This document shows positions 1 through 64,000 of a stretch of 64,000 nucleotides of DNA, in pieces (within the stretch, counting starts at the first letter, position 1; every line of letters begins with the position of its first letter). The notes under the pieces were generated by a model. It searched no databases. It saw nothing but the letters and a program-made list of their open reading frames with translations, and was not told the origin of the DNA. The stretch lies in the sequence record NC_048182.1, one strand, 5' to 3'. Both the position numbers and the translations under genes were made by a program.

Positions 1-27
1 CCTCTAGAACCCGTGATATGTGTTTGT

Positions 28-1119
28 TTAGATATATGTTTTCACATCATTCCACATCTGAGAGAAGTGAGTTTCCCAGACTTGGTCTTTGATTTGGTTA
101 AGTTGAGTACTCAAAGGGTTCTTATAATAATCCCTCAATTGAGCCATCATAAGTCCGTCTACCCCGTTAGAAGCTTTTAGGTAGGCAAGGTATTTCTGTA
201 CCATCCCTAAGCTTGCTAAAGTCCACACCCAGTTCATTTGCATGAAACTCAATGATTTATAGGTTGGTGGGAAGATCATTAACGATTGGTCTATCAGCAA
301 GTCAATAGGGCGGTTAAACTGAACAAACTCAGTAAATGACTTAAGAGGTTCATTATTGAGATTATCGTTCTTCCACTCACTATACGCATCAATACCACCG
401 ATGTAGTATTCCAGAGCAAAAGGCGGTTTATCGATGCTAAAGAACTTCCTGCCTTCATTAAGGTAATTGAAGTTAACCAGCTCATTATGCTGCATATAGC
501 AGTTCATCAGAGGAAAGTTCGCAATGTAAGCATGCGGGGAGTTACCAACCGTTCTGCCTGATTTTAACCACCGATAGAATCCAATCACCAAAGCGTAGAT
601 ATCAATCTGAACAATGGTGTTGATTGGGGTTTCAGCTCTGTAGTCCTGAGTATCCATCAACTTGGTCAAATCCCAACGCTGACGGTAGTCAGTGGTATAG
701 ATAGGGAACAGAGGAATCAGTGAACTTAATTCCTTAGTGAAGTAACCATTTATTTGTGCACGACTAGGAGAACCAAAAGGAACAACTAGCAGTGTGTGGT
801 GATTTGTTTCCGGATAAATGGATAACGGATGGTTTTTCCCTCTATTATATAACCCAGTGAGGTTAATCAACGAAGCGTTACTTTGAGCCGTTGAATCAAT
901 CACACTAATTAAATAGTCGGGACTCCATTCTACGTTCACGGAAAATTGTTGTAGTAAAAGTACTAACGGATTCTGGTTTTGAACTGTCCTGTTGCCCAGG
1001 TTTAGCCAATCTTCAAAAGAGTCATAGTTGCGTCGCATGATTCTTCTGAGGTTGCCTAATGCACCGTAGGCTCTAATCGGATAGCTCACTCCATTATCTT
1101 GAAGCTTTAGATATGACAT
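28..1119 (-). CDS. Conserved hypothetical jumbo-phage protein, divergent from chimallin
   Basis: 363-aa ORF with normal composition, head-to-head with the chimallin gene across a 254-bp AT-rich spacer; no motif recognised. Confidence 0.75.
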   Translation of the reverse strand: MSYLKLQDNGVSYPIRAYGALGNLRRIMRRNYDSFEDWLNLGNRTVQNQNPLVLLLQQFSVNVEWSPDYLISVIDSTAQSNASLINLTGLYNRGKNHPLSIYPETNHHTLLVVPFGSPSRAQINGYFTKELSSLIPLFPIYTTDYRQRWDLTKLMDTQDYRAETPINTIVQIDIYALVIGFYRWLKSGRTVGNSPHAYIANFPLMNCYMQHNELVNFNYLNEGRKFFSIDKPPFALEYYIGGIDAYSEWKNDNLNNEPLKSFTEFVQFNRPIDLLIDQSLMIFPPTYKSLSFMQMNWVWTLASLGMVQKYLAYLKASNGVDGLMMAQLRDYYKNPLSTQLNQIKDQVWETHFSQMWNDVKTYI

Positions 1120-1286
1120 TAATGGATTGCCTCAGAAGTGTAATTAAAAAATTAATCACATTTCTATTATATGTAAAATAAACTTTCAAGGACTTCCTTG
1201 AAGGTATAACGGGAGTCGTACGTTTATCTGGAGTTCTACATACGATTTCAGTGTAAATTTTTAACACTCCAAATTAATTGAAGTCT

Positions 1287-1305
1287 ATATTATTAGAGTG
1301 TATAG
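1287..1305 (+). promoter_or_regulatory. Putative early phage promoter (ATATYATY-N4-TGT motif)
   Basis: ATATTATTAGAGTGTATAG is 18/19 identical to 10580-10598; it lies about 70 nt upstream of the chimallin start. Confidence 0.55.
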
Positions 1306-1373
1306 AAGAACAAGTGTATCTTCAATATCTATTCCACATGTAAATTAACGTTAATCTATTAAGGAAATTCCCC

Positions 1374-3284
1374 ATGTCTCTCGACAACGCTTTCGATACC
1401 AACAAAGAAAACGCTTCTTCCAACAACAACGGTGCAAATGTAAAAATGAGCAATAACCCTCTGTTCGAACTGCTGGGTTCAGCAAACCTGATCTCTTCTA
1501 CTCACAGCGTAACTGAAGTTACTGAGATTGTAAAATCTCTGGAAGAGACCGTTAAGTATCTGGATAAGAACACTGCCAGCCAGGCGCAGAAACTGTCCCT
1601 GCCACGCACCATCCAGAACATCACTTCTGATATCAGCCCGCAGCTGCCAGGTATCACTCTGTCCACCGTTGTTGGCAACACCTGCTACGTAATGCCGGTT
1701 CTGTTCTTCAAATCTGGTGTGACCGAAGTCACCGAATCCATCTTCCTGGCTAACGAAACCATGCCGCGCGGCGTTGCTAAAGCAGCAACCAGCTTCATGA
1801 CCACCGAGCTGATGGAACGTGTTAAAACTTCCTACGCTTACCGTGACTCCAAACAAATGGATCGCGTAATCATCGTTTCACCGAAAGTGGTGAACCTGGA
1901 AGCGAACCTGAAAAATGCACTGAAAGTTGAAGACGTCATCGTTGACGTTCGCAACGAACTGCTGAAAGAATGGACCACCGGTCTGTTCAACCTGGTTTCT
2001 CTGGAAGCTGTTAAATCCGGCGTTGAACTGCCAAGCATGTTCAAAGACGGTAAACTGTTCGGTAAAGAAGACAGCGCTGTAGCTCGCGTTGAAGCGGTTA
2101 ACAAACTGGTTATTGATGGTAAACCTACCTCATACAACCTGGCCGTTCGTCTGTCTACTACCAACAAAAACAACACCCAAAACCTGAACAGCAACAACAC
2201 CAAAACCATCGCTACCAACTACCTGACGGTATCCCTGGAAGCAATGAGCCAGCAGCAGTTCCTGCAAGCTCGCCAGAAACACCCAGGTCAGCCAGTCGGT
2301 CCACTGGTACCAGTAATCTCTACCGGTATCACGATCCCAGGCGAAACCCTGAACCAGAACAACAGCATGATGACCGCACTGCTGGGTCTGTACGCTTCTA
2401 TCGGCGCAAACCAGCTGCAGTTCTTCTCTGAAGCTTTCCGTGGCAAAGAAGTTGGTAACCGTGGTAACATCGGTAACTTCAACAACTATCTGACTCAGAT
2501 GCTGGGCCAGGCTTACGGTACTCAACAGGCTATCACCGATAAGAACATCACCAACGCTGCTGTAATGAACCAATGGCTGCAGAACTACGTAGCTCCGAAC
2601 GCAGTATACGTTCTGGATCTGCCGACCTTCTCTGACGACGTTTCTAACGGCGACTTCTGGTGGAACATCATCGGTAAGCAATCCGGTTCTACTTACCACC
2701 GCACGCTGATCAGCCTGCTGGACTCTCTGTCTGGTCAGACCTTCAGCAAAGTTATCGCTGAGAACGCAACCAAGGGCCAAGGCCGTAACCCAGCTAAAGA
2801 GTGGGTACCGGGCGACGCAATCCTGAAAGCAACTCAGATGATGATCCCAACTGGTATCGCACAGGGCAAAGACGGCAAATGGTTCAACCTGGCCGAAGTC
2901 GATGGCATGTTCCTGCGTCAGGAGAACTACTACGGTTCTAACGAAGCAGCTGTCAACGAATACCTGTCTCTGCTGAGCGGTCAGTCTGGTGGCGATTGGA
3001 AAGTTCGTCAGTTCAACATCTACAACCGTCTGAACCAGCTGTTCAGCTCCAACGTCATCATCGATGGCTGGGCGCGTCGTCTGCTGTGGTCTGATGCGTT
3101 CTTCAACACTCTGGCACAAGCAATGGCTGGTGCTGGTATGCTGAGCATGAGCGGTTCTGTAGGTCAGGCTATGTGGACCATGCAGTACAGCAACGACTAT
3201 CTGACCAACACCATTTCTGCGGGTATCAACCAGTCTATGCCGGTTGGCTCCATGCAGTTCAACGGTGGCTACTCTCACTACTAA
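1374..3284 (+). CDS. chmA: Chimallin, major phage nuclear shell protein (phiKZ gp54-like)
   Basis: 636 aa, the size of known chimallins; strongly optimised codons (CTG, AAC, GGT, CGT); AAGGA RBS; directly upstream of the nvRNAP beta' N subunit as in Chimalliviridae; C-terminal aromatic tail GGYSHY. Confidence 0.88.
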   Translation: MSLDNAFDTNKENASSNNNGANVKMSNNPLFELLGSANLISSTHSVTEVTEIVKSLEETVKYLDKNTASQAQKLSLPRTIQNITSDISPQLPGITLSTVVGNTCYVMPVLFFKSGVTEVTESIFLANETMPRGVAKAATSFMTTELMERVKTSYAYRDSKQMDRVIIVSPKVVNLEANLKNALKVEDVIVDVRNELLKEWTTGLFNLVSLEAVKSGVELPSMFKDGKLFGKEDSAVARVEAVNKLVIDGKPTSYNLAVRLSTTNKNNTQNLNSNNTKTIATNYLTVSLEAMSQQQFLQARQKHPGQPVGPLVPVISTGITIPGETLNQNNSMMTALLGLYASIGANQLQFFSEAFRGKEVGNRGNIGNFNNYLTQMLGQAYGTQQAITDKNITNAAVMNQWLQNYVAPNAVYVLDLPTFSDDVSNGDFWWNIIGKQSGSTYHRTLISLLDSLSGQTFSKVIAENATKGQGRNPAKEWVPGDAILKATQMMIPTGIAQGKDGKWFNLAEVDGMFLRQENYYGSNEAAVNEYLSLLSGQSGGDWKVRQFNIYNRLNQLFSSNVIIDGWARRLLWSDAFFNTLAQAMAGAGMLSMSGSVGQAMWTMQYSNDYLTNTISAGINQSMPVGSMQFNGGYSHY

Positions 3285-3321
3285 GTGAAAGCATACAAAT
3301 CCGGTAGTTAATTAGTAAACC

Positions 3322-3363
3322 GCATAGAAGGAGGGAGAAATCCTTCCTTCTATGCTTTTATTT
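3322..3363 (+). terminator. Intrinsic terminator after chmA
   Basis: GCATAGAAGGAGGGA-GAAA-TCCTTCCTTCTATGC 15-bp stem followed by TTTTATTTT. Confidence 0.85.
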
Positions 3364-3379
3364 TAGGAGTTTTATTTTT

Positions 3380-4969
3380 ATGTCTACAATGGCTGAGATT
3401 CTCGATAAGTTTAACGAGCACTCAATGATTCCATCTATCCTCTTCGATAAGATGTTGCAAGATACCGGAATCAAACCAAAGCCTGATGATCAAAGTTTCT
3501 ATAGTGCGTTGTATCCGGACTTCGATGACTATGATCTGAAGCATAACACTTCTGTGACTCCTCCTATCTATCTTAACGACTTTGACTTCAATATTGAAGA
3601 AGATCGTTTAGCTGTGGTAGAACTTCTTCGTACTGAATACGAAGGCAACAACTTCGATACGGTAGCGGCCTGTCGTTGTAAGAAATATCGTAGCAACAGT
3701 TATCTGGGTTCCAGTTTCATCTGTGATAATTGTGGCGAACCAGTGATCAAACCACTGACCAACAAAATCGAAACCAAAGTCTGGCTTAAGCGCCCAGCTC
3801 GTGTTTCAGGTTTCCTGTCTCCAGCAATGTACGCGGTATTCTTTAGTAAGCTGAATACCAAATCTCCAAAGGTCAATATCGTTGACTATTGGATTAACGA
3901 AGATATCCGTAAGGAAAAGCGTTTCAAAGATGAAAACAACAATGCGTTTAAAATTGCGCAGAAGTTGGAAGCTTTCCGGACAACTCTTGGGATTGAGTTC
4001 GGTTACAATAGCTTCGTTGAAAACATCGATTTAATCATTCGTGGTGCGATCGAACATGATGTTGGAAAGATTGTTGATTTGGCAGAATCAGATCGTGCAA
4101 ACTTTTCTCTGTTCTGGGAGAAGTACCGTAAGAAAGCGGTATTCAGTTTCCTGCCACTTCCTAACAAAATCACTACGGTTGTAGAAAGCGACCAACGTGA
4201 CCGTTATGTCAATAAAGAGCAAACCGATCTGGATAAGATCTACTTTACTCTGGCTGACACTTATCCTGAAGACGACGTTCGTGTTGATGAAAACGAAGTG
4301 TTGATGGGTAAGAATATGAAAGCGCTGGTTGATGCGCTAGCGGAAGTGCAGAAGAACATTCTGTTCGGTAAGAAAGGGATGATTCGTTATCATGCCGGTG
4401 CTGGTAAACTACCATTTACTGGTCGTTCTATTATTACCGGTGAATCTGGCGTGTGTCGTTCTGATACTGTCGTGTTACCATGGCTGTACGGAATCACCTG
4501 TCTGGATAAACACTTAACCAGTTGGTTGTATCGCAAAGGTTTGACACCTCTGAAAATCAAAGAGGTTATCCGAACTGCAGCATACACTCGTCATCCTTTA
4601 GTAGAGGAATTCTATAACTGGATTGAAACGAACAAGTATGCAATGATCACAGCGGGTCGTAACCCGTCAATCCAATACTTGTCTGCTCGTGGATTCTTCT
4701 GTACCTTTAACAGAGACCTCGATGACAAATCAATCCGTATTCCAATTACCACTGTTAAAGAATTTGGTGCTGACTTCGATGGCGACCAGATGTATGTGAT
4801 CTTCATTCCGGATATGATGTCCAAGATTGAAGCATATTCTAGCTGGGGACACCATCAGATGTTGGATCCAAACAAACCGTTTAAAACCAGTCGTTTTGCA
4901 ACCCATACCAAGACCAACCTGTTGAACGTTAACGCGTTGTTCTTGGATGAAGAAATAGCGGAATATTAA
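3380..4969 (+). CDS. Non-virion RNA polymerase beta'-like subunit, N-terminal part (phiKZ gp55-like)
   Basis: Zn finger CRC...CDNC; KKGMIRYH..GKLPFTGRSII (cf. RpoC [22 protein letters not shown]); GRNPSI; catalytic FGADFDGDQM. Confidence 0.93.
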   Translation: MSTMAEILDKFNEHSMIPSILFDKMLQDTGIKPKPDDQSFYSALYPDFDDYDLKHNTSVTPPIYLNDFDFNIEEDRLAVVELLRTEYEGNNFDTVAACRCKKYRSNSYLGSSFICDNCGEPVIKPLTNKIETKVWLKRPARVSGFLSPAMYAVFFSKLNTKSPKVNIVDYWINEDIRKEKRFKDENNNAFKIAQKLEAFRTTLGIEFGYNSFVENIDLIIRGAIEHDVGKIVDLAESDRANFSLFWEKYRKKAVFSFLPLPNKITTVVESDQRDRYVNKEQTDLDKIYFTLADTYPEDDVRVDENEVLMGKNMKALVDALAEVQKNILFGKKGMIRYHAGAGKLPFTGRSIITGESGVCRSDTVVLPWLYGITCLDKHLTSWLYRKGLTPLKIKEVIRTAAYTRHPLVEEFYNWIETNKYAMITAGRNPSIQYLSARGFFCTFNRDLDDKSIRIPITTVKEFGADFDGDQMYVIFIPDMMSKIEAYSSWGHHQMLDPNKPFKTSRFATHTKTNLLNVNALFLDEEIAEY

Positions 4970-5637
4970 TGTTAAATGCAACCAGTGCGTTCTCAAGAGC
5001 ATGTTCCGGAGCGATGACCGAAGGAAGTGCAAATGCGTTTGACCAGTACATCGGAAACTTCTACCAGAAGTATGAGAATCTGACTGGATGGTTAGGCGAT
5101 ACCGTACAATCGGTTAAAGACGCTCATCGGAACTTTATGGATAGTCGGATGTGGGAATTTGGAAACCGCATCAATGGGAAGGATGGTCAGTATGTGGGTC
5201 GTTTCGAAATCGGGTATTTGTCTGAGGTTGGTTATCAACAACAGGCAACCGGATTCATGCGGGATTACATCATGGCTAACCCAGGCGCCATGGCTCTTTA
5301 TGAAGTCGGGCGAATCTCTGGTTATGATGGAGACTTCAGTGAGTTGTGTAATGGTATCGGTCGTGAAAACTATTACTACAACAAAGCTATCGATGGCATG
5401 GTTCAGTATGATAAAGAGAACGAAACTCTTACTCGTACAGTTTATACCTCCAGTCGCGATAATCTCACTCACCTCACATTTGCTGAACGTGTTGATATTC
5501 ATCGTACCTGGCAAGCCACCAACCTTCACCTTGCTAAAGAACTGGCTGACCCTACTCACATTGCGGGTGGGAACATGCTGACTCCAGAACAAGTAGAAGA
5601 GTTGAAAGCTAAAATGGCTGCTGAAGCCGGAGATTAA
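4969..5637 (+). CDS. Conserved hypothetical protein of the nucleus core block
   Basis: 222-aa ORF coupled to the upstream gene (TAATG overlap) and followed by a terminator. Confidence 0.8.
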   Translation: MLNATSAFSRACSGAMTEGSANAFDQYIGNFYQKYENLTGWLGDTVQSVKDAHRNFMDSRMWEFGNRINGKDGQYVGRFEIGYLSEVGYQQQATGFMRDYIMANPGAMALYEVGRISGYDGDFSELCNGIGRENYYYNKAIDGMVQYDKENETLTRTVYTSSRDNLTHLTFAERVDIHRTWQATNLHLAKELADPTHIAGGNMLTPEQVEELKAKMAAEAGD

Positions 5638-5643
5638 AAGTAA

Positions 5644-5690
5644 GTAGGGATCCTTCGGGGTCCCTACCCTTTATGTTCTTTATTTTTTTT
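5644..5690 (+). terminator. Intrinsic terminator
   Basis: GTAGGGATCC-TTCG-GGGTCCCTAC with cUUCGg loop, then TTTATGTTCTTTATTTTTTTT. Confidence 0.85.
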
Positions 5691-5733
5691 TTACCAATGA
5701 TTTGACTACTTCCACAACAAGGTAAAAACAAAC

Positions 5734-6195
5734 ATGTCTAATTTAGGTTATTGCGAATTGCAAGTAGACCTTGGTAGCGGAATGAAACTGATGCGTGCTC
5801 TTCAAAGCAAACTTGATGAGACCATCGACATCATCCCCGTTAATAAGCTTCATGCTACTATTATGTATGATGTCCGTAATCCCGACGTAACCCCAGACAG
5901 ATCCAATAAGGTCTATAAGGCCAAGGTCGTTGGAATAAAAGAGATGGGTGAGTCGACCTCCCGTTGGCATGCTTGCGCAGTGATACTGGAGTGCGAGGAA
6001 GTGCAAGCCCGACATCGTCATTTACTTGACCTAGGGTTTGAACACTCTTATCCCGACCTTCTGTTGCACGTTTCGATCTCATATGGGGAAGCTACCGGCA
6101 TTGTCCTTCCTGTGTTGGAGGAGATGTTTAAAAGCGGTACACTTCCTGGGACCTTAACGTTGTGTAATGAAACGTGGGATGCGTGCAAAGACTAA
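5734..6195 (+). CDS. acb1: 2H phosphoesterase, T4 gp57B/Acb1-like anti-CBASS nuclease
   Basis: 153 aa; paired HxT/HxS motifs KLHATIMY and LHVSISY. The segment VILECEEVQARHRHLLDLGFEHSYPDLLLHVSISYG aligns by eye with T4 gp57B [36 protein letters not shown] (recalled sequence). Confidence 0.78.
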   Translation: MSNLGYCELQVDLGSGMKLMRALQSKLDETIDIIPVNKLHATIMYDVRNPDVTPDRSNKVYKAKVVGIKEMGESTSRWHACAVILECEEVQARHRHLLDLGFEHSYPDLLLHVSISYGEATGIVLPVLEEMFKSGTLPGTLTLCNETWDACKD

Positions 6196-6298
6196 GTAGC
6201 ATGTAAGTGCCGGGTGTGAAAGCTCTTGCTGTTCACTTATATCAATTTCAGACCTATATCGGTTAGACCCAGGTCTATCCTTATAGAGAGAAATAATT

Positions 6299-6454
6299 AT
6301 GTCTATCTTTTCTAATCAAGTTGCTTTTGGAAGTGCGCTATTATCCGGTATTGTTGTTATGGCATTCGGTGCGTTTGTCGTTAACAAAATAAAGGAGATT
6401 TGGCAGACCTGCAAGCACAAGAACGATATGATGGCTGTACGTAACAGCAAATAA
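6299..6454 (+). CDS. Small (51 aa) predicted membrane protein, not in ORF track
   Basis: MSIFSNQVAFGSALLSGIVVMAFGAFVVNKIKEIWQTCKHKNDMMAVRNSK; purine-rich RBS (AGAGAGAAA); one hydrophobic helix followed by basic residues; own terminator downstream. Confidence 0.6.
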   Translation: MSIFSNQVAFGSALLSGIVVMAFGAFVVNKIKEIWQTCKHKNDMMAVRNSK

Positions 6455-6461
6455 CCAGAAC

Positions 6462-6489
6462 TAGGGATCTCCTTAACCGGAGATCCCTA
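6462..6489 (+). terminator. Hairpin terminator
   Basis: TAGGGATCTCC-TTAACC-GGAGATCCCTA, T-run about 12 nt later. Confidence 0.7.
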
Positions 6490-6530
6490 TCTTCCACCCA
6501 TTTATTTTTTTTTGTATCGAGGAAAGTATT

Positions 6531-6941
6531 ATGCCAAAGGGCGTAGTAGGAACTATGGATACCGTGGGGTTTTTAACTGAACCCACTGTAAAGGCAGACA
6601 GAGCGATTACTTATTGGTTTGCTAATCGTATTGACCAGTGCATTATTCTTCGTGAAATTCACTCCTATCAATACGTTGTTGCCAAACATCAGGATGATAA
6701 AGGTTCTGATGAGAAATTCCTGGAAGATGTTCAAAATAACTTGAAGAGTCATCTATTGGAAATCTTCGATGGCGCATCTGTTAGTGCTCGCGCTATTCGT
6801 GAAAACGAAGGTGATAAGATGTTTACGCTTGCCATTTCAGCAGTAGTGTTTGAAGATGGTAAGGAATACGACGTGGCTCAGGCAGTTTATATTAACGGCT
6901 CGAACTATGAAATCATTGACAAAGGTAGAGGTTTACGATAA
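6531..6941 (+). CDS. Small conserved protein, possibly T4 gp25-like baseplate wedge fold
   Basis: 136 aa, GAGGA RBS; helix followed by a beta-hairpin pattern like gp25 proteins. The fold call is inference. Confidence 0.4.
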   Translation: MPKGVVGTMDTVGFLTEPTVKADRAITYWFANRIDQCIILREIHSYQYVVAKHQDDKGSDEKFLEDVQNNLKSHLLEIFDGASVSARAIRENEGDKMFTLAISAVVFEDGKEYDVAQAVYINGSNYEIIDKGRGLR

Positions 6942-7750
6942 TGGCTCATGTTCATCCTGCGACACAGCAGCTTGATAAAGCAAAGCACGGGAAACTTATT
7001 GATTTCCTGAACAGCACTTTCCGCTCTCATGAAGTGGGTGGTAAAAATATCATTCAAACTAATGAAGGTGAGTTCCTTGAATACGTTCTGATGGAAGAAC
7101 AGTATTTCCTGGATAACTGGTTGGTGCAATTCGCCATTGGTCAACCTGGTGAAACTAATTACTTTAACCACCAGGCATGGTCCGATATGACTCAGGGGTT
7201 CACTAAGGGTGTAATTATCCTTAATGAAGAAGAACAACCAACCTTGATCATTCGTAAGTTCATCGATATGGACTTGGGTATCAACGCTCAGGCTTATCTT
7301 GACCACTATGCTCGTCAGGCCTCCTTTGCTCAGTACATCCCTGAGAAAGCAGAAGCTGATGAGATTATCAATCAGTTTGCAGAAGTAGCCGTAGCGGTAA
7401 CTGGTCAGAACCCTGATTACGATACCCTGACTGCGATGATCCCTTATGAATACTATCTGCGCCATGGTGTTGATCCTACGGTCGTTAAACAGGTGATTCA
7501 TATCCGTGATAACTTTACCTATAAAGGTGAGAAGATCACAGAAGAATCAGACGTTCTTCCAAAGATCGAAGAGATCCTGTATAAGAATGCTCGTAATGAG
7601 CATTTGACTAAAGCAGAAAAAGATCTCATCGTTGAAATTACTAATGACGGATTTATTTTCAACGACAGTACCAATAACGTAGATACCAAAGTTCAGGGCA
7701 AACAGCAAGAAGATATCCCTGACGATAAATACGACCCGATGGTAGATTAA
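6941..7750 (+). CDS. Conserved hypothetical protein
   Basis: 269-aa ORF coupled to the upstream gene; acidic. Confidence 0.8.
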   Translation: MAHVHPATQQLDKAKHGKLIDFLNSTFRSHEVGGKNIIQTNEGEFLEYVLMEEQYFLDNWLVQFAIGQPGETNYFNHQAWSDMTQGFTKGVIILNEEEQPTLIIRKFIDMDLGINAQAYLDHYARQASFAQYIPEKAEADEIINQFAEVAVAVTGQNPDYDTLTAMIPYEYYLRHGVDPTVVKQVIHIRDNFTYKGEKITEESDVLPKIEEILYKNARNEHLTKAEKDLIVEITNDGFIFNDSTNNVDTKVQGKQQEDIPDDKYDPMVD

Positions 7751-7774
7751 TAACCAGTGGGTGTAGAGGAAATT

Positions 7775-8911
7775 ATGAAGAAAAAGTTTAAAGGTCTTTT
7801 TTCGACCGACCACCATACACTGCACCCACATACCCCAACCCGTCATATCCTTGCGAACTTAACAACCTTTTACGAAAAAGAAAATAACCTCGCGGATATT
7901 GATCTTAGTCTCTGGGGTGGAGACTTCTTCCATGATCTGGCACCAGCCAACGATACGAACATTCTTTTATGTCAACGTTGGATAAAACGCCACCTTCAGC
8001 TTTGTCATGACAAGAAAGTTCATGTAAGGGTTCTCGAAGGCACCTCATCCCATGATTGGGGTCAGCCAGAAATGTTTGATATCATGCGACCGAAAGGTAG
8101 CCAGTATATCAAGTACATCAATACACTTTCTATTGAGTACATTCCTGAGTTGAACCTCAACATCATGTATGTTCCTGATAACTTTGGTCATACCTCGACC
8201 GAAATTATTTATGAACAAGCATTAAAGCTCTTAGCAAGTAATAACTTGAAACAAGTGGATATCATCCTCCTTCATGGTGGGTTCGATTACCAGTTACCTC
8301 CAATCGCTAACAAGAATGGATCCTTGTACGATTCGGTTAAGTGGCAAGCCCTTGCTAAGAAAGTCATCTTCAGTGGTCACATTCATAAACCTTCCGAGAA
8401 AGGAATTATCAAATGTGGGGGTTCTTTCGATAGAACGGCATTTGGTGAGATGCATCCAAAAGGTGCTTATCGGTTTGAATGGGATGATAATTCATTCGAT
8501 GCATCATTCTGGGAAAACAAAAACGCCCAGATATATGACAAGATCCTCATTAACAAAGAGATGGATGCTAAGAAGATCTCGAAAGAGCTTAACAACTATC
8601 TCGCTAAAAACCCTCCAAAGAACACAAGGATTCGATTGGTCGGTGGATTGGCTTCAGTAACCAGTGCTTTAATTAACGAGTACAAGGAACAATGGCCTCA
8701 ATACTCCTTTGATGTGGATAATGCCAAAGAAGACAATATTGAGATCGATGATACTTTATATACTCCGGAAATGTACACAGGTGTTGCGCTGAACGCTGGG
8801 AACCTTAAGGATAGTTTGTTTAACTTTATGGGTTCCACTATTCACCAGAACGAAGACATCGATGTGGATATGCTGGAGACCTTATTAGCAGAGGTCATGA
8901 ATGAGTCGTAA
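7775..8911 (+). CDS. SbcD/Mre11-like metallophosphoesterase nuclease
   Basis: Calcineurin-like motifs TDHH, GGDFFH, GTSSHD, LLHG, GHIH; start moved to ATG 7775 after GAGGA. Confidence 0.88.
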   Translation: MKKKFKGLFSTDHHTLHPHTPTRHILANLTTFYEKENNLADIDLSLWGGDFFHDLAPANDTNILLCQRWIKRHLQLCHDKKVHVRVLEGTSSHDWGQPEMFDIMRPKGSQYIKYINTLSIEYIPELNLNIMYVPDNFGHTSTEIIYEQALKLLASNNLKQVDIILLHGGFDYQLPPIANKNGSLYDSVKWQALAKKVIFSGHIHKPSEKGIIKCGGSFDRTAFGEMHPKGAYRFEWDDNSFDASFWENKNAQIYDKILINKEMDAKKISKELNNYLAKNPPKNTRIRLVGGLASVTSALINEYKEQWPQYSFDVDNAKEDNIEIDDTLYTPEMYTGVALNAGNLKDSLFNFMGSTIHQNEDIDVDMLETLLAEVMNES

Positions 8912-9692
8912 TTTAGGTACCATTCCAATAAGCGTCGGGACGGCGCTTGCTTTGGAAGTACTGCCAGGTAATCCCATGCATAAGTATCATGCTCTCATGT
9001 TCAATCTGAGGACGATTATACGAAATGCCAGACAAGCTTACGATGATGTTGTTCCATCGTCATCTGAGCTGTTTGAGGCTGTTAAGGAAGACATCCTAGG
9101 GATAGCAGAGTTTATTGTTGGAATGAAGTTAAGGACGACCCTCGATTTAAAGTTTTACTACCCAACCTATAAATCGTTACCAAAAATATTTCCTTTAGCA
9201 AAACTGAAGGATGTTCAGGTCAAGGGGACCGAGCTTCAGAAACAACTGCTCAAGTTAGATGAAGAAGTGGCCGAGAAGATACTGAAACAGTTTGGGGATA
9301 AGATCGCTAAAGTTGATTCGGTTATTCCTAAGTTTCCCGGTGATGCGTTAATCATGACTCATCATCCAGTCGATCTCGTTACATCAGAATCTTACACGAG
9401 ACTCCATCTATTAGAATCACACACCGGTAATATTAAAGGGTATTCTCTTTTCTATACCAAGTTAACAGGTTCAGAGAAGTTATTGAACATTCCCCTTAAC
9501 AAGATTAGTATTCAAATCTTTGGGGATAACTCAACCAACTTCTATTCCTTTAACCAAGGTGTGAAGAATGAAATTAAACAATTGGCAGATGTGGCTCGTT
9601 GGAGCACAGCTTCAACACCAGCATTCGTCGCTAGATCAATCCGTTCTCTGAAACCTTCTCCAGAGAAAGAAATCCTCTTGAAAATGATATAA
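8901..9692 (+). CDS. Conserved protein, possible degenerate FEN/PIN-like (5'-3' exonuclease) fold
   Basis: 263 aa overlapping the sbcD stop; N-terminal LMFNLRTIIRN resembles the first strand-helix of FEN/PIN proteins; function uncertain. Confidence 0.4.
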   Translation: MSRNLGTIPISVGTALALEVLPGNPMHKYHALMFNLRTIIRNARQAYDDVVPSSSELFEAVKEDILGIAEFIVGMKLRTTLDLKFYYPTYKSLPKIFPLAKLKDVQVKGTELQKQLLKLDEEVAEKILKQFGDKIAKVDSVIPKFPGDALIMTHHPVDLVTSESYTRLHLLESHTGNIKGYSLFYTKLTGSEKLLNIPLNKISIQIFGDNSTNFYSFNQGVKNEIKQLADVARWSTASTPAFVARSIRSLKPSPEKEILLKMI

Positions 9693-9701
9693 GGAATTAA
9701 A

Positions 9702-10502
9702 ATGAGCAACTTCGGTGGAAACAACAACGGTAAAGAATTCGCACGTCGTCCACAGTCTATCTTCAACGATTACCGTTACCCAATGCCTACTTCTGACAAA
9801 CCAGTTGAAGGTGCTAAATACCCTGCGCGCTGGACTTGGGAATTGGGTCTGTCTGGTCAGATCTTCTTCAAAGTTAACGATGGTGTCTGGGGTAAAGACG
9901 ATCGCAATGCGAAGTCCAAAGAAGTTGAACTGTCTAACTTCGATCGTAACGCTATTCTGAACTTGATGCAGAATGCGATTGATGATGTAAACTTCACCAA
10001 AGCTCAGTACGTTGTTAAGAAGATCACCTTCGGCAACGGTAAACTGAACGACTTCCCATCCGTCATGGCAACCTTCACGATCATCCGTGACAGCGAAGGT
10101 AAAATCCATGTGGGCTATACCAAAGGCACTTACAAAGTAATGTTCCCGTTCACTTCCCCGTACGAATCTACCATCCTGGTAGCACAGAACGGTGGCGAAC
10201 CAACCGAAGCCAAAGGTCTGATGTCTCGTGTCTTCTGTAAGGCGTTTATCGACTACTCTCGTAAATTCCTGGATCAGTACGAATACGAAAACTACAAACC
10301 AAAAGAGAAGAAAGAGAACGGCGGTAACGGCGGTGGTGGTTTCCAACGTGGTGGTAACGGCGGCGGTAACTCATGGGGTGGTGGTAACAATAACAACTCT
10401 GGTGGTGGTAATAGCTGGGGTGGTAACGGCGGGAATAGCAATGGCGGTGGTCAACAACGTCAGGCATCTGTTCCAGATTTCGCCGAAGATATCGACTTCT
10501 AA
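9702..10502 (+). CDS. chmC: ChmC-like nucleic-acid-binding protein (phiKZ gp67-like) with Gly/Asn-rich disordered tail
   Basis: 266 aa, optimised codons; immediately upstream of the gp68-like and PicA-like genes, as for ChmC; beta-rich N domain, GGN/SWGG low-complexity C-terminus and acidic tip DFAEDIDF. Confidence 0.65.
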   Translation: MSNFGGNNNGKEFARRPQSIFNDYRYPMPTSDKPVEGAKYPARWTWELGLSGQIFFKVNDGVWGKDDRNAKSKEVELSNFDRNAILNLMQNAIDDVNFTKAQYVVKKITFGNGKLNDFPSVMATFTIIRDSEGKIHVGYTKGTYKVMFPFTSPYESTILVAQNGGEPTEAKGLMSRVFCKAFIDYSRKFLDQYEYENYKPKEKKENGGNGGGGFQRGGNGGGNSWGGGNNNNSGGGNSWGGNGGNSNGGGQQRQASVPDFAEDIDF

Positions 10503-10521
10503 TTAACGGACTAAACTAAAC

Positions 10522-10554
10522 AACCTAGAGAGCTTCGCGCTCTCTAGGTTTTTA
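10522..10554 (+). terminator. Intrinsic terminator
   Basis: AACCTAGAGAGC-TTCGC-GCTCTCTAGGTT followed by TTTA. Confidence 0.85.
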
Positions 10555-10574
10555 TAACGGTCTAAAGTTTTTGA

Positions 10575-10598
10575 GGCAGATATTATTAGATTGTATAG
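10575..10598 (+). promoter_or_regulatory. Putative early phage promoter
   Basis: GGCAGATATTATTAGATTGTATAG; near-identical to the copy upstream of chmA. Confidence 0.55.
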
Positions 10599-10629
10599 CC
10601 ATAAAAGTTTTACATAGAGGAGAAGGGCA

Positions 10630-12255
10630 ATGCGCTATGACATTCGTATGTCGGGCAAAAAGAACATTGATGCAATCATTGTCTCTCACCTTGGAGAGTC
10701 TATCATCTTCAAAGGTGTGCAGAAAGTAAACGGTGGGGATGCGGACCAAGAACTGTTTGAATTCTTAAATGAATTCTTCCAGGGCATTGATCCAATGGTC
10801 TTGAACAAGTTATGGATCCAGATTAAGAAAGGCAAACAAATTCTGGAGCCAGGTTACTTTGATGAAGTAGACAGAGTCGAGTTGGGAGAACTCCGCAATA
10901 AGAACCAGGATTATAAATTCCTGTGTGGTAAACTGTATCCCGTCCTTCTCGATATGTACAAACTGATTACCCCAGCGGAAATTGGTTATGGTGCATTGGT
11001 ATCTGGAAAATGTGAAGCACCTAAAGACTTAATGGCGATGAGTCAAATGGGTGACTATCCGGAAGAGACAACTATCGACGGTGGTAAATATGCTGAGCTG
11101 GTTAAGTTAGCATTCTCCGGTCAATTGATCTTCCCGATTATTAACCAGTTGCTGGATCATGTCTTCCAAATCGCAGGGAAGGATTATAAGGATGCAATTG
11201 CTGGCGAGCACTTAGTTGCTAAGCTGGAACCTTTAACCCAAATGCCTGGTTGGAGTATTCTGGATACTTATGTCCGAGCATCTTGTATGCGTCAGGAAGC
11301 TCGTCGTGGTTCTATCGGTGTAGTCAGCGAAGTGAAGTACATTGACTATATTGTATATAAAGGATTGTTCAACAAACTCTGTCTGACATTCCTGCCAAGC
11401 AAAGCTGCTGGCAAGAACTTGTCTAAAGAACTGAACAGTTTGGTGGAAGGTGAAATTCGTGGTGGAACTGATGTTAAGTTCAAAACCTATAAGGATCCCA
11501 AACCAGGTTCTGATGACCAGTCGATTCCAGAATCATATCGTATTGCTCAAGCAGTAAACGGTACGGATGAAATCGCGCAGGCTGAGTACTTCACTTTTGA
11601 TTTATATGATGAAGTGGATAACGGTACTGAGAAACCTGATCTGGTTCGTAAGAACAAAGACTTCTTCAAGTATCAGTGTCAGGGCTTGGGTATCAAAAAC
11701 CAACAACTGGCAGAACGGTTGTTTAACAATCTTCCTCGTGTTTGGAAGTTCCAGTTGAACAACATTCATACTAAACTGTTGCAGCTCACATTTATTAACG
11801 ACATCAACTATTACTTGATGCCTGTCTTAAATTATGAGCAGTTAATGGCGGCAATCTGTTTAGCTCAGGTTAAACTGTATGAAATGGGATTCGAGCATCT
11901 GGCTGTGCTGATGACCATCGTTCGAAATAAAGATTATCCTTTAGCGTATCTGGATGACGACTTTAAGTTGACGACCAAAGACCGCGAAGCACTAATCGAA
12001 ATGTGTGATATTTACATCGGGCAAAATGTGAATAGCACCGAAAACATCCTGGTTAAGTCAGTCTCTGATTTCCTGGATGAGCTAAGTACTTCTGGTTGGG
12101 ATTCCACAATCGAACCTGGGTTACTGGGCAATGAGAAATTCGTAAACGCAATGAGCGGCGGGCATAGTTATCAGGTTGACATGGTCCCTGAAATCAAACG
12201 CGAACTCTTAGCGTTAGTCAAGTTAGCGAACACTATAGATTCTATCGAGGAATAA
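10630..12255 (+). CDS. Non-virion RNAP promoter-specificity subunit (phiKZ gp68-like)
   Basis: 541 aa; size and position (between ChmC-like and PicA-like genes, upstream of the beta/beta' genes) match gp68; no catalytic motif. Confidence 0.65.
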   Translation: MRYDIRMSGKKNIDAIIVSHLGESIIFKGVQKVNGGDADQELFEFLNEFFQGIDPMVLNKLWIQIKKGKQILEPGYFDEVDRVELGELRNKNQDYKFLCGKLYPVLLDMYKLITPAEIGYGALVSGKCEAPKDLMAMSQMGDYPEETTIDGGKYAELVKLAFSGQLIFPIINQLLDHVFQIAGKDYKDAIAGEHLVAKLEPLTQMPGWSILDTYVRASCMRQEARRGSIGVVSEVKYIDYIVYKGLFNKLCLTFLPSKAAGKNLSKELNSLVEGEIRGGTDVKFKTYKDPKPGSDDQSIPESYRIAQAVNGTDEIAQAEYFTFDLYDEVDNGTEKPDLVRKNKDFFKYQCQGLGIKNQQLAERLFNNLPRVWKFQLNNIHTKLLQLTFINDINYYLMPVLNYEQLMAAICLAQVKLYEMGFEHLAVLMTIVRNKDYPLAYLDDDFKLTTKDREALIEMCDIYIGQNVNSTENILVKSVSDFLDELSTSGWDSTIEPGLLGNEKFVNAMSGGHSYQVDMVPEIKRELLALVKLANTIDSIEE

Positions 12256-12258
12256 ACA

Positions 12259-13800
12259 ATGAGTATCACTCTGGTAAAAGCACGCGCAGGTCTGACCAAC
12301 TATTATCACAACCAGGTAATTCGTAACTCGGTATTGGACATCGATTCCACAATCATTGATCAACTGACCGAGCAGAACATCAGCGGCGGTATTTCTGGCG
12401 CTTCTTTATTGAATGCGGCTGTAATGTCTGGTGGTCTGAATGCTCAGGCTTCTGGTTATGCCAATATTGCCGGTGGTTGGAATGAATCCAAAGGTTTGAT
12501 GCATCTGACTTTTGTGACTCAGGATACCCCGGTTAACGTTGAATATATGAACGTTATTGGTTATGTGACCAACAATGGTTCTATGGAAGGTCTGACTACC
12601 GATGCGGTGTTTACACCAGTAATGAGTTGGAAAACTCATGAGACCTTAACCGGCTCATTGAATCTGGATAACCCAACTAACGTTCGTCGTGTAATCGGTG
12701 GTCGTTCTGACTATCTGCTGAATGATGGTTCTCAAAACCAGATGATCTCTCTTCGTCCTAATGACGTAATTGATTATTCTATTGAGCGCGCTAACCAGCA
12801 GGACATCATGCAGCGAATGCAAGATGAAGGTATGGATGCATTTAACCCTACCACCACAGTAGGGGCTTCTGACATTAACCGTGTCGGTGTAGTCGCATCT
12901 AAACGTTCTAACCTGAACCCATCGTTGTATGCAGCAGACATTCTGAAAGCCGGTACTGGTTATCAGCGTAACTCTGCAATCAGTAACAATATGCTGGACA
13001 GCATGGGGACTAATGAATCCGCATTTGACGGTATGTTTAACGAACTGGCCAATATTTCTTATCAGGCAAGTAACGTTGAACCAAACCTGATTCGTGATGA
13101 GTTCTTCCATGAAATGATGGAAATGCAGGGTTCGTCTCAGATGCGTGGTTTCCGTGGTTGGTCTGTCATGGACTTGATGACCGCATTCGAAAACCTGAAC
13201 GATGTATTGGACTTGACTCTGATGGACCAATCTCAGTTCCCATCTTTAGACTTTACTCAGAACACTGAAGTGCTGGGTACTTCTGCTCCTGAAGATATCA
13301 TCTCTCAGGAAATCACAATGAACATCATGGACCTGATGATCAAATACGGTTTGGGTGCAATTAACTTCCGTGGTTCTAACTGTGATAACTTCGGCGGTGA
13401 TGGCGGTCTGGGTAATATCGTAATTGTTCCATTCAACCCAGCTTCTCTGACTGATGACGATTATAATGTCGGTCAGAACTCTGTAGCATTTACCGAAGAG
13501 CTGAAGTCTCAAATCTTTGCGAAACTAAATGGTGTTCGTGTAGGTCAGATGACTCCGGTTCGCTTTGATGTTACAGCCGAACTGTTCGGTACCTGTGTAA
13601 TCAACATTACTACCGTTGACGAACACAACCAGGGTATGGGCTTCTCCATGAATGATGCTGGCGGTATCGCAGGTTTGTTCGCTCGTTCATTCCCGACTTT
13701 TGCCATTAACAACTTCTCCTCGGTGGTTGGTGATAAAGAAGCTGCACAAATTGCAGGCGCAAACTTCTACACTAACCTTGAAACTTATTTCAAATACTAA
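12259..13800 (+). CDS. picA: PicA/Imp1-like nuclear import protein (phiKZ gp69-like)
   Basis: 513 aa directly after the gp68-like gene, GAGGA RBS; assignment mainly by synteny and size. Confidence 0.6.
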   Translation: MSITLVKARAGLTNYYHNQVIRNSVLDIDSTIIDQLTEQNISGGISGASLLNAAVMSGGLNAQASGYANIAGGWNESKGLMHLTFVTQDTPVNVEYMNVIGYVTNNGSMEGLTTDAVFTPVMSWKTHETLTGSLNLDNPTNVRRVIGGRSDYLLNDGSQNQMISLRPNDVIDYSIERANQQDIMQRMQDEGMDAFNPTTTVGASDINRVGVVASKRSNLNPSLYAADILKAGTGYQRNSAISNNMLDSMGTNESAFDGMFNELANISYQASNVEPNLIRDEFFHEMMEMQGSSQMRGFRGWSVMDLMTAFENLNDVLDLTLMDQSQFPSLDFTQNTEVLGTSAPEDIISQEITMNIMDLMIKYGLGAINFRGSNCDNFGGDGGLGNIVIVPFNPASLTDDDYNVGQNSVAFTEELKSQIFAKLNGVRVGQMTPVRFDVTAELFGTCVINITTVDEHNQGMGFSMNDAGGIAGLFARSFPTFAINNFSSVVGDKEAAQIAGANFYTNLETYFKY

Positions 13801-13820
13801 TATAGAAACGGACACTGAAC

Positions 13821-15350
13821 ATGAATAAGCTGAACAAACTGTATGAAGCAATGCTGAAATCCTGGGGTTGTACTCTGGATGAGCAATCTGCTATCTTCCT
13901 GAATTTCTCCGGTACTAGTGTGCCCGTTAAAGTGGATGATAAACAGGTCTATCTCCCAACCTCAGAAAACCTGAACGGCATCACCATCGGTAAAGTGTTC
14001 TTCCACCCGGCATGTGAATCCATCATGTCCAAGGAAACCGAAATCTTTAAAGTTATCCGCAAACTGTCATCTGCGAAAATCTATGCTGTATTCCAGCCGA
14101 TCTTCGAAGTCCTGGTAGCGGTAGCCAATAAGAAGTCTGGTAAAACTCTGACCGGTAAAACTCTGGAACTGCTGGAGCCGTTTAAAGCGGTAACCAAATC
14201 GGTGAAAGAAGAAGTCATCAATTTGATCAAAACCATTTCCATCACACTGGAAGATACAGGTCTGGATACTCGCCTGATTACTTTCAGCATGATTAAGGGT
14301 GGTAAAAATGATGATGACCAACCTATCTATTACACTGCGACCCCAAGCTTCCCGTTCTATACTGAACTGTATCGCACCGCAGCGCAGAACGAGCATCTGA
14401 AATCTAACGAGCGTATTACGTTCAACAACCTGAATGTTTCTATGCAGGCTGTTCGTACTGTGATTGCTCTGTTTGAAATTGCTCTGCCTGCCTGTACCGA
14501 TCCAAGCCGTAAGAAGTATTCCGTAACGACTTCTGAAGCTGCACGTCTGGTAGCCTACCTGCATTCTTATAGCCTGGTAGTATCTGACATGAACAGCCTT
14601 ATCGGTAAGTTCCGTAAAGAATTCGATGCGATCGGTATTTACGGTGTTGATCTGGATTGGGTGTCTGACCTGGATGAAATCGGGGAAATCAAAGGACTGA
14701 TTCCGGCGCTGGATTATAACAACTATAATACAACGTCCGCTCCTGAAACTCCGGCAGCTAACTCTGGTGCTCGCATCAGCAGCTACAACCCAATGGCTAA
14801 CGTTATGAACACGGTAAGCCAGCAGGTTGGATTCCAGGCTCCACAGGCGACTACAGCTGCTCCTGTTAATGCTCCTAAAGTTCCGGATGCACTTCCAGGT
14901 GAAGTTTATCAGGGTTGTGACTATTCCCCAACTAACGGCATCTTCGAATTCAAATTCCAGCAAGCTAATGGGATGGTTCGTATTCGTCGTCTGGCTGAAG
15001 ATGGTCGCTTCGTATCTGAAGACTTCCAGAACCCAATGCAGCAGGGTCAAATGAATCCTGCTATGATGAATACCATGATGAATCCAGCAATGATGATGAT
15101 GATGAATTCCGGGATGATGAACAACGGAATGATGAATCCAGCAATGATGGGTAGCGGTATTCCGATGGTGGGTATTGGTCAGCAGCAAGGTCCGGCAGGT
15201 ATGGTGTGGGATCGTTATACCAACTCCTGGATTCCAGGTAACGGTATGAACCAACCAGTAAACAACGGTGGTTTTACTAACAACAACTCTGGTATTCCAA
15301 ACTCCATGGATATGGGCTTTGCCGGTACTAGCAGTATTAACAACATCTAA
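13821..15350 (+). CDS. Conserved nucleus-block protein (phiKZ gp70-like) with Met/Asn/Gln/Gly-rich disordered C-terminus
   Basis: 509 aa; follows picA; tail contains repeated MNPAMM units. Confidence 0.7.
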   Translation: MNKLNKLYEAMLKSWGCTLDEQSAIFLNFSGTSVPVKVDDKQVYLPTSENLNGITIGKVFFHPACESIMSKETEIFKVIRKLSSAKIYAVFQPIFEVLVAVANKKSGKTLTGKTLELLEPFKAVTKSVKEEVINLIKTISITLEDTGLDTRLITFSMIKGGKNDDDQPIYYTATPSFPFYTELYRTAAQNEHLKSNERITFNNLNVSMQAVRTVIALFEIALPACTDPSRKKYSVTTSEAARLVAYLHSYSLVVSDMNSLIGKFRKEFDAIGIYGVDLDWVSDLDEIGEIKGLIPALDYNNYNTTSAPETPAANSGARISSYNPMANVMNTVSQQVGFQAPQATTAAPVNAPKVPDALPGEVYQGCDYSPTNGIFEFKFQQANGMVRIRRLAEDGRFVSEDFQNPMQQGQMNPAMMNTMMNPAMMMMMNSGMMNNGMMNPAMMGSGIPMVGIGQQQGPAGMVWDRYTNSWIPGNGMNQPVNNGGFTNNNSGIPNSMDMGFAGTSSINNI

Positions 15351-15369
15351 GTTGTAAACGTGTAATAGA

Positions 15370-15420
15370 CTACCTCCAACCCGCAAAGGTTGGAGGTAGC
15401 TTTACTTTCTTTTTTTCTTT
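15370..15420. terminator. Bidirectional terminator at a convergent junction
   Basis: CTACCTCCAACC-CGCAAA-GGTTGGAGGTAG followed by a long T tract. Confidence 0.85.
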
Positions 15421-15762
15421 TTATTCTCGAATAACCCTGTTAACACGAACTAATGAATCAATCAATGAACGAGTAGGAATATAGATCCCTTCTTTGTTTG
15501 ACCAATCTGAAGTAGGGTCTTCGATATCGTTAATAAAGGAAGTAACCCAAATCATGTCTTCAGGTACCTTCTGACCGTTATCTTTATTTCTTAACTCACG
15601 CAGGAATTTATGGAAGTTGAACCTATACGCAAAAACGATGTTCTTTTCCACAAATGGAGCGTAACTTGACCCTGCAATCAAAGTTTCCTTACACGATCGC
15701 ATGATCGTTTTAAACTCATCAGTATAGTAATACTGATTACCATCATCAACGCTAATGGGCAT
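15421..15762 (-). CDS. Small conserved hypothetical protein (possibly virion-associated)
   Basis: 113 aa with AGAGAG RBS on the minus strand, ending at the bidirectional terminator. Confidence 0.7.
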   Translation of the reverse strand: MPISVDDGNQYYYTDEFKTIMRSCKETLIAGSSYAPFVEKNIVFAYRFNFHKFLRELRNKDNGQKVPEDMIWVTSFINDIEDPTSDWSNKEGIYIPTRSLIDSLVRVNRVIRE

Positions 15763-15801
15763 GTCTACTCTCTCTATAAAAATTCAAGCCAAATGAGTTT
15801 G

Positions 15802-15825
15802 GGCAGATATTATCTATATGTTACT
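15802..15825 (+). promoter_or_regulatory. Putative early phage promoter
   Basis: GGCAGATATTATCTATATGT shares GGCAGATATTAT with the 10575 copy; about 20 nt before the beta-subunit start. Confidence 0.5.
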
Positions 15826-15845
15826 AACATAGAGGTATTTACACA

Positions 15846-17942
15846 ATGAGCCAAAAGAACCAAATAACTCCAAATACCGCTGGCATAGCAATTGGTATGA
15901 ATACCAACCGAGCGACTAACTCAGCATCTCGTCTTTACATGCTGGGTAAGAACCAAGGTAAAGCAGCTGTAATTTGGGGAAGTACTAACCGCAAGTATGT
16001 GTCGGGCGACGAGCAAGAGTATGCAAAGACTGCACGTAAAGTCGAAGCACTGTCCGATATTGAAGTTGAAGAGGTCCTGTTCGTCAAGAACATCCTTAAC
16101 GATAAAGCTCCTAACATGTGGGGCGTGTATTATGTTATTGTTAAGGACCTTGAAACCGGTTATTACGATGTAATCGAAATGCCTCAGTTCAATGCTCAAA
16201 ATATGGACCTCGGGTTTGAGTACAAGTACGACAAAGACCTGATGCGTTCGGTTAAGAAAGGTGCTCGCTTTAATAAAGGAACTATCTTTGCATCTTCCAG
16301 CCGTATTACTGAGAGTAACGAATGGTGTCCTGGTATCGAAACCAAAGTGGCAGCAATGTCACACGTCTATACCGAAGAGGATGCGGTTTTCATTTATGAA
16401 AGCTATGCTAAGAAGATTGGCGTAACATTCAAACGTTCTCACGACCACCAGTGGAATGAAGATGAATGGATTCCGTTAAACCTTTATGGTACTGTGGATT
16501 CCCCGCAACCATTCCCACTGTCTGGCGAGAAGGTTCGCGATGACGGTATCGTAATGGGCTTCCGTCGTAAAGATCCCGATGCGGCAATGGCTGGCTTAAC
16601 TAAGAAAGCCCTGATGACTCCGGATCCAATCTACGACACATTGTTCTATAGTTCTCCTAACTGCATCGTTGCAGATATCCAGGTAGAAACAGAACGATAC
16701 AAAAACCTGAGCAACAATAAACGTGCTGAAAAGCGTAGTCAACCTCATACCTTGGTTCTGGAAAAACTGGAAGAGGAACAGAATGCCTTTGCAAACAGTA
16801 TCGTAAGTTGGTATAAGATCAAGCAGCGTCAGTATATCGATAAAGAACCACCGATTACTCCTGCACTGTGGAACCTGATCTGTTTCAGCGGTCTGGGTGG
16901 AATCACTCGTGATTTCAGTACCCCACAATCCAACGGTCGTTATACCAAAGTCAAACGTAAAATGGGTAACATCCAGTTGAAAGATTGGCGTGTACAAATT
17001 CATTTGCGTGAAGACGTTCAGGGTCAGGCTCGCTTTAAGAACACCGGTATGGATGGTAACAAATCTGTTATCATGAAGATCCTTCCTGATAAGTGTGCTC
17101 CAGTTGATGATCATGGTGTACGTGCTGATATGACCGTAGGTAACACTCCGGGCTTCCGCCGTCAGATCTTTAACTCATTCATGGAGCTGGACGTTAACTT
17201 TGTTAACATTCACATCTATCCACTGATCCAGAAAGCTTTCAAAGAGAAGGACTTTAAGAAAGCATGGGATCTGGCGTTTGAGTTCTATGAAACCGTTTCC
17301 CCAGAACAAGCGGGGTATATGGAGAACTTTACTGCCGATGAGAAAATGGCTCACCTTGAATGGATTATGAAGGACGAGAATGAGTTCTCTGTACTTGGTA
17401 ACCCAGTTGGCGATATTCAGGGTATTAAGATCATTGAACGGTTAGACAAGAAATACGGTCACATCAAACCAACCCCGGTAACTTACGAGAATGAGTTTGG
17501 TGAAAAGGTTCGTACCCGTTTCCCAATTGTGATTAGTTCTGTTTACTACATCATGCTGGATAAATTCGGTGACGATATCTCTTGTCAATCTACCCCACGT
17601 CTGAACATCTTTGGCTTACCAACCTCGTTATCCAAACAAGAGCGTGCTCGTGATTTCTATCGTGCTACTCTGAACCGAAACGTGGGTGAAACGGAAGGTC
17701 GACTGTTCATTAACCAAAAAGGCGGTGCTGCTGCAGTTCGTATGTTAGCACTGGCTAACTCGGCTGAACTGTTAGAAGAAGCTGTGAAGCGATTGATTCG
17801 TGCGGATAACCCGTTCACGATTCCTCGACTTGTTTACCCAGGGGAAGAAGAGAAAAACCACTCCCTCCAGGTAATTTCCAACATGTTGTCTGACTTTGGA
17901 TTAGTAATAAGGAAAGAATGTGAAGAAGATAAAACTCCGTGA
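15846..17942 (+). CDS. Non-virion RNA polymerase beta-like subunit, C-terminal part (phiKZ gp71-73-like)
   Basis: RFKNTGMDGNKSVI (cf. RpoB GDKMAGRHGNKGVI), DMTVGNTPGFRR, YYIMLDKFGDD, NVGETEGR; continuous ORF. Confidence 0.92.
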   Translation: MSQKNQITPNTAGIAIGMNTNRATNSASRLYMLGKNQGKAAVIWGSTNRKYVSGDEQEYAKTARKVEALSDIEVEEVLFVKNILNDKAPNMWGVYYVIVKDLETGYYDVIEMPQFNAQNMDLGFEYKYDKDLMRSVKKGARFNKGTIFASSSRITESNEWCPGIETKVAAMSHVYTEEDAVFIYESYAKKIGVTFKRSHDHQWNEDEWIPLNLYGTVDSPQPFPLSGEKVRDDGIVMGFRRKDPDAAMAGLTKKALMTPDPIYDTLFYSSPNCIVADIQVETERYKNLSNNKRAEKRSQPHTLVLEKLEEEQNAFANSIVSWYKIKQRQYIDKEPPITPALWNLICFSGLGGITRDFSTPQSNGRYTKVKRKMGNIQLKDWRVQIHLREDVQGQARFKNTGMDGNKSVIMKILPDKCAPVDDHGVRADMTVGNTPGFRRQIFNSFMELDVNFVNIHIYPLIQKAFKEKDFKKAWDLAFEFYETVSPEQAGYMENFTADEKMAHLEWIMKDENEFSVLGNPVGDIQGIKIIERLDKKYGHIKPTPVTYENEFGEKVRTRFPIVISSVYYIMLDKFGDDISCQSTPRLNIFGLPTSLSKQERARDFYRATLNRNVGETEGRLFINQKGGAAAVRMLALANSAELLEEAVKRLIRADNPFTIPRLVYPGEEEKNHSLQVISNMLSDFGLVIRKECEEDKTP

Positions 17943-19938
17943 TTTTGCTAACCTGAACTGCTTTGATATGCTCAACGAAACTGAGCGTCGAGTGCGGTGT
18001 CAGGTTACCGACGACGAAGGTGAGCAAGTATTAACTGATACCTGGTCGATGGCATTATCCTGGTTCAGTCTTATCGTTCACCGTCACTTTAACGAAGAAC
18101 CCTATCTTTGTGATGAAGTGATTGTGTTGAGAAGTGCGGAAGGTCGTCAGGCATTTATCGATGATGATCTCCTGAAAACACCAATCGACAACTTCCTTGA
18201 ACGTCTAATGCCGAAGTATGATGATCCGAAGTTTTATGATTTCATTAAACAACTGGTCTTCACTTGGCACAACCAATGTCATAACTATCTGGCATTGAAA
18301 TCCGAAACTGCTGTAGTATCGGCACGTTCCATTGACGTTCTGCATGTCTATCAACATCCAAAGGTAGCCGACCTTAAACAGCGCGTGATGGACCACGTGA
18401 CTTCTTTAGCAGATGCTGCTATTGAATTTGAGAAGATCATGATGACGGAACCGGCTTTTGATAAGTCAGTATTCGGTCTTCTGTATCGTACTCGTTCAGT
18501 AAACCCAACCCAGTCGTTCCAGCTGGTTATTTCTCGCGGTGACGTATTCGACCTGAATAACGTTATTCTTCCTAACACAGTAATGACCAGTTATGCTGAT
18601 GGTATTACAAACCTGACGGATTCCTTAGGTGACTCCAAAGCTGCAGGGTTCTCCCTGATCAGTAACGGCTCAGCACTACAGGACTCCGAATGGTTCCATA
18701 AAAAGATCCACAACGTTGCACAGGTTGTACAACAAGTTCAGTATCAAACTGACTGTGGTTCTTCACATGGTCCAATTATTAAGATCATCAGTAAAGAGTT
18801 TGCTAAGTCTCTGGCAGGGAAGTGGCAAATCAATCCCGATGGATCGAATACACTCCTCACGTATAAGGAAATCAAAAAGCTGGAAACAGGTCAGGTTATC
18901 AAGATTCGTTCTGTTGCCTGGTGTCACAATTCAAAAGGTGGTAAGCCGTGTAGTAAGTGTTTCGGTAAAATGGAATCTGCATTGCCATATAACCCGTATA
19001 CTGGAAAGTCTGCGGTACCTGGCGTGTTCTATGGTTCTACCTTTGCCGAACCTATCGGTCAGTCTATCCTGAAAACCAAACACCGTATCGGTTCGGCAAC
19101 AGCCGTAGGGTTTAAGGTTGAACGTCAGGATAAAGACTATATTACCACCGATGAGTCTGGTGACTTCATCTATTTCCACAAAGGTATTCTGAACGATGAA
19201 TCCGATCCATATCTGATTCTGGATAAAGAAACCCAGCAGGACTTCTCGGACTTCCAATTCATGGACGGTATCGAGGATCTGGATGTTACTCGTCTTCGGA
19301 CTTATGCATCGATTAAACTTCGTATCAACATTATTAACCCGATGTTCGATAATAAGAAGGCGGTCCATTATCCGATCATTGTAACCACCATTGCATCTCG
19401 TGATGCTCGTATGACGAAACCGTTTATCGAGTATCTGTTAAGTAAGCCGATGGAAGAAGAAAACCGTACCTTTAAGATCAGTCTGAAAGACTATGATTTC
19501 AAAGAACCTGCTTTTGAACTCCCACTGGTTAACGAAGACTTGGATGCCTATCGTAAACGTGTAGAAGGTATGCTGAAGTTCCCTAACATCAACCGACGTT
19601 GGGATATGAAAGTAACCGAAGAACTGCACGGTGAAACAATGATCGCGTTCTGGAAGGTTGTAGATGAGAAGTATAAATCTGCAAATATCGTCATGCACGA
19701 TATCTTCCTGTGGTCATGTATGGCACGCAATCCTGAGAATCTCGATTATGGGCTTCCAACAGGTAGTGAACCTCGTAACTTCGTATCCTTGCACGATGCA
19801 ATCCTGAACCGTGGTCTGGGTAACACCTTACTGTATGGCTGGCAGGCTAACGCATTGTTAGGTAGCCCGCTGAACTTCCTGATTAAGAACCGTCAGGGCG
19901 GTGTGCTCGAATCCTTTATCCACCCGATCGCTCGTTAA
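17920..19938 (+). CDS. Non-virion RNA polymerase beta'-like subunit, C-terminal part (phiKZ gp74-like)
   Basis: Bridge-helix-like GITNLTDSLGDSKAAG...VAQVVQQVQYQTDCGS; Zn site C..C..PCSKCFG; GQSILKTKH trigger-loop-like segment. Confidence 0.9.
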   Translation: MKKIKLRDFANLNCFDMLNETERRVRCQVTDDEGEQVLTDTWSMALSWFSLIVHRHFNEEPYLCDEVIVLRSAEGRQAFIDDDLLKTPIDNFLERLMPKYDDPKFYDFIKQLVFTWHNQCHNYLALKSETAVVSARSIDVLHVYQHPKVADLKQRVMDHVTSLADAAIEFEKIMMTEPAFDKSVFGLLYRTRSVNPTQSFQLVISRGDVFDLNNVILPNTVMTSYADGITNLTDSLGDSKAAGFSLISNGSALQDSEWFHKKIHNVAQVVQQVQYQTDCGSSHGPIIKIISKEFAKSLAGKWQINPDGSNTLLTYKEIKKLETGQVIKIRSVAWCHNSKGGKPCSKCFGKMESALPYNPYTGKSAVPGVFYGSTFAEPIGQSILKTKHRIGSATAVGFKVERQDKDYITTDESGDFIYFHKGILNDESDPYLILDKETQQDFSDFQFMDGIEDLDVTRLRTYASIKLRINIINPMFDNKKAVHYPIIVTTIASRDARMTKPFIEYLLSKPMEEENRTFKISLKDYDFKEPAFELPLVNEDLDAYRKRVEGMLKFPNINRRWDMKVTEELHGETMIAFWKVVDEKYKSANIVMHDIFLWSCMARNPENLDYGLPTGSEPRNFVSLHDAILNRGLGNTLLYGWQANALLGSPLNFLIKNRQGGVLESFIHPIAR

Positions 19939-19968
19939 CCAAAGGACAAGGATGTCCAGGAGGCATGT

Positions 19969-20049
19969 ATGATCTACGCTGGAATTATTGTGGCAGTCAT
20001 GTTGGTTTTATGGGTAGCCTCAGAAGCTATTGATCGATCAATTCCGTGA
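19969..20049 (+). CDS. 26-aa hydrophobic peptide, not in ORF track
   Basis: MIYAGIIVAVMLVLWVASEAIDRSIP; AGGAGG 5 nt upstream; fills the gap before the next gene. Confidence 0.5.
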   Translation: MIYAGIIVAVMLVLWVASEAIDRSIP

Positions 20050-20056
20050 GGGAATA

Positions 20057-20362
20057 ATGTCAGACAAAGAAGAATATATTTATATCATGAAAGCTGGAGA
20101 AGAGACTAAGGTTGAACTTCCTCCTTTCTCTGGTTTTCCTTCATTCACTATTACTAATGTGTTGATGAATAAACTCCCGGTTGGTACTGAGTACTTCCCC
20201 GGAGCTAAAAGCATTCCATCGACTCGTCACCCAACTACTATCCGTCTGTTGAATATGAGTTGGAACAACATTAAGGTAATGGCTGAATATGATCATTCTT
20301 CAAAAATGTTGAAAGTGATCAGCGCTAATGTTGATTCCGTAACTATTAAGGTAAAGGCATAA
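20057..20362 (+). CDS. Hypothetical protein
   Basis: About 101 aa; start moved to ATG after GAGGGA; coupled to the next gene (TAATG). Confidence 0.7.
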   Translation: MSDKEEYIYIMKAGEETKVELPPFSGFPSFTITNVLMNKLPVGTEYFPGAKSIPSTRHPTTIRLLNMSWNNIKVMAEYDHSSKMLKVISANVDSVTIKVKA

Positions 20363-20841
20363 TGTTATTTACAATTAAACAGTTAGTTGAACATGTCCAA
20401 TCTACCTCAGGTCTGGTCGGTAATCGTTGGGTCCCTATCCGTCCATTGCAGTTAACTGGGTTGGGTGGGCTTAAGCAACGTATCGTTCATGCTTACCGTG
20501 TATTAAAGGGCGAGTTAGATGTTGTTGATTGGAAAGTTGGTACCTCAACACCTCGCGAATTACGGGCATTACTTAGTGCTGATTCCTCCCAGGAACTTAG
20601 TGCTGGTTTAAGCCCAACTTCTATCAAAGTTATTTCTGTTGGAGTTGGTGATTCTGCTGCTCAAAAGCCTGTTAAAGCAAAAATGGATTGGGTTAAGCAT
20701 TCCGGTACTAATCCATTCTGGACTGGAAAAGTCCAAACCGACGAGGGGAACATCACTCTCAGGTTAGACCAAGATGCACGGAAAGTGATTTTGTCGAGTA
20801 GCAACATCAGTACTGCTGTGGTCACCTATCTGGTAGAATAA
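20362..20841 (+). CDS. Hypothetical protein
   Basis: 159 aa, translationally coupled to the upstream gene. Confidence 0.7.
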   Translation: MLFTIKQLVEHVQSTSGLVGNRWVPIRPLQLTGLGGLKQRIVHAYRVLKGELDVVDWKVGTSTPRELRALLSADSSQELSAGLSPTSIKVISVGVGDSAAQKPVKAKMDWVKHSGTNPFWTGKVQTDEGNITLRLDQDARKVILSSSNISTAVVTYLVE

Positions 20842-20878
20842 TTTCTATGGTATGAATAATCATACCTAAGGAACTACC

Positions 20879-21112
20879 GTGGAAATCAAAGATATTCCCG
20901 ACATGAAGCCAGGAGAATGCTTCCAAGTATTATCCAACGAAGGTGGAATTGTCAAAGCCCCATGTGTCAGAAAGATTCTTGCTGTGGGGACTAAAACAGT
21001 CGCCTCGACAGAATTCAACGATCGTGGGTATCACTACAAACTGAAGATGGAAAACTATCTTCGTAGTGAAAAGATGAAAGATGGTAACATCGTTCATATA
21101 TTCAGCAAATAA
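20879..21112 (+). CDS. Hypothetical protein
   Basis: 77 aa, GTG start after AAGGA, stop abuts a terminator. Confidence 0.65.
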   Translation: MEIKDIPDMKPGECFQVLSNEGGIVKAPCVRKILAVGTKTVASTEFNDRGYHYKLKMENYLRSEKMKDGNIVHIFSK

Positions 21113-21140
21113 GCTAAGGGGGTCTTCGGATCCCTTTAGC
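21113..21140 (+). terminator. Hairpin terminator
   Basis: 12-bp stem with cUUCGg loop, followed by TCTATGTTTATTT. Confidence 0.8.
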
Positions 21141-21163
21141 TCTATGTTTATTTATAAGAGGCA

Positions 21164-21808
21164 ATGATGGAAGAGCAACTGTACGAAGTAAGAGAACAAG
21201 ATAAGCGGGGCAAAGAAGAAACAACCTTAGCTATTAGCGGGTATGTGGCGAGTGTTCTTGATCAAACAGCTAACGAAGTTCTTACTAAAGCTGGACCGGT
21301 CAAAGCTACTGAAGAATTGCTGCGGGCGCAGTTGAATATGATTGTTCCCACCGCTGGTCATATTGCTCGTTGTGCGGGCGTTGATGAGCAAGATGTTATC
21401 GACTCTTTAGAGATAGTAATGGATAAATATCTCAAAGAGAAACTAACCAACCATCAATGGTCAGCTAAAGGCGGGATGGTTCTAGCCGAATTACTCCTAA
21501 ACAGCTCTTACTCTTTGAGCAGCGATATTTACCTTTCTGGCACTGAAGCAGAAATTGATGTTGTCACTCTGGATTCCATTACCGGTCTGGATGGTGAAGA
21601 AATCGAATTTACCGAAACCGGGGGTAGGCGTTTCGTTCCTTCATTCGACAGTAAAGAAGATGGGAAGTATATCCTTCATTACTTCGTGAAAGATACCGAA
21701 GATAAGGTTCTGCTGAAACTGACTGCCTCTTACGACCACAACACCAAAGTGGTTAAAGCTGACGGCTTCGGCTGGGAACGTTGTGTAATTCGTATCGACC
21801 TTAAATAA
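21164..21808 (+). CDS. Hypothetical acidic protein
   Basis: 214 aa, AGAGG RBS. Confidence 0.75.
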   Translation: MMEEQLYEVREQDKRGKEETTLAISGYVASVLDQTANEVLTKAGPVKATEELLRAQLNMIVPTAGHIARCAGVDEQDVIDSLEIVMDKYLKEKLTNHQWSAKGGMVLAELLLNSSYSLSSDIYLSGTEAEIDVVTLDSITGLDGEEIEFTETGGRRFVPSFDSKEDGKYILHYFVKDTEDKVLLKLTASYDHNTKVVKADGFGWERCVIRIDLK

Positions 21809-21813
21809 GTTCA

Positions 21814-21834
21814 GGTAGATATCATTTAAGTGTT
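21814..21834 (+). promoter_or_regulatory. Putative early phage promoter
   Basis: GGTAGATATCATTTAAGTGT fits ATATYATY-N4-TGT; upstream of the helicase. Confidence 0.4.
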
Positions 21835-21943
21835 ATTCTAAAGGGGACGTTATAATTTACTGCAGAGCTAATTAGTTAGTGAAGTATTCTTTGGAAACCC
21901 AGCGGTAGCGGGATTCACTAACTATGTGAGAGGTTTATATCAG

Positions 21944-23488
21944 ATGAGACGCACACTTGTGGTGCATAAGGCGAGCACCTACGTTCGGCTTACTGACTTT
22001 AAACCTGAACTCGTACAGCACATATTACGTCCCTTTTGTAAAAGGCACTTTTATAGAGTTCAGAAGCAGCCTATACCAGGCGGTGGCCCAAATGCTTTTA
22101 AGTGGGAAGTCAGTCACGTATTTGCTCGGTTTAATAAAGATCAAACAGAACTGAGATTTAATGCTGAGAAACTTCCTGAGCTTATTAAGTTTATGGAAGA
22201 GAATGGGTATAGCAAATCTCGTATTCAAATTGAGAATGAGCCGGTTATCGAAGCAGCTCCAGCTAAGCTGAAGATGAAAGATCCCAGTATCAAACCTCGA
22301 AACGAGATTCAGATAGACTATACCGAATTCATGGGTGGTCCTAAGCCGCTCGTAGTCAACAACATGGGAACAGGGCAAGGTAAGACCTTCTGTGCTATCT
22401 GGACAGCCGTACAACTCGGTAAGCGAGTTCTGATTACGGTATTACCACGTTATGTGGATATCTGGATTAAAGCATTTGGAGAGTTCCTTGATATCCACCC
22501 AACCGACATACTGGTTGCGGATACATTTGGTATTGAGCGATTGCACCAGACCATGAAAGACGGTTTGATTAATCCATCAATCATCATCCTTCCTTTAACG
22601 AAAATCGACGTTTATATCAAACGTATGAAGGATGAGCCAGACCTTCCTGGATTGGATGAAGTGTTTGCTGATTTGAAATGCGGTTTCCGTATTATCGATG
22701 AAGCTCACGAATCTATCTATTCTGTTTATATGTCACTAATGTTCGGCAACCATGCTAAGACCGCAGCACTGTCTGCTACATTGCAAGGTGATGACGAATT
22801 CATTAATGGTATCTATAATCAGATTTTCCCTTATCACTGTTATCTGAGACCTCCTGAGTACACGAAATACATTCACGTTATAGCGTACAGCCATCGCATG
22901 GATGTAAACCGGTACAGAATTAACGCCAAGGGATTTGGCGGGTATTCGCATGTTAAGTTCGAACAAGCCATTATGAAACGTAGTGACGTGTTTGAACAGT
23001 ATTACCAGATGCTTAAAGAAGCATTCGTGGTTTACTATCTGGATACCTACAGGGAAGGTCAGAAAGCGATGTGGTTCTTCCAGACTGTGGAAATATGTGA
23101 ACTCTTCCTGAAAAGGTTGAAGAAGGATTATCCAGATTTGGATGCCATCGTGTTCACAGCCGAGCAGTCCAGTAAGAAAGAAACCAAGACAGCATATCGC
23201 GAGCACAGAGTCGTTATAACGACACCTGGTTCATGTGGTACAGGTAAGGACATCCCTCAGCTGTATATCGTGTTCTGTCCCGTCTCAGTGAGTTCTACGC
23301 AAAGGAACGACCAGATGGTTGGGCGTACTCGTCCGATTGACAAATGGTGGCCTGACTTGGATCCTATCTTCCTTTACTTTGTATGTCCTGACGTACCGAA
23401 ACAGGTTGAATATCACAGGAAGCGTAAAACAATCTTTGATAAGAAGATGAAGAAATTCACTCTTATCGACAGTGGCTCACGTATTTAA
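21944..23488 (+). CDS. SF2 (UvsW-like, DEAH) helicase (phiKZ gp75-like)
   Basis: Walker A MGTGQGKT, IIDEAH, SAT motif III, GTGKDIP, QMVGRTR; alternative GTG start at 21926. Confidence 0.9.
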   Translation: MRRTLVVHKASTYVRLTDFKPELVQHILRPFCKRHFYRVQKQPIPGGGPNAFKWEVSHVFARFNKDQTELRFNAEKLPELIKFMEENGYSKSRIQIENEPVIEAAPAKLKMKDPSIKPRNEIQIDYTEFMGGPKPLVVNNMGTGQGKTFCAIWTAVQLGKRVLITVLPRYVDIWIKAFGEFLDIHPTDILVADTFGIERLHQTMKDGLINPSIIILPLTKIDVYIKRMKDEPDLPGLDEVFADLKCGFRIIDEAHESIYSVYMSLMFGNHAKTAALSATLQGDDEFINGIYNQIFPYHCYLRPPEYTKYIHVIAYSHRMDVNRYRINAKGFGGYSHVKFEQAIMKRSDVFEQYYQMLKEAFVVYYLDTYREGQKAMWFFQTVEICELFLKRLKKDYPDLDAIVFTAEQSSKKETKTAYREHRVVITTPGSCGTGKDIPQLYIVFCPVSVSSTQRNDQMVGRTRPIDKWWPDLDPIFLYFVCPDVPKQVEYHRKRKTIFDKKMKKFTLIDSGSRI

Positions 23489-23492
23489 AAAC

Positions 23493-23526
23493 TAAACTCT
23501 GGGGACTTTGTAGTCCCCAGAGTTTA
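23493..23526 (+). terminator. Hairpin terminator
   Basis: TAAACTCTGGGGACT-TTGT-AGTCCCCAGAGTTTA. Confidence 0.75.
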
Positions 23527-23543
23527 TACGTTTGGCGGTAACC

Positions 23544-23942
23544 ATGTTTATTGAATATGTAACATTGAACTTATCCTTTCCAACCATCCAGAATACCAAA
23601 ACCCTGGAATGTCTAGGGCAAGGTTTGATGGTACTGTTGGATGGCCATTTTAATAACGGTCTGGACATAGACGACACTCTTCTTGTCCATAATGCAAAAT
23701 TAACTATGGGAGATTGTGCTTCAGAACTCTGCATGAATAATGATGCAGATTTTGACATCATCTACGATAATGCAAGTAATGCTCTAACGCTGACTCTAGC
23801 GACGTATTGCGACGATATAAAGAACTTTGCTCTACAGCTAACATCTATAGCTGATATCATGATGTTCGAATATCCTGGCATGCTACGGTTTTGTGTGAGA
23901 GAAGGAGTAACCCAGTTTGGAAGTGGTGTCTTATACATTTAA
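23544..23942 (+). CDS. Hypothetical protein
   Basis: About 132-aa ORF; start uncertain (ORF track gives TTG 23532). Confidence 0.6.
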   Translation: MFIEYVTLNLSFPTIQNTKTLECLGQGLMVLLDGHFNNGLDIDDTLLVHNAKLTMGDCASELCMNNDADFDIIYDNASNALTLTLATYCDDIKNFALQLTSIADIMMFEYPGMLRFCVREGVTQFGSGVLYI

Positions 23943-24276
23943 GAATCCCAAGATTATAAACGCTATTTACTCTAATCAGAATTATCTGGTTGAGATCATT
24001 GCCTTTATGCTTGGTGAGAAAGTCATTGTGGGGCCGAACGAAGAACCAGAGTTCCATAGTGACATGTATGACTACTTGTTAACTATCTTGGACCCTCTGG
24101 ACATTCCATCGGCTAACCTGATTATGGAAGAGATAAACAAGCACATTAAACACTTGACCAATGATTATGTGTTTAAAAGCTTGCATCTCACTGGAGAGGT
24201 CTTTCTAAAGTATGACTACCGCATTGAACCAAGATTTAGTAGGATTCAGTTCTACTCCATCGATTCCGATTGTTGA
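23917..24276 (+). CDS. Hypothetical protein
   Basis: 119 aa, TTG start with AAGGAG 8 nt upstream, overlapping the previous stop. Confidence 0.6.
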   Translation: MEVVSYTFKNPKIINAIYSNQNYLVEIIAFMLGEKVIVGPNEEPEFHSDMYDYLLTILDPLDIPSANLIMEEINKHIKHLTNDYVFKSLHLTGEVFLKYDYRIEPRFSRIQFYSIDSDC

Positions 24277-24340
24277 TCTTTACGATATCGTAAATAACAA
24301 ATCCATTAACACTTTAAAATCCGTTGAGGAATATTTGAAC

Positions 24341-24871
24341 ATGTCTTTGAATACAACTGCAAACGCCGCTGCTATTGCTCCTGAATCCAATATGGTTACT
24401 TATCGTTTCAAGTCTGCAGATCTGGGTGATCTGTTTGAAAACTTTTCCGGCGAGCAGGCTCATGTTGCACTGGAAGGTGCATTAAACGTTATCTTTGGTC
24501 GTGGGAATGCCCTGGCTGTAGGTGTGCCTGATGAAGATGGTAGCATTCTGTCAGAAGACGACGAGAAAGCAAACCACGAAGCTCAGATTACTTCTGAGGT
24601 GGCATTTGCTCTGGCTACCTATCAACTGTCCAATGCAGAACTGGACATGCCAGAAGACATTACGCTGGATCCTATCTACATGCAGATGGAAGATCAGTTC
24701 CGTAATGTGGTCACCAAGCTGTCTAATGACATCGCTGCTGATAAAGAAAACCAAGATGTGATCACTCTGCTGGGTGAAATGGAATTCTTTAACCGCATCG
24801 AGTTGTTTAACCATAACTACGATTCCAAAAATGAAGTACTGATGGTTACACTGACCAGCCTTAACGCATAA
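24341..24871 (+). CDS. Hypothetical acidic protein
   Basis: 176 aa from ATG after GAGGA; optimised codons. Confidence 0.7.
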   Translation: MSLNTTANAAAIAPESNMVTYRFKSADLGDLFENFSGEQAHVALEGALNVIFGRGNALAVGVPDEDGSILSEDDEKANHEAQITSEVAFALATYQLSNAELDMPEDITLDPIYMQMEDQFRNVVTKLSNDIAADKENQDVITLLGEMEFFNRIELFNHNYDSKNEVLMVTLTSLNA

Positions 24872-24876
24872 TGCGA

Positions 24877-24925
24877 TCCTACCTACTCCTTCGGGAGTAG
24901 GTAGGGACTATGTTCCTTTTTTATT
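24877..24925 (+). terminator. Intrinsic terminator
   Basis: TCCTACCTACTCC-TTCG-GGAGTAGGTAGGGA, then CTATGTTCCTTTTTT. Confidence 0.85.
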
Positions 24926-24982
24926 TTTGGTTGAATGATATGTAGTAAATTGACAATGGCCTATTAAAACCGGGTAACCAAA

Positions 24983-25774
24983 ATGGAACAAGCATTACAA
25001 GACGTAGATCATTATGCTCGCATCGTATCTGGATGTGAATCTATTAACCACGTATTGAGTGGTAACGGCTCATTGACCGAAGATGGTCGATACGCCCAGT
25101 CAGTATTAAAGCTTCGTGCTCAGGATGAGTTCGGAGCATTAGCAGGAAATGAATCTCTGCTGGAAGGTATCAAGAAAGGTGCTCGTAAATTGAAAGAGTG
25201 GGTCATTGCTCTTGTTAAATCAATTGTTGGTTACCTGACTGGGTCTACCAAAAAAGCTAAAGATGTTATGGCTCGCCACGCTGATGTGGAGAAGAACTAT
25301 AACAAACTGCAAGCTGATCAGAAAGAAAAGATCGAAGAGAAAGCCAAACCAGCAATAACCGCTCATGGTAAAGTCTTTGAACGTATCATTGATAAACTGA
25401 CTTCTCTGCAAGAAGAAGGCAAGAGTTTCTCTCAAATCGGACACACTGTTTCCATGACAGACGTGATTCAAGAAATGAAGAGCGCTCTCAATATGGCTGA
25501 AGCTGGGACATGGATTGCAATCAACGTTCACTTAAAACGTGCTGTTGATCGTTTAAATGGTCAGATTAACTCAGTTAAAGATAAACTGAACTCTTATGCC
25601 AATGGTGAAGAAACTACCGAGCGTAATAGTTTGGCTAGCAAAGCAGCTGCCTGGGAAAACAAGGCAGTCGCCGTCAGTCATTCAATCGTAATGAACATGG
25701 ACGGAATCACCAAGAAAGGTGAGCAGTGGTTAGACGACTTTATGACCAATAAAGATACTGTCTTGAAATTGTAA
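24983..25774 (+). CDS. Internal head protein paralog (shared leader, G-x-E maturation sites)
   Basis: Leader DVDHYARIVSGCES...DGRYAQSVLKLRAQD...AGNES, then amphipathic KKGARKLKEWV; same leader in five other ORFs. Confidence 0.75.
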   Translation: MEQALQDVDHYARIVSGCESINHVLSGNGSLTEDGRYAQSVLKLRAQDEFGALAGNESLLEGIKKGARKLKEWVIALVKSIVGYLTGSTKKAKDVMARHADVEKNYNKLQADQKEKIEEKAKPAITAHGKVFERIIDKLTSLQEEGKSFSQIGHTVSMTDVIQEMKSALNMAEAGTWIAINVHLKRAVDRLNGQINSVKDKLNSYANGEETTERNSLASKAAAWENKAVAVSHSIVMNMDGITKKGEQWLDDFMTNKDTVLKL

Positions 25775-25784
25775 TCATATTTTA

Positions 25785-25817
25785 ATCCTTACCCTCTTGT
25801 AGGGTAAGGATGTTATG
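25785..25817 (+). terminator. Hairpin terminator followed by ATGTTATG (possible late promoter)
   Basis: ATCCTTACCCT-CTTGT-AGGGTAAGGAT then GTTATG. Confidence 0.7.
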
Positions 25818-25845
25818 CTCTATTAACACACTTTGGAAATTAAAA

Positions 25846-26592
25846 ATGGAAATCAATTTCGACGATATCGAACACTATGCCCGTATTGTGGCAGGGTGCG
25901 AGTCTATTAATAATGTGTTTGTCAATGGCGGTAAACTGACCGACGACGGTCGTTATGCACAGACAGTTCTTCGTGTCCATGCTCAAGACGATCTGGGTGC
26001 GTTTGCTGGTAATGAATCTGTTGGCTCGGCTATCAAAGCCGGTGCCGCTAATGTCATCAAATGGATTAAGGAATTCATTAAATCCATTAGTAACGCTTTG
26101 GAGAGCCTTGGGGCAAGCTTCAGCAAATCTAAACTTGATGCTGCTACCAAACAAGTAAAAGAAGAAATCAAAAACGATTTTGATGAAGCATGGAAATCGT
26201 ACACTGGTCCTCTTGAAACCGCACTTGCTGCAGTTAAAATGGCTAATGATAATAAATCAGAAGCATTAGGTCAGTTAAATAATCTGGATCTCGCGATTAA
26301 GAATCTGCAAAGAACTCTTGACTCTGCCAAAGAAAAAGATATCTCATCATTCCACAATAACCTGTGGTCTGCAACAGAAATTCTGCGGATTAACATTCCT
26401 CGTTGTAACAAAGCGTTGGAAGCGTATGTTACCAAAGAAGGCAAGAAAGATGGAGAGGTAACTCAAGCTACTTCTAACATCAAAGGCCTTACCCTGGCTT
26501 TAAGCAAACTTAGCTTCGTCACTAAAAAGTATATTGACGATGCCGGTAAAATGTACGACAAAGTCAAAGCTGCCGAAAAGAAAGATAAATAA
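25846..26592 (+). CDS. Internal head protein paralog
   Basis: DDIEHYARIVAGCES...DGRYAQTVLRVHAQD...AGNES; start moved to MEINF. Confidence 0.75.
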   Translation: MEINFDDIEHYARIVAGCESINNVFVNGGKLTDDGRYAQTVLRVHAQDDLGAFAGNESVGSAIKAGAANVIKWIKEFIKSISNALESLGASFSKSKLDAATKQVKEEIKNDFDEAWKSYTGPLETALAAVKMANDNKSEALGQLNNLDLAIKNLQRTLDSAKEKDISSFHNNLWSATEILRINIPRCNKALEAYVTKEGKKDGEVTQATSNIKGLTLALSKLSFVTKKYIDDAGKMYDKVKAAEKKDK

Positions 26593-26598
26593 TCATAG

Positions 26599-26629
26599 CT
26601 CCTCATCTCTCCTAGTGGGGGATGAGGGT
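26599..26629 (+). terminator. Hairpin terminator
   Basis: CCTCATCTCTC-CTAGT-GGGGGATGAGG. Confidence 0.65.
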
Positions 26630-26641
26630 TAAGGAACAATC

Positions 26642-27679
26642 ATGTCAACAGAATTATTGAAATCTATGTATGCTGGGGTTGAAGATATTAGTTCGGGCGT
26701 TATGTCTGAAGACTCTATCTACGCAGCAGCTGTTATGGGCGGTGAAGGATTCCTGGACAGCGTTAAGAAAGGTGCTCAAGCAACCATTGCTTGGATTAAA
26801 CAACTTTTGAATAACATCCTTGATGCCATTCTCTTTTGGTTCGGAGGTCGTGATACCGTTAAACGTAAGTTAGATGAACTTAAGCGCAGTAAGTTTTTCT
26901 CTATGTTTAAAAGTGATATCACTAATAAAGTTGAAAAGGTAACATTACCTGCCGTCGCTATTGCCTGGAACTTTGTTGAAGATATTATTGAAACTGAATA
27001 TCAGGATTTCCATAATGATAAATTAAAGGAAACCCCAGAGATTCGCTCTTTCTTTGTGACTGTTAATGCGCTTGCTGATAGTTTAAGTAAATATTGTAAA
27101 GCAGCTAAACACAGTCCTAGTGAGGATCATTTAAACCTTGAGCCACACCTTCAAGAAGTCCGCAAGTGTGTTGAAGCTGGACGTAAATTAGTCACGGCTT
27201 TGGATAAAGAGAAAGAGCCAGACCAGGGGATTATTAAAAATATTAACGGATGTGTTGTCAAATTAGGTAAAGCCACTAATGTGATGATATCCGCGATGAA
27301 GACCGTAAGCAAAGGTCTTGACGAACTAAGTAATAAAGCAGCCGCTAAAGCTATTTATAGTAGGTCAATGCAAACCGCCATAGAAAGTGGTAGCAATAAT
27401 CGAATTAAATCGGCCATCCAAGCAGAAATAGAAGATAGTAGAAAATCTCCAGAAGAAATAAATGAAATCATTGCTCTACTGGAAAAAGACATGCCCGATG
27501 TATTTGATCCTTATGAAGAAAGTACTCTGGCAAAAGAACTTGCTCCTAAATCAGAGTGGAGCGGTAAAACTTATGAACTCCAATCTGCTTATTACATGAT
27601 GAATGGATCTAAGAAACGACTACATCATTTAAGAGACATCCGCAACTACCTTCACGAAAATAAAATAGACGGATTCTAA
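26642..27679 (+). CDS. Internal head protein paralog with extra C-terminal domain
   Basis: AGVE and GGE-GFLDSVKKGAQATIAWIK motif; about 110-aa additional C-terminal segment. Confidence 0.7.
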   Translation: MSTELLKSMYAGVEDISSGVMSEDSIYAAAVMGGEGFLDSVKKGAQATIAWIKQLLNNILDAILFWFGGRDTVKRKLDELKRSKFFSMFKSDITNKVEKVTLPAVAIAWNFVEDIIETEYQDFHNDKLKETPEIRSFFVTVNALADSLSKYCKAAKHSPSEDHLNLEPHLQEVRKCVEAGRKLVTALDKEKEPDQGIIKNINGCVVKLGKATNVMISAMKTVSKGLDELSNKAAAKAIYSRSMQTAIESGSNNRIKSAIQAEIEDSRKSPEEINEIIALLEKDMPDVFDPYEESTLAKELAPKSEWSGKTYELQSAYYMMNGSKKRLHHLRDIRNYLHENKIDGF

Positions 27680-27695
27680 TCCCCTTAAAAGATAA

Positions 27696-27734
27696 ATATT
27701 CCCTTACCCTTCCTTTCGGGAGGGTAAGGGTTAT
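27696..27734. terminator. Bidirectional terminator; identical 39-bp copy at 42145-42183
   Basis: ATATTCCCTTACCCTTCCTTTCGGGAGGGTAAGGGTTAT at a convergent junction. Confidence 0.85.
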
Positions 27735-27737
27735 ATA

Positions 27738-29045
27738 TTATTTTAAAATTTGTTCTAAGGTCATGGTGATAGTTTTCAGCTGAGACACGTGCATTGCTTT
27801 CATACGCGTTAACATGAACTGTGTAAAGATATAAACAGTTTCAGCTGAGACACGCTCACGGATAGCACCAAGCTTTGTACCACAGCAAACTTTGCACAGG
27901 TTATCTTCGCCCTGCTTACAGAACTGAGGTACACGCATCTGTACAGAAGTCCCAATAAGATTTTCATCTTTCTTGGTTAGGAGAGTGGGCGTCCCGCCTT
28001 TCAGAATGTAGCCACCAACCCAACCTTTGAAGTTGTATTTGGTTAACTTCACTTCTTCAGTACGAGGAGAGTTACAATCTTCACCACCAATCATAATACG
28101 GTTAGTTAACAAGATCGCTAACTTAACTTCTGCACCACCTTCACCTGTGGCATTACCACGGTCGAATGATGCGGATATCGCGGTGTTGATGTATTCAGGA
28201 TAATGATCAGGATCCCAACCTTCATCCAAGGACTTACGAAGCAACTGATATTTGCCGGTGTTAAAGTCAGGAACCATATCAAAGATAATGAACATCTTCT
28301 TACGGGCGTTATCAATAAACTTACCGTTAATGAAGAAGTCTTTAGATGGTCCGGCGTATTGAATCTGTGCATCCAGCGCAATGACTTTATCGATCGCTAC
28401 AGCTACCGCGGTTGGATCACCTAGCTTGCCTTCATCCTCAAGCTCTTTAAGAAGCTTATCACGAAGCTCCAGCACTTTAGGGTGTACCGTAAGGACATCC
28501 ACAGAAGAAGCCTTAACGAAGACCTGGTTCATCCCCTCAAGGTAATCCAGTTGCTTGGTTACCTTCAGACACTCATCCACAGAAGCTTTACCTTCTGGAA
28601 GTTCCTGACCAGGTTCTGGGTTATCAACCATTAACCCATCAATAAGCCCCTGGATTGTTCCACCACCGATCTTGCCATTGATATAACTAACACGTTTACC
28701 AAATGACTCGAACAGAGTAACAATGTTAACCAGGAAGATACCAATGGTGGTCTCTTGTTTCTCAGTAATGAAGTCATGATGTTGGACATCGACAGTGATC
28801 TTCTCATTCTTATTGAACAAAGGAGCATTAAAATCATCGTATCCAGTAACGACAACTTTAACACCTTCATTATAGAAGTACATCTCTTTGGCTTCTTTAT
28901 CACGGAAGAGAGCGTAAGGAGCGTCCTTTAACTTGGTGTTGTTCCCCGGAGTATCGTGGACCAAAGAGAAGATCGACATCAAGAACGTTTTACGAGTGTA
29001 GGCTCGGTTCTTAAATGCCAGGAAAAGATAATCTAACTTATGCAT
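27738..29045 (-). CDS. Virion RNA polymerase beta'-like middle subunit (phiKZ gp80-like)
   Basis: GWDPDHYPEYINTAISASFDRG, bridge-helix-like TGEGGAEVKL...EDCNS, Zn site RVPQFC...LCKVCCG; start moved to MHKLDY (ATGCATAA overlap with the upstream gene). Confidence 0.85.
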   Translation of the reverse strand: MHKLDYLFLAFKNRAYTRKTFLMSIFSLVHDTPGNNTKLKDAPYALFRDKEAKEMYFYNEGVKVVVTGYDDFNAPLFNKNEKITVDVQHHDFITEKQETTIGIFLVNIVTLFESFGKRVSYINGKIGGGTIQGLIDGLMVDNPEPGQELPEGKASVDECLKVTKQLDYLEGMNQVFVKASSVDVLTVHPKVLELRDKLLKELEDEGKLGDPTAVAVAIDKVIALDAQIQYAGPSKDFFINGKFIDNARKKMFIIFDMVPDFNTGKYQLLRKSLDEGWDPDHYPEYINTAISASFDRGNATGEGGAEVKLAILLTNRIMIGGEDCNSPRTEEVKLTKYNFKGWVGGYILKGGTPTLLTKKDENLIGTSVQMRVPQFCKQGEDNLCKVCCGTKLGAIRERVSAETVYIFTQFMLTRMKAMHVSQLKTITMTLEQILK

Positions 29046-29916
29046 CGATACTTGCCCCTTTAATAATGGCAGTTGCTTTATATACTTCTTCCACAGTCTG
29101 GCATTGATCTTCAACCAGTGCATGGAATTGACCGCTTATCTGACCATCAGTAAGAGAAGAGATAATCATCAGACTGAGTACTTGTTTAAGGTAGTCAAGA
29201 GGATTGTTAATAAGTGCTATGGCCAATCTTGAATGGAAGAGCTTCAGGTAATTTTCAATATCAATACCTAAGCCGCCTCCGTTAGCGATATGCTCATTAG
29301 CTAAGGTACCCACCAACCAGGCTTTGTTATTCTTAATACGCTGACGAAGTACATGGTCGACATATTCAGTATCATCTTCATCGATGATATTTAACCCGAT
29401 CATGATACCACGAATGGTATTAGTGGAAACTTCACGAATATAACTTTCCATGTCATCAAACGGGAATTGACCGTGAGTCATACGAACCACTTTAATAAAG
29501 CGTTCTTTACAGTCCAGGTTTTCGTTGTTTAATGTATCAACCAAACCAATAAGATCGGTCATTCCATCGAACAGATAAATGGTATCCAGAATCCGCTTTA
29601 ATGCTTCTAGCGAATTCATATCCATAAAGTCTTTATCTAAGAAGATCCCCATCATCTGTAACGCGTCGCAAATCGTGTTGATAAACAACAGTCTAACATG
29701 CGACATGAGATCAGATGTATCAAGGCCTTCATCGGCAAAAAGGTGAGTTAATGTACTGTCGATGAAACTATCTGGGAATGAGATTGCAATTAAATTATAC
29801 GACTCAGTGAATAGTTTAGCTTGCTCGGGCGTACACCGCTCAATGAAATCTTTCCACATTTCACCCAGGTTTTCAATACCCAAGTCGGCATTGGTTAAGT
29901 CAATCATGTCTGACAT
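29038..29916 (-). CDS. Conserved hypothetical protein, coupled to vRNAP beta'M
   Basis: 292 aa, acidic, 8-nt overlap with the downstream gene. Confidence 0.75.
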   Translation of the reverse strand: MSDMIDLTNADLGIENLGEMWKDFIERCTPEQAKLFTESYNLIAISFPDSFIDSTLTHLFADEGLDTSDLMSHVRLLFINTICDALQMMGIFLDKDFMDMNSLEALKRILDTIYLFDGMTDLIGLVDTLNNENLDCKERFIKVVRMTHGQFPFDDMESYIREVSTNTIRGIMIGLNIIDEDDTEYVDHVLRQRIKNNKAWLVGTLANEHIANGGGLGIDIENYLKLFHSRLAIALINNPLDYLKQVLSLMIISSLTDGQISGQFHALVEDQCQTVEEVYKATAIIKGASIDA

Positions 29917-29958
29917 AGATTTTACCTATAATTCATTTATTTAAGAAGAGGTCATAAA

Positions 29959-30720
29959 ATGTCTAAGAAAACTACTGCTGCTTCCCAGAAATCTGCTGCT
30001 AAACGTAATGCACGTGCTAAAGCTAAATCAGCTTCTGCTGCTAAAGCCAAGCAGACACCTATGGCTCAAGCTAAGCGTAAGATGCGTGGGTTGAATATCG
30101 GCGGTAATAATAACTTCGACTCTGTGTTAGAACAGGCTGTTCGTCAAATCAACAAAGGTGGCAACGTATCCGGCCCGGCATTTAATTCTACTGAAGAAGT
30201 CATGGACGGTATTGTTAAAGCTGCTGGTGAAACCTTCAAGTTGTTCTGCTACAACGCAGTAGCAAAAGAGCTGGTAGATAAAGGCGCTATCGAACACAAC
30301 TTCCGCATCGACATCAATATGATCGGTGAAGGTATGATGTTGATTGATAATCGTGTAACCACACTACGCGCATACATCAACTCTCCAGAGGCTGATGAAG
30401 GTGTAATCGGTACCGAAGCCCTGGAAATCGGCACACTCATTCAGAACTACGCTGATGAGCTGTATGAAGAGATCGCTCGTATGGAAGAGCATTCTCTGAT
30501 CATCGAAGAAACCGTTGGTCGTCTGGCTGCTGAAATTACAGAAGGTAGCGAGTCCGAACGTCGTGCACGTGTACTGACCACTGTTGCATACAAACTTCTG
30601 GCAGCTATCAAACTCCAGCTGACTCCGGCAGAAGTTGCTGCTGAGAATGAAACTCCAGCTGAAGAAGCTGTAGCAAAAGAAGACGTATCTGAGGACGAAT
30701 CCTTAGAGAAAGCAGAATAA
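29959..30720 (+). CDS. Conserved protein with Lys/Ala-rich basic N-tail and acidic C-tail
   Basis: 253 aa, AGAGG RBS, optimised codons. Confidence 0.8.
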   Translation: MSKKTTAASQKSAAKRNARAKAKSASAAKAKQTPMAQAKRKMRGLNIGGNNNFDSVLEQAVRQINKGGNVSGPAFNSTEEVMDGIVKAAGETFKLFCYNAVAKELVDKGAIEHNFRIDINMIGEGMMLIDNRVTTLRAYINSPEADEGVIGTEALEIGTLIQNYADELYEEIARMEEHSLIIEETVGRLAAEITEGSESERRARVLTTVAYKLLAAIKLQLTPAEVAAENETPAEEAVAKEDVSEDESLEKAE

Positions 30721-30754
30721 TCTTTAATCCACTCTCCTTTATAAGGGAATACCG

Positions 30755-32374
30755 ATGTCTGAAGAAAAACAAGTTCCTGTATCAGAAATGGCACAGGGTA
30801 TTGCGCAGGAGGCAGTGATCAGTACACTGCGTTCTGCTATTATTGGTGATGTTGATGAAGGTGAACTTGCTTTACCTTTATTCCTGGGTACCGATCAAGG
30901 CCCACACCAGATCATCTACCAAACTGCACGTGCTTACATGGGCTTTGATGAAGCTGTTAAGCGTGGTGCTGAACGTGAAGCGGAAGTTCTGAAAACTCAA
31001 TTCGAACAACTGCGTGAAGAACACTTCCCAGGCGTTGATGACACTGAGCTGTCCATCATGCTGCAGAACTACTTCAATTTCTTCTTCCGTACCTTTGACC
31101 GTGCGATGGTTCGTTCATCTACCATTGATCTTTGCGGTCCTAAGAATTGGACTAACAGCACACCAGGTCGTGGTGAAACTCGCATGGGCTTTATCAATGC
31201 GATGAAACCATCCGTAGACGCTAAGATGTCTATGCGTGACCGCATGCGTCGTAACTTCCTTCAGGCCTACGATCAACCAGACAGCTTTAACATGATGCTG
31301 CTGAACTCCATGATCTTCCTGAAAGTGAACATCCCGACCCCTATGGATTTGATTCGTCTGATTAACGACATTCAAACCAAGCTCCGTCAGTACGGTGAAC
31401 GTTTCCAGGTTTCTTCTTTACATCTGGAACGTGCGGGCATTTCAGAACTGATCGTTGACTTTGTACTTGACCATACCAAATACTGGTCGGTAAAAGATAT
31501 CGAAGATCCTCGTGACCTGAAACCGTATATCCGCTCAAGCGATATTAACCATATCGCTCAGATGCTACTGTCAATCTCATCTCCTCGCGGTGTTAACTTC
31601 CGTATTTACTGCCTGGCTAACCAGTGTAAATACAGTGCGGTTAAAGTTATCGATCCTGCCAACATGGTTCTGACTGTTGAAGAGGACATGCCAGAAGAAC
31701 ATCGCAAGATCAAAACCGAATTGATGACCACACAACGCAAACTGTCTCGCGAAGAGCTGGATGCGATTGTGCCGGTATATCGTGATAAAGAAGGTAAACC
31801 AATCGACCTGGATATCCCTCTGAGTAACGGTACTGGTAAACTTGTCCTGGGTGTTCCTTTCCTGGATGAGTACTTTGGTGCATTCGTTCGTATGGCTGAA
31901 CGTATCAACCCACGACTTCGTCAATTGGCAGTGGATTTCCCTAACCCGAAAATCTATGCTGATAAACGTAAAGAGTTTATGTCAACTCTGCGCATGGGCG
32001 AATACCTTCAGTGGATTCGCCAGTACGTTGTCTTCCCAGCACCAGGTACTGAGGGTGAAGATGATGTGATGGATCGCGATGAAGATCCAGAAGGATTTGA
32101 AGAAGGTCTGATTGACATCTTTAACAAAGATGAAGATCTCTTCGGTCGTACTCTGGAGAAGGTTCTTTCTATCACCCCTCGTCTAACTTATACCTTTATC
32201 GGGGTAATGGAAGATGAATGCCCAAGCTGTAAGAAAAAAGCAGAAGGTGTTCGTTCTAATGAACTGGCCGGCTTCACCCCTATCGACCCAGTTATGAATT
32301 TTTTCGACCATCGCCGAATGATGATTGGCTTGCAGGCAAGCCGAGCGAGTTTCGTAGAGGACAGTCTTTCTTAA
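30755..32374 (+). CDS. Conserved protein, candidate tail/baseplate-hub assembly chaperone (unshifted, G-like product)
   Basis: 539 aa with C-terminal CPSC; carries an in-frame T-TTT-TTC 22 codons before its stop. The functional call is inference. Confidence 0.55.
   Translation: MSEEKQVPVSEMAQGIAQEAVISTLRSAIIGDVDEGELALPLFLGTDQGPHQIIYQTARAYMGFDEAVKRGAEREAEVLKTQFEQLREEHFPGVDDTELSIMLQNYFNFFFRTFDRAMVRSSTIDLCGPKNWTNSTPGRGETRMGFINAMKPSVDAKMSMRDRMRRNFLQAYDQPDSFNMMLLNSMIFLKVNIPTPMDLIRLINDIQTKLRQYGERFQVSSLHLERAGISELIVDFVLDHTKYWSVKDIEDPRDLKPYIRSSDINHIAQMLLSISSPRGVNFRIYCLANQCKYSAVKVIDPANMVLTVEEDMPEEHRKIKTELMTTQRKLSREELDAIVPVYRDKEGKPIDLDIPLSNGTGKLVLGVPFLDEYFGAFVRMAERINPRLRQLAVDFPNPKIYADKRKEFMSTLRMGEYLQWIRQYVVFPAPGTEGEDDVMDRDEDPEGFEEGLIDIFNKDEDLFGRTLEKVLSITPRLTYTFIGVMEDECPSCKKKAEGVRSNELAGFTPIDPVMNFFDHRRMMIGLQASRASFVEDSLS
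32299..32305 (+). other. Candidate programmed -1 ribosomal frameshift site (U UUU UUC)
   Basis: Codons AAT TTT TTC of the 539-aa ORF; the -1 frame is stop-free from 32263 to 32817 with no ATG/GTG/TTG before 32488; hairpin TTGGCTTG-CAGG-CAAGCCGA at 32325-32344. Confidence 0.65.
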
Positions 32375-32817
32375 GTTCTTACGAGCCAGTTAATCCTGGA
32401 ATCGCCCCTAAGCTAGATGAGCTATGGATTAAAAATGCAGGAGAGAAGGACTCTCTCCTAATCCAGAAAGAAGAACGTCGTCTCTTCATGTTGAAGTATG
32501 GATACGTTAGCATGGGTGAGAACTTGTCTTCTTATCTTGTCTACAATGATCAGTTAAAAGATTACCATCATCCTTTATCTGGCCGAGCTTTTGGTGAAAC
32601 ATTCGGCCTGCGCGAATATAGTAAATGGATCAAGCTATCTGACTATTTACATATGCCGGTTGACGTTATTGACGATATTTTGGAAGGGGTTGCTAAGGGC
32701 GAAGAGAAGAATGCTAAACTCAAAGCCGAAGCAGCCAAACGTGCGGCACAAAACGCTGGTCAAAGTAATGACCCACAGACGGCCGCAATCCGTAATGCAC
32801 AAAAGGGTAAAAACTAA
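32305..32817 (+). CDS. Frameshift extension (GT-like, 170 aa); alternatively a 109-aa ORF from ATG 32488
   Basis: ATG 32488 has no SD-like sequence; upstream open frame reads protein-like (RPSPNDDWLAGKPSEF...EERRLFMLKYG); KLSDYLHMPV resembles T-type chaperone motifs. Confidence 0.6.
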   Translation, partial: RPSPNDDWLAGKPSEFRRGQSFLSSYEPVNPGIAPKLDELWIKNAGEKDSLLIQKEERRLFMLKYGYVSMGENLSSYLVYNDQLKDYHHPLSGRAFGETFGLREYSKWIKLSDYLHMPVDVIDDILEGVAKGEEKNAKLKAEAAKRAAQNAGQSNDPQTAAIRNAQKGKN

Positions 32818-33359
32818 TGGGTAATTCCTATACTCCTCCTCAGCTTCAAAAGCAAAAAACAGCTGTAGAAGAACTGCAACCTAAAGAAAACCTGATGGAC
32901 AGTTCCATTGGTCGTCCTGCTGAAAAGTCAGCGGTTGTCATGCCAGTCGATATCTATAAGAAATCGATTGATGAACTGACCCTGTTGCTGAAAGACGAGC
33001 TTACCGGTTCTCTGGAAGAACGTACTAAGTTCCAACAGAACTTCATCAAAAACCTGGAACCAATGTTGAACCTCGATGAACCACTGGTTAAACAGATTCT
33101 GGATTATTTCATTATCACGATCGTTAAGAACCGCGATACCTACAACTACAATAACCTACTGCGTCCGTGTTATGTGCTTGAAGGTAAGATGAATGCCAGT
33201 GATCTGAACCGCTATAAGCGCTTCCTGGACTTCATTACCTGTCTGGCCGATAATGCCAAAGATCGTACTCGTTTCATCGCTAACTTTGACATTGTCAAGT
33301 TCTCAGCAATGTTCGGCGCTAAAGCTAAACAAAACCTGACTAACTACATTTACCGCTAA
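32817..33359 (+). CDS. Conserved hypothetical helical protein
   Basis: 180 aa, coupled to the upstream stop (TAATG). Confidence 0.8.
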   Translation: MGNSYTPPQLQKQKTAVEELQPKENLMDSSIGRPAEKSAVVMPVDIYKKSIDELTLLLKDELTGSLEERTKFQQNFIKNLEPMLNLDEPLVKQILDYFIITIVKNRDTYNYNNLLRPCYVLEGKMNASDLNRYKRFLDFITCLADNAKDRTRFIANFDIVKFSAMFGAKAKQNLTNYIYR

Positions 33360-33362
33360 TCG

Positions 33363-33394
33363 TATCCTGGCCTTCCTTCGGGGAGGTCAGGGTA
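33363..33394 (+). terminator. Hairpin terminator
   Basis: TATCCTGGCCTTCC-TTCG-GGGAGGTCAGGGTA. Confidence 0.8.
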
Positions 33395-33427
33395 TTATTT
33401 GTCTATTACAACAACAGGGCTATCACA

Positions 33428-34195
33428 ATGGATTTTCAAGACGATCTGACTCACTACAGTCGAATCATCGCGGGTTTAGAATCTGTGCATGAGCATATTA
33501 ACTATAACGCTGGCATCGATGTTGATGGAACATATGCGTTAACCGTGCTGGAGCTTCAAGCTCAGGACGAAGGTTATATCGAAGGTACAGAAGGGTTTAT
33601 GGATTCTGTTAAGAAAGGTGCTCAAGACATAGTTAAATGGATTAAGCAAGTACTTACTGCGATCGGTAATTTTCTAATAGGGAAAAAGAAAGCCCAGCCA
33701 ATATGGCAGGATAAATGGAGCGAGATTAACGTAGAAGAAGTGAAGAAGAGCATGCATTCACTTTACGGTAATGCGCTTAATGCCATTGCAACCCATTTAA
33801 CTGATGATAAATTTGATTCAGTTCGCCCTTACTTTAAATTTATGGATTTAGATAAACTTTCAGAAAAAGCCACTGTGATGCTTAAGAAAATTGATGATCC
33901 CGATTCTTATGGGCATAGTAGTTTATTCCATGATGTCCGTCAGTTGAGCAAAGATATCCTTGCTGAGCTTGAGCGTGTTGAAAAAGCTATTAAAGGTCTT
34001 GATTTAAAAGCCACTGGTTCAGGGATCGCTGCCAATAAGTTAACAACATTGGCTGGAGCATTAGGTCGTGCTGAAGATGTTTTGATGACCGCATGGTACA
34101 AACATACCGAGGCGTTAGCTGAAGCTGATCTAAACACAAGCCGCCGCAATTATAAAGAACAACAAGAATTTTACGATAATCAGGGTAAGAAATAA
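33428..34195 (+). CDS. Internal head protein paralog
   Basis: DDLTHYSRIIAGLES...YALTVLELQAQDEGYIEGTE-GFMDSVKKGAQDIVKWIK. Confidence 0.75.
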   Translation: MDFQDDLTHYSRIIAGLESVHEHINYNAGIDVDGTYALTVLELQAQDEGYIEGTEGFMDSVKKGAQDIVKWIKQVLTAIGNFLIGKKKAQPIWQDKWSEINVEEVKKSMHSLYGNALNAIATHLTDDKFDSVRPYFKFMDLDKLSEKATVMLKKIDDPDSYGHSSLFHDVRQLSKDILAELERVEKAIKGLDLKATGSGIAANKLTTLAGALGRAEDVLMTAWYKHTEALAEADLNTSRRNYKEQQEFYDNQGKK

Positions 34196-35209
34196 ATGAC
34201 TCCATTTGACGATGTCCAGCATTATGCGACTATTATTGCTGGTTGTGAAAATATCAATAAACGTTTAGAAGGCGGTTCTAAACTTAGCCAGGATGGTCGT
34301 TACGCTCAAACGGTACTAACCCTCCATGCTGGCGATGCCGGGTTTGTTGCAGGGACTGAGGGTTTCATGGACTCTATCAAACGTGGGGCTACCAACATCT
34401 ACGAATGGATCAAGAAAATGATCTCTGCTATTCGTGATTGGTTCCGCGGTAATAAGGTCGATAAAGAAGCAGAACGTCTTGATCAGTTATCAAAACAATT
34501 TGATCTCGGCATCTCTGGCGCTGAAATCAAGCGTATGGGTGCTCGTAAGTTTGTTCAGTTCTTGGTGGCTAGTAAGCAACCACAACGTGCTGGTAATGAA
34601 CGTATCAGTATTGACACTGTTGCTGAAGAAGTCGAGAAGATGTCACCTGAGCAGTTGAAACAGGTTGAACTTTATCTAGCTAGTATTACTGACGATCCTG
34701 AATTCAAAGAAGCAGTGAAAGAAGAACATGACTTTGTTGTTAACAAAGCTATGGCGGCTATCAAACCTCGTCTTACTGAACTTAATGGTTTGTTAGAACA
34801 AATGAAGGAAGCCGACCCTGACGGTGAAGCGGGTAAAGCACTGGGGATCGAACCTGATCGTGCGTTCAGTCAGTTCAGTGATTTACTGACTAAGATCGAT
34901 CATATCAGTGCTAGCACGCTTACTTCCACTACTAACCGTATTGGGCGCGGTGTCGTAGATGCTAACAAGCTGCTCAAATCAGCAACCGATAAACTCGATT
35001 CGCTGAACAATACAAACAAAGTGGGTGGTGGTCCAGTTGTAAGCAAAGCAGCACGCATTGTAAGCCTCTTGACAACGTTTGTTGAAGTAGGACGTAAGTT
35101 AGTAGCCCAACTGGTTGTAATCATGGAAAAAGGCGAATACAATGCTCTGTCGGTATTCATCTCTCGTCGGTGGTTTGAAGCTCGAACTCAATTTGCAGCA
35201 ATTAAATAA
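34196..35209 (+). CDS. Internal head protein paralog
   Basis: DDVQHYATIIAGCE...DGRYAQTVLTLHAGDAGFVAGTE-GFMDSIKRGATNIYEWIK. Confidence 0.75.
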   Translation: MTPFDDVQHYATIIAGCENINKRLEGGSKLSQDGRYAQTVLTLHAGDAGFVAGTEGFMDSIKRGATNIYEWIKKMISAIRDWFRGNKVDKEAERLDQLSKQFDLGISGAEIKRMGARKFVQFLVASKQPQRAGNERISIDTVAEEVEKMSPEQLKQVELYLASITDDPEFKEAVKEEHDFVVNKAMAAIKPRLTELNGLLEQMKEADPDGEAGKALGIEPDRAFSQFSDLLTKIDHISASTLTSTTNRIGRGVVDANKLLKSATDKLDSLNNTNKVGGGPVVSKAARIVSLLTTFVEVGRKLVAQLVVIMEKGEYNALSVFISRRWFEARTQFAAIK

Positions 35210-35218
35210 GGTAATATA

Positions 35219-36265
35219 ATGGATATTAATGATGACCTCGTGCATTACGGCAACATGCTTGCTGGATGCGAATCTATTAACGACGTTTTAGCAAACGGCG
35301 GTAAGCTCTCTTACGAGGGTCGCTATGCTCAAACGGTACTAAGCCTACATGCCCAGGACGCTGGCTTTGTAGCTGGAACTGAAGGGTTTGTCGAGAACGT
35401 CAAAGCCGGTGCTGGTAAAGCCATTAAGTGGATCATGGACTTACTAAAAAGTATTCGTGATTTCTTCTTTGGTAGTCATGAAGAGCAAGTTAAGAAAGCC
35501 GGTGCTAATGCAGAAAAGGCTGCCGATATCATTGCTAACCCAAATAAGCTGTTCGGTGCTGGGATTACCCAATCCCTCGACATCCAGGCTAATTTTACTG
35601 TTAGCAAAAGTGCAGCAGAAACTGCCAAGAAACAATTCAATGCTTTATCCCCTGAAGCTAAGAAAGAAGCAGAAGAAGAGTTTAAAGCAAAAGCAAAAGA
35701 AAACTCTCTGAATGAAACAGGTCAAGCGACCGTTGATAAAATTAAAGCAGCTATCACTACCGGTGCTACAGCTTTAAAACGTCCAGCATCTGAAATTGCC
35801 CGTCTTAACGCAATGGAAGACGGTGGGCTTTCTAATCGCCTTGGTCTGGGTGACGGTAACGCTTATGAAACTATCATTGGCGACATCCTGGGTGACATCA
35901 AAGGTTTGAAAGTAAGTACAATCTCTAACACTGTTAAGTATCTGATCAAAGTAGCGGACGGTGCGAATACCGATCTTAAAGATGCTGTCAAAGAGTTGGA
36001 AGGTTTAACCAAAAAGATTGGTGAAACCGGTAACCAAGCCGATCAACGTAAACTTAGCCGCGCTGGTATGATTGTTAACGAACTGGCCAAAATTGTTAAG
36101 GGAACTCAACAGTTGGTTATTACGGTTAACAATGCATTAACTCAAGCTATTCGCTCTGAACAGGATAAGGTAGTCGCTGCTATCCTGAGAAAGAATAAGA
36201 TCACGGTTGCCGGGGTTCTTAATAAAGACGATGACAGTGAAGCTAAAGAAAAGCTGACCAAATAA
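35219..36265 (+). CDS. Internal head protein paralog
   Basis: DDLVHYGNMLAGCES...EGRYAQTVLSLHAQDAGFVAGTE-GFVENVKAGAGKAIKWI. Confidence 0.75.
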   Translation: MDINDDLVHYGNMLAGCESINDVLANGGKLSYEGRYAQTVLSLHAQDAGFVAGTEGFVENVKAGAGKAIKWIMDLLKSIRDFFFGSHEEQVKKAGANAEKAADIIANPNKLFGAGITQSLDIQANFTVSKSAAETAKKQFNALSPEAKKEAEEEFKAKAKENSLNETGQATVDKIKAAITTGATALKRPASEIARLNAMEDGGLSNRLGLGDGNAYETIIGDILGDIKGLKVSTISNTVKYLIKVADGANTDLKDAVKELEGLTKKIGETGNQADQRKLSRAGMIVNELAKIVKGTQQLVITVNNALTQAIRSEQDKVVAAILRKNKITVAGVLNKDDDSEAKEKLTK

Positions 36266-36312
36266 ACAAACATATTCCCCTACCCCTCCTCACGGAGTGG
36301 GTAGGGGTTATG
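36265..36312. terminator. Bidirectional terminator, third member of the repeated family
   Basis: AACAAACATATTCCCCTACCCCTCC-TCAC-GGAGTGGGTAGGGGTTATG; flanks match those of 42138-42184. Confidence 0.8.
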
Positions 36313-36313
36313 C

Positions 36314-38059
36314 TTATGCAGCGCGTTTTTTGTTCAGGTAAGGTATAACAGACTCTTCATAGAAAGAGTTGATGTCAGTAATCTGTGGCATACCAAAGAT
36401 GGTGTTGCACAGAGTGGTTGCGTTAGCAATTGGAGATGACGCGTAGTTAACCCCTACACGACGGAACTCGAAACGGTCCAAACCTTCAATCTCACAAACT
36501 TCCAACTTGGTAGTCTTGTTGGACACGTTCAATGAAACTGTGATATGCGGATAAGCACCAGTTACGTCAATGTCATCTGTATCACCACGACCACGACTAC
36601 GCCATGATGGAAGACCGTCATAGATAGCTTTACCTTTATCTTCGTTCAGCTCAGCATGAAGCAGAGCAATCCAGTCACGCAGGTCTGGCTTAATCTCTTT
36701 CAGTAGATCTTCTTTCTTACGGCCAACAGTACCCCAGACATAACCGTGTTCTTTTGCAATGAACGACAGCTTATCTGAAATCATAGAAGGCTGAGACTGA
36801 TAAGACTTCAGCTCAGAAGAAGTCACCAGAGATGGTAACGAGATAGAGTAGTCATTTGTTTTACGGTTCAGGTCTTCAATTACCCAGTTATCTCGGATGT
36901 TATACATTACGTATTCATAAGGATAATTGGCAACCATGAATTTGTGCCACTCAGGAGAACCTGGTTGCAGATGTTCAGCTTCTGGAATGTACAGCTTACC
37001 TTCCACCCCTTCAGCGATAGCGGTGTTCTGCAACGAGTAAGATTCTTTCTTACCCATAGGAGCACGTTTAATCGCATAGAAGGACATCCCATCGAACCAC
37101 TGCCATTTAGCAGGTGCCTGAACAACAGGGAAACGTTCCTGAGGTTCTAATGGGGATTGTGAGCCATCTACCTTACGTTTGAACTCACGTCCTTTAAAGT
37201 AGAAGTAATCTTGATATGGTTTCGGAATAGACGGGTCAGAATAAACCTGAGCTAAGTCATAGTTTTCATTCTTCAGTGCATTCTCGTTTTGTTCCATATC
37301 GAAGTTTGCGTTCCATGAAACGATGAAGTCCATTCCACGTTTATGCCAGAACTGAATGTTGTTATAAACAACTTGACCTGAGGTATCTGCTAATACCCAA
37401 TCAATAGTGACGCCATGCTTTTCCATATAGTCTTTGAGGTGAATTGCTGCACACTCATTCAACTTACGGATAATGATCGCATCATCTTTCTGATCTTCTT
37501 TAGGGAAGTAAGAACGAAGCCCAGACCAATACGCTAGTTCTTTGATGGTAGTTGATGCCATGTTAATTGGACCCACAGAACCATCTTTCAAGATGTAGGT
37601 CTCAACGTCGTATGCACCAACTTCAAATGTTTCAGCAGGCTGATGGTCAGGATACTTATCATAGAACATTTGCTTATAGATAACAGGAACTGTTTCCTGA
37701 CACCCAAACAAATAAGGACTGTTCTTCATCTCGGCTAAGAAGGCTTTGCGGTCTGGACGACCATATAACGCTTTGTGAATGTTATTCGCCAGGTTAGCTT
37801 CGTTAGAAGTATGACGATCACATTTAGACATTTCAATGTAATCGCGTTTATCATTGAACTTACGCAACTTAGGCTTGACGGTATAGAAGTCACGTCTAAA
37901 GTCTTCAATTTGGCGCAGTTCTGTTGTGCGTGTTCCGTCTGCATGAATGTTTGTAATCTTGGCCGTAAGAAGATCGTGACCAGGATTAAATTTGTTGAAC
38001 GATAAGTACGCATGCTTACACGCGCGTCCAACAATTGGATTCTCTGTCTTATCTGTCAT
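36314..38059 (-). CDS. Split family-B DNA polymerase, exonuclease + motif A subunit (phiKZ gp82-like)
   Basis: Exo I YDVET, Exo II SWNANFD, Exo III YNIRD, motif A DIDVTGAYP near the C-terminus; motifs B and C absent. Confidence 0.85.
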   Translation of the reverse strand: MTDKTENPIVGRACKHAYLSFNKFNPGHDLLTAKITNIHADGTRTTELRQIEDFRRDFYTVKPKLRKFNDKRDYIEMSKCDRHTSNEANLANNIHKALYGRPDRKAFLAEMKNSPYLFGCQETVPVIYKQMFYDKYPDHQPAETFEVGAYDVETYILKDGSVGPINMASTTIKELAYWSGLRSYFPKEDQKDDAIIIRKLNECAAIHLKDYMEKHGVTIDWVLADTSGQVVYNNIQFWHKRGMDFIVSWNANFDMEQNENALKNENYDLAQVYSDPSIPKPYQDYFYFKGREFKRKVDGSQSPLEPQERFPVVQAPAKWQWFDGMSFYAIKRAPMGKKESYSLQNTAIAEGVEGKLYIPEAEHLQPGSPEWHKFMVANYPYEYVMYNIRDNWVIEDLNRKTNDYSISLPSLVTSSELKSYQSQPSMISDKLSFIAKEHGYVWGTVGRKKEDLLKEIKPDLRDWIALLHAELNEDKGKAIYDGLPSWRSRGRGDTDDIDVTGAYPHITVSLNVSNKTTKLEVCEIEGLDRFEFRRVGVNYASSPIANATTLCNTIFGMPQITDINSFYEESVIPYLNKKRAA

Positions 38060-38070
38060 GAAGCACCCGA

Positions 38071-38078
38071 ATGTTATG
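38071..38078 (+). promoter_or_regulatory. Putative late promoter core (ATGTTATG)
   Basis: Same 8-mer at 25810, 52309 and 56420, each upstream of structural genes; contains the TATG of phiKZ late promoters. Confidence 0.45.
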
Positions 38079-38144
38079 ACGTCTTGAGTTAGATTTTCTA
38101 CATAATCGAACTCGCCCTTTTATTTTACTCCCGGAGTTACAATA

Positions 38145-39470
38145 ATGTTAGGAATTGATTTCGCTAAGGTCCCGGCCGGACTTACTGGAATCTCAGGTAT
38201 GGAGTTCATGGATTATCAAAACCCTGACCTCTATAATGAGCTTCGTGTAGTCTTTGCTAAATATATTGGTGAAGATAATGTACTTAAGATAGACGATGCT
38301 GGCGAAGAACAGATTCAATCTATCGTCATGGCGCACACTGGTATGTTGGTTAACATCAACATCGGTGATGAAGTAGGTAACGCTGCTGTGGATACCGGAT
38401 GGTTCGCACCAGGTCACTTACTCAACATCAAGGGACTCGATCAGTGGTTGGCGGCTAAAGATACCAATATTGGTAAAGCTTTCAAAGCACTTAAAGTCAA
38501 TGTGTTAAAAGGATGGGTCGATACCTCAAAAGGTCGCGTAGGCGGTGACTTCTCCAAAATGGCTATTGAACTTTATGTTCAAGAACGTCTGAATATGTTC
38601 ATGCGTGAGAAGTTCCTGCAACGCTATAAATGTTCAGCTGCTGATGCATTAGCGATGATCGTTCTTCATGAGTGCGGTCACGCGTTTACTGGTTTCTTGT
38701 ATGTTGTTAAAACCTACATGGATTCCATGATGACACTGTGTGCTGTTCGTCTGATTGATGATAACAAAGTTTACGGTAAAGAACGTGTTACCGTTATTAA
38801 AGAAACTTTATCTATCCTTGAGTGCGATACTAAGGTAGACGAGAAAGATGTTGCTAAATTAGATAGCGAAGGTCTCACTATCTACTTCAATAAAGCCACT
38901 ACTAACCGTGACTATCGCCGTACCCTTTCTTTGGGAACAGCTGATCGTGGTTCTGAAGTCTTTGCTGACCTGTTTGCTATCCGTTATGGTGCGCCTAAAA
39001 TTCTGGTTGCGGGTTTAGCTTCTCTTCCTACATATTACAGTTTCTTCTTTACCCATTCGGTCATCTGGGTTGCGGTAACAGTCTATTGTGTTCTTGCAGC
39101 CGCTCCATTTGCAGCCTTTGCTGGCGTCTTCTTGATCGGGATGACTCTTCTGAACGGATTGGATGTTTTACTTAACCCAAACAGCACGTACGATTCTGCG
39201 TACCGTCGTCTGAAGAATATTCTTCGTGACCAGGTAGTTCGTCTGAATGAAGATAAACGTATCCCAGCTAAAGACAAAGTTCAGATGCTGAAAGATGCAA
39301 AAGAAATGGAAAAGATCGTTGATGAGCAAAAACCTTTCCTGGAAGGCACTGCTATCCAACGATTGACTGGATGGATCATGTCCGGTTCCGATTTCAAACT
39401 TCAGCAGTTCGAGCACTACAACGAAGAGTTGCTGGCCCATACTCTGTCACTTTATAAAGATGCCTTTTAA
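38145..39470 (+). CDS. Virion head protein with M48-like zinc metalloprotease motifs and membrane segment
   Basis: LHECGH, SEVFAD, long hydrophobic stretch (FFFTHSVIWVAV...GVFLIGMTLL), STYDSAYRRL. Confidence 0.6.
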   Translation: MLGIDFAKVPAGLTGISGMEFMDYQNPDLYNELRVVFAKYIGEDNVLKIDDAGEEQIQSIVMAHTGMLVNINIGDEVGNAAVDTGWFAPGHLLNIKGLDQWLAAKDTNIGKAFKALKVNVLKGWVDTSKGRVGGDFSKMAIELYVQERLNMFMREKFLQRYKCSAADALAMIVLHECGHAFTGFLYVVKTYMDSMMTLCAVRLIDDNKVYGKERVTVIKETLSILECDTKVDEKDVAKLDSEGLTIYFNKATTNRDYRRTLSLGTADRGSEVFADLFAIRYGAPKILVAGLASLPTYYSFFFTHSVIWVAVTVYCVLAAAPFAAFAGVFLIGMTLLNGLDVLLNPNSTYDSAYRRLKNILRDQVVRLNEDKRIPAKDKVQMLKDAKEMEKIVDEQKPFLEGTAIQRLTGWIMSGSDFKLQQFEHYNEELLAHTLSLYKDAF

Positions 39471-39480
39471 GGAATAAACA

Positions 39481-39906
39481 ATGTCCCATCTTGATCATAC
39501 CGTTAAGCTGAAACAAGAACTGATCCGTGAAGAGATCATGTCTCCAGAAGTTCAGGCAGAAATCGCTACCGGCGCTTACGTTAAAGCGCTGATTACTCAT
39601 GCATGCAAACACGACATGTGTGAAGACGAGCGTATCGCGTTCCACAAGTACATTCTGTCTTACTGGAATGAAACTACCCCTAACAAAGGTCATCTCATCC
39701 TGGCTCAGGTTGGTAACTTCTTCCGCTCACTGCGTAAATGCGTAGATGGTGTATTGACCGCTAACGAAATCAAGCTGGAAGTTGTCCCAGCTGTTAAAGG
39801 CGCTGGCGAAAAGAAATATGCCGAGCTGCCCGCTTACTCCATGCTGATCGAAACTCTTGTTGCCGATGCTGACAAGAAACTTCCTCAGTTTAAAGCAATC
39901 AACTAA
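39481..39906 (+). CDS. Conserved hypothetical protein (head gene cluster)
   Basis: 141 aa, AAGGA RBS, optimised codons. Confidence 0.8.
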   Translation: MSHLDHTVKLKQELIREEIMSPEVQAEIATGAYVKALITHACKHDMCEDERIAFHKYILSYWNETTPNKGHLILAQVGNFFRSLRKCVDGVLTANEIKLEVVPAVKGAGEKKYAELPAYSMLIETLVADADKKLPQFKAIN

Positions 39907-39920
39907 TAAAGAGAATCGTC

Positions 39921-41486
39921 ATGTCCGAAGAAACCAAACAACGTACTGACGATGAATCCGTAGAGCTGGGGTCTGTACTCCAGCTTTCTCCTCACACGCC
40001 AACTACTCGTGAAGCCGCAGTAGAACAGCCTGAGGATGGTAAAGGATTTATCTCTTTAGATGAAGTTTATGAAAAGGGCGGATTAGAAGCATTCTCCGTT
40101 CTGGGTAATAACTGTAAACAGTTTATGGATACCCGACGTTTATCTGCTGCTGGGATGACTGTATTAAAACTGAGCGGTTGTGAAAGCTTCATGCCTGGCT
40201 TTGACCGTCAGAATGCTATCATGGGCGGAGAGAGCTTTGTAGACTCCCTGAAGAAAGGCTTTATGGTTGTTATTAAAGCCATCAAAACCATGATCATCAA
40301 AATCCTTGATTGGGTGGTTAATAAAGTCCGTGTAATGCTGGGCTTTGAAAAGACAGAAAAAGAACTGGCTATCATCGCAGAGAAAACCGATGAAGCGCAA
40401 GGTTCTTTAAGTCGAGTCTTAACCAAGATCACTGAAGGTGTGGATTTCAAATGGGACTTTAAAGAGTTCTATGCTGATCTTCCAAGTAACGTGACTTCAG
40501 GCGAACTGTTCAATATCGTTTATGCACGTAACCGTAATACCAAAGAACAGATTGAGAAACTCTCTCAGTCCAAGTCTCTTATCGGTGAAGCCAACCGTGT
40601 ATTGATGTCTGCTGGTCAAACAGCACGACGTGCTCGCTCTATCTACAAAGAAGCGGTGAACGATCTCCGTATCGCGTTTGACGGTGGTAACTTCTCTCAG
40701 GCTGATGTGATTAAATTCCGTAACACTCTGGAATCAGAAGTGGCGGGATCTTTGAACCCAACTGAGATGAACAAAATCACTGAACGTCTCCTGACCGAAA
40801 TCTATAACCTGGACCTTAAAGGAACCGGTATCGATTCGACCATCAAAGGTCAGATGGAGAAGCTGCGTCAAGAGGTTAGTCAATCAGCTCCGTTTGTTAT
40901 CAATCCAGAAATGGTTAATAACATCATGGGACTCAAGAAGAACCTGGTCAACGTTATGGCCGGTCAAGCTGCAACGCGTTATGATCCAGAAGAGATGAAA
41001 CTCCTCAAAGATCTGATCAGCGTTCAAGATGCAGAGCTTCTTGAAGTGATGAGTACCAAAACAGCAGAAACGGGTTATCTCCAAATGGGGTACACTCAGT
41101 ATTCAGCAATCATCTCTGAATTCGTTCAGCGTGCTGATCTCCTGTCCAGTATCTTAACTCAGGTTAAGAAGACGTTGGCTTCTTTGGTTAAATGGACCAA
41201 TGACGTTGATAAGATCATGCTGGCTTATGTTGCTGGAGACGTTTCTAAAATCGTTTCTGCGCAAACAGAAGTGCTGGGTGACAAAGCCAAAGACCTTTAT
41301 CATGAAGGGACTAATAAACCAAACACTATCGTTGATTACGATAAGTTGTTTATTGCCCGTCATCCTAAGTTCTCTGCGGCAGTTACTGTGTGGCGCGCTG
41401 AAGGTGCTAACTTCTATAAGAAGTATGCCGGTGCGTTCCGTGAAGTTAACAAACTTCTGGCATCTATCGGTGTGAGGACGATCTAA
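39921..41486 (+). CDS. Large internal head/ejection protein of the paralog superfamily
   Basis: 521 aa; SGCES and GGE-SFVDSLKKGFMVVIKAIK motif shared with the paralogs. Confidence 0.7.
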   Translation: MSEETKQRTDDESVELGSVLQLSPHTPTTREAAVEQPEDGKGFISLDEVYEKGGLEAFSVLGNNCKQFMDTRRLSAAGMTVLKLSGCESFMPGFDRQNAIMGGESFVDSLKKGFMVVIKAIKTMIIKILDWVVNKVRVMLGFEKTEKELAIIAEKTDEAQGSLSRVLTKITEGVDFKWDFKEFYADLPSNVTSGELFNIVYARNRNTKEQIEKLSQSKSLIGEANRVLMSAGQTARRARSIYKEAVNDLRIAFDGGNFSQADVIKFRNTLESEVAGSLNPTEMNKITERLLTEIYNLDLKGTGIDSTIKGQMEKLRQEVSQSAPFVINPEMVNNIMGLKKNLVNVMAGQAATRYDPEEMKLLKDLISVQDAELLEVMSTKTAETGYLQMGYTQYSAIISEFVQRADLLSSILTQVKKTLASLVKWTNDVDKIMLAYVAGDVSKIVSAQTEVLGDKAKDLYHEGTNKPNTIVDYDKLFIARHPKFSAAVTVWRAEGANFYKKYAGAFREVNKLLASIGVRTI

Positions 41487-42139
41487 TGTTAAAAGAAGAA
41501 ATCATTAGCAAGATTGAACTCCTTGCCGAAGATCAGGAAAAGTACGAGAAGTTTAAAGACTACATCTTAGAGTTCTCTAACGCTCCCCGCTGTAAAAAGG
41601 GTGTGCTGGAATTCGTTCGTGATTTGTATAACTCACAGAACGTTGAAGGCTTGAGTGAGATGGCTATTGAGCTGTTCACTGATAAGAGTATGCGTAATTC
41701 TGAACGTATGCGTTATTGGATCTTTGAACACCCAATCTCTCTGGGGTACAATCAAGCGTTGAAAGATCAACGCGAAGTTGTGATGTGTGCGATTGCTAAA
41801 TACATCATGGATACTTCTGAGCGTATTCAGAACTCTGATTTGGATGACAAGGCTGAACGTCAGGTTTACCTGCGTCGTGCAGTAGCTCGTCTTCGTACTG
41901 TGATGGGAACCAAAACTCACATTGAGTTTGATACCCTGGACTGGGCAGAAGTTGAACCTGCTGATTATTACGATTACCTCTGTTCTTCATTGAGCGAATT
42001 GATCGATCCAATCTGTGATAAGCGTGTTATCCAAGAGTGGGCTGATTCATGGGGTGATTGCCAGAGCCTGTCACAAGTAAACATGCTGCGTTCTCTGCGG
42101 TCTTACTTGAACTATCTCGATACGTTCTACCAATACTAA
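41486..42139 (+). CDS. Conserved hypothetical protein
   Basis: 217 aa coupled to the upstream gene. Confidence 0.75.
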   Translation: MLKEEIISKIELLAEDQEKYEKFKDYILEFSNAPRCKKGVLEFVRDLYNSQNVEGLSEMAIELFTDKSMRNSERMRYWIFEHPISLGYNQALKDQREVVMCAIAKYIMDTSERIQNSDLDDKAERQVYLRRAVARLRTVMGTKTHIEFDTLDWAEVEPADYYDYLCSSLSELIDPICDKRVIQEWADSWGDCQSLSQVNMLRSLRSYLNYLDTFYQY

Positions 42140-42144
42140 CAAAC

Positions 42145-42183
42145 ATATTCCCTTACCCTTCCTTTCGGGAGGGTAAGGGTTAT
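42145..42183. terminator. Bidirectional terminator identical to 27696-27734
   Basis: Exact 39-bp duplicate at a convergent junction. Confidence 0.85.
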
Positions 42184-42186
42184 GTA

Positions 42187-45123
42187 TTATTGTTCTGGCA
42201 GGTGTTTACGGAACTGAACTTCAATATCTTCCTTGATAGAAAGATAACGGTCAACCGTCTGATCAATTACTTTACGCACACTGAAGCCATTAGTGGTATC
42301 AACGTTAGTAATAATCTCAACAGGGTTGTTCCCAGCCAATGCATTAACACGCACATCAATAAGATCAGTACCAGCGTTAGCACGCAGGTTAGTGATGATC
42401 TCAGATACAGAAACCGTATCTTGACGAAGCAGATTGTTAATGATGGTGTGGGAAGAACTGGTAAGGTTATCTTTGAGGTTCTCATTACGCAGACCTTCTT
42501 TGGTAAGCGTATAGATAACAGAGAACGACAGATCCGTTTTAAGGTAACGTTCAACAGACTCATCAATGATGACGCGAGTGAAGCCCATAGTAGAGCGAGG
42601 TTTAAACACAAGCTTGGTTTCATCAAGAGTAATAGCGTTATACGAATCAAGCTGGGAGATAACTTCATCTACAAAGAAGTCATCAATGCGATTCATATAG
42701 TCGGTATCGTATTCATCCTGAGATACCATATAGTTAAAGTCAAACGCAATGAAGTCAAAGTAATACTTCATCTTGCGTGGTTCTAATGGGATTGGCTCAT
42801 TTTGATCATCATACATGGTTTGGCCAGCGAAGAACCGAATAATCGGTTTACCATTACCATCCAGCATTGGATCACCTTTACGATGAAGCAACACTGCTTT
42901 GCCATCAACAATCACCAACTGGTTATTTTCGTATTTGAACACATCTTCTTTATACGTCTCAGGAATGTCAGTGGTGTACTTCTTATACTGAGCTTCCCCG
43001 ACCATTGGGCGGATACGAGTATAGAGAGATTCCAGAGGGCGAGCAAACTCCATGCTGTACTCGGTTTCAATAATAGCGATGTTAGTCGTATTAAAGAGTG
43101 TCTGGTCAATACGAAGATCGGAAGTAGATAACAGAGTTCCTGAACCACCGCCATAAGTGAAGATGAAGTTAGCTGTTTCGGTCAGACCAACACGGACTGT
43201 GTCCTGAGGACGTCCAAACTGATTAAACCCAGCCAAATCAATTTCATTGATATCACTGATGTCAAAACGAGAAGGCATGCGGAACTGCCACACACGTTCA
43301 CCATCTTCCTGTTTACCCAGCAAGGTCCCTTTCATGGTTACAGGAGAGTCACGGTCAGATCCAATACCAAATGCCAACTGGAGACCTACAGTCGCGTCAC
43401 TAAGCTGTTTATAGTTATCGCTTGACTTGGTTACCAGAGTGATGGTGTACCCTTCACTATCCGCAGTGGTATTGATTTGCGCAATACTTACCTGAAGGCC
43501 CAGGCTCGTGTTCTCAGCACGGAAAAGCTGATACTTGATGTCTGGCTTATTCACACGGTAAACACGCACCACGGCTCTGTCGCGCGTTGTATCGAACACA
43601 TACGCAAACGGGTTATAGACAAGTGTCTTGTTTGCTAAGGTATCGATCTTACCTTGGTTGGTTGAAGCCATCAAGGTATCGTAATCATGACGAGCAATAA
43701 GCTTAGGAGTCTGCTGAGTGATATCAAATACAGAACGTTGTAACAACGTCATGCGAGATCCATTATCAATCCCCCAACCAGTTCCAATCATCTCCTCCAG
43801 GGACGTTAGAATAGATCCAACATGTGTGCCGATAGAAGAGTTGAAACGAGTGGTTGAATCATCCTGATAAATCTTATCTTCCTGAAGAGGGAGATCTTTG
43901 GTCACACGGTAAAGACGTCCGGTCACAAAGTCGATTGACTTAACAGAAGAATATCCATTACGCAGCAGGAACTGAGACATGTCAGAGTTGCTGACAGGAA
44001 TCAGACGTTTACGATGTCCATAGATAATCATGTCTTTGATTTCTTGGAATGTAGATGCGTTACGACCACCGGTGATTGGCTCGATAGAATCGATCAATAC
44101 ATCATTAATAGTGGCGAATGGTTTTTCATACTGGTTAAGTGCACCACGATCATTAAAGTAATCGTAGTACTCGGCTTTATGATAATGAGACTTCAACGTG
44201 GTCAAGTCACGGTAATACTCACCTTTAGTGGTATACACCAGAACAGTTACACGTCCTACACCTAGACCGTTTTGGATATATACCGATGGGATTGAAATCT
44301 CAAAGGAGTTATCCGTTTTTAAATCAACAACCAAAGTTGGCTGATTAGGGTCGTAGATATCATTGTTAAAGACAACAGCCATTTCGTTACGGCTAGTATC
44401 ACCGTCAGCCGTAATAAAAGCTCGAACCGCGTAAAGGTTATCTTCATATTGAAGAGTCTCACGAAGACCAACAGCAATGTTAGAAGGACGGTTAGCGTAC
44501 TCTTTAATAGAGAGCTGACGAACTGGAAGATGAATAGCCATATAAGAACGGCGATCAATATCCATATACTCCACATCAGGAGTGTTCGTTGTCAGTGGGT
44601 TAAGCGGCGATTGACGAGCACTGTCATAAACAACCTGATACCCACCGTGGTCCATCACACGAATTTCAACTGCATTCTCAAGCAGGAACTGAATACCACC
44701 TACAGAAAACTCTGTGTCCGGTGGAATGACCAGCTTGCGATACGTGTTGTTCAAGTTACCATCCACTTCATCGAAACGGATAGCTACTGATTTTAATGTC
44801 TCTTCACTGATGATGAAACGGATTTTGGTTTTAGACGGATCACCGTAAACACCATACCAATCTTCATCAGACATGTTGCGAGACAGGTCACCAATGTTGC
44901 GAGCATGTTTCTCAAAGCTTTTAGCTTCGGTATCGCCCAGAGTGGAAATAAATCCATATCCAGTTGCCACAACAAGATCGACCATGTATGCGAAAGGATG
45001 ACTCCCAGAGTTTAACGTCCCACCCCCAGCCAAGAAAGCGGATTCAACATCGTTGAAAACCTTTGCTATGACACGGGAGGGGTTGTTAGACATTCGCGTT
45101 AGTTCATCGAAGTCCATTGACAT
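42187..45123 (-). CDS. Baseplate wedge protein (T4 gp6/P2 gpJ-like; phiKZ gp87-like)
   Basis: 978 aa; ITGGRNASTFQEIK resembles the gpJ/gp6 GG-x-E motif; beta-rich. Confidence 0.6.
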   Translation of the reverse strand: MSMDFDELTRMSNNPSRVIAKVFNDVESAFLAGGGTLNSGSHPFAYMVDLVVATGYGFISTLGDTEAKSFEKHARNIGDLSRNMSDEDWYGVYGDPSKTKIRFIISEETLKSVAIRFDEVDGNLNNTYRKLVIPPDTEFSVGGIQFLLENAVEIRVMDHGGYQVVYDSARQSPLNPLTTNTPDVEYMDIDRRSYMAIHLPVRQLSIKEYANRPSNIAVGLRETLQYEDNLYAVRAFITADGDTSRNEMAVVFNNDIYDPNQPTLVVDLKTDNSFEISIPSVYIQNGLGVGRVTVLVYTTKGEYYRDLTTLKSHYHKAEYYDYFNDRGALNQYEKPFATINDVLIDSIEPITGGRNASTFQEIKDMIIYGHRKRLIPVSNSDMSQFLLRNGYSSVKSIDFVTGRLYRVTKDLPLQEDKIYQDDSTTRFNSSIGTHVGSILTSLEEMIGTGWGIDNGSRMTLLQRSVFDITQQTPKLIARHDYDTLMASTNQGKIDTLANKTLVYNPFAYVFDTTRDRAVVRVYRVNKPDIKYQLFRAENTSLGLQVSIAQINTTADSEGYTITLVTKSSDNYKQLSDATVGLQLAFGIGSDRDSPVTMKGTLLGKQEDGERVWQFRMPSRFDISDINEIDLAGFNQFGRPQDTVRVGLTETANFIFTYGGGSGTLLSTSDLRIDQTLFNTTNIAIIETEYSMEFARPLESLYTRIRPMVGEAQYKKYTTDIPETYKEDVFKYENNQLVIVDGKAVLLHRKGDPMLDGNGKPIIRFFAGQTMYDDQNEPIPLEPRKMKYYFDFIAFDFNYMVSQDEYDTDYMNRIDDFFVDEVISQLDSYNAITLDETKLVFKPRSTMGFTRVIIDESVERYLKTDLSFSVIYTLTKEGLRNENLKDNLTSSSHTIINNLLRQDTVSVSEIITNLRANAGTDLIDVRVNALAGNNPVEIITNVDTTNGFSVRKVIDQTVDRYLSIKEDIEVQFRKHLPEQ

Positions 45124-45126
45124 ATA

Positions 45127-46206
45127 TTATTTCTCTACCCACCAAGTTAGTTTAATACCAGACCTTGTTCTTGCTTTACCATTCTCACCAACAACATCGG
45201 CTTGACGTGGTAATAGTAAAGGATAGGCACCGTAGTTATAAGTGATGTACTCTTTAGAGTTGAGTTCGCGATAATACTGATCACGATTCTCAGGACGAAT
45301 GCGTGGGTTATAAAGGAAGCTGTGTTCATTGAACGCTTGAATCAAACCCCATTCATCCTGGCGCTGTCCTACAGAACTGAACTGTACAGTAAAGTCATCC
45401 TGCCCTTCACCGCGCAAGTTAGTCCCTGAGTTATCAATCGTCGCAATCGAACCCGCAGGGTATGTCACTGGGATAGACTGAACAGAAGCAAAGATGTGTT
45501 CCAGGAACTCACTGTCTTTGTTCATGATAAGGTGATAAATACGGCAATCGTAATCAATACGGTTACCCATTAGGTATTCATCACGCGGACCTACCTGACG
45601 GTCGCCGGAAACAACCTCAGAGATGTAGTCTTCCCAAATCTGGAACAGACCTTGAATCACTGAAGGTTTAGGGTTATAGTACGCTTGTTGAATTGTGAAA
45701 CTACCATTCTCTTCAAGCTTACTTGATACACGTTGATAAACCTGATCACGAATACCTGGTTCTGAGGTATCAATACGAATTTGTAAATCACCAAACCCAG
45801 TGGACGTTTTCAGGTATTCCGTTAAACAGGTAATAAAGGGTATCTTGTTATTAAGGAACAAAGGACTATTAGCAGCAGCCCAACGTTCATCTAACATCCC
45901 TCTTATATATCCTGCAATGCTGTATTGACCAGCTCCATAAAGGGATACCAGCTTCTCAGAACGACTGATGTTATCGTCAGTTAAGTTCAGCTGTGGGCGG
46001 GTGACCAGACTCAATCCTATGGTGTTATCAGCCATAGGCATCATTGCCGGGCCTTTACCTAAGATCCTTAATCCCCTTAGGGAGTTCATCAATGGTGAAG
46101 TAAAACCAGGAGAAGTACCCGCCAATTGGGCAGCATTAAAGATTTCCTGCCTCTTTTCTAGGTTCTCCCCTGAATAGTCTGTAAAATTATTTTCATTTTG
46201 ATCCAT
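45127..46206 (-). CDS. Baseplate/tail-tube-initiator-like virion protein (phiKZ gp88-like)
   Basis: About 359 aa upstream of the wedge gene; tube-like pattern (FQIWEDY...YDCRIYHL...FTVQF). Inference. Confidence 0.45.
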   Translation of the reverse strand: MDQNENNFTDYSGENLEKRQEIFNAAQLAGTSPGFTSPLMNSLRGLRILGKGPAMMPMADNTIGLSLVTRPQLNLTDDNISRSEKLVSLYGAGQYSIAGYIRGMLDERWAAANSPLFLNNKIPFITCLTEYLKTSTGFGDLQIRIDTSEPGIRDQVYQRVSSKLEENGSFTIQQAYYNPKPSVIQGLFQIWEDYISEVVSGDRQVGPRDEYLMGNRIDYDCRIYHLIMNKDSEFLEHIFASVQSIPVTYPAGSIATIDNSGTNLRGEGQDDFTVQFSSVGQRQDEWGLIQAFNEHSFLYNPRIRPENRDQYYRELNSKEYITYNYGAYPLLLPRQADVVGENGKARTRSGIKLTWWVEK

Positions 46207-46233
46207 AAACAAACCTCGAACGGAGCATATTTA

Positions 46234-47316
46234 ATGATTCCTCAACTTCTCTCATTTGGGACCTTGATGACCCAATTGGCTAATAACTTTGGGGTCGGGG
46301 CTAGCGTTGCAGCCGACGCTAAGAAAGTTATTGATGGAGCAAGCACGACATACAATGTTCTCACGACCGGCAGTCTTTCTGCTTCGGCCGCAAAGACTTT
46401 GATTGCTCCGATGGTAGCTATTGAAGACACGCTGATTCACGCTGAATGGGCTACGGACATTATGACCGTAATCAACATGCGCGATATCAAAGATGCACTG
46501 ACTCACCTTGCTATGCAGGGCCAAGTTAATGGCATCAAGATTAGTCAGTTGGTCGAATCTATCAACCCACGTCGTGCGGGCTTACTGGCATTACGCGGTG
46601 CAGAAGCTTTCGGTGTTACTGAAGGTTCTCGCGCAGTTTACGACGGTATGGAAGCAGGCGGTTCCGTTAAGGTTGGTACCGTACCTAACCTGAGCGAATA
46701 TACTCCTCTGGCCGTTGGTCGTACTGTAGAAGCATCCGTTATGCTTGATGGTACTCAGGTAACCTTCCCACTGAACTTCCGTCAAGTTCCAATGCCAATC
46801 TCTTCAAACGATCTTCAAACGATTTTCGAGGCAGCTCGCCCAGAAGACGGTATGTTTGCTCGTTTCATGATGTGGCGTGCTGGTGAACTGACTAATCCTG
46901 AATTCCTGATGGGTACTGACCAGATTAAGAAAGAGTTCAACATCCGTAAGGATGACATGTCTGGTTACTACGCCGAAGCTACAGATCGTGCAGCTAAGAA
47001 CCGTAAAGCAGCCCTGACTACTGGTATTGCATCTGTCAACACTCAGGCTAACACTATTGTTATGTCTGCTGACACTGCTCGCAATATCGAACTGGAACTG
47101 GGTGTTCGCTTTGATGGTAGCGGTATTGCTAAAATCCGTAAAGCTGTTCTGGCTAACACCATTGTGGTGTGCGATGAAGGTATGGGTATCTTCACCTTCT
47201 ATTCTTCTGCGACTAATATTCCAGAAGTTTATACCCGTCGCGAAATTACCGTAGCATCCAAGAAAGATACTTCTATGGATCTGCAGTCTCTCATGAAAAT
47301 GTTTGGTGGGCGTTAA
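46234..47316 (+). CDS. Internal head (inner-body region) protein
   Basis: About 360 aa; start after GGAG; RGAE and DGME maturation-like sites; first gene of the head cluster. Confidence 0.65.
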   Translation: MIPQLLSFGTLMTQLANNFGVGASVAADAKKVIDGASTTYNVLTTGSLSASAAKTLIAPMVAIEDTLIHAEWATDIMTVINMRDIKDALTHLAMQGQVNGIKISQLVESINPRRAGLLALRGAEAFGVTEGSRAVYDGMEAGGSVKVGTVPNLSEYTPLAVGRTVEASVMLDGTQVTFPLNFRQVPMPISSNDLQTIFEAARPEDGMFARFMMWRAGELTNPEFLMGTDQIKKEFNIRKDDMSGYYAEATDRAAKNRKAALTTGIASVNTQANTIVMSADTARNIELELGVRFDGSGIAKIRKAVLANTIVVCDEGMGIFTFYSSATNIPEVYTRREITVASKKDTSMDLQSLMKMFGGR

Positions 47317-47319
47317 TCC

Positions 47320-48195
47320 ATGATCATCATTAGCAAAACTCCAAAAATGGATGTGTTGGCAGCTATTGACCGTGAGCGTAGTCTTTGCCAGGGTCTGCTG
47401 GATACCATTCAGCTGCTTAAAGATTCAGGCACCGAAGCCGTAAACCGGGTCGAAGGTCTGGTCGAAAAGAATGCTGTCTTTAATAGCATTCAGAAAGAAC
47501 TGAAACGTACGATGAGTCCACGTGCTACTCTTCTGCATGAAACAGAAGAAGCATTGAAGAACATCGTTATGTGGCTTCCTAAACTGCGTGTACGCGTTGA
47601 GAAGTCAAAGAGTTCTGTGTTCGATAAAGAAACTATCTCCTTCCGTGAGAAAGGTGTTCTGGAAACGATCTCTTCCGTTAACTTCTATACTCGCTATGCA
47701 AGTATGGTTTATGACGTTCTGTTAACCCAGGCTTATAAAGAAACCCCAATGCAGTCTTACCTGTCTAAGGTTGACCTGCAGTTCATTAACGACACTGCCA
47801 AGTACTTCATGCACTTGACTGTTAAGTTCAATGATTCGGTTTCTAACCTGGATGGCATGATTGAAGACCTGTCTGAAGAACTGTATGACGAAACGTCAGC
47901 CGGTATTCTGAAAGGTTCTCTGGGTGACAAAGCTGTTTCCCTGCAAGGTCTGGGACCACATGAACTGAACCCACTGTACTGGTGGAAAGTTGGTGTGATG
48001 AAGAAAGATGTTTCCTCTATCGCTTCTTCTCATGAGAAGATCGAAATGCTGGCATCTAAAATCGCCCGTCTGAACAACCAACGTACTGGTCAAGAAGATC
48101 CGGCTCTGGAACGCGCTATTGAAACGTACCAGAACGAGATCATCAAACACCAGGCCCGTATCATGGACATTGAGGCCCGCTACAATGGCAAGTGA
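47320..48195 (+). CDS. Internal head protein, coiled-coil C-terminus
   Basis: 291 aa in the head operon; optimised codons. Confidence 0.65.
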   Translation: MIIISKTPKMDVLAAIDRERSLCQGLLDTIQLLKDSGTEAVNRVEGLVEKNAVFNSIQKELKRTMSPRATLLHETEEALKNIVMWLPKLRVRVEKSKSSVFDKETISFREKGVLETISSVNFYTRYASMVYDVLLTQAYKETPMQSYLSKVDLQFINDTAKYFMHLTVKFNDSVSNLDGMIEDLSEELYDETSAGILKGSLGDKAVSLQGLGPHELNPLYWWKVGVMKKDVSSIASSHEKIEMLASKIARLNNQRTGQEDPALERAIETYQNEIIKHQARIMDIEARYNGK

Positions 48196-48724
48196 GTTTA
48201 AATATCTGAAGTTCGGTCTAGCTCCTATTGCCCTGGACGTTGTGGGTAAAGGCAATGCCGAACAAGTATTTAAAAGCTTCCTCGCTTCCTATGATAACTT
48301 CCAACTGATCAACGACTCACAGGCTCACGCTGAAGTGTTCGCTATGGCTAAACGCTATATCGGAGCTAACTTCCGTAACTGGCTGATTGTGAACTTCCGC
48401 AATGGCGGCGGTGCACGTAAAGAGTTGGCTCGCAAGATCGTTGGGTTTATCAATGGTCGTATCTCTGGTCGTATGGTTATCAGTCAGATTAAGATCGACT
48501 TTAACCGTATTCAGAACCTGAGTGTCAAAGGGGAACCTATTACCAGTTCTGTCATCTATGATGAGTATGACTCAGCACGTGACAAGTGGTTGATAGAAGA
48601 TGTTGATTTCTCCACTATCGAAGATCGTCACATGTACGATTTCTTTGCATTGATCGGTCCTGAGCTAACAGCCAAATTCTGTTTAAGTATGGACGGTATC
48701 TTCTATGACCACAAGCGTGATTAA
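48185..48724 (+). CDS. Head-cluster protein
   Basis: About 179 aa from MASEF overlapping the upstream stop. Confidence 0.7.
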   Translation: MASEFKYLKFGLAPIALDVVGKGNAEQVFKSFLASYDNFQLINDSQAHAEVFAMAKRYIGANFRNWLIVNFRNGGGARKELARKIVGFINGRISGRMVISQIKIDFNRIQNLSVKGEPITSSVIYDEYDSARDKWLIEDVDFSTIEDRHMYDFFALIGPELTAKFCLSMDGIFYDHKRD

Positions 48725-49976
48725 TGACTTGAAAATGGCCGAGATCTCCTTGGCCAAAGTTCAAGATGTTGCAAAGCTCGAAGAAGAAGCTAAAGGGATC
48801 TTATCTAATTACCGAACTTCGGTTCGTGTTAAAGAAGAGGTCTCTTCAGCTCTGGCTTCTATCGAAGCTGCTCCTGATTACAAAATAACCCCGGCAATGG
48901 CTGAGCAAGTTGATAACACTATTAATCATGCTGCTCAGTTAGTTGTTAAAGACGGGGATGTTGCAATCCAGGTTCATGGTACTGAAGCTTTCGGTATCTC
49001 TGTTACTCCAGCGGAATGGCGTAAACTGCGTACAGCAGCCTTACAGGACATTTTGGCTGACAGTTATAAAGATATCAAGCGTTGGGCTAACGCGCTCTCT
49101 GAGAACTTCCAGCGTCGCTGGATTGAGCTTATGACGTCAACTGAAGTTCTTGAGTCTCGCTTAGAGTCCCTGGACGGAACTATTGACATCATTGGTTCGA
49201 TTAAACCAGGTGCTAAGAAAGTTGTTTTGTCTGAAGCGTTATCTCGTGCCATTTCTAAATCCGGTAAAGTCTTTACTAAAGACATCGGTAAAAACATTCA
49301 GGGTGAAATCAACTATATGTTTGGTTGCCTGAAAGTTTGGGAAATGGAACAGATCAAACTGAAGAACTCGATCATCCGTTATTTTGGTAATGCTCGTAAT
49401 ACCGACATCACTGAAATCAATCGTGAGATCCCTCGGATGTTTGATGTGAAAGCACCATCACCTGTTGAGAACCTGGTTGCCCGCCGTACTCGTGAAATGC
49501 TTGACGGTTATGTCTTTGAAGGCATCGAACTGGATCCTAAGTGGGTAGCGAAGTATAAGAAAGAGAATCCCGATGGGAATCACACTGCTTATGCTGAAAT
49601 GCTTTCTCGTACCGGTTATAGTGTTTTGCTTGGTAAAGAAAACAAAATAGGTAAAACAGAAGTCGATGTGATGTCACTTTCTGAGATCTACACTTTACGC
49701 GACATCGTAGAGAAGATCATTGAACGTCTTAAAGCTATGAATGAAGAATTCGATCCGGTTAACTTTAACCCGGATGATGTTAAAGACGTTCTTGCTACTC
49801 TGAAAGAAACAAACACTTCTGAAGATCGAGCTTACCAGTACGGTATTGTCACTGCTGATTATCAATTCGACGTCAATGCATTTAAAACCGGTGTGTCAAA
49901 TATGCTGACTGTTACTGCCAGCCATTTGCTCGCCCTAATTAATATCCATTTGGAGTCATACGACGTTGAACTCTGA
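48705..49976 (+). CDS. Internal head protein (phiKZ internal-protein family)
   Basis: 423 aa; acidic propeptide, HGTE-AF site, amphipathic YKDIKRWANALSENFQRRW. Confidence 0.65.
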   Translation: MTTSVINDLKMAEISLAKVQDVAKLEEEAKGILSNYRTSVRVKEEVSSALASIEAAPDYKITPAMAEQVDNTINHAAQLVVKDGDVAIQVHGTEAFGISVTPAEWRKLRTAALQDILADSYKDIKRWANALSENFQRRWIELMTSTEVLESRLESLDGTIDIIGSIKPGAKKVVLSEALSRAISKSGKVFTKDIGKNIQGEINYMFGCLKVWEMEQIKLKNSIIRYFGNARNTDITEINREIPRMFDVKAPSPVENLVARRTREMLDGYVFEGIELDPKWVAKYKKENPDGNHTAYAEMLSRTGYSVLLGKENKIGKTEVDVMSLSEIYTLRDIVEKIIERLKAMNEEFDPVNFNPDDVKDVLATLKETNTSEDRAYQYGIVTADYQFDVNAFKTGVSNMLTVTASHLLALINIHLESYDVEL

Positions 49977-50925
49977 ACTGCGTGATGCAATTCGGAACCT
50001 GGATTCATCGAATGTCGCCTTTGAGGGATGTGAGTCCTTCATTGGTGACGCTCTTTCGAGTATCGGTTCCTCAATTAAAGCGGGAGCCATGGCAGGTGGA
50101 CAGGCAGCTGTTGATAAAGCAACCAGCAGTCTTAAATCTGTAAACACCGCGCTTATCAAAACCCTAGGTACTCGTCGGATGCTCCTTTCTAACTTGCTGA
50201 GTCGAGTTAATAAAGGTGAGAATAAAGAAGAAATTACTTTCTCTGGTTCTTTACTGAAGAACTATTCCGAAAATGGTAAACCCAATGGGCTGGCAGGTGG
50301 TGTTGCAACCACCACAGAAATGTTCAATGACATTTTGAAGTATTGTAAAGACTTGGAAGCATACTACCATCAAGAGTTAAATCTCATTGGTGATGCTGCA
50401 GGTATAAGCGATACCGAAGAAGCTACAGCTCTACTGAGGCGGTTTGATAATCTCGTTTATCCTACCCCAAAAGGTGCTGACGAACATAACAAAGAAAGTG
50501 TAACTTGGTTGTTACCGGGTGGACGAGCTATTGTTTATCACGTTAATAGCAAGAAGTTTACTTTCGAATCTCGTGACCATGAAAAACAGGTTGGAGAGGT
50601 TACTGAATCTTTTGCTCAGAGTGAATTCAAGGAACTCATTGCTAAGCTTAATGAAATGGTCTCTGTCTATAAAGGGATCTCAGATGCCAATGCTCGCTAC
50701 AGTGACTACCTTAAGAAGTACAATACTGTGGTAGGTAAAGCATCCGAACATCTAAGCTCTTTGCGTGGTGAAGTCTCCGCTTCATTACTCACTGACCTGG
50801 GTAACCGTATTGAAGGCAATACTTTGTTATTCACCTTCTACACGGGGTTCCTGGCGAAGGTGGTGATTTACCTTGACGATTATGTGGAGACATTGTCGTC
50901 TCACCTGAGTAAACAATTTAATTAA
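49966..50925 (+). CDS. Internal head protein paralog
   Basis: 319 aa, TTG start; EGCE-SFIGDALSSIGSSIKAGA motif. Confidence 0.65.
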   Translation: MNSELRDAIRNLDSSNVAFEGCESFIGDALSSIGSSIKAGAMAGGQAAVDKATSSLKSVNTALIKTLGTRRMLLSNLLSRVNKGENKEEITFSGSLLKNYSENGKPNGLAGGVATTTEMFNDILKYCKDLEAYYHQELNLIGDAAGISDTEEATALLRRFDNLVYPTPKGADEHNKESVTWLLPGGRAIVYHVNSKKFTFESRDHEKQVGEVTESFAQSEFKELIAKLNEMVSVYKGISDANARYSDYLKKYNTVVGKASEHLSSLRGEVSASLLTDLGNRIEGNTLLFTFYTGFLAKVVIYLDDYVETLSSHLSKQFN

Positions 50926-50961
50926 ATCGTTTTAAACATCTCTTTTGAATAAGGTATTACT

Positions 50962-52239
50962 ATGTCCTCTTTAGATCTGATTTTCGCAACCATCGCTGGT
51001 CAAGAATCCGCTGAATTCGACCTGGACAAGGTTGAGCAAATTGCCGAAGTATCTGCAGAAGAAGCAGCAGAAGCTGTTGTTGAAGCAGAAATCAAAGAAG
51101 TTGAAGCTGACGTTTCCGAACTGGAAAAAGACGTTGCTGCAACTGAAACCACCGTTGAAGCTCTGGAAGAAAAAGTTGAAGAACTGGAAGAGCATATCGA
51201 CGGTATGGAAAAAATGGCTTCTGGCGAAACTCCGTTCAACAGCCAGATGTTTGCTTACCACTTCCAGAAAGGTTCTAAACTGGCTGCTCGCTTCGGTGCT
51301 CCAGTTGAACACGTTGGTGCTGAAAGCTTCGCTGACGCTTCTACCGCTAACCTGGCTGCCTTCGCTGGCCTGGAAGGTATGAAAGACGTTGTTGTTAAAG
51401 CTGGCGGTGCGATTAAGAAATTCTTCGTACAACTGTATAACCAGTTCATCGCTCTGTTCACTGGTCTGTTCAATCGCCTGAAAGGCATTGAGAAGAAAGC
51501 TGGCGTTCTGAAAACTTCCGTTGCTAACGGTAAAGTGAAAGAAGGTAAAGTACCAATGAGTGGCGCTGCTGCTAACCTGCTGGATGCTAAAGGCTCCGCT
51601 GGTTCTGCAATCCCTGCGATCGTTTCTGCTGTTGGTGATATCGTACAGATCGGTGGTACTAACCCTGCTGCTGGCGTTTCTCGCGTAATCGCTGACCTGG
51701 GCAAAATGGGTAGCAAATCTACTGGTGCTGCTGGTAACGATGTTGTTGCTAATAAAATCAAAGTGGGCGCAACCACTGTTGTTCTGCTTGAAGCCAAATC
51801 TGAAGCTGGTCTGAGCAAAACTTCCTGGACTCAGACTACCGACGCTGGTGCAGCTCTGAAAGAAGTTGACGCACTGGATAAAGGCGCTCTGTCTTCTATC
51901 TGTGATTCCGTTGCTTCCAACGCAGCTAAACTGCAGTCTGCTAAACTGAGCTCTACCGCTCTGACCAAACAGCGTGACGCAGCTATCGCGGCTGCTGAAG
52001 CTAAAGAGAAGAAAGCAGGCGGCGAAGGCGAAGGTAAAGAAGGCGGTTCTATCGCTTCTGTACGTGCCGGTCACAGCGCTGTTCTGAAGATCTCTGAGAA
52101 AGCTGTTAAGTTCGGTGGCGACATCCTGGCCGCACAGCTGCAGTTCGTTCAGGCTCACCTGGGTGGTAAAGCACCTAAAGCTGAAGACGACAAAGGCGCT
52201 GAGAAGAAAGACGAGAAAGACGACGCTAAAGCTGAGTAA
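50962..52239 (+). CDS. Abundant internal head/inner-body protein (phiKZ gp93-97-like family)
   Basis: 425 aa; Glu-rich propeptide with AGQE, DGME, VGAE and AGLE sites, then GGAIKKFFVQLYNQFIALF; extremely optimised codons. Confidence 0.75.
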   Translation: MSSLDLIFATIAGQESAEFDLDKVEQIAEVSAEEAAEAVVEAEIKEVEADVSELEKDVAATETTVEALEEKVEELEEHIDGMEKMASGETPFNSQMFAYHFQKGSKLAARFGAPVEHVGAESFADASTANLAAFAGLEGMKDVVVKAGGAIKKFFVQLYNQFIALFTGLFNRLKGIEKKAGVLKTSVANGKVKEGKVPMSGAAANLLDAKGSAGSAIPAIVSAVGDIVQIGGTNPAAGVSRVIADLGKMGSKSTGAAGNDVVANKIKVGATTVVLLEAKSEAGLSKTSWTQTTDAGAALKEVDALDKGALSSICDSVASNAAKLQSAKLSSTALTKQRDAAIAAAEAKEKKAGGEGEGKEGGSIASVRAGHSAVLKISEKAVKFGGDILAAQLQFVQAHLGGKAPKAEDDKGAEKKDEKDDAKAE

Positions 52240-52257
52240 TCTCTCTGATTAAACTTC

Positions 52258-52305
52258 CATGAGAGTAGGAGCCTTCGGGCTCCTACTCTTTATGTTTGTT
52301 TATTT
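52258..52305 (+). terminator. Intrinsic terminator
   Basis: GAGAGTAGGAGCC-TTCG-GGCTCCTACTCTT, then TATGTTTGTTTATTT. Confidence 0.85.
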
Positions 52306-52336
52306 AGGATGTTATGATCTAACTAGAGGAACCATT

Positions 52337-53374
52337 ATGTCAAAAGTCCTTCCAGATCCTAAGACTCCTAAAGTTTCTGCCGATTACATCTATGGCGAAA
52401 GAATGAAAGAGTACGAGGATCGTCAGAACTTCTTTCTCGATGAGAAAGTAGAAGTTAAGAAAGACGATGTCAAGGAAGAGGACAAAGAAACAGTTGATGG
52501 GCTTGAGGCACTTGTCTCTCGTTTTGTTTCTTATTCTACCGTAAAGATTCCACAACTCCCAGTGGAGTACGATGGAACTGAAGGGTGGGCTAAGAAAGGT
52601 ATTGACTTTATTGTCCAGTTGGCTAAAGACTTAGTCGACTTCATCGTGAACCTTGTTAACAACCGTTTGGGTCGTATTGAGTATCGGTTAAACCGGATGT
52701 CTGTTGCGCGTAAGACTGAAGGACTCAAACTAAAAGAAGTGAAGTACCCATTAACAGTCCGCCGTTTAGTGACTCCTATGAACACGTCCACTAACCCTAA
52801 CTGGATTGCTGGTGCTATCAAAGAAGCTACTGACTGGTATAAGAATATCATTGAAGCTCACAAACTGATTAATGCGATCGTTGATCGTCCTTGGTCTGAA
52901 AGTGATACTCCTGCTTCCGTTGTTACCTCGGTAACTCATCTGCTTGGAATGAAAGGTTCTAACAGCGGTACTCTGCAGAGCGCTGTTCTTCCATCCAACC
53001 GTAGATTCGTGCTGGAGTTCAATGACGATAACGTTAATGGATTCAAAATGTTCTTCCAGAACAATGACGCCATGGCGAAATTGAGATCTGAGACTTGGCT
53101 ACCGTCTTCGTTCATTATGGACAACACGCTCAAATCCATTTCTGGCTCTATTAAAGATATTCGTTCTAACCAAAGCACGGTATCGCAACTGTACCGTAAG
53201 TTTGAAAAGAAAGTAAAAGAACTTGAGAACACTCGTGAAACGATTGAACCTCAACGTAAGTTCTATTCATGGTTGATTGGTTTTGACCGACGGTTACTTT
53301 CCACTAACTTACAGTTTACTATGTCAGCATTAGACGCTGGACTTGACTTTGTTAAATCCGGGGTGAAAGAATGA
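52337..53374 (+). CDS. Internal head protein paralog
   Basis: Start after GAGGA; DGLE and DGTE-GWAKKGIDFIVQLAK motif. Confidence 0.7.
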   Translation: MSKVLPDPKTPKVSADYIYGERMKEYEDRQNFFLDEKVEVKKDDVKEEDKETVDGLEALVSRFVSYSTVKIPQLPVEYDGTEGWAKKGIDFIVQLAKDLVDFIVNLVNNRLGRIEYRLNRMSVARKTEGLKLKEVKYPLTVRRLVTPMNTSTNPNWIAGAIKEATDWYKNIIEAHKLINAIVDRPWSESDTPASVVTSVTHLLGMKGSNSGTLQSAVLPSNRRFVLEFNDDNVNGFKMFFQNNDAMAKLRSETWLPSSFIMDNTLKSISGSIKDIRSNQSTVSQLYRKFEKKVKELENTRETIEPQRKFYSWLIGFDRRLLSTNLQFTMSALDAGLDFVKSGVKE

Positions 53375-53889
53375 CCGTAGACGTATTAAACATCACACTG
53401 GATGACGTCAAACGAGCCGCGGTGGATATGCACAATCAGATTAATAACCGATCTGAGAATATCCCTATGAGTCATATGACTATTACCAAAGCTCCTATTG
53501 AAGATGCCTTATACCTGAACACCGGTTCTCGTGGCGTCGGTGTAATCATGGATAAGATCCTTCTTCAGGACATTTTACCTTCTGTGGTTGATCTTCGTCC
53601 TTTCTTAACACCATCAGTTTCTGTTGGTAAAGAGTTTGGACCTGAAGATGTAGATGTCTTTAACAAACGTTATAATGCTGAAATGCTAGCCGTTGAAAAA
53701 GATATCCTTCAAGCCGCTACTACCTTTGATGTTGATCTTTTAAAGAACTGGGTTCTCTTCTGCAGAGTACTGGGTTTCTTTGAACTTGATGTCGGTGACG
53801 TAACTCTGTTTATGGCGGAGGGTAAGATGTACGTATCTGTTAACCCTACTAACGCCATTTACTCTGGCTATGTCGAGGTCCTGGTATGA
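53371..53889 (+). CDS. Hypothetical virion-cluster protein
   Basis: 172 aa, ATGA overlap. Confidence 0.7.
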   Translation: MTVDVLNITLDDVKRAAVDMHNQINNRSENIPMSHMTITKAPIEDALYLNTGSRGVGVIMDKILLQDILPSVVDLRPFLTPSVSVGKEFGPEDVDVFNKRYNAEMLAVEKDILQAATTFDVDLLKNWVLFCRVLGFFELDVGDVTLFMAEGKMYVSVNPTNAIYSGYVEVLV

Positions 53890-54497
53890 TCTATGAAAAC
53901 AAAGATCGGTACCTGTTGGTTAAGCAGACTTTAGTCATGCTAGAAATGGCTCGCTTAAATGCGGTTGTTTCGATCAACGGTGTCAGTACCGATGTAAGTA
54001 AGCTTGAAGGCACTATCATTAACGCTCTGGCTGATATCGAGAGAAATTTCACACTCCCCCGTGAAATGATTGAAGATTCCCCAATCTATCTTGATTTAAG
54101 TTATGAGGCTGTTCTGGTAAATGGAATGAACGAACCTGTTAAGGTGGGTGATGACCGCCGTCGTCATATTCCTAATACCCCGGATGAAATGCACGATGTT
54201 ATTTTCAAATACCCATCGTTCGAAAACTACGTTGCTAAATACAATGAAAACTTGAAGAACCAAAGTTTCTTTGACAAAAGCCGTAAGTTTGCTGGTGATC
54301 TAATCACCGCCAGTTCTTCAAGCATTCAGACCATCCGTAAATGGGCAGAAGGTCGTGGTGACCAGGAAATGAAACTGGGCCAGATCCTTTTATTGGTAAA
54401 CATGGTGGAAACTATCGAATGGTTATTCGACTTCACCAATGCAACTTCTCGGAGACAGATCCTCAATGTCGACAACGATCCAACAAATGGATGCTGA
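53886..54497 (+). CDS. Hypothetical virion-cluster protein
   Basis: 203 aa, ATGA overlap. Confidence 0.7.
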   Translation: MIYENKDRYLLVKQTLVMLEMARLNAVVSINGVSTDVSKLEGTIINALADIERNFTLPREMIEDSPIYLDLSYEAVLVNGMNEPVKVGDDRRRHIPNTPDEMHDVIFKYPSFENYVAKYNENLKNQSFFDKSRKFAGDLITASSSSIQTIRKWAEGRGDQEMKLGQILLLVNMVETIEWLFDFTNATSRRQILNVDNDPTNGC

Positions 54498-55419
54498 GTT
54501 TGATATGATCGACTGGTTATATGGCGGTTTAGAATCTGTGCTTTGTGACAAGTACAACTTCGCCGCCATGTCCGGTAATGAATCATATTACTGTTATCAC
54601 TTTGACATTTGGAACGGTATGGAAGCCGAAGCCACTTCCAGCTCTTCCACAACCACCACTACCTCTTCTTCAGGTTCTTCTACTGAAAAGACCACATCTA
54701 CTAAATCTTCCAGTACTACTAAACCGAATGCAAGTTCCGGTGGGAAAATGAAGGCTTATGCAGATTCAGTCAAGAAGGTAGCTCAGAACCTTTATAAGAA
54801 CCTTATAGACATGCTTAAGCGTGTACGTGAGTATTTCTTCGGGGAAGGTGAACAAGCTGCTGTAGAGGCTGCTAAGGACGCTACAGAGGCTGTTGAAGGT
54901 TTGAATGCACTGCAAGGTGCAGCACCTGTGCCTGATGATGCAGCTGCTCGTGATCCTAATGTCTTTATGAAAGCCCTTCAAGGCGGGGAAGAATTCCAGG
55001 AGATTCTTAAAGAGTATCCGGATTTGGCTTCTGCTATTGATAAGGTAAGCAAAGCAGCCCAGAACATCGGTAACTCTGATACCGTGGTAAAACTTCGTAC
55101 TAACTACGCTGAACTGGTTAAAAGTGCCAATGCTGGTATTCAGTCTGTTGGTGGAGCTTTGCGTCGTTGTTTATCTGAAGCTGAGAAAAAGACCAACGAA
55201 CTGAAAAACCCTAAAGTTCCTGAAGAGGGCGATACCACTGAAGTTAAAGAAGGTATCAAGCAGGAAAACTCTCAGGTCATTGAACAGGCCAAAGAGAACA
55301 CCAAGAAAGCACGTTTGATTGGTGGGGTTCGTAATAAGCTGGTTGCTGCGTTGAACGCTGTTTCTGCTCAGTCTAAAACAGTCAAAGATAAGCCACCGCA
55401 ATCTAAGTTCAAAGGTTAA
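54487..55419 (+). CDS. Internal head protein paralog with Ser/Thr-rich linker
   Basis: GGLE, SGNE and NGME sites; S/T tract; DSVKKVAQNLYKNLIDMLKRVREYFFG amphipathic motif. Confidence 0.7.
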   Translation: MDAEFDMIDWLYGGLESVLCDKYNFAAMSGNESYYCYHFDIWNGMEAEATSSSSTTTTTSSSGSSTEKTTSTKSSSTTKPNASSGGKMKAYADSVKKVAQNLYKNLIDMLKRVREYFFGEGEQAAVEAAKDATEAVEGLNALQGAAPVPDDAAARDPNVFMKALQGGEEFQEILKEYPDLASAIDKVSKAAQNIGNSDTVVKLRTNYAELVKSANAGIQSVGGALRRCLSEAEKKTNELKNPKVPEEGDTTEVKEGIKQENSQVIEQAKENTKKARLIGGVRNKLVAALNAVSAQSKTVKDKPPQSKFKG

Positions 55420-55420
55420 T

Positions 55421-56359
55421 ATGTATTCATTCAAAGATGAACTACTTAAACAACTTCCCGAAGGTTATAAGTTCACACGTATCTACGCAACGAGTGAAAC
55501 GGAAACTATTGTAGAAGCTTCTGTAAACGCTTCTAACAAGGTTTTCACCCTTCCGAAGATGGATATCTCATCTTTGTTCAAAAAGGTCCCTACGATCGCC
55601 GTAGGGACTGATTGGACATATAACGATCTGTACAAAAAGATCAGTGATATCTATTCCTTAGGTTTGGAACAGGGAATTGACTATTATAACAATGATGCGG
55701 TAAAACCTTCTGTATCGCTCAGATACGAAGAACTACCGTTATCGGTAGACAGTTATGGCTATTATGGGAATATCCCGTGTCACGTCGTTATAGGAACTCT
55801 TATGGGTATCTCTAACGAAGTACAGCGAGATCTCCGTAGTAACATGGCTCCTTACCTGAAAGCGCTCAAACTGCAGTCCTTCCTAATGTCTAAACGTTTT
55901 GGATGTGTCAGTGGTTCTAACTTCATAGGAGACCGATTCAGTGGGTCATTCATTGAAGCTATTAGTGAGCAAGCAAAGCAAGAGCTCGATGAGACGGTTA
56001 GCCATCACCTTAGTAGTGTGCTCCGTAATTCTGTCATTGACTTTTTCTTTAGCGACGGGTTATCTGATATTTGTTCTCTTAAGAACTCTTCTAGTGAGGT
56101 TTTCTTAATCCGTGTTAAAACAACTCCTAATGACATTCCAATAATTTCTAACGAGACTATTGATCTTGAGACTAGTAACTCGAAAGGGTTGTTAGTTGGA
56201 ATGAGATTGAGAATGTCGGAGAATCCGGATGAGGGGAAGGGGGAAATTAATATACAGCAGAGCGATAGCGATATCTCTGTTCTATCTGTTCCTCCAGAGG
56301 AGAGTACTGAAGAAGTTACTCCCGCTCCAGTTAAGAAAACAAGAAAGAAGAAATCATGA
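55421..56359 (+). CDS. Hypothetical protein
   Basis: 312 aa, AT-rich, basic C-terminus KKTRKKKS. Confidence 0.7.
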   Translation: MYSFKDELLKQLPEGYKFTRIYATSETETIVEASVNASNKVFTLPKMDISSLFKKVPTIAVGTDWTYNDLYKKISDIYSLGLEQGIDYYNNDAVKPSVSLRYEELPLSVDSYGYYGNIPCHVVIGTLMGISNEVQRDLRSNMAPYLKALKLQSFLMSKRFGCVSGSNFIGDRFSGSFIEAISEQAKQELDETVSHHLSSVLRNSVIDFFFSDGLSDICSLKNSSSEVFLIRVKTTPNDIPIISNETIDLETSNSKGLLVGMRLRMSENPDEGKGEINIQQSDSDISVLSVPPEESTEEVTPAPVKKTRKKKS

Positions 56360-56381
56360 ACAGTACAGAACTAGTTTAAAC

Positions 56382-56427
56382 AAATCCTCTTACTCCTTTA
56401 ATTAGGGGTAAGGGGTTTGATGTTATG
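56382..56427 (+). terminator. Hairpin terminator followed by ATGTTATG
   Basis: AAATCCTCTTACTCCT-TTAATT-AGGGGTAAGGGGTTT then GATGTTATG. Confidence 0.7.
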
Positions 56428-56450
56428 ATTGTCTTGGAAGAGGAATTACT

Positions 56451-58052
56451 ATGATCAAAGTTAAGATTCCTGCTTATGAGAGTTATCGCAATGGAGTTAG
56501 ACCTGCTGTATTAACTTCATTGAAACAAATGCTTGAATACATGGATATAGGTACGAATCACAAAATCTATTTCAATGGGGAAGCAGAGGTTTCGAAACTC
56601 TTAGGCGGTGAATATGACGACAGGCGTGGAGCTGATACAGGTACGGACTATGGGTTCGATAATAAGATCTTTGTCGAATTAGATCGTGAAGCTGGGGAAT
56701 ACAACGATGACTTGGATGGATTAACCGGAGACGGTACCGTTCCACCAGTTTGGGTGTGTCCAATTACCGGTTCCCGTATTACACCAAAGTTCAATACTAA
56801 AAAGCTTCGTGTCACTGTCAACCACTATTACAAAGATCGAACTACCGCTCAACGTAACTGGAATAATATCCGCGCTAAAACGCTCGGTATTCGTCAGAAC
56901 AGTTTATTTGAGTGTGAGACACACTACCCTCTCATTCACGCTCCTATGGAGTGTTACAAAGAGATCTTTGACCGTTTAGTGAAAGCTAACCAACTCCCAG
57001 CTGATAAAGACTTTATTGACTGGATGTTTGAGAACACAAAAAACAGTTTACCAGCTATTATCAGGAACATCATTGGTAACAACCCAGCATTCGTCTTTAA
57101 ACAGCGTATTGCAGAAGTTGGGATCAATGTGGAAAACCCAAGTAACGCTTACGTTAACAAGGGTGCCTATATCGGTAAGTATGAAGTGAGTTGGTCTTAT
57201 TGGTTCTACTGGTCGGAACATACTGAGTGGATCTTTGAATATCCCATGCAGATCTTCCAACAGCCAATGCCGCTTAAGTTTATTCCTGAAAACTTTACTC
57301 AGAATAAATTTGATTACGCGACTAACCGTTTTTATGAATCTGCTGTTTCTCAACGTGTCTTTGATTATGCGAAGAACCAGGATCCATTCTACCACGTACT
57401 TCCTGACATGGATGACTACCGTCCACCAGTGATAAGTTGGATCAGTAACCAACTTCAGGTGATGGTGGGGATGGATGATGTTGATGATCAAGTGATCTTT
57501 AACATTACCGACATCCAAGGATTCGATTGGAATCCAACCGTTCTTCACTACTTACTCAAGTACCATGACAAAGTCACTACCCGACATAAGAGTCCATTAC
57601 AGATTCACGTGTGGTCTGACGACACCCAGGTGTTAGAAGAACAAGTTGTCTTGGAAGAGAACGGGGATTTGCGGTTAACACGTAAACCGAGAATGGCGAG
57701 TATCTATCGTGTTACTATGGCGTTTGACTATGCACTTCGTCTGTATGATGAAGAAGCTATTACAGACATCACCAGTGACCCAGAGTTCGGTAAATGGATT
57801 ATCGGCATACTCTTCCCACAATACCCCCTCCCCGATGATTTCGGAGAAGGAGGCTTTAATGATTGGTGGGATGTTCATAACGGTGTTGAGGTAGGAGATG
57901 GGGACCCAGTCTATCCATTCCCTAATGGCATGTTGGGTTCATTGATTATCGGTCATCCAACTGAGTCATACGCTAAATATAAATCACTAATGCAACAAGG
58001 TACTATAGATGGCACAGACTATTATCGGCCAAACTCCGGCACCTACTCCTAA
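56451..58052 (+). CDS. Virion structural protein (neck/tail-terminator region)
   Basis: 533 aa, GAGGA RBS; position in the structural operon. Specific role is inference. Confidence 0.55.
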   Translation: MIKVKIPAYESYRNGVRPAVLTSLKQMLEYMDIGTNHKIYFNGEAEVSKLLGGEYDDRRGADTGTDYGFDNKIFVELDREAGEYNDDLDGLTGDGTVPPVWVCPITGSRITPKFNTKKLRVTVNHYYKDRTTAQRNWNNIRAKTLGIRQNSLFECETHYPLIHAPMECYKEIFDRLVKANQLPADKDFIDWMFENTKNSLPAIIRNIIGNNPAFVFKQRIAEVGINVENPSNAYVNKGAYIGKYEVSWSYWFYWSEHTEWIFEYPMQIFQQPMPLKFIPENFTQNKFDYATNRFYESAVSQRVFDYAKNQDPFYHVLPDMDDYRPPVISWISNQLQVMVGMDDVDDQVIFNITDIQGFDWNPTVLHYLLKYHDKVTTRHKSPLQIHVWSDDTQVLEEQVVLEENGDLRLTRKPRMASIYRVTMAFDYALRLYDEEAITDITSDPEFGKWIIGILFPQYPLPDDFGEGGFNDWWDVHNGVEVGDGDPVYPFPNGMLGSLIIGHPTESYAKYKSLMQQGTIDGTDYYRPNSGTYS

Positions 58053-59307
58053 GGAAACCATACTTCCTGAGTCATACCGACACACTCTCGTTGAGTCCAG
58101 GTATATCCCTCATACAAGTATGTTGTCTGCTGTTCCTGGTGAACCGGCACTCACAGAGTACTATCGTGGGTCGTATGGTCAAAGCGAAGAACAACTTGGT
58201 TTCCAACCTGATTCCATTGAAACGTACCAGTCGTATAAACGTATCAATAACTTCATTATGAAGGTGGATGACGGAAAGGGTAGTTTTAACTTTGATCCTG
58301 AAAAGGCTCAATCTATTCACATTCTTCAAGCATATGTCTTGTTTGACTTAACGCCAAACATTGGTGATTTGTTCATTAAAGATATTGGGGATGGTAAAGC
58401 TGGTTTGTACATGATCAATGTACAGCCTGAAACTATGACTATTCATGCTGATAAATGTTATCGTATTGAAGCTCAGCTCCAGTGTGAAGTTACAGCCAAG
58501 ATCTACGGGTATCTATCCAGTCAAGTCATTGAAGAGTTGTATTACTCTAAAGACTCTGCCATCGGCGGTGGTAATGCAGTACTGACCAAAACAGACTTTG
58601 ATCTGAATGGTCGACTGTATGACATGATGGCAGCTATTGTTGATGACATTCTGGGTAACTATTACTTCTCGGAAGAAAGCACTATTGTTATTCCGAATGA
58701 AGAGAAAGATATTCTCTATGATCCGTATCTTGCCAAGTTCTTGAGTTACGTTATTCCGCATAACCTTTTGGGTGCTCGTAACAAGATCGAAACCATCAGT
58801 GTGAACTACTACACTGGTGACCGCAAGATGCAAGAACCGTTAACCATATGGGATATGTTCTACCGTAACGATTTCAGTAATCCGAAACGTTATAAGCAAG
58901 AATTCTATACTCATACACGTTCATCACTTATTAACACTCGCTATTACGGTAACGTCTTCTTCTCCAAAATGGACCGTGCTATTCTGGTTCATAAAGAAGG
59001 TGCGTCTAAATATCCGTACATGTATACAGGTGCTGTTGTGCCAATTGGTCCTAATGTGGTTCCTAAACCTAATCCGGAAGGAACTCCACATACCTACTTC
59101 TTCGGAGATGATTTCTACGAATTTGGTGGGACCGAAACTCAACAGTTTATTTGGAAGATGTTCAAAGATAAAACAATGGATAAAGCCGGACTGATGAAAG
59201 TTCTGGAAAACTATTGGAGTCTTGATGAACTGAACAAACTGTATATGGCGGGTATTTATATTGGTGCGATTAAAACAGCACTGATCACTAACAGCCAATA
59301 TACCTAA
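58009..59307 (+). CDS. Virion structural protein, possibly T4 gp14-like neck/stopper
   Basis: 432 aa; LTPNIGDLFIKD resembles the P-x-x-GD-L-I motif of head-tail joining proteins. Confidence 0.45.
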   Translation: MAQTIIGQTPAPTPKETILPESYRHTLVESRYIPHTSMLSAVPGEPALTEYYRGSYGQSEEQLGFQPDSIETYQSYKRINNFIMKVDDGKGSFNFDPEKAQSIHILQAYVLFDLTPNIGDLFIKDIGDGKAGLYMINVQPETMTIHADKCYRIEAQLQCEVTAKIYGYLSSQVIEELYYSKDSAIGGGNAVLTKTDFDLNGRLYDMMAAIVDDILGNYYFSEESTIVIPNEEKDILYDPYLAKFLSYVIPHNLLGARNKIETISVNYYTGDRKMQEPLTIWDMFYRNDFSNPKRYKQEFYTHTRSSLINTRYYGNVFFSKMDRAILVHKEGASKYPYMYTGAVVPIGPNVVPKPNPEGTPHTYFFGDDFYEFGGTETQQFIWKMFKDKTMDKAGLMKVLENYWSLDELNKLYMAGIYIGAIKTALITNSQYT

Positions 59308-59317
59308 GGTAAACTTA

Positions 59318-59941
59318 ATGGATACGAATCGTTATATGTACGTCAGAGGTGAACTGGTTAAGCTTCACCGTATCTTGACAGAAGAACACTTCATTGTCAT
59401 TATGCCAACCACTTCGTTTATGACTCTCAGACAGTTGGAGCACTATAAAGAGCACCAACCTATCGTTGGGTTCGAGTCATTAGAAACCCCGATGGAACGA
59501 CCGTATTCCATTATGAAAATCTTAGAAGCATTCGTACATATGGGGGATGAAGCGCAAGTATACTTCCGTTATCCCAGAAAGGACATCCCCCGTATTTATG
59601 AATCAATCCAGGATTGGATTCGGTATTGGGTTGAAATCAAACGTAACTCCGGTTATCTTAGAACACCTCCAATTGAAGAACTGGAGTTGATCGAGAAGTT
59701 GGCCCGACATATCTTTACAGATTACTCCCACTACCACTACACCAAAATTTTCGATACGCTTAATGTTAAATCTTCAGAGTCCATGACTCTGCTTGATGTG
59801 CTTAAGGGTAGAATGATGTACGGTAACGACATTGACGAACCGATCTCGTACATTTCATATCTTGACGAATACAAATCCCAAACAGGGTACCACTCCACTG
59901 TCGCGTCGCAAGTATACAGTGGATTTGGCGGAGGCATGTAA
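59318..59941 (+). CDS. Conserved hypothetical protein
   Basis: 207 aa, AAGGT RBS. Confidence 0.75.
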   Translation: MDTNRYMYVRGELVKLHRILTEEHFIVIMPTTSFMTLRQLEHYKEHQPIVGFESLETPMERPYSIMKILEAFVHMGDEAQVYFRYPRKDIPRIYESIQDWIRYWVEIKRNSGYLRTPPIEELELIEKLARHIFTDYSHYHYTKIFDTLNVKSSESMTLLDVLKGRMMYGNDIDEPISYISYLDEYKSQTGYHSTVASQVYSGFGGGM

Positions 59942-61293
59942 TGTTATCCACACAGATAGCGGCGCTATTAAGTCAAGCGTCATTAACATCAAAGATCTCC
60001 AATGACATTGCGGAGATTACCGTTCTATCGGCAATCATCATCACCCCCAAGAAACAAATTAAAGTTATGGGGGTAGATGGATTACAGGAGCGTGGAGACT
60101 TTGTAAAGAACCGTTGTGATATGGTTCTTGCAAGTTTCCGTATCCAGCCTGGTATCTACAATAATGACATTGTCCCTTACCGTGATGATTTAGAAGTCCA
60201 TCTCTTTATTGAGAGCGGTGGGAACTCTAAGATGCGACAGTTTGTTGGGGTTCCGTTACTTGACAAGGATGTTCGCCCAGAATCCAATAATACCGATAAC
60301 AACAACATGGCGGCACAGGACTTCATGACAATGATTCCTTATTCGTTCCAGTTGATCGATAAAGGGTTCGCTAAACTTAAGAACATTCAGGTGTCTAACA
60401 TCTACCAGATGAGTAACCCTGCTGATGTTCTCGCTACAGTCATGGAAGAGGAAACCAAGAAAGCAGGGTTAACTGGGTACGATACTTATAAAGGTATCTA
60501 CATGCATAAGCCTGTAGATAATACCAACAAGTACCGCCAGATCATCCTTCCTTCTGGAACCCGTCTGGTCGACGTCCCCACTATCCTTCAAAACCATAAT
60601 GAGTACGGTGTCTATTCAAAAGGTCTTTGTTGTTATTATAAACAAAACTATTGGTGGATGGTTCCGTTGTTCAACACAACACTTGCCGACTCTCATAAAC
60701 GACCGATTGACATTATCAGGCTTCCTCAAAATAAGATTCCTGATTTGAAGTCTACGTTCTATGCTTCTGATGTCGCAATCACTATCCTGGCGGCAGGTGA
60801 TGCGAAACACCACGATGGTGCGGATATCCGTAAGCAGAACAAAGGTTCTGGCCAACGACTAATTATGGGCGATGCCGTCTCTGGTGATACCGGGTACCAT
60901 TATAACAACGGTCGTGCGATCACTACCCGTGCTGACTCCATGCAGGAATATAAGCTCTCTGACCGTCGTGACGGAGAAGAGTATGTTCCGCTTAACCCTA
61001 ACCCTACTGGAAACGTTTGTGCGGCTCTTACAAGCAACGCAATCAACGAAGGTGAGGTAATAGAGGTAGAGTGGCGTAATGGCGATGTAGGGTACTTAGA
61101 ACCCGGTCATCCTATTCGTTATCAGTACATGGAGAATGATCAATCCATGAAAGTTAGAAAAGGCGTATTGCTTGGGTATAAGTGTGACTATCTCCCAATC
61201 ACTTCAGATACATCTCCTGACATGAAACGCACTACTATCTTGTACCTGTTCTTAAAACGAGCAGCAAAATACAAAGTAGAAGAAACAGCATAA
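59941..61293 (+). CDS. Virion structural protein, possibly baseplate hub (phiKZ gp101-like)
   Basis: 450 aa, beta-rich, last gene of the operon; the call is from synteny. Confidence 0.45.
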   Translation: MLSTQIAALLSQASLTSKISNDIAEITVLSAIIITPKKQIKVMGVDGLQERGDFVKNRCDMVLASFRIQPGIYNNDIVPYRDDLEVHLFIESGGNSKMRQFVGVPLLDKDVRPESNNTDNNNMAAQDFMTMIPYSFQLIDKGFAKLKNIQVSNIYQMSNPADVLATVMEEETKKAGLTGYDTYKGIYMHKPVDNTNKYRQIILPSGTRLVDVPTILQNHNEYGVYSKGLCCYYKQNYWWMVPLFNTTLADSHKRPIDIIRLPQNKIPDLKSTFYASDVAITILAAGDAKHHDGADIRKQNKGSGQRLIMGDAVSGDTGYHYNNGRAITTRADSMQEYKLSDRRDGEEYVPLNPNPTGNVCAALTSNAINEGEVIEVEWRNGDVGYLEPGHPIRYQYMENDQSMKVRKGVLLGYKCDYLPITSDTSPDMKRTTILYLFLKRAAKYKVEETA

Positions 61294-61332
61294 TACCTAA
61301 CTCTACTACCGCGAGGTAGTAGAGTTAGTATT
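61292..61332. terminator. Bidirectional terminator
   Basis: CTAACTCTACTACC-GCGA-GGTAGTAGAGTTAG between convergent genes. Confidence 0.85.
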
Positions 61333-61338
61333 CACCTA

Positions 61339-62883
61339 TTATGCGACCATATCGTCAAAGTCTGAGCCACCGCCCATTGCTTCACTTCTGTGTGATAATG
61401 ATTTACGGAATGTCTTTTTCTCAAAGTTAACGTCGTGTACTAAACCGTTATGTGAATCAAGAGGATAGATAAAGAATCGTTGAGATTCCTGAGCACCTTC
61501 ACCACGCATCTTACCAACGTAACCGGTAAAGAAGCATTCGTTGTTTTGGAGCTTAGCTACGTGAGCACCAATAACACAGTCTACTTCGTTCGTCAGTTTG
61601 GTTGAACCTTCTGTCATGGACTTACCGCCAACATCACGGATGAAGTATGCTTCTGAATCATCATCCTGCTCACGGATATATTTCTTAGCATCCGGGTTAA
61701 GCTGGTGTGGTGTGATAAAGATAGAACCACGAGAGGTAAAGAAGTTACGAGCACGGTTGTAAAGGTTCTGTAATTTATCAGAACGCGATTCACCAACACA
61801 ACCGGTCAAGTCTGCCATACCCAGATAGTCATAAGCGGCACAGATGATTTCGTGACCTTTCAGTTCTAAGGTACGAACACGCTGGCAAATCTCATGAATG
61901 TTATCGTGGGTTGGGTTAACGCGGTAGAACTTAAATGCCCAACCGTTCTCGGCAAAGGTATCAATGATTGTTTCTACTACGTCATTGGTGGACGCTTTAA
62001 AGAAGTCTGGCTTGGTGCCAGTCTTCGCAGTAACAAACAACTCATACATACGTTTGAAGATTAGACCTAAACTATCCTCAGCTGACATCAGGACAACAGT
62101 TGGAATCTTAGTCTTGTTACGAAGCATCGGTTTGTTATATAGAGGAATAGACGCGATGATATGAGCCAGGAAGAAAGACTTACCGCGGTTGGTAAGTGCT
62201 TCGATCATGTACATCAAACCACGACGTAATCCACAGTCAGGCCACAGTGCTTCGTTCAAACCTGCCAGACCGGTTTTGATAATACCTTCTGGACTGATTT
62301 CGATTTTGAGTTGGTTGATGACGTCTTTGATTGAATCAGGGTTATCTGACCCTGTAGCTTCGACCACAGCTTTGTCGTAATTGTTTTCATTAAGATCGTT
62401 AATCTTAGCGTCAATCAGTTCACTCAATTTAATCCAGTCATCTTTACTTAGATCTTGTTCACCTTCAAACATGACTGGTCTAACCATGGTTCTGAATTGG
62501 TTAGCGAACTTACCTTTGTTATCAACGTCTTTTAACTCTTTAATAATTTGAAAGATGAGTTGACGTGAGTCTTCTGAACCTAAATCGGTTTTGAATGCAT
62601 CCCCTAATACTTTCTCTAATTCCGGAGAAAGAATAATAATCTCTGCTATCATAGAAGACATCAATGATGTTATGATATTAGAGTCCTCGGGCTGTTCGCT
62701 TATCCACGATAGCAACTTACGCAATTTTGATTCTGTCTTCTTGTCATTCTGTACAAGACTTTCCTTGCTCTTAGGAATTTCTTCAGCCAGCAATAACAAT
62801 TCGTCCATTAAGTCCTTGTCTTTTAAGCGCCATGCTTGAAACATTGCCGTGGCGATTTTGACCAGACGAATCAGGTTGTTCAT
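61339..62883 (-). CDS. DnaB-like replicative helicase (phiKZ gp118-like)
   Basis: Walker A EALTNRGKS, SAED, Walker B AYDYLG, TPHQLN, GKMRGE. Confidence 0.88.
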   Translation of the reverse strand: MNNLIRLVKIATAMFQAWRLKDKDLMDELLLLAEEIPKSKESLVQNDKKTESKLRKLLSWISEQPEDSNIITSLMSSMIAEIIILSPELEKVLGDAFKTDLGSEDSRQLIFQIIKELKDVDNKGKFANQFRTMVRPVMFEGEQDLSKDDWIKLSELIDAKINDLNENNYDKAVVEATGSDNPDSIKDVINQLKIEISPEGIIKTGLAGLNEALWPDCGLRRGLMYMIEALTNRGKSFFLAHIIASIPLYNKPMLRNKTKIPTVVLMSAEDSLGLIFKRMYELFVTAKTGTKPDFFKASTNDVVETIIDTFAENGWAFKFYRVNPTHDNIHEICQRVRTLELKGHEIICAAYDYLGMADLTGCVGESRSDKLQNLYNRARNFFTSRGSIFITPHQLNPDAKKYIREQDDDSEAYFIRDVGGKSMTEGSTKLTNEVDCVIGAHVAKLQNNECFFTGYVGKMRGEGAQESQRFFIYPLDSHNGLVHDVNFEKKTFRKSLSHRSEAMGGGSDFDDMVA

Positions 62884-62922
62884 GTAAAGCTCCTCGGTTT
62901 AAAATTTGTTAAGGTAATGTAT

Positions 62923-63471
62923 ATGATCTTTAAGTTAGGAGATAAAGAAGTCGAGGTATACTTTTTACAAGCTCACCACCTCGATCTTTTGAATTCTTAC
63001 AATATCGATCTTTCTCAGTTGCCATATTTGCCACGCTGCAAAGAGGTGACAGATGAGGATTGTCTCGACTGGCTCAAGTACCAAAGGGCTGTTGAGAAAC
63101 AATACTGTGGTTTTAAGAGTACAACTTATGATTACGCCGGTAATATTAAAATCGGAAACATTAATCGTGAAGGTGTAATCTATAAAGCAAAATATGATGA
63201 AGTATTGAATGGCGACTTCAGTGTTAATTTAGATAGTAAGTGTTACTATCATGAATTCAATGGGAAGCTTTTCATTCTCATTAGTAATAATACTGTGAAC
63301 AGTACGTTGTTCAAACCAGTACAGGGGAATCTGGCCAGTTCTCTTTATCAGTCCCTGCTCCAGGCCTTTAGTATGTTTGAACTGTACTTCCGTGAGAACA
63401 CTACTCTTAAGGAGACAGTGGCTGAAAGGAAACACATTGACCTCGGTTTTGTGCTTTCTAAAGTGTTGTAG
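62923..63471 (+). CDS. Hypothetical protein upstream of the major capsid gene
   Basis: About 182 aa; start moved out of the dnaB overlap to ATG after AAGGT. Confidence 0.7.
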   Translation: MIFKLGDKEVEVYFLQAHHLDLLNSYNIDLSQLPYLPRCKEVTDEDCLDWLKYQRAVEKQYCGFKSTTYDYAGNIKIGNINREGVIYKAKYDEVLNGDFSVNLDSKCYYHEFNGKLFILISNNTVNSTLFKPVQGNLASSLYQSLLQAFSMFELYFRENTTLKETVAERKHIDLGFVLSKVL

Positions 63472-63596
63472 TATTAGTAATACTTTGTGTAACAGTGATG
63501 AATCCAGCGCTGAGTCTATCTTATGCGTAAAAATACACACTGACGCGAACAAATATATTTGTTTTCAAAAGTCTTTTCGTTAAAAGGTAATTATCA

Positions 63597-64000
63597 ATGG
63601 AACAGAATAAATTCCGCTTCAAGACTTCCAAAGCTGGCGGCGATCTTAAAGCAATCATTAATGGTATCGCGTCTGGCCGTCTGACTGAAGCTAAAGGCGA
63701 TCTTACCTCGATCGTCGGCAACGAGTCTATGACCTCTACGCTGAAAACTCTGCAAAGTGGCATGACCTACGGTCAGCAGGCAGCAGTTGCTTCTGCTATC
63801 GAAGGTGCTAGCAACAACGGTAACTTCCAAACTCGCGCTGAACAACTGCGTGACATGATTAAACACGGCGGTATGGAATCCTTCTCCATGCAGATGGACG
63901 CTGGTGCAGTAGCTCGTCAGAAAGCTGCTACCATCGAACTGAACGCCCGTTCTAACCGTCAGTGGGAAGCTGCCGAAACTCTGTACCCAACTCTGGTTGT
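63597..64000 (+). CDS. Major capsid protein, 5' part (truncated by window; phiKZ gp120-like)
   Basis: Open to the window end (MEQNKFRFKTSKAGGDL...VGNES...HGGMESFSM...ETLYPTLV); AAGGT RBS; highly optimised codons; dnaB-small gene-capsid order as in phiKZ-like phages. Confidence 0.8.
   Translation, partial: MEQNKFRFKTSKAGGDLKAIINGIASGRLTEAKGDLTSIVGNESMTSTLKTLQSGMTYGQQAAVASAIEGASNNGNFQTRAEQLRDMIKHGGMESFSMQMDAGAVARQKAATIELNARSNRQWEAAETLYPTLV

What the first reader, a model, noticed from the sequence alone, without database searches (positions are those of the whole stretch)
3322..56427. Intergenic hairpins are followed by TATG(T/C)T, on both strands at convergent junctions
TATG occurs within about 6 nt of the 3' arm (or inside it) at 3351, 5672, 21143, 24909, 25814, 36309, 42181, 52291 and 56424 on +, and on - at 26594-26597, 36271-36274 and 42144-42147. 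Most copies continue as (T/C)T, and many of these hairpins have poor U-tracts. At convergent junctions no gene lies downstream, so a plain late promoter does not explain it. Options: (a) a sequence-specific terminator element read by the phage RNAPs (hairpin + UAUG); (b) a hairpin-assisted TATG promoter, since phiKZ nvRNAP recognises TATG and needs help melting DNA, which would produce antisense RNA; (c) a protein-binding or processing site. I excluded the cases near 24870 and 61290-61343 because they are just GCA-TAA gene ends.
Basis: partly seen in the sequence, partly recalled or inferred. Interest (0 to 1): 0.65.

Follow-up and report, generated by a model that had tools for sequence, protein, structure and literature searches.

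The report
Jumbo-phage terminator hairpins ending in TATG
The hairpin-plus-TATG signals are real and far beyond chance, but they are this Edwardsiella jumbo phage's copies of the transcription stop signal already mapped in its relative phiKZ, mirrored where two genes meet head-on, and not a new kind of promoter.

Summary
The window is bases 1-64000 of Edwardsiella phage pEt-SU, a phiKZ/OBP-like jumbo phage. All 12 listed sites exist.

**Enrichment.** Genome-wide, TATG starts within -6..+8 nt of the 3' end of 37 of 99 strong intergenic hairpins, against 7.5 expected. It is the most enriched of all 256 4-mers. The same holds in Pantoea phage Survivor, OBP and phiKZ.

**Known motif.** It matches the published phiKZ terminator motif (a hairpin followed by TTAT-K-Y-Y-G-T).

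**Experimental cross-check.** I used phiKZ's published RNA-end tables.

| TATG class in phiKZ | n | At a mapped 3' end | At a start site |
|---|---|---|---|
| Hairpin-adjacent | 74 | 40% | 2.7% |
| Other intergenic | 188 | 1.6% | 13% |

**Supporting sequence evidence.** The motif is commonest at convergent junctions. The stems fold better as sense RNA. TATG is kept at 20 of 23 orthologous junctions although the stems change.

**Verdict.** Option (a), a terminator element, is supported. Option (b), a hairpin-assisted promoter, is not. What the four letters do inside the terminator is still open.

**Site-level exceptions.**
- 3351 is incidental stem sequence.
- 26594 is probably chance.
- 56424 looks like a separate late-type promoter (ATGTTATGA) sitting behind a terminator.

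The scan has reached the same conclusion on other jumbo phages. This is a new member of a known kind.

The parts
3322..3355 (+). Terminator hairpin behind the nuclear-shell (chimallin) gene gp002. TATG 3351-3354 is part of the 3' arm, and a real T-run follows.
   Evidence: In Survivor the word is TCTG with a compensating change on the other arm, so this TATG is incidental.
5644..5675 (+). Terminator hairpin 5644-5667 plus tail TATG 5672-5675, behind gp005.
   Evidence: Survivor has a different stem with compensating changes and an almost unchanged CCTTTATGT-then-T-run tail, differing at one base.
21112..21146 (+). Terminator hairpin 21112-21141 plus tail TATG 21143-21146, behind gp021.
24878..24912 (+). 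Terminator hairpin 24878-24905 plus tail TATG 24909-24912, behind gp026.
   Evidence: Survivor has TATT here. A metagenome variant changes only the T-run at 24917.
25776..25817 (.). Short member of the CCTTACCC hairpin family (25785-25811) with TATG on both sides: 25814-25817 on + and 25776-25779 on -.
26594..26627 (+). Hairpin 26601-26627 behind gp028 with no TATG on the sense side. The listed TATG 26594-26597 is on the antisense strand.
   Evidence: The antisense sides of tandem junctions carry TATG in only 3 of 23 cases, so this one is probably chance.
27701..27730 (.). Two-way family hairpin between convergent gp029 and gp030. The tails are degenerate (TATA and TATT) in this phage.
   Evidence: Survivor and OBP have CATA...TATG at the orthologous junction.
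36271..36312 (.). Two-way terminator between convergent gp038 and the DNA polymerase gene gp039. Hairpin 36277-36307, TATG 36309-36312 (+) and 36271-36274 (-).
   Evidence: CATA...TATG is kept in Survivor and OBP although the stems vary.
42144..42184 (.). Two-way terminator between convergent gp043 and gp044. Hairpin 42150-42179, TATG 42181-42184 (+) and 42144-42147 (-).
   Evidence: Kept in Survivor and OBP.
52262..52294 (+). Terminator hairpin 52262-52289 plus tail TATG 52291-52294, behind the internal head protein gene gp050.
   Evidence: Survivor has an unrelated stem but the same TTTATGTTTGTTT tail.
52309..52317 (+). ATGTTATGA (TATG 52313-52316), a candidate late-type promoter 18 nt behind the terminator tail and 20 nt before gp051.
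   Evidence: Closely related in Survivor and OBP (OBP has ATGCTATGA). Four of the five genomic copies of the 9-mer lie 20-66 nt upstream of a start codon. The layout resembles phiKZ P049 and P075.
56381..56428 (+). Terminator hairpin 56381-56419 behind gp055, followed by ATGTTATGA 56420-56428 (the listed TATG 56424-56427), 23 nt before virion gene gp056.
   Evidence: The word and its spacing are kept in Survivor and OBP. It fits the promoter-like 9-mer, not the terminator tail.
61289..61343 (.). Two-way hairpin 61297-61328 between convergent gp059 and the helicase gene gp060. TATG 61340-61343 (+) and 61289-61292 (-) overlap the GCA-TAA gene ends.
   Evidence: The stems are wholly different in Survivor and OBP.
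15370..15399 (.). Two-way terminator hairpin without TATG (comparison class). Other terminator-like hairpins without TATG lie at 6462-6489, 10522-10550, 23493-23526 and 33362-33395.
38071..38079 (+). ATGTTATGA without any hairpin, 66 nt before virion gene gp040. A candidate late-type promoter.

Best explanation
These are phiKZ-type factor-independent terminators. When a phage RNA polymerase passes a stop codon, the transcript folds into a G+C-rich hairpin. The RNA ends a few bases beyond the stem, at or next to the G of a (T/A)TATG(T/C)T tail that stands where bacteria have a U-run.

Where two genes converge, a single palindromic element (CATA-hairpin-TATG) ends transcripts from both sides. 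This is why TATG appears on both strands with no gene downstream.

A few TATGs close to hairpins are something else:
- stem sequence (3351);
- chance (26594);
- a separate late-type promoter placed just behind the terminator (56424, and 52313 next to 52291).

**Shown here:** the anatomy, the enrichment, the orientation, the RNA-level stems, and conservation across genomes.

**Shown for phiKZ from published data:** RNA 3' ends map at the motif and start sites do not.

**Inferred for pEt-SU:** that its RNAs end there too, and that TATG helps pausing or release.
For: **Published motif.** The phiKZ terminator motif is a hairpin followed by TTAT-K-Y-Y-G-T, found at 61 mapped terminators. A similar motif A occurs in 201phi2-1.

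**Same enrichment in four genomes.**

| Phage | Hairpins with TATG | Expected |
|---|---|---|
| pEt-SU | 37 of 99 | 7.5 |
| phiKZ | 89 of 227 | 21 |
| OBP | 45 of 113 | 8.5 |
| Survivor | 50 of 100 | 7.4 |

**phiKZ RNA-end tables laid on the genome.**
- Hairpin-adjacent TATG: 30 of 74 at a mapped 3' end, 2 of 74 at a start site.
- Other intergenic TATG: 3 of 188 at a 3' end, 25 of 188 at a start site.
- The 3' ends cluster at -1 (11), +1 (7) and +2 (9) of the G.

**Orientation and position.** TATG follows 57-77% of sense hairpins at convergent junctions, 33-46% at tandem junctions, and 8-21% of antisense sides (36% in phiKZ).

**RNA-level structure.** Sense RNA folds better than antisense at tandem junctions: 37 loci against 7 in pEt-SU and 42 against 2 in Survivor.

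**Conservation.** TATG status is kept at orthologous junctions. 20 of 23 TATG sites keep it and 16 of 19 sites without it stay without it (Fisher p=5e-6). Only 1 of 20 stems is identical (examples).
Against: - There are no RNA data for pEt-SU, so its 3' ends are inferred.
- In phiKZ, sense hairpins give a mapped 3' end equally often with TATG (55%), with TTAT-not-G (54%) or with neither (58%). TATG is therefore not needed for a detectable 3' end, and its contribution is unproven.
- The first terminators of early-promoter units carry TATG about as often as the others (9 of 23 against 25 of 51, p=0.46). There is no sign of a polymerase-specific code.
- Mapped 3' ends cannot tell termination from trimming or cleavage.
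- The phiKZ tables I read cover T001-T121 and P008-P126, not all entries.
- My gene calls are heuristic (279 genes against 285 annotated).
Confidence: 0.75

Rival explanations
1. Hairpin-assisted or hairpin-adjacent late promoter. The nvRNAP starts at the G of the TATG behind the hairpin. At convergent junctions this would give antisense RNA.
For: TATG with G as +1 is the phiKZ nvRNAP late-promoter word. What else makes a TATG a promoter is an open question. In phiKZ two late start sites lie 6-10 nt behind a terminator tail. In pEt-SU, 56424 and 52313 look like such promoters.
Against: - In phiKZ only 2 of 74 hairpin-adjacent TATGs are start sites, against 25 of 188 other intergenic TATGs. Both of the two use a second TATG.
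- P119L has no hairpin upstream.
- The motif is commonest where no gene lies downstream.
- The stems have G-U pairs and fold better as sense RNA, which does not suit DNA cruciforms.
- A G+C-rich stem sits where the promoter DNA must melt.
Confidence: 0.07
2. RNA processing, stability or protein-binding site. The 3' ends arise by cleavage or trimming at UAUG, or a phage protein binds the hairpin-plus-tail. RNA polymerase does not release there.
For: The 3' ends lie only 3-5 nt from my stem ends in phiKZ, closer than the 7-9 nt usual for bacterial terminators. The stems of one family are conserved in sequence (14 copies). TATG does not change how often a 3' end is detected.
Against: - Eight 201phi2-1 terminators, chosen to cover the motifs, stopped host RNA polymerase in a terminator trap.
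- Stems vary freely with compensating changes at orthologous sites. That argues for structure rather than a sequence-specific protein site.
- No candidate protein is known.
Confidence: 0.12
3. A dispersed palindromic repeat spread by recombination, like the promoter-stem-loop cassettes of T4-type phages. TATG would simply be carried along in its flanks.
For: There are 14 near-identical CCYTACCC...GGGTARGG copies with CATA and TATG flanks, some alike over 40 nt, and none in the reversed control.
Against: TATG is still enriched behind 79 hairpins outside the family (21 against 6.0 expected, with 21 different stems). Orthologous sites keep TATG while their stems diverge. This rival concerns origin, not function, and can be true alongside the terminator reading.
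Confidence: 0.05

Closest known systems
Conserved intrinsic-terminator motif of phiKZ (Putzeys et al. 2024, microLife; PMC10914365) and motif A of 201phi2-1 (PMC11512511)
   Same: A G+C-rich stem-loop with a C-rich 5' arm and a G-rich 3' arm, followed at once by TTAT(G/T) and pyrimidines. It sits behind stop codons and is two-way between convergent genes. Enrichment is of similar size.
   Different: - The pEt-SU stems are longer (11-13 pairs; the family word is CCCYTACCC rather than CCYCCCC).
- G after TAT is much more strictly kept than in phiKZ: TATG/TATA/TATC are 34/7/2 in pEt-SU and 58/39/13 in phiKZ.
- The antisense sides of tandem junctions rarely carry it (13% against 36%).
- No RNA ends have been mapped for pEt-SU.
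phiKZ nvRNAP late promoter (TATG, G = +1; Yakunina 2015, PMC4666361; structure in PMC12809450)
   Same: The same four letters. [quoted passage not shown]
   Different: The model promoter has no hairpin. Hairpin-adjacent TATGs are depleted in start sites. The promoter-like copies in pEt-SU have a different context, ATG(T/C)TATGA.
Canonical bacterial intrinsic terminators, including two-way ones (A-run, hairpin, U-run)
   Same: A G+C-rich RNA hairpin behind the gene. The flanks are mirrored at convergent junctions. Terminators of this phage group work with host RNAP in 201phi2-1 tests.
   Different: There is no proper U-run (about 4 T in 8). A specific TATG word stands in its place.
Hairpin promoters of phage N4 virion RNAP (PMC4496689, listed)
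   Same: A hairpin next to a start site. This is the precedent for reader option (b).
   Different: N4 needs a DNA hairpin extruded from supercoiled DNA. Here the stems are better as RNA than as DNA, and no starts map there in phiKZ. I did not read this paper's details. The comparison rests on its abstract and on general knowledge.

Membership tests
phiKZ-type conserved intrinsic terminator | G+C-rich stem-loop with a C-rich 5' arm and a G-rich 3' arm | tested here: met
phiKZ-type conserved intrinsic terminator | A TTAT(G/T) region directly 3' of the stem | tested here: met
   TATG behind 37 of 99 hairpins and TTAT behind 42 of 99. Offsets peak at +1 to +4.
phiKZ-type conserved intrinsic terminator | Lies behind stop codons in the sense orientation, and is two-way between convergent genes | tested here: met
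phiKZ-type conserved intrinsic terminator | RNA 3' ends map at the motif | not testable with these tools
   No RNA run holds pEt-SU. For phiKZ itself the feature is met: 30 of 74, with offsets -1, +1 and +2.
phiKZ-type conserved intrinsic terminator | The structure acts as RNA (sense strand) | tested here: met
   Sense folds are more stable at 37 tandem loci and antisense folds at 7. G-U pairs occur in 13 of 17 TATG-type tandem stems (that subset was selected on the sense strand).
nvRNAP late promoter | TATG present | tested here: met
   By construction.
nvRNAP late promoter | Transcripts start at the G | tested here: not met
   Tested in phiKZ only: 2 of 74 hairpin-adjacent against 25 of 188 other intergenic TATGs. 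Not testable in pEt-SU.
nvRNAP late promoter | A gene lies downstream in the same orientation | tested here: not met
   The motif is most frequent at convergent junctions (63% in pEt-SU).
Canonical intrinsic terminator | A U-run of about 5 or more in the 8 nt after the stem | tested here: not met
   The mean is 4.3 T in 8. A run of 4 or more T occurs in about 20%. The generic scan misses 24878, 25785 and 36277.

The most novel reading that the evidence does not exclude
The four letters that the phage's non-virion RNA polymerase binds on the non-template strand to choose its start site (TATG) may be re-used during elongation. They would act as the pause-and-release signal behind a hairpin, replacing the bacterial U-run. 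That would be a polymerase-specific terminator code shared across nucleus-forming jumbo phages.

This would explain several observations:
- all four letters are specific;
- 3' ends in phiKZ fall just before or just after the G;
- the word is kept while the stems change;
- U-runs are weak.

Against it:
- hairpins without TATG give 3' ends equally often in phiKZ;
- TATG is not depleted at the first terminators of early-promoter units, which the virion polymerase should reach (9 of 23 against 25 of 51);
- related terminators also stop host RNAP.
Probability: 0.2. Interest if true: 0.7.

Novelty: new member of a known kind. Interest (0 to 1): 0.3.

Why it matters
**Annotation.** The result gives pEt-SU and its relatives a usable map of transcription-unit ends. 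In the window that is about ten one-way or two-way terminators. It also warns annotators not to read every TATG behind a hairpin as a late promoter.

**Open point.** Why the terminator tail carries the very word that the phage polymerase uses to start has not been addressed in the papers I could read. The question is cheap to test in vitro.

**Limits on novelty.** The motif is published for phiKZ and 201phi2-1. This scan has already met it on other jumbo phages, so the finding adds breadth rather than a new principle.

Tried and rejected
- **RNA evidence for pEt-SU.** No RNA run holds it. DNA contigs of near-identical metagenome strains show no listed change in the elements apart from a 1-nt loss in a T-run at 24917. 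Only 40 of 77 differences were listed.
- **Polymerase-class hypothesis.** I asked whether TATG tails are restricted to non-early units. I curated 23 early-promoter-like sites and took the first terminator of each. TATG occurred in 9 of 23 against 25 of 51 elsewhere (p=0.46). Not supported.
- **TATG needed for a 3' end?** In phiKZ a TTS is detected at 55%, 54% and 58% of sense hairpins with TATG, with TTAT-not-G, and with neither. No effect is seen, but efficiency was not measured.
- **General promoter signal.** Hairpin-free intergenic TATGs upstream of genes show no orientation bias (56 sense, 52 antisense). A plain 4-mer count therefore cannot find late promoters.
- **Divergent junctions.** They show no consistent TATGYT element.
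- **Rfam.** No family matches in the window.
- **Ceyssens 2014 (J Virol).** It could not be read here. The supplements of the two journal versions are not held. The bioRxiv supplement was used instead, without parts 6, 9 and 15.
- **First hairpin finder.** It used perfect stems only and missed G-U-containing stems, so I replaced it.

Full report
**Identity of the window.** The window is bases 1-64000 of Edwardsiella phage pEt-SU (276,734 bp, genus Petsuvirus). It is a phiKZ/OBP-like jumbo phage with a nuclear-shell gene and split RNA-polymerase genes. Its closest DNA relatives in the collections are Pantoea phage Survivor (about 81% identity), Pseudomonas phage OBP and Shewanella phage SXP01.

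**The observation.** Folding each listed site confirms a stable G+C-rich hairpin, mostly with a tetraloop, and TATG inside or just behind the 3' arm.

I scanned the whole genome for hairpins, allowing G-U pairs. I trimmed each to its core stem and called genes heuristically (279 genes against 285 annotated, with the stop codons I compared in the first 50 kb agreeing).
- Of 99 strong intergenic hairpins counted per strand, 37 have TATG starting at -6..+8 of the stem end. From intergenic 4-mer frequencies 7.5 are expected (p=6e-17), and TATG ranks first of 256 4-mers.
- Shuffling the flanks gives 5.6 +/- 2.4 against 27 observed.
- Offsets peak at +1 to +4. The aligned consensus is T-TATG-(T/C)-T followed by a T-rich stretch.
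- Each of the four letters is specific.
- The signal is not due to one repeat family. Without the 14-copy CCYTACCC...GGGTARGG family it is still 21 of 79 against 6.0 expected.
- TATGYT as such is not over-represented in the window.

**What is already known.**
- Putzeys et al. (2024) mapped phiKZ RNA ends with ONT-cappable-seq. They report that most intrinsic terminators share a motif: a stem-loop followed by a TTAT region, written BCCYCCCC-HWWD-GGGRRGG-BY-TTAT-KYYGT. They also report two-way terminators between convergent genes.
- The 201phi2-1 study found a similar motif A at 59 terminators. It showed that eight selected terminators stop host RNA polymerase in a trap assay.
- Separately, TATG with G as +1 is the phiKZ late-promoter word. 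The beta-like subunit binds it on the non-template strand.

**Same pattern in relatives.** I ran the same pipeline on three complete genomes fetched. TATG follows 89 of 227 hairpins in phiKZ (21 expected), 45 of 113 in OBP (8.5 expected) and 50 of 100 in Survivor (7.4 expected). A simple pattern, GGG-N0-3-TTATGYT, gives 19, 15 and 19 hits against 0, 3 and 2 for the reversed control.

**Terminator or promoter: sequence tests.**
1. *Position.* TATG follows 63% of sense hairpins at convergent junctions of pEt-SU, 36% at tandem junctions and 13% of the antisense sides of tandem hairpins. The three relatives agree, except that phiKZ elements are more often symmetric. The motif is thus commonest where there is no gene to serve.
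2. *Level of the structure.* At tandem junctions the sense RNA folds better than the antisense RNA at 37 loci and worse at 7 in pEt-SU (42 against 2 in Survivor, 42 against 8 in OBP, 50 against 20 in phiKZ). The reason is G-U pairs, which would be A-C mismatches on the other strand. That fits an RNA hairpin and does not fit a DNA cruciform helping a promoter.
3. *Conservation.* At orthologous junctions of pEt-SU and Survivor, 20 of 23 TATG-type sites keep TATG and 16 of 19 other sites stay without it (Fisher p=5e-6). Only 1 of 20 stem-loops is identical. Junctions 5655 and 52275 show wholly re-paired stems with the tail unchanged or almost so. Junctions 36292 and 42164 keep CATA...TATG in three phages.
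4. *Other TATGs.* Hairpin-free intergenic TATGs upstream of genes show no orientation bias. The polarity therefore belongs to the hairpin.

**Terminator or promoter: experimental cross-check in phiKZ.** The supplement of the bioRxiv version of Putzeys et al. is held. I read TTS entries T001-T121 and TSS entries P008-P126. I checked that the coordinates fit the reference genome.

| TATG class (within the covered range) | n | Start site within 3 nt of the G | 3' end within 4 nt |
|---|---|---|---|
| Hairpin-adjacent | 74 | 2 (2.7%) | 30 (40.5%) |
| Other intergenic | 188 | 25 (13.3%) | 3 (1.6%) |

The odds ratios are 0.18 for start sites (p=0.012) and 42 for 3' ends (p=6e-16). The 3' ends sit at -1 (11 cases), +1 (7), +2 (9) and -3 (3) relative to the G.

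The two start sites both use a second TATG, 6-10 nt behind the terminator's TTAT. The model late promoter P119L has no hairpin. In phiKZ the element therefore marks RNA 3' ends, and promoters merely sometimes sit next to it.

**What TATG does inside the terminator is not settled.**
- In phiKZ a 3' end is detected at 55% of sense hairpins with TATG, 54% with TTAT-not-G and 58% with neither.
- In pEt-SU the first terminator after each of 23 early-promoter-like sites carries TATG about as often as other terminators.

TATG is thus conserved and position-specific, but I could show neither that it is required nor that it is specific to one polymerase. Its identity with the start-site word remains an unexplained coincidence. 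The novel case builds on that.

**Site-by-site in the window.**
- Terminator tails: 5672, 21143, 24909, 25814 and 52291.
- Two-way elements: 36271-36312 and 42144-42184.
- 61289-61343 is a two-way hairpin whose TATGs overlap the GCA-TAA gene ends.
- 27701-27730 is a family member whose tails have decayed to TATA and TATT in this phage only.
- 3351 is stem sequence that co-varies in Survivor.
- 26594 is an antisense-side copy at background frequency.
- 56424 is part of ATGTTATGA. Four of the five genomic copies of this word lie 20-66 nt upstream of start codons of mostly virion genes. It is kept in Survivor, and OBP has the same word or ATGCTATGA. The same word follows the 52291 terminator at 52309-52317. 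These look like late-type promoters placed just behind terminators, as at phiKZ P049 and P075.

**Other checks.** No RNA run holds this phage. Near-identical DNA occurs in silage, insect and sediment metagenomes, and their contigs show no listed change in the elements. Rfam has no match. The read-laying run used 5,901 letters.

**Earlier notes of this scan.** They describe the same hairpin-TATG pattern on other jumbo phages (Serratia, Erwinia, Klebsiella, PhiPA3) and reach the same reading. I treated them as leads and tested the central claim myself.

**Verdict.** Reading (a) is supported in its plain form as a terminator module. Reading (b) is not supported as a general explanation. Reading (c) remains open. 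This is a new member of a known kind, of modest interest.

Noticed in passing
window 38071-38079, 52309-52317, 56420-56428; genome 193327 (-): The 9-mer ATGTTATGA occurs 5 times in the genome. Four copies are intergenic, in sense, 20-66 nt upstream of a start codon (gp040, gp051, gp056 and one minus-strand gene). They are kept in Survivor, and OBP has the same word or ATGCTATGA. It is a candidate extended late-type promoter word, comparable with TGCTATG at several phiKZ late start sites.
   Followed up: partly
window 1287, 10580, 15807; 20 more in the genome (e.g. 65870, 72830, 173385, 176167): A recurrent early-promoter-like motif, roughly CAGAC-N-ATATTA(T/C)-N5-TGTA. It usually lies 30-45 nt behind a terminator hairpin with a T-rich tail, and it resembles the phiKZ early promoter (TATATTAC).
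   Followed up: partly
window 36308-36319; genome 73488-73500: The gene-end word GCATAA is duplicated next to two-way terminators (TTATGCTTATGC at 36308; GCATAACAGCATAA at 73488). One copy holds the stop codon. The other serves as the terminator tail of the opposite strand.
   Followed up: no
window 27696-27736 and 42143-42185: Two terminator elements are nearly identical over about 40 nt, apart from TATG/CATA decayed to TATA/TATT at 27701. The genome holds 14 copies of this conserved-stem family, 4 of them in the window.
   Followed up: partly
window 63520-63545: A hairpin-free TATG (CTATCTTATGCG) lies about 75 nt upstream of the major head protein gene. It is kept in Survivor while neighbouring bases differ. 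A candidate late promoter.
   Followed up: no
window 21000-26900 (metagenome contigs): Near-identical phage DNA occurs in silage, insect and sediment metagenomes. Their short contigs tend to break at the terminator hairpins (23493-23526, 25785-25811), probably an assembly effect of the inverted repeats.
   Followed up: no

Follow-up and report, generated by a model that had tools for sequence, protein, structure and literature searches.

Does the run of T's near the 3' end of gene gp033 of Edwardsiella phage pEt-SU, followed by a long open reading frame in the -1 frame, mark a place where one message is decoded into two proteins? We analysed a 64,000-nucleotide stretch of this genome (NC_048182.1; hereafter the window), in which an earlier note, made from sequence alone, had proposed a programmed -1 frameshift giving products of 539 and 687 aa (517 + 170) and had read the locus as a lambda G/GT-like gene pair. 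The note's observation is confirmed: the heptamer T_TTT_TTC lies in X_XXY_YYZ phase within the upstream frame (codons AAT TTT TTC), the -1 frame overlaps it and runs on, and no ATG, GTG or TTG occurs in that frame for 75 codons, until the ATG of the annotated downstream gene. Its interpretation is only partly supported, in that the frameshift itself gains strong comparative support whereas membership in the lambda G/GT family does not. Within the window the motif TTTTTTC occurs only 5 times on both strands, against 22.6 +/- 5.2 expected, indicating that it is avoided in general and yet kept here in every relative examined.

Features of the gp033-gp034 locus of phage pEt-SU (positions within the window)
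Position	Strand	Feature	Remarks
29959..30720	+	gp032, upstream syntenic gene (phiKZ gp078 position)	same strand, probably the same transcript
30755..32374	+	ORF0 = gp033 (HOV39_gp033), 539 aa	phiKZ gp077 / PhiPA3 gp074 / EL gp47 / Goslar gp081 family; Chimalliviridae core gene cg18; phrog_4585
32260..32262	+	TGA in the -1 frame	upstream limit for a productive shift into the -1 frame, which is open from 32263 to 32817
32299..32305	+	slippery heptamer T_TTT_TTC	22 sense codons before the TAA of ORF0
32305..32817	+	-1-frame extension read after the predicted shift	170 codons plus stop (32815-32817)
32306..32374	+	dual-coding overlap	22 codons plus stop of the 0-frame C-terminal helix; first 23 codons of the -1-frame extension
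32325..32344	+	local 8-bp hairpin	starts 19 nt after the heptamer; not conserved, probably not a required stimulator
32375..32487	+	stretch annotated as intergenic	-1-frame coding linker without any start codon
32488..32817	+	annotated gp034, 109 aa; phrog_19747	conserved C-terminal domain of the extension; family profile already matches 5 residues upstream of this ATG
32817..33359	+	gp035, downstream syntenic gene, 180 aa; phrog_14374	its ATG overlaps the stop of the -1 ORF
33362..33395	+	intrinsic terminator, 15-bp stem	closes the gp032-gp035 unit

We first asked whether relatives share the arrangement. The upstream protein belongs to the phiKZ gp077 family: phrog_4585 matches all members, GenBank notes in PhiPA3 name the homologues, tblastn links them, and synteny with the virion RNA polymerase beta subunit gene is retained; Table S3 of PMC10299810 lists the family as cg18, a gene of unknown function among the 68 core genes of the nucleus-forming jumbo phages, and includes pEt-SU among the phages studied. 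In all 39 related phage genomes or contigs examined (phiKZ-type PA7, PhiPA3, EL, OBP, SPN3US, Goslar, RSL2 and others, with 25-76% identity among the 18 GenBank relatives first compared; a scan of IMG/VR added only four new loci), the downstream ORF is in the -1 frame and overlaps the 3' end of ORF0, by 55-259 nt. The slip site is an in-phase T_TTT_TTN in 35, G_TTT_TTT in 2 and G_GTT_TTT in 2. The earlier note had named loss of the heptamer or of the open -1 frame in orthologues, and an assembly error in the T run, as outcomes that would count against it; these tests came out in its favour, since orthologues keep the heptamer and an open -1 frame and 39 independent assemblies rule out a T-run assembly error. 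The annotated starts of the downstream gene are inconsistent among relatives, being ATG, GTG or TTG and lying 78-255 nt after the site or even before it.

Conservation of the site exceeds what the protein requires. The residue before the Phe-Phe pair varies (N, V, S, T, L, A, G), yet its codon ends in T in 31 of 32 sequences, and the first Phe codon is TTT in 32 of 32, although these genes use TTT for only about 34% of Phe codons (about 0.34 expected). No fused in-frame version, which would have proved a single polypeptide, exists among 51 close homologues (527-559 aa) or 150 representatives, and 135 of 143 full-length representatives have Phe-Phe 8-29 residues from the end.

The sequence downstream of the heptamer carries the signature of -1-frame coding. 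The -1-frame translation is conserved from the heptamer onward, with invariant F, F, P, P directly after it, and tblastn matches to the -1 piece start at residues 1-4 in distant phages. In four close pairs, the stretch annotated as intergenic has pN/pS of 0.16-0.46 in the -1 frame against 1.4-8 in the other two frames. Within the overlap the synonymous rate falls to 0.27, from 0.71-0.72 further downstream; 0-frame codon periodicity vanishes at the heptamer, diversity is low at all three codon positions, and both translations are conserved, a pattern that indicates dual coding. Pairing between two conserved nucleotide blocks here, or between them and the heptamer, was considered by eye and was not convincing; the blocks are explained by dual coding, since the only variation in the second is synonymous in both frames. 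No terminator lies between the two ORFs.

We next looked for elements that might stimulate a shift. RNAalifold on 13 aligned relatives gave -3.2 kcal/mol with no covarying pair, and folding of the 55 nt after the site in 28 phages, each against its own gene's background, gave a mean stability percentile of 0.57, so that no conserved hairpin or pseudoknot was found. The hairpin that the earlier note proposed is real but private to pEt-SU; it starts 19 nt, not 5 nt, after the heptamer, its proposed outer extension uses part of the slip site, and the 102-nt region is no more stable than shuffles (z = -0.58). No SD-like element lies upstream of the heptamer, and efficiency may therefore be low. 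Such elements, a stimulatory RNA structure 5-9 nt downstream or an SD-like element upstream, are usual but not obligatory, and H_HH.U_UU.Y heptamers are among the most efficient -1 sites in Escherichia coli, with U_UU.U_UU.C used by IS elements (PMC4066793).

Together these observations suggest that gp033 is decoded in two ways from one mRNA, a reading to which we assign a probability of roughly 0.75. In this view most ribosomes stay in the 0 frame and stop shortly after the heptamer, giving a 539-aa protein whose last 27 residues form a conserved predicted helix (512-538 in the AF2 model; pLDDT 82.6, pTM 0.83), whereas a fraction, with tRNA-Phe on UUU in the P site and UUC in the A site, slip back one nucleotide, re-pair with UUU UUU and read on in the -1 frame. 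The resulting 687-aa protein would share the first 517 residues, followed by a poorly conserved linker of roughly 60 residues and the conserved domain of roughly 110 residues now annotated as gp034, so that the shift would swap a C-terminal helix for a linker plus an extra domain in a fixed ratio set by the site. The motif and its phase, the frames, their conservation across the phiKZ-like phages, selection on the synonymous bases of the heptamer, the coding signature of the -1 frame where no start codon exists, and dual coding in the overlap are established by the sequence comparisons; that the long trans-frame product is made, that the slip is ribosomal rather than transcriptional, that the heptamer works without a dedicated RNA stimulator, the ratio of the products and their function are all inferred. 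The ATG of gp034 could additionally start a free 109-aa protein.

Transcriptional slippage is the main rival, although we consider it unlikely: the phage or host RNA polymerase would add one extra U in the T run in some transcripts, whose standard translation would give the same 687-aa product. The site is a homopolymer, with 6 T's in pEt-SU and most relatives and 7-8 in PA7, SPN3US, Goslar, Simmy50, RSL2 and JM-2012; these phages transcribe with their own unusual multisubunit polymerases, of unknown slippage behaviour, and UUUUUUU is avoided in E. coli genes partly because of such slippage (PMC4066793). However, most sites have only 6 T's, shorter than runs known to slip efficiently, and the run sits in X_XXY_YYZ phase in 35 of 39. 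Among six-T sites the phase NNT TTT TTC outnumbers NNV TTT TTT by about 21 to 2, a preference to which polymerase slippage would be indifferent but which tandem tRNA re-pairing requires, and the five-T variants G_GTT_TTT keep the in-phase A-site tetramer.

The reading of the locus as two ordinary genes, with gp034 starting only at its own ATG and the region between untranslated, is very unlikely. It is the annotation in every GenBank record seen, an ATG exists, and PHROGs holds the small protein as its own family; yet the -1 frame upstream of that ATG is conserved as protein, with purifying selection in that frame only, the family profile extends upstream of the ATG, relatives have no start at an equivalent place, the synonymous bases of the heptamer are fixed as described above, and the ATG has no well-spaced SD. 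An SD-like AAGAGGA about 55 nt after the slip site is followed by no start codon in any frame. An assembly error in the T run, or a decaying gene, is effectively refuted, since, although homopolymers are error-prone in some sequencing chemistries, the same frame arrangement appears in 39 independent assemblies from many laboratories and metagenomes and both C-termini are under selection.

A literature search on frameshifting in phiKZ, Chimalliviridae or jumbo phages, and on gp077 or gp136, found no report of this event among open-access papers and preprints. The mechanism itself is already established, making this a solid further case rather than a new principle: a clean natural example of a U_UUU_UUY frameshift that seems to work without a conserved RNA stimulator, and of a 22-codon dual-coding overlap. 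If the recoding is real, hundreds of jumbo-phage genomes are misannotated at a core locus, every record inspected giving two genes with a different arbitrary start for the second, and one 'hypothetical' small gene disappears into a larger protein. Proteomic, knock-down and localisation data for phiKZ gp077, Goslar gp081 and their downstream neighbours would also need re-reading, because tagging or silencing one ORF affects two products.

We then compared the locus with known frameshifted systems. As in lambda gpG/gpGT and the conserved tail-assembly-chaperone frameshift of long-tailed phages (P2 E/E+E' in myoviruses), the two predicted products share their N-terminal body and differ at the C-terminus through a -1 shift near the 3' end, the longer is presumably the minor one, in a fixed ratio, and the arrangement is conserved across a whole phage group although sequences diverge. 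However, the pair does not lie between tail-tube and tape-measure genes; its neighbours, with the same synteny in relatives, are the virion RNA polymerase beta subunit, gp079-like and gp078-like genes, a 180-aa gene, internal-head-protein paralogues and DNA polymerase. The upstream product, at 539 aa (481-690 aa across the family) rather than about 100-150 aa, is four times too large, and its 22-residue 0-frame tail after the site is itself conserved. The earlier note had itself remarked on the large size and the absence of an adjacent tape-measure gene. No match to a tail-assembly-chaperone family was found in Pfam, PHROGs, NCBIfam or PDB sequences, and Foldseek listed one 'tail assembly chaperone' at E 1.3 only. 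T7 gene 10A/10B likewise encodes a large phage protein, the capsid protein, that gains a C-terminal extension through a -1 shift on a U-rich site close to its stop codon, but the protein family is different, and here the extension is 170 residues with its own conserved domain and the event is conserved across a family-level group. The IS3-family orfA/orfAB transposase frameshift also uses X_XXY_YYZ heptamers, including U_UU.U_UU.C in some elements (PMC4066793), and yields a fusion with an added domain; IS sites usually have a downstream hairpin or pseudoknot, often with an upstream SD-like stimulator, neither of which is conserved here.

Searches for a named family gave nothing in Pfam, NCBIfam, PHROGs, PDB sequences (queried with a single protein and with a 109-sequence profile) or, by Foldseek, PDB structures, in which the confident model of gp033 has no neighbour; the model of the extension was too poor to search (pLDDT 49). 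The looser proposal of the earlier note, a baseplate-hub chaperone, remains possible but weak. Foldseek against BFVD places proteins named 'Baseplate hub assembly protein, T4-like', 'Baseplate hub subunit' and 'Baseplate hub assembly chaperone' after the family's own members, at E 3.8e-4 to 3e-2 with target TM of 0.46-0.55 and query TM of about 0.3. Neither pEt-SU gp033 nor 49 close homologues have a Pfam hit, while one of 10 distant representatives (P0184) hits PF12322 (T4_baseplate) at 16.4 bits, E 0.0076, below the curated cut-off of 24.5 bits; some GenBank records annotate homologues as putative baseplate hub assembly protein. The T4-type gp26/gp51 proteins are about 200-280 aa, the neighbouring genes here are not baseplate genes, and no frameshift is known in T4 genes 26 or 51. 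A proteomics study lists the Churi homologue among early-expressed proteins (PMC11849849), which fits a late assembly role badly. Our best guess, a doubtful one, is a virion-assembly role related to T4-type baseplate-hub assembly proteins. More speculatively, the pair may be the giant-phage counterpart of the G/GT chaperones, a gp26/gp51-related baseplate-hub or tape-measure assembly factor whose two forms are set in a fixed ratio by a frameshift; although unlikely on present evidence, this would extend the rule of a conserved frameshift in tail assembly genes to phiKZ-like contractile-tailed jumbo phages and to a wider family of about 900 clusters, and would give a first handle on what T4-type hub assembly proteins do. 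The two motifs that the earlier note took to fit a chaperone, CPSC and KLSDYLHMPV, say nothing about such a function; CPSC is instead half of an invariant four-cysteine site (Cys 286, 291, 489 and 492).

In Edwardsiella phage pEt-SU (NC_048182.1, 276,734 bp), to which the window is 100% identical with coordinates equal to those of the genome, gp033 and gp034 are annotated as separate hypothetical proteins. They are flanked upstream by a virion RNA polymerase beta subunit gene and two hypothetical genes, and downstream by a 180-aa gene (gp035), gp036–gp038 and a DNA polymerase gene. Re-examination of this sequence confirmed the observation of the earlier note: the 0-frame codons AAT TTT TTC place a slippery heptamer in X_XXY_YYZ phase, 22 sense codons before the TAA, and the -1 frame is open across it with no ATG, GTG or TTG for a long stretch, such that a shift would give 517 + 170 = 687 residues beside the 539-residue product. 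The heptamer sequence TTTTTTC is strongly under-represented in this genome, with 5 copies on both strands of the 64-kb window against 22.6 +/- 5.2 in shuffles, consistent with general avoidance of slippery T runs.

Features of the gp033–gp034 locus of phage pEt-SU and its surroundings
Feature	Coordinates	Strand	Description
gp033 (ORF0)	30755-32374		Annotated as a hypothetical protein; includes C286, C291, C489 and C492
TGA in the -1 frame	32260-32262		Precedes the -1 frame, which is then open to 32817 with no ATG, GTG or TTG until 32488
Slippery heptamer	32299-32305		T_TTT_TTC; 0-frame codons AAT TTT TTC
Hairpin after the slip site	32325-32344		Begins 19 nt after the site
Hairpin in the -1 linker	32438-32460		10 bp; 5' arm contains AGGAG; 28 nt before ATG 32488
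gp034	32488-32817		Annotated as a hypothetical protein
Intrinsic terminator	33362-33395	+	15-bp stem and T tail, directly after gp035
gp036–gp038	33428-36265		Three consecutive genes

We next asked whether this arrangement is shared by related phages. A tblastn search with ORF0 found 70 phage records and one with the -1 piece found 33; in distant phages the -1 match begins at residues 1–4 of the open frame, far upstream of any annotated start. We first compared 18 relatives with 25–76% identity to gp033: OBP, Survivor, Yubaba, N1M2, SXP01, Kc263, AH04, five Aeromonas phages, Miami, three Vibrio or Photobacterium phages, RisingSun and EL. In all 19 genomes the downstream gene is in the -1 frame, that frame overlaps ORF0 by 88–142 nt, an in-phase T_TTT_TTN is present, and the 0-frame stop lies 66–75 nt after it, at exactly 69 nt in most. 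Nine more distant phages (PhiPA3, Kwan, FishSpeaker, the Phikzvirus PA7, SPN3US, Goslar, Simmy50, RSL2 and Halocynthia phage JM-2012) show the same arrangement, only PhiPA3 among them deviating, with G_TTT_TTT. Four IMG/VR contigs and seven distant metagenomic contigs also conform, bringing the total to 39 of 39 loci. Two of the metagenomic contigs carry G_GTT_TTT and one carries G_TTT_TTT; the variant sites in these lineages and PhiPA3 keep the in-phase T_TTT tetramer at the A site but weaken P-site re-pairing, making them natural material for comparing efficiencies.

Selection at the site acts on the nucleotides and not only on the protein. While the residue before Phe-Phe varies (N, V, S, T, L, A or G), its codon ends in T in 31 of 32 genomes, and the first Phe codon is TTT in 32 of 32, whereas in the rest of the same genes T-ending synonymous codons and TTT each account for about 34%.

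Several lines of sequence evidence indicate that the -1 frame is translated where no start codon exists. The -1 translations align from the heptamer onward, with invariant F, F, P and P directly after it. Upstream of the heptamer, diversity shows normal 0-frame periodicity (third position 0.65, others 0.3–0.4), while downstream the periodicity disappears and all three positions become conserved. By Nei–Gojobori counting in the -1 frame, the synonymous rate is 0.27 in the overlap against 0.71–0.72 further on, the signature of two overlapping coding frames; the 0-frame tail is also conserved as protein and is modelled as a helix. In the stretch that records call intergenic, pN/pS in four close pairs is 0.16–0.46 in the -1 frame, compared with 1.5–3.0 in the 0 frame and 1.4–8 in the +1 frame. 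In the GenBank records of 27 relatives, the downstream gene (95–146 aa) is given a different arbitrary start in almost every case, at ATG, GTG or TTG 78–255 nt after the site and, in Simmy50, before it, while ORF0 carries stray names such as ‘ZipA-like cell division protein’ or ‘baseplate protein’, amounting to systematic misannotation of a core locus. The hairpin in the poorly conserved linker of the -1 ORF could modulate independent initiation of a free small protein, or mean nothing.

We then looked for fused versions of the two frames and found none among 51 close homologues or 150 representatives of the wider family. All 51 close homologues are 527–559 aa, and a profile search of 1.84 billion representatives returned 889 clusters, among the best 150 of which 135 of 143 full-length proteins have Phe-Phe 8–29 residues before their end. 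The short 0-frame tail after the site is therefore a family trait.

Whereas the conserved arrangement, the constraint on the heptamer and the coding signature of the -1 frame are shown by these comparisons, the mechanism and the longer product are inferred from sequence. A ribosomal -1 shift on U_UUU_UUY fits best: in E. coli, H_HH.U_UU.Y heptamers are among the most efficient, U_UU.U_UU.C works above background without stimulators and is used by IS elements, and U_UU.Y is the second-best tetramer (PMC4066793). We found no conserved stimulator. RNAalifold on 13 relatives gives -3.2 kcal/mol with no compensatory pair, and folding of the 55 nt after the site in 28 phages averages the 57th percentile of each gene's own background. 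The pEt-SU hairpin that the earlier note had placed 5 nt after the site is real and locally stable (3rd percentile), but it begins further downstream and is not shared. The main rival is transcriptional slippage on the T run; the phase preference of the run (35 of 39 in tandem-slip phase) and the prevalence of runs of only six T's argue against it, although the sequences alone do not exclude it. No terminator lies between the ORFs, and the strong one that follows gp035 suggests that gp032–gp035 form one transcription unit.

The interpretation offered in the earlier note, a programmed -1 frameshift in a lambda G/GT-like gene pair, is supported in part. The locus works like G/GT in one respect, in that a -1 shift near the 3' end would give two proteins with a common body and different tails, but it does not qualify as a member by the criteria that could be applied, namely position, size and homology. 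Searches of the open-access literature found no report of recoding in phiKZ-like phages.

Finally, we examined what the protein might be. GenBank notes for PhiPA3 equate the family with phiKZ gp077, 201phi2-1 gp136 and EL gp47, and Table S3 of Prichard et al., whose study included pEt-SU, lists Goslar gp081 / phiKZ gp077 / RAY gp267 as core gene cg18, ‘hypothetical protein’, not marked as unique to chimallin phages. The AF2 model is confident (pLDDT 82.6, pTM 0.83) but has no neighbour in the PDB (best E 1.3), and gp033 and 49 homologues hit no Pfam family. In BFVD, the family's own members are followed by proteins named T4-like baseplate hub assembly protein, baseplate hub subunit and hub assembly chaperone (E 3.8e-4 to 3e-2, target TM about 0.5), and one distant relative hits Pfam T4_baseplate below threshold (E 0.0076). 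A proteomics study, however, lists the Churi homologue among early-expressed proteins, which sits uneasily with a late assembly role, and we therefore treat ‘baseplate-hub assembly factor’ as no more than a tentative lead. Four cysteines are invariant in 50 close and 109 distant family members, suggesting a structural zinc site, of which the CPSC motif cited in the earlier note is half. Of gp036–gp038, the first two, to which the scan was confined, give sub-threshold matches to the phiKZ internal head protein family (Pfam phiKZ_IP, E 3e-5 to 6e-5), suggesting a paralogue array of inner-body proteins next to the frameshift gene.
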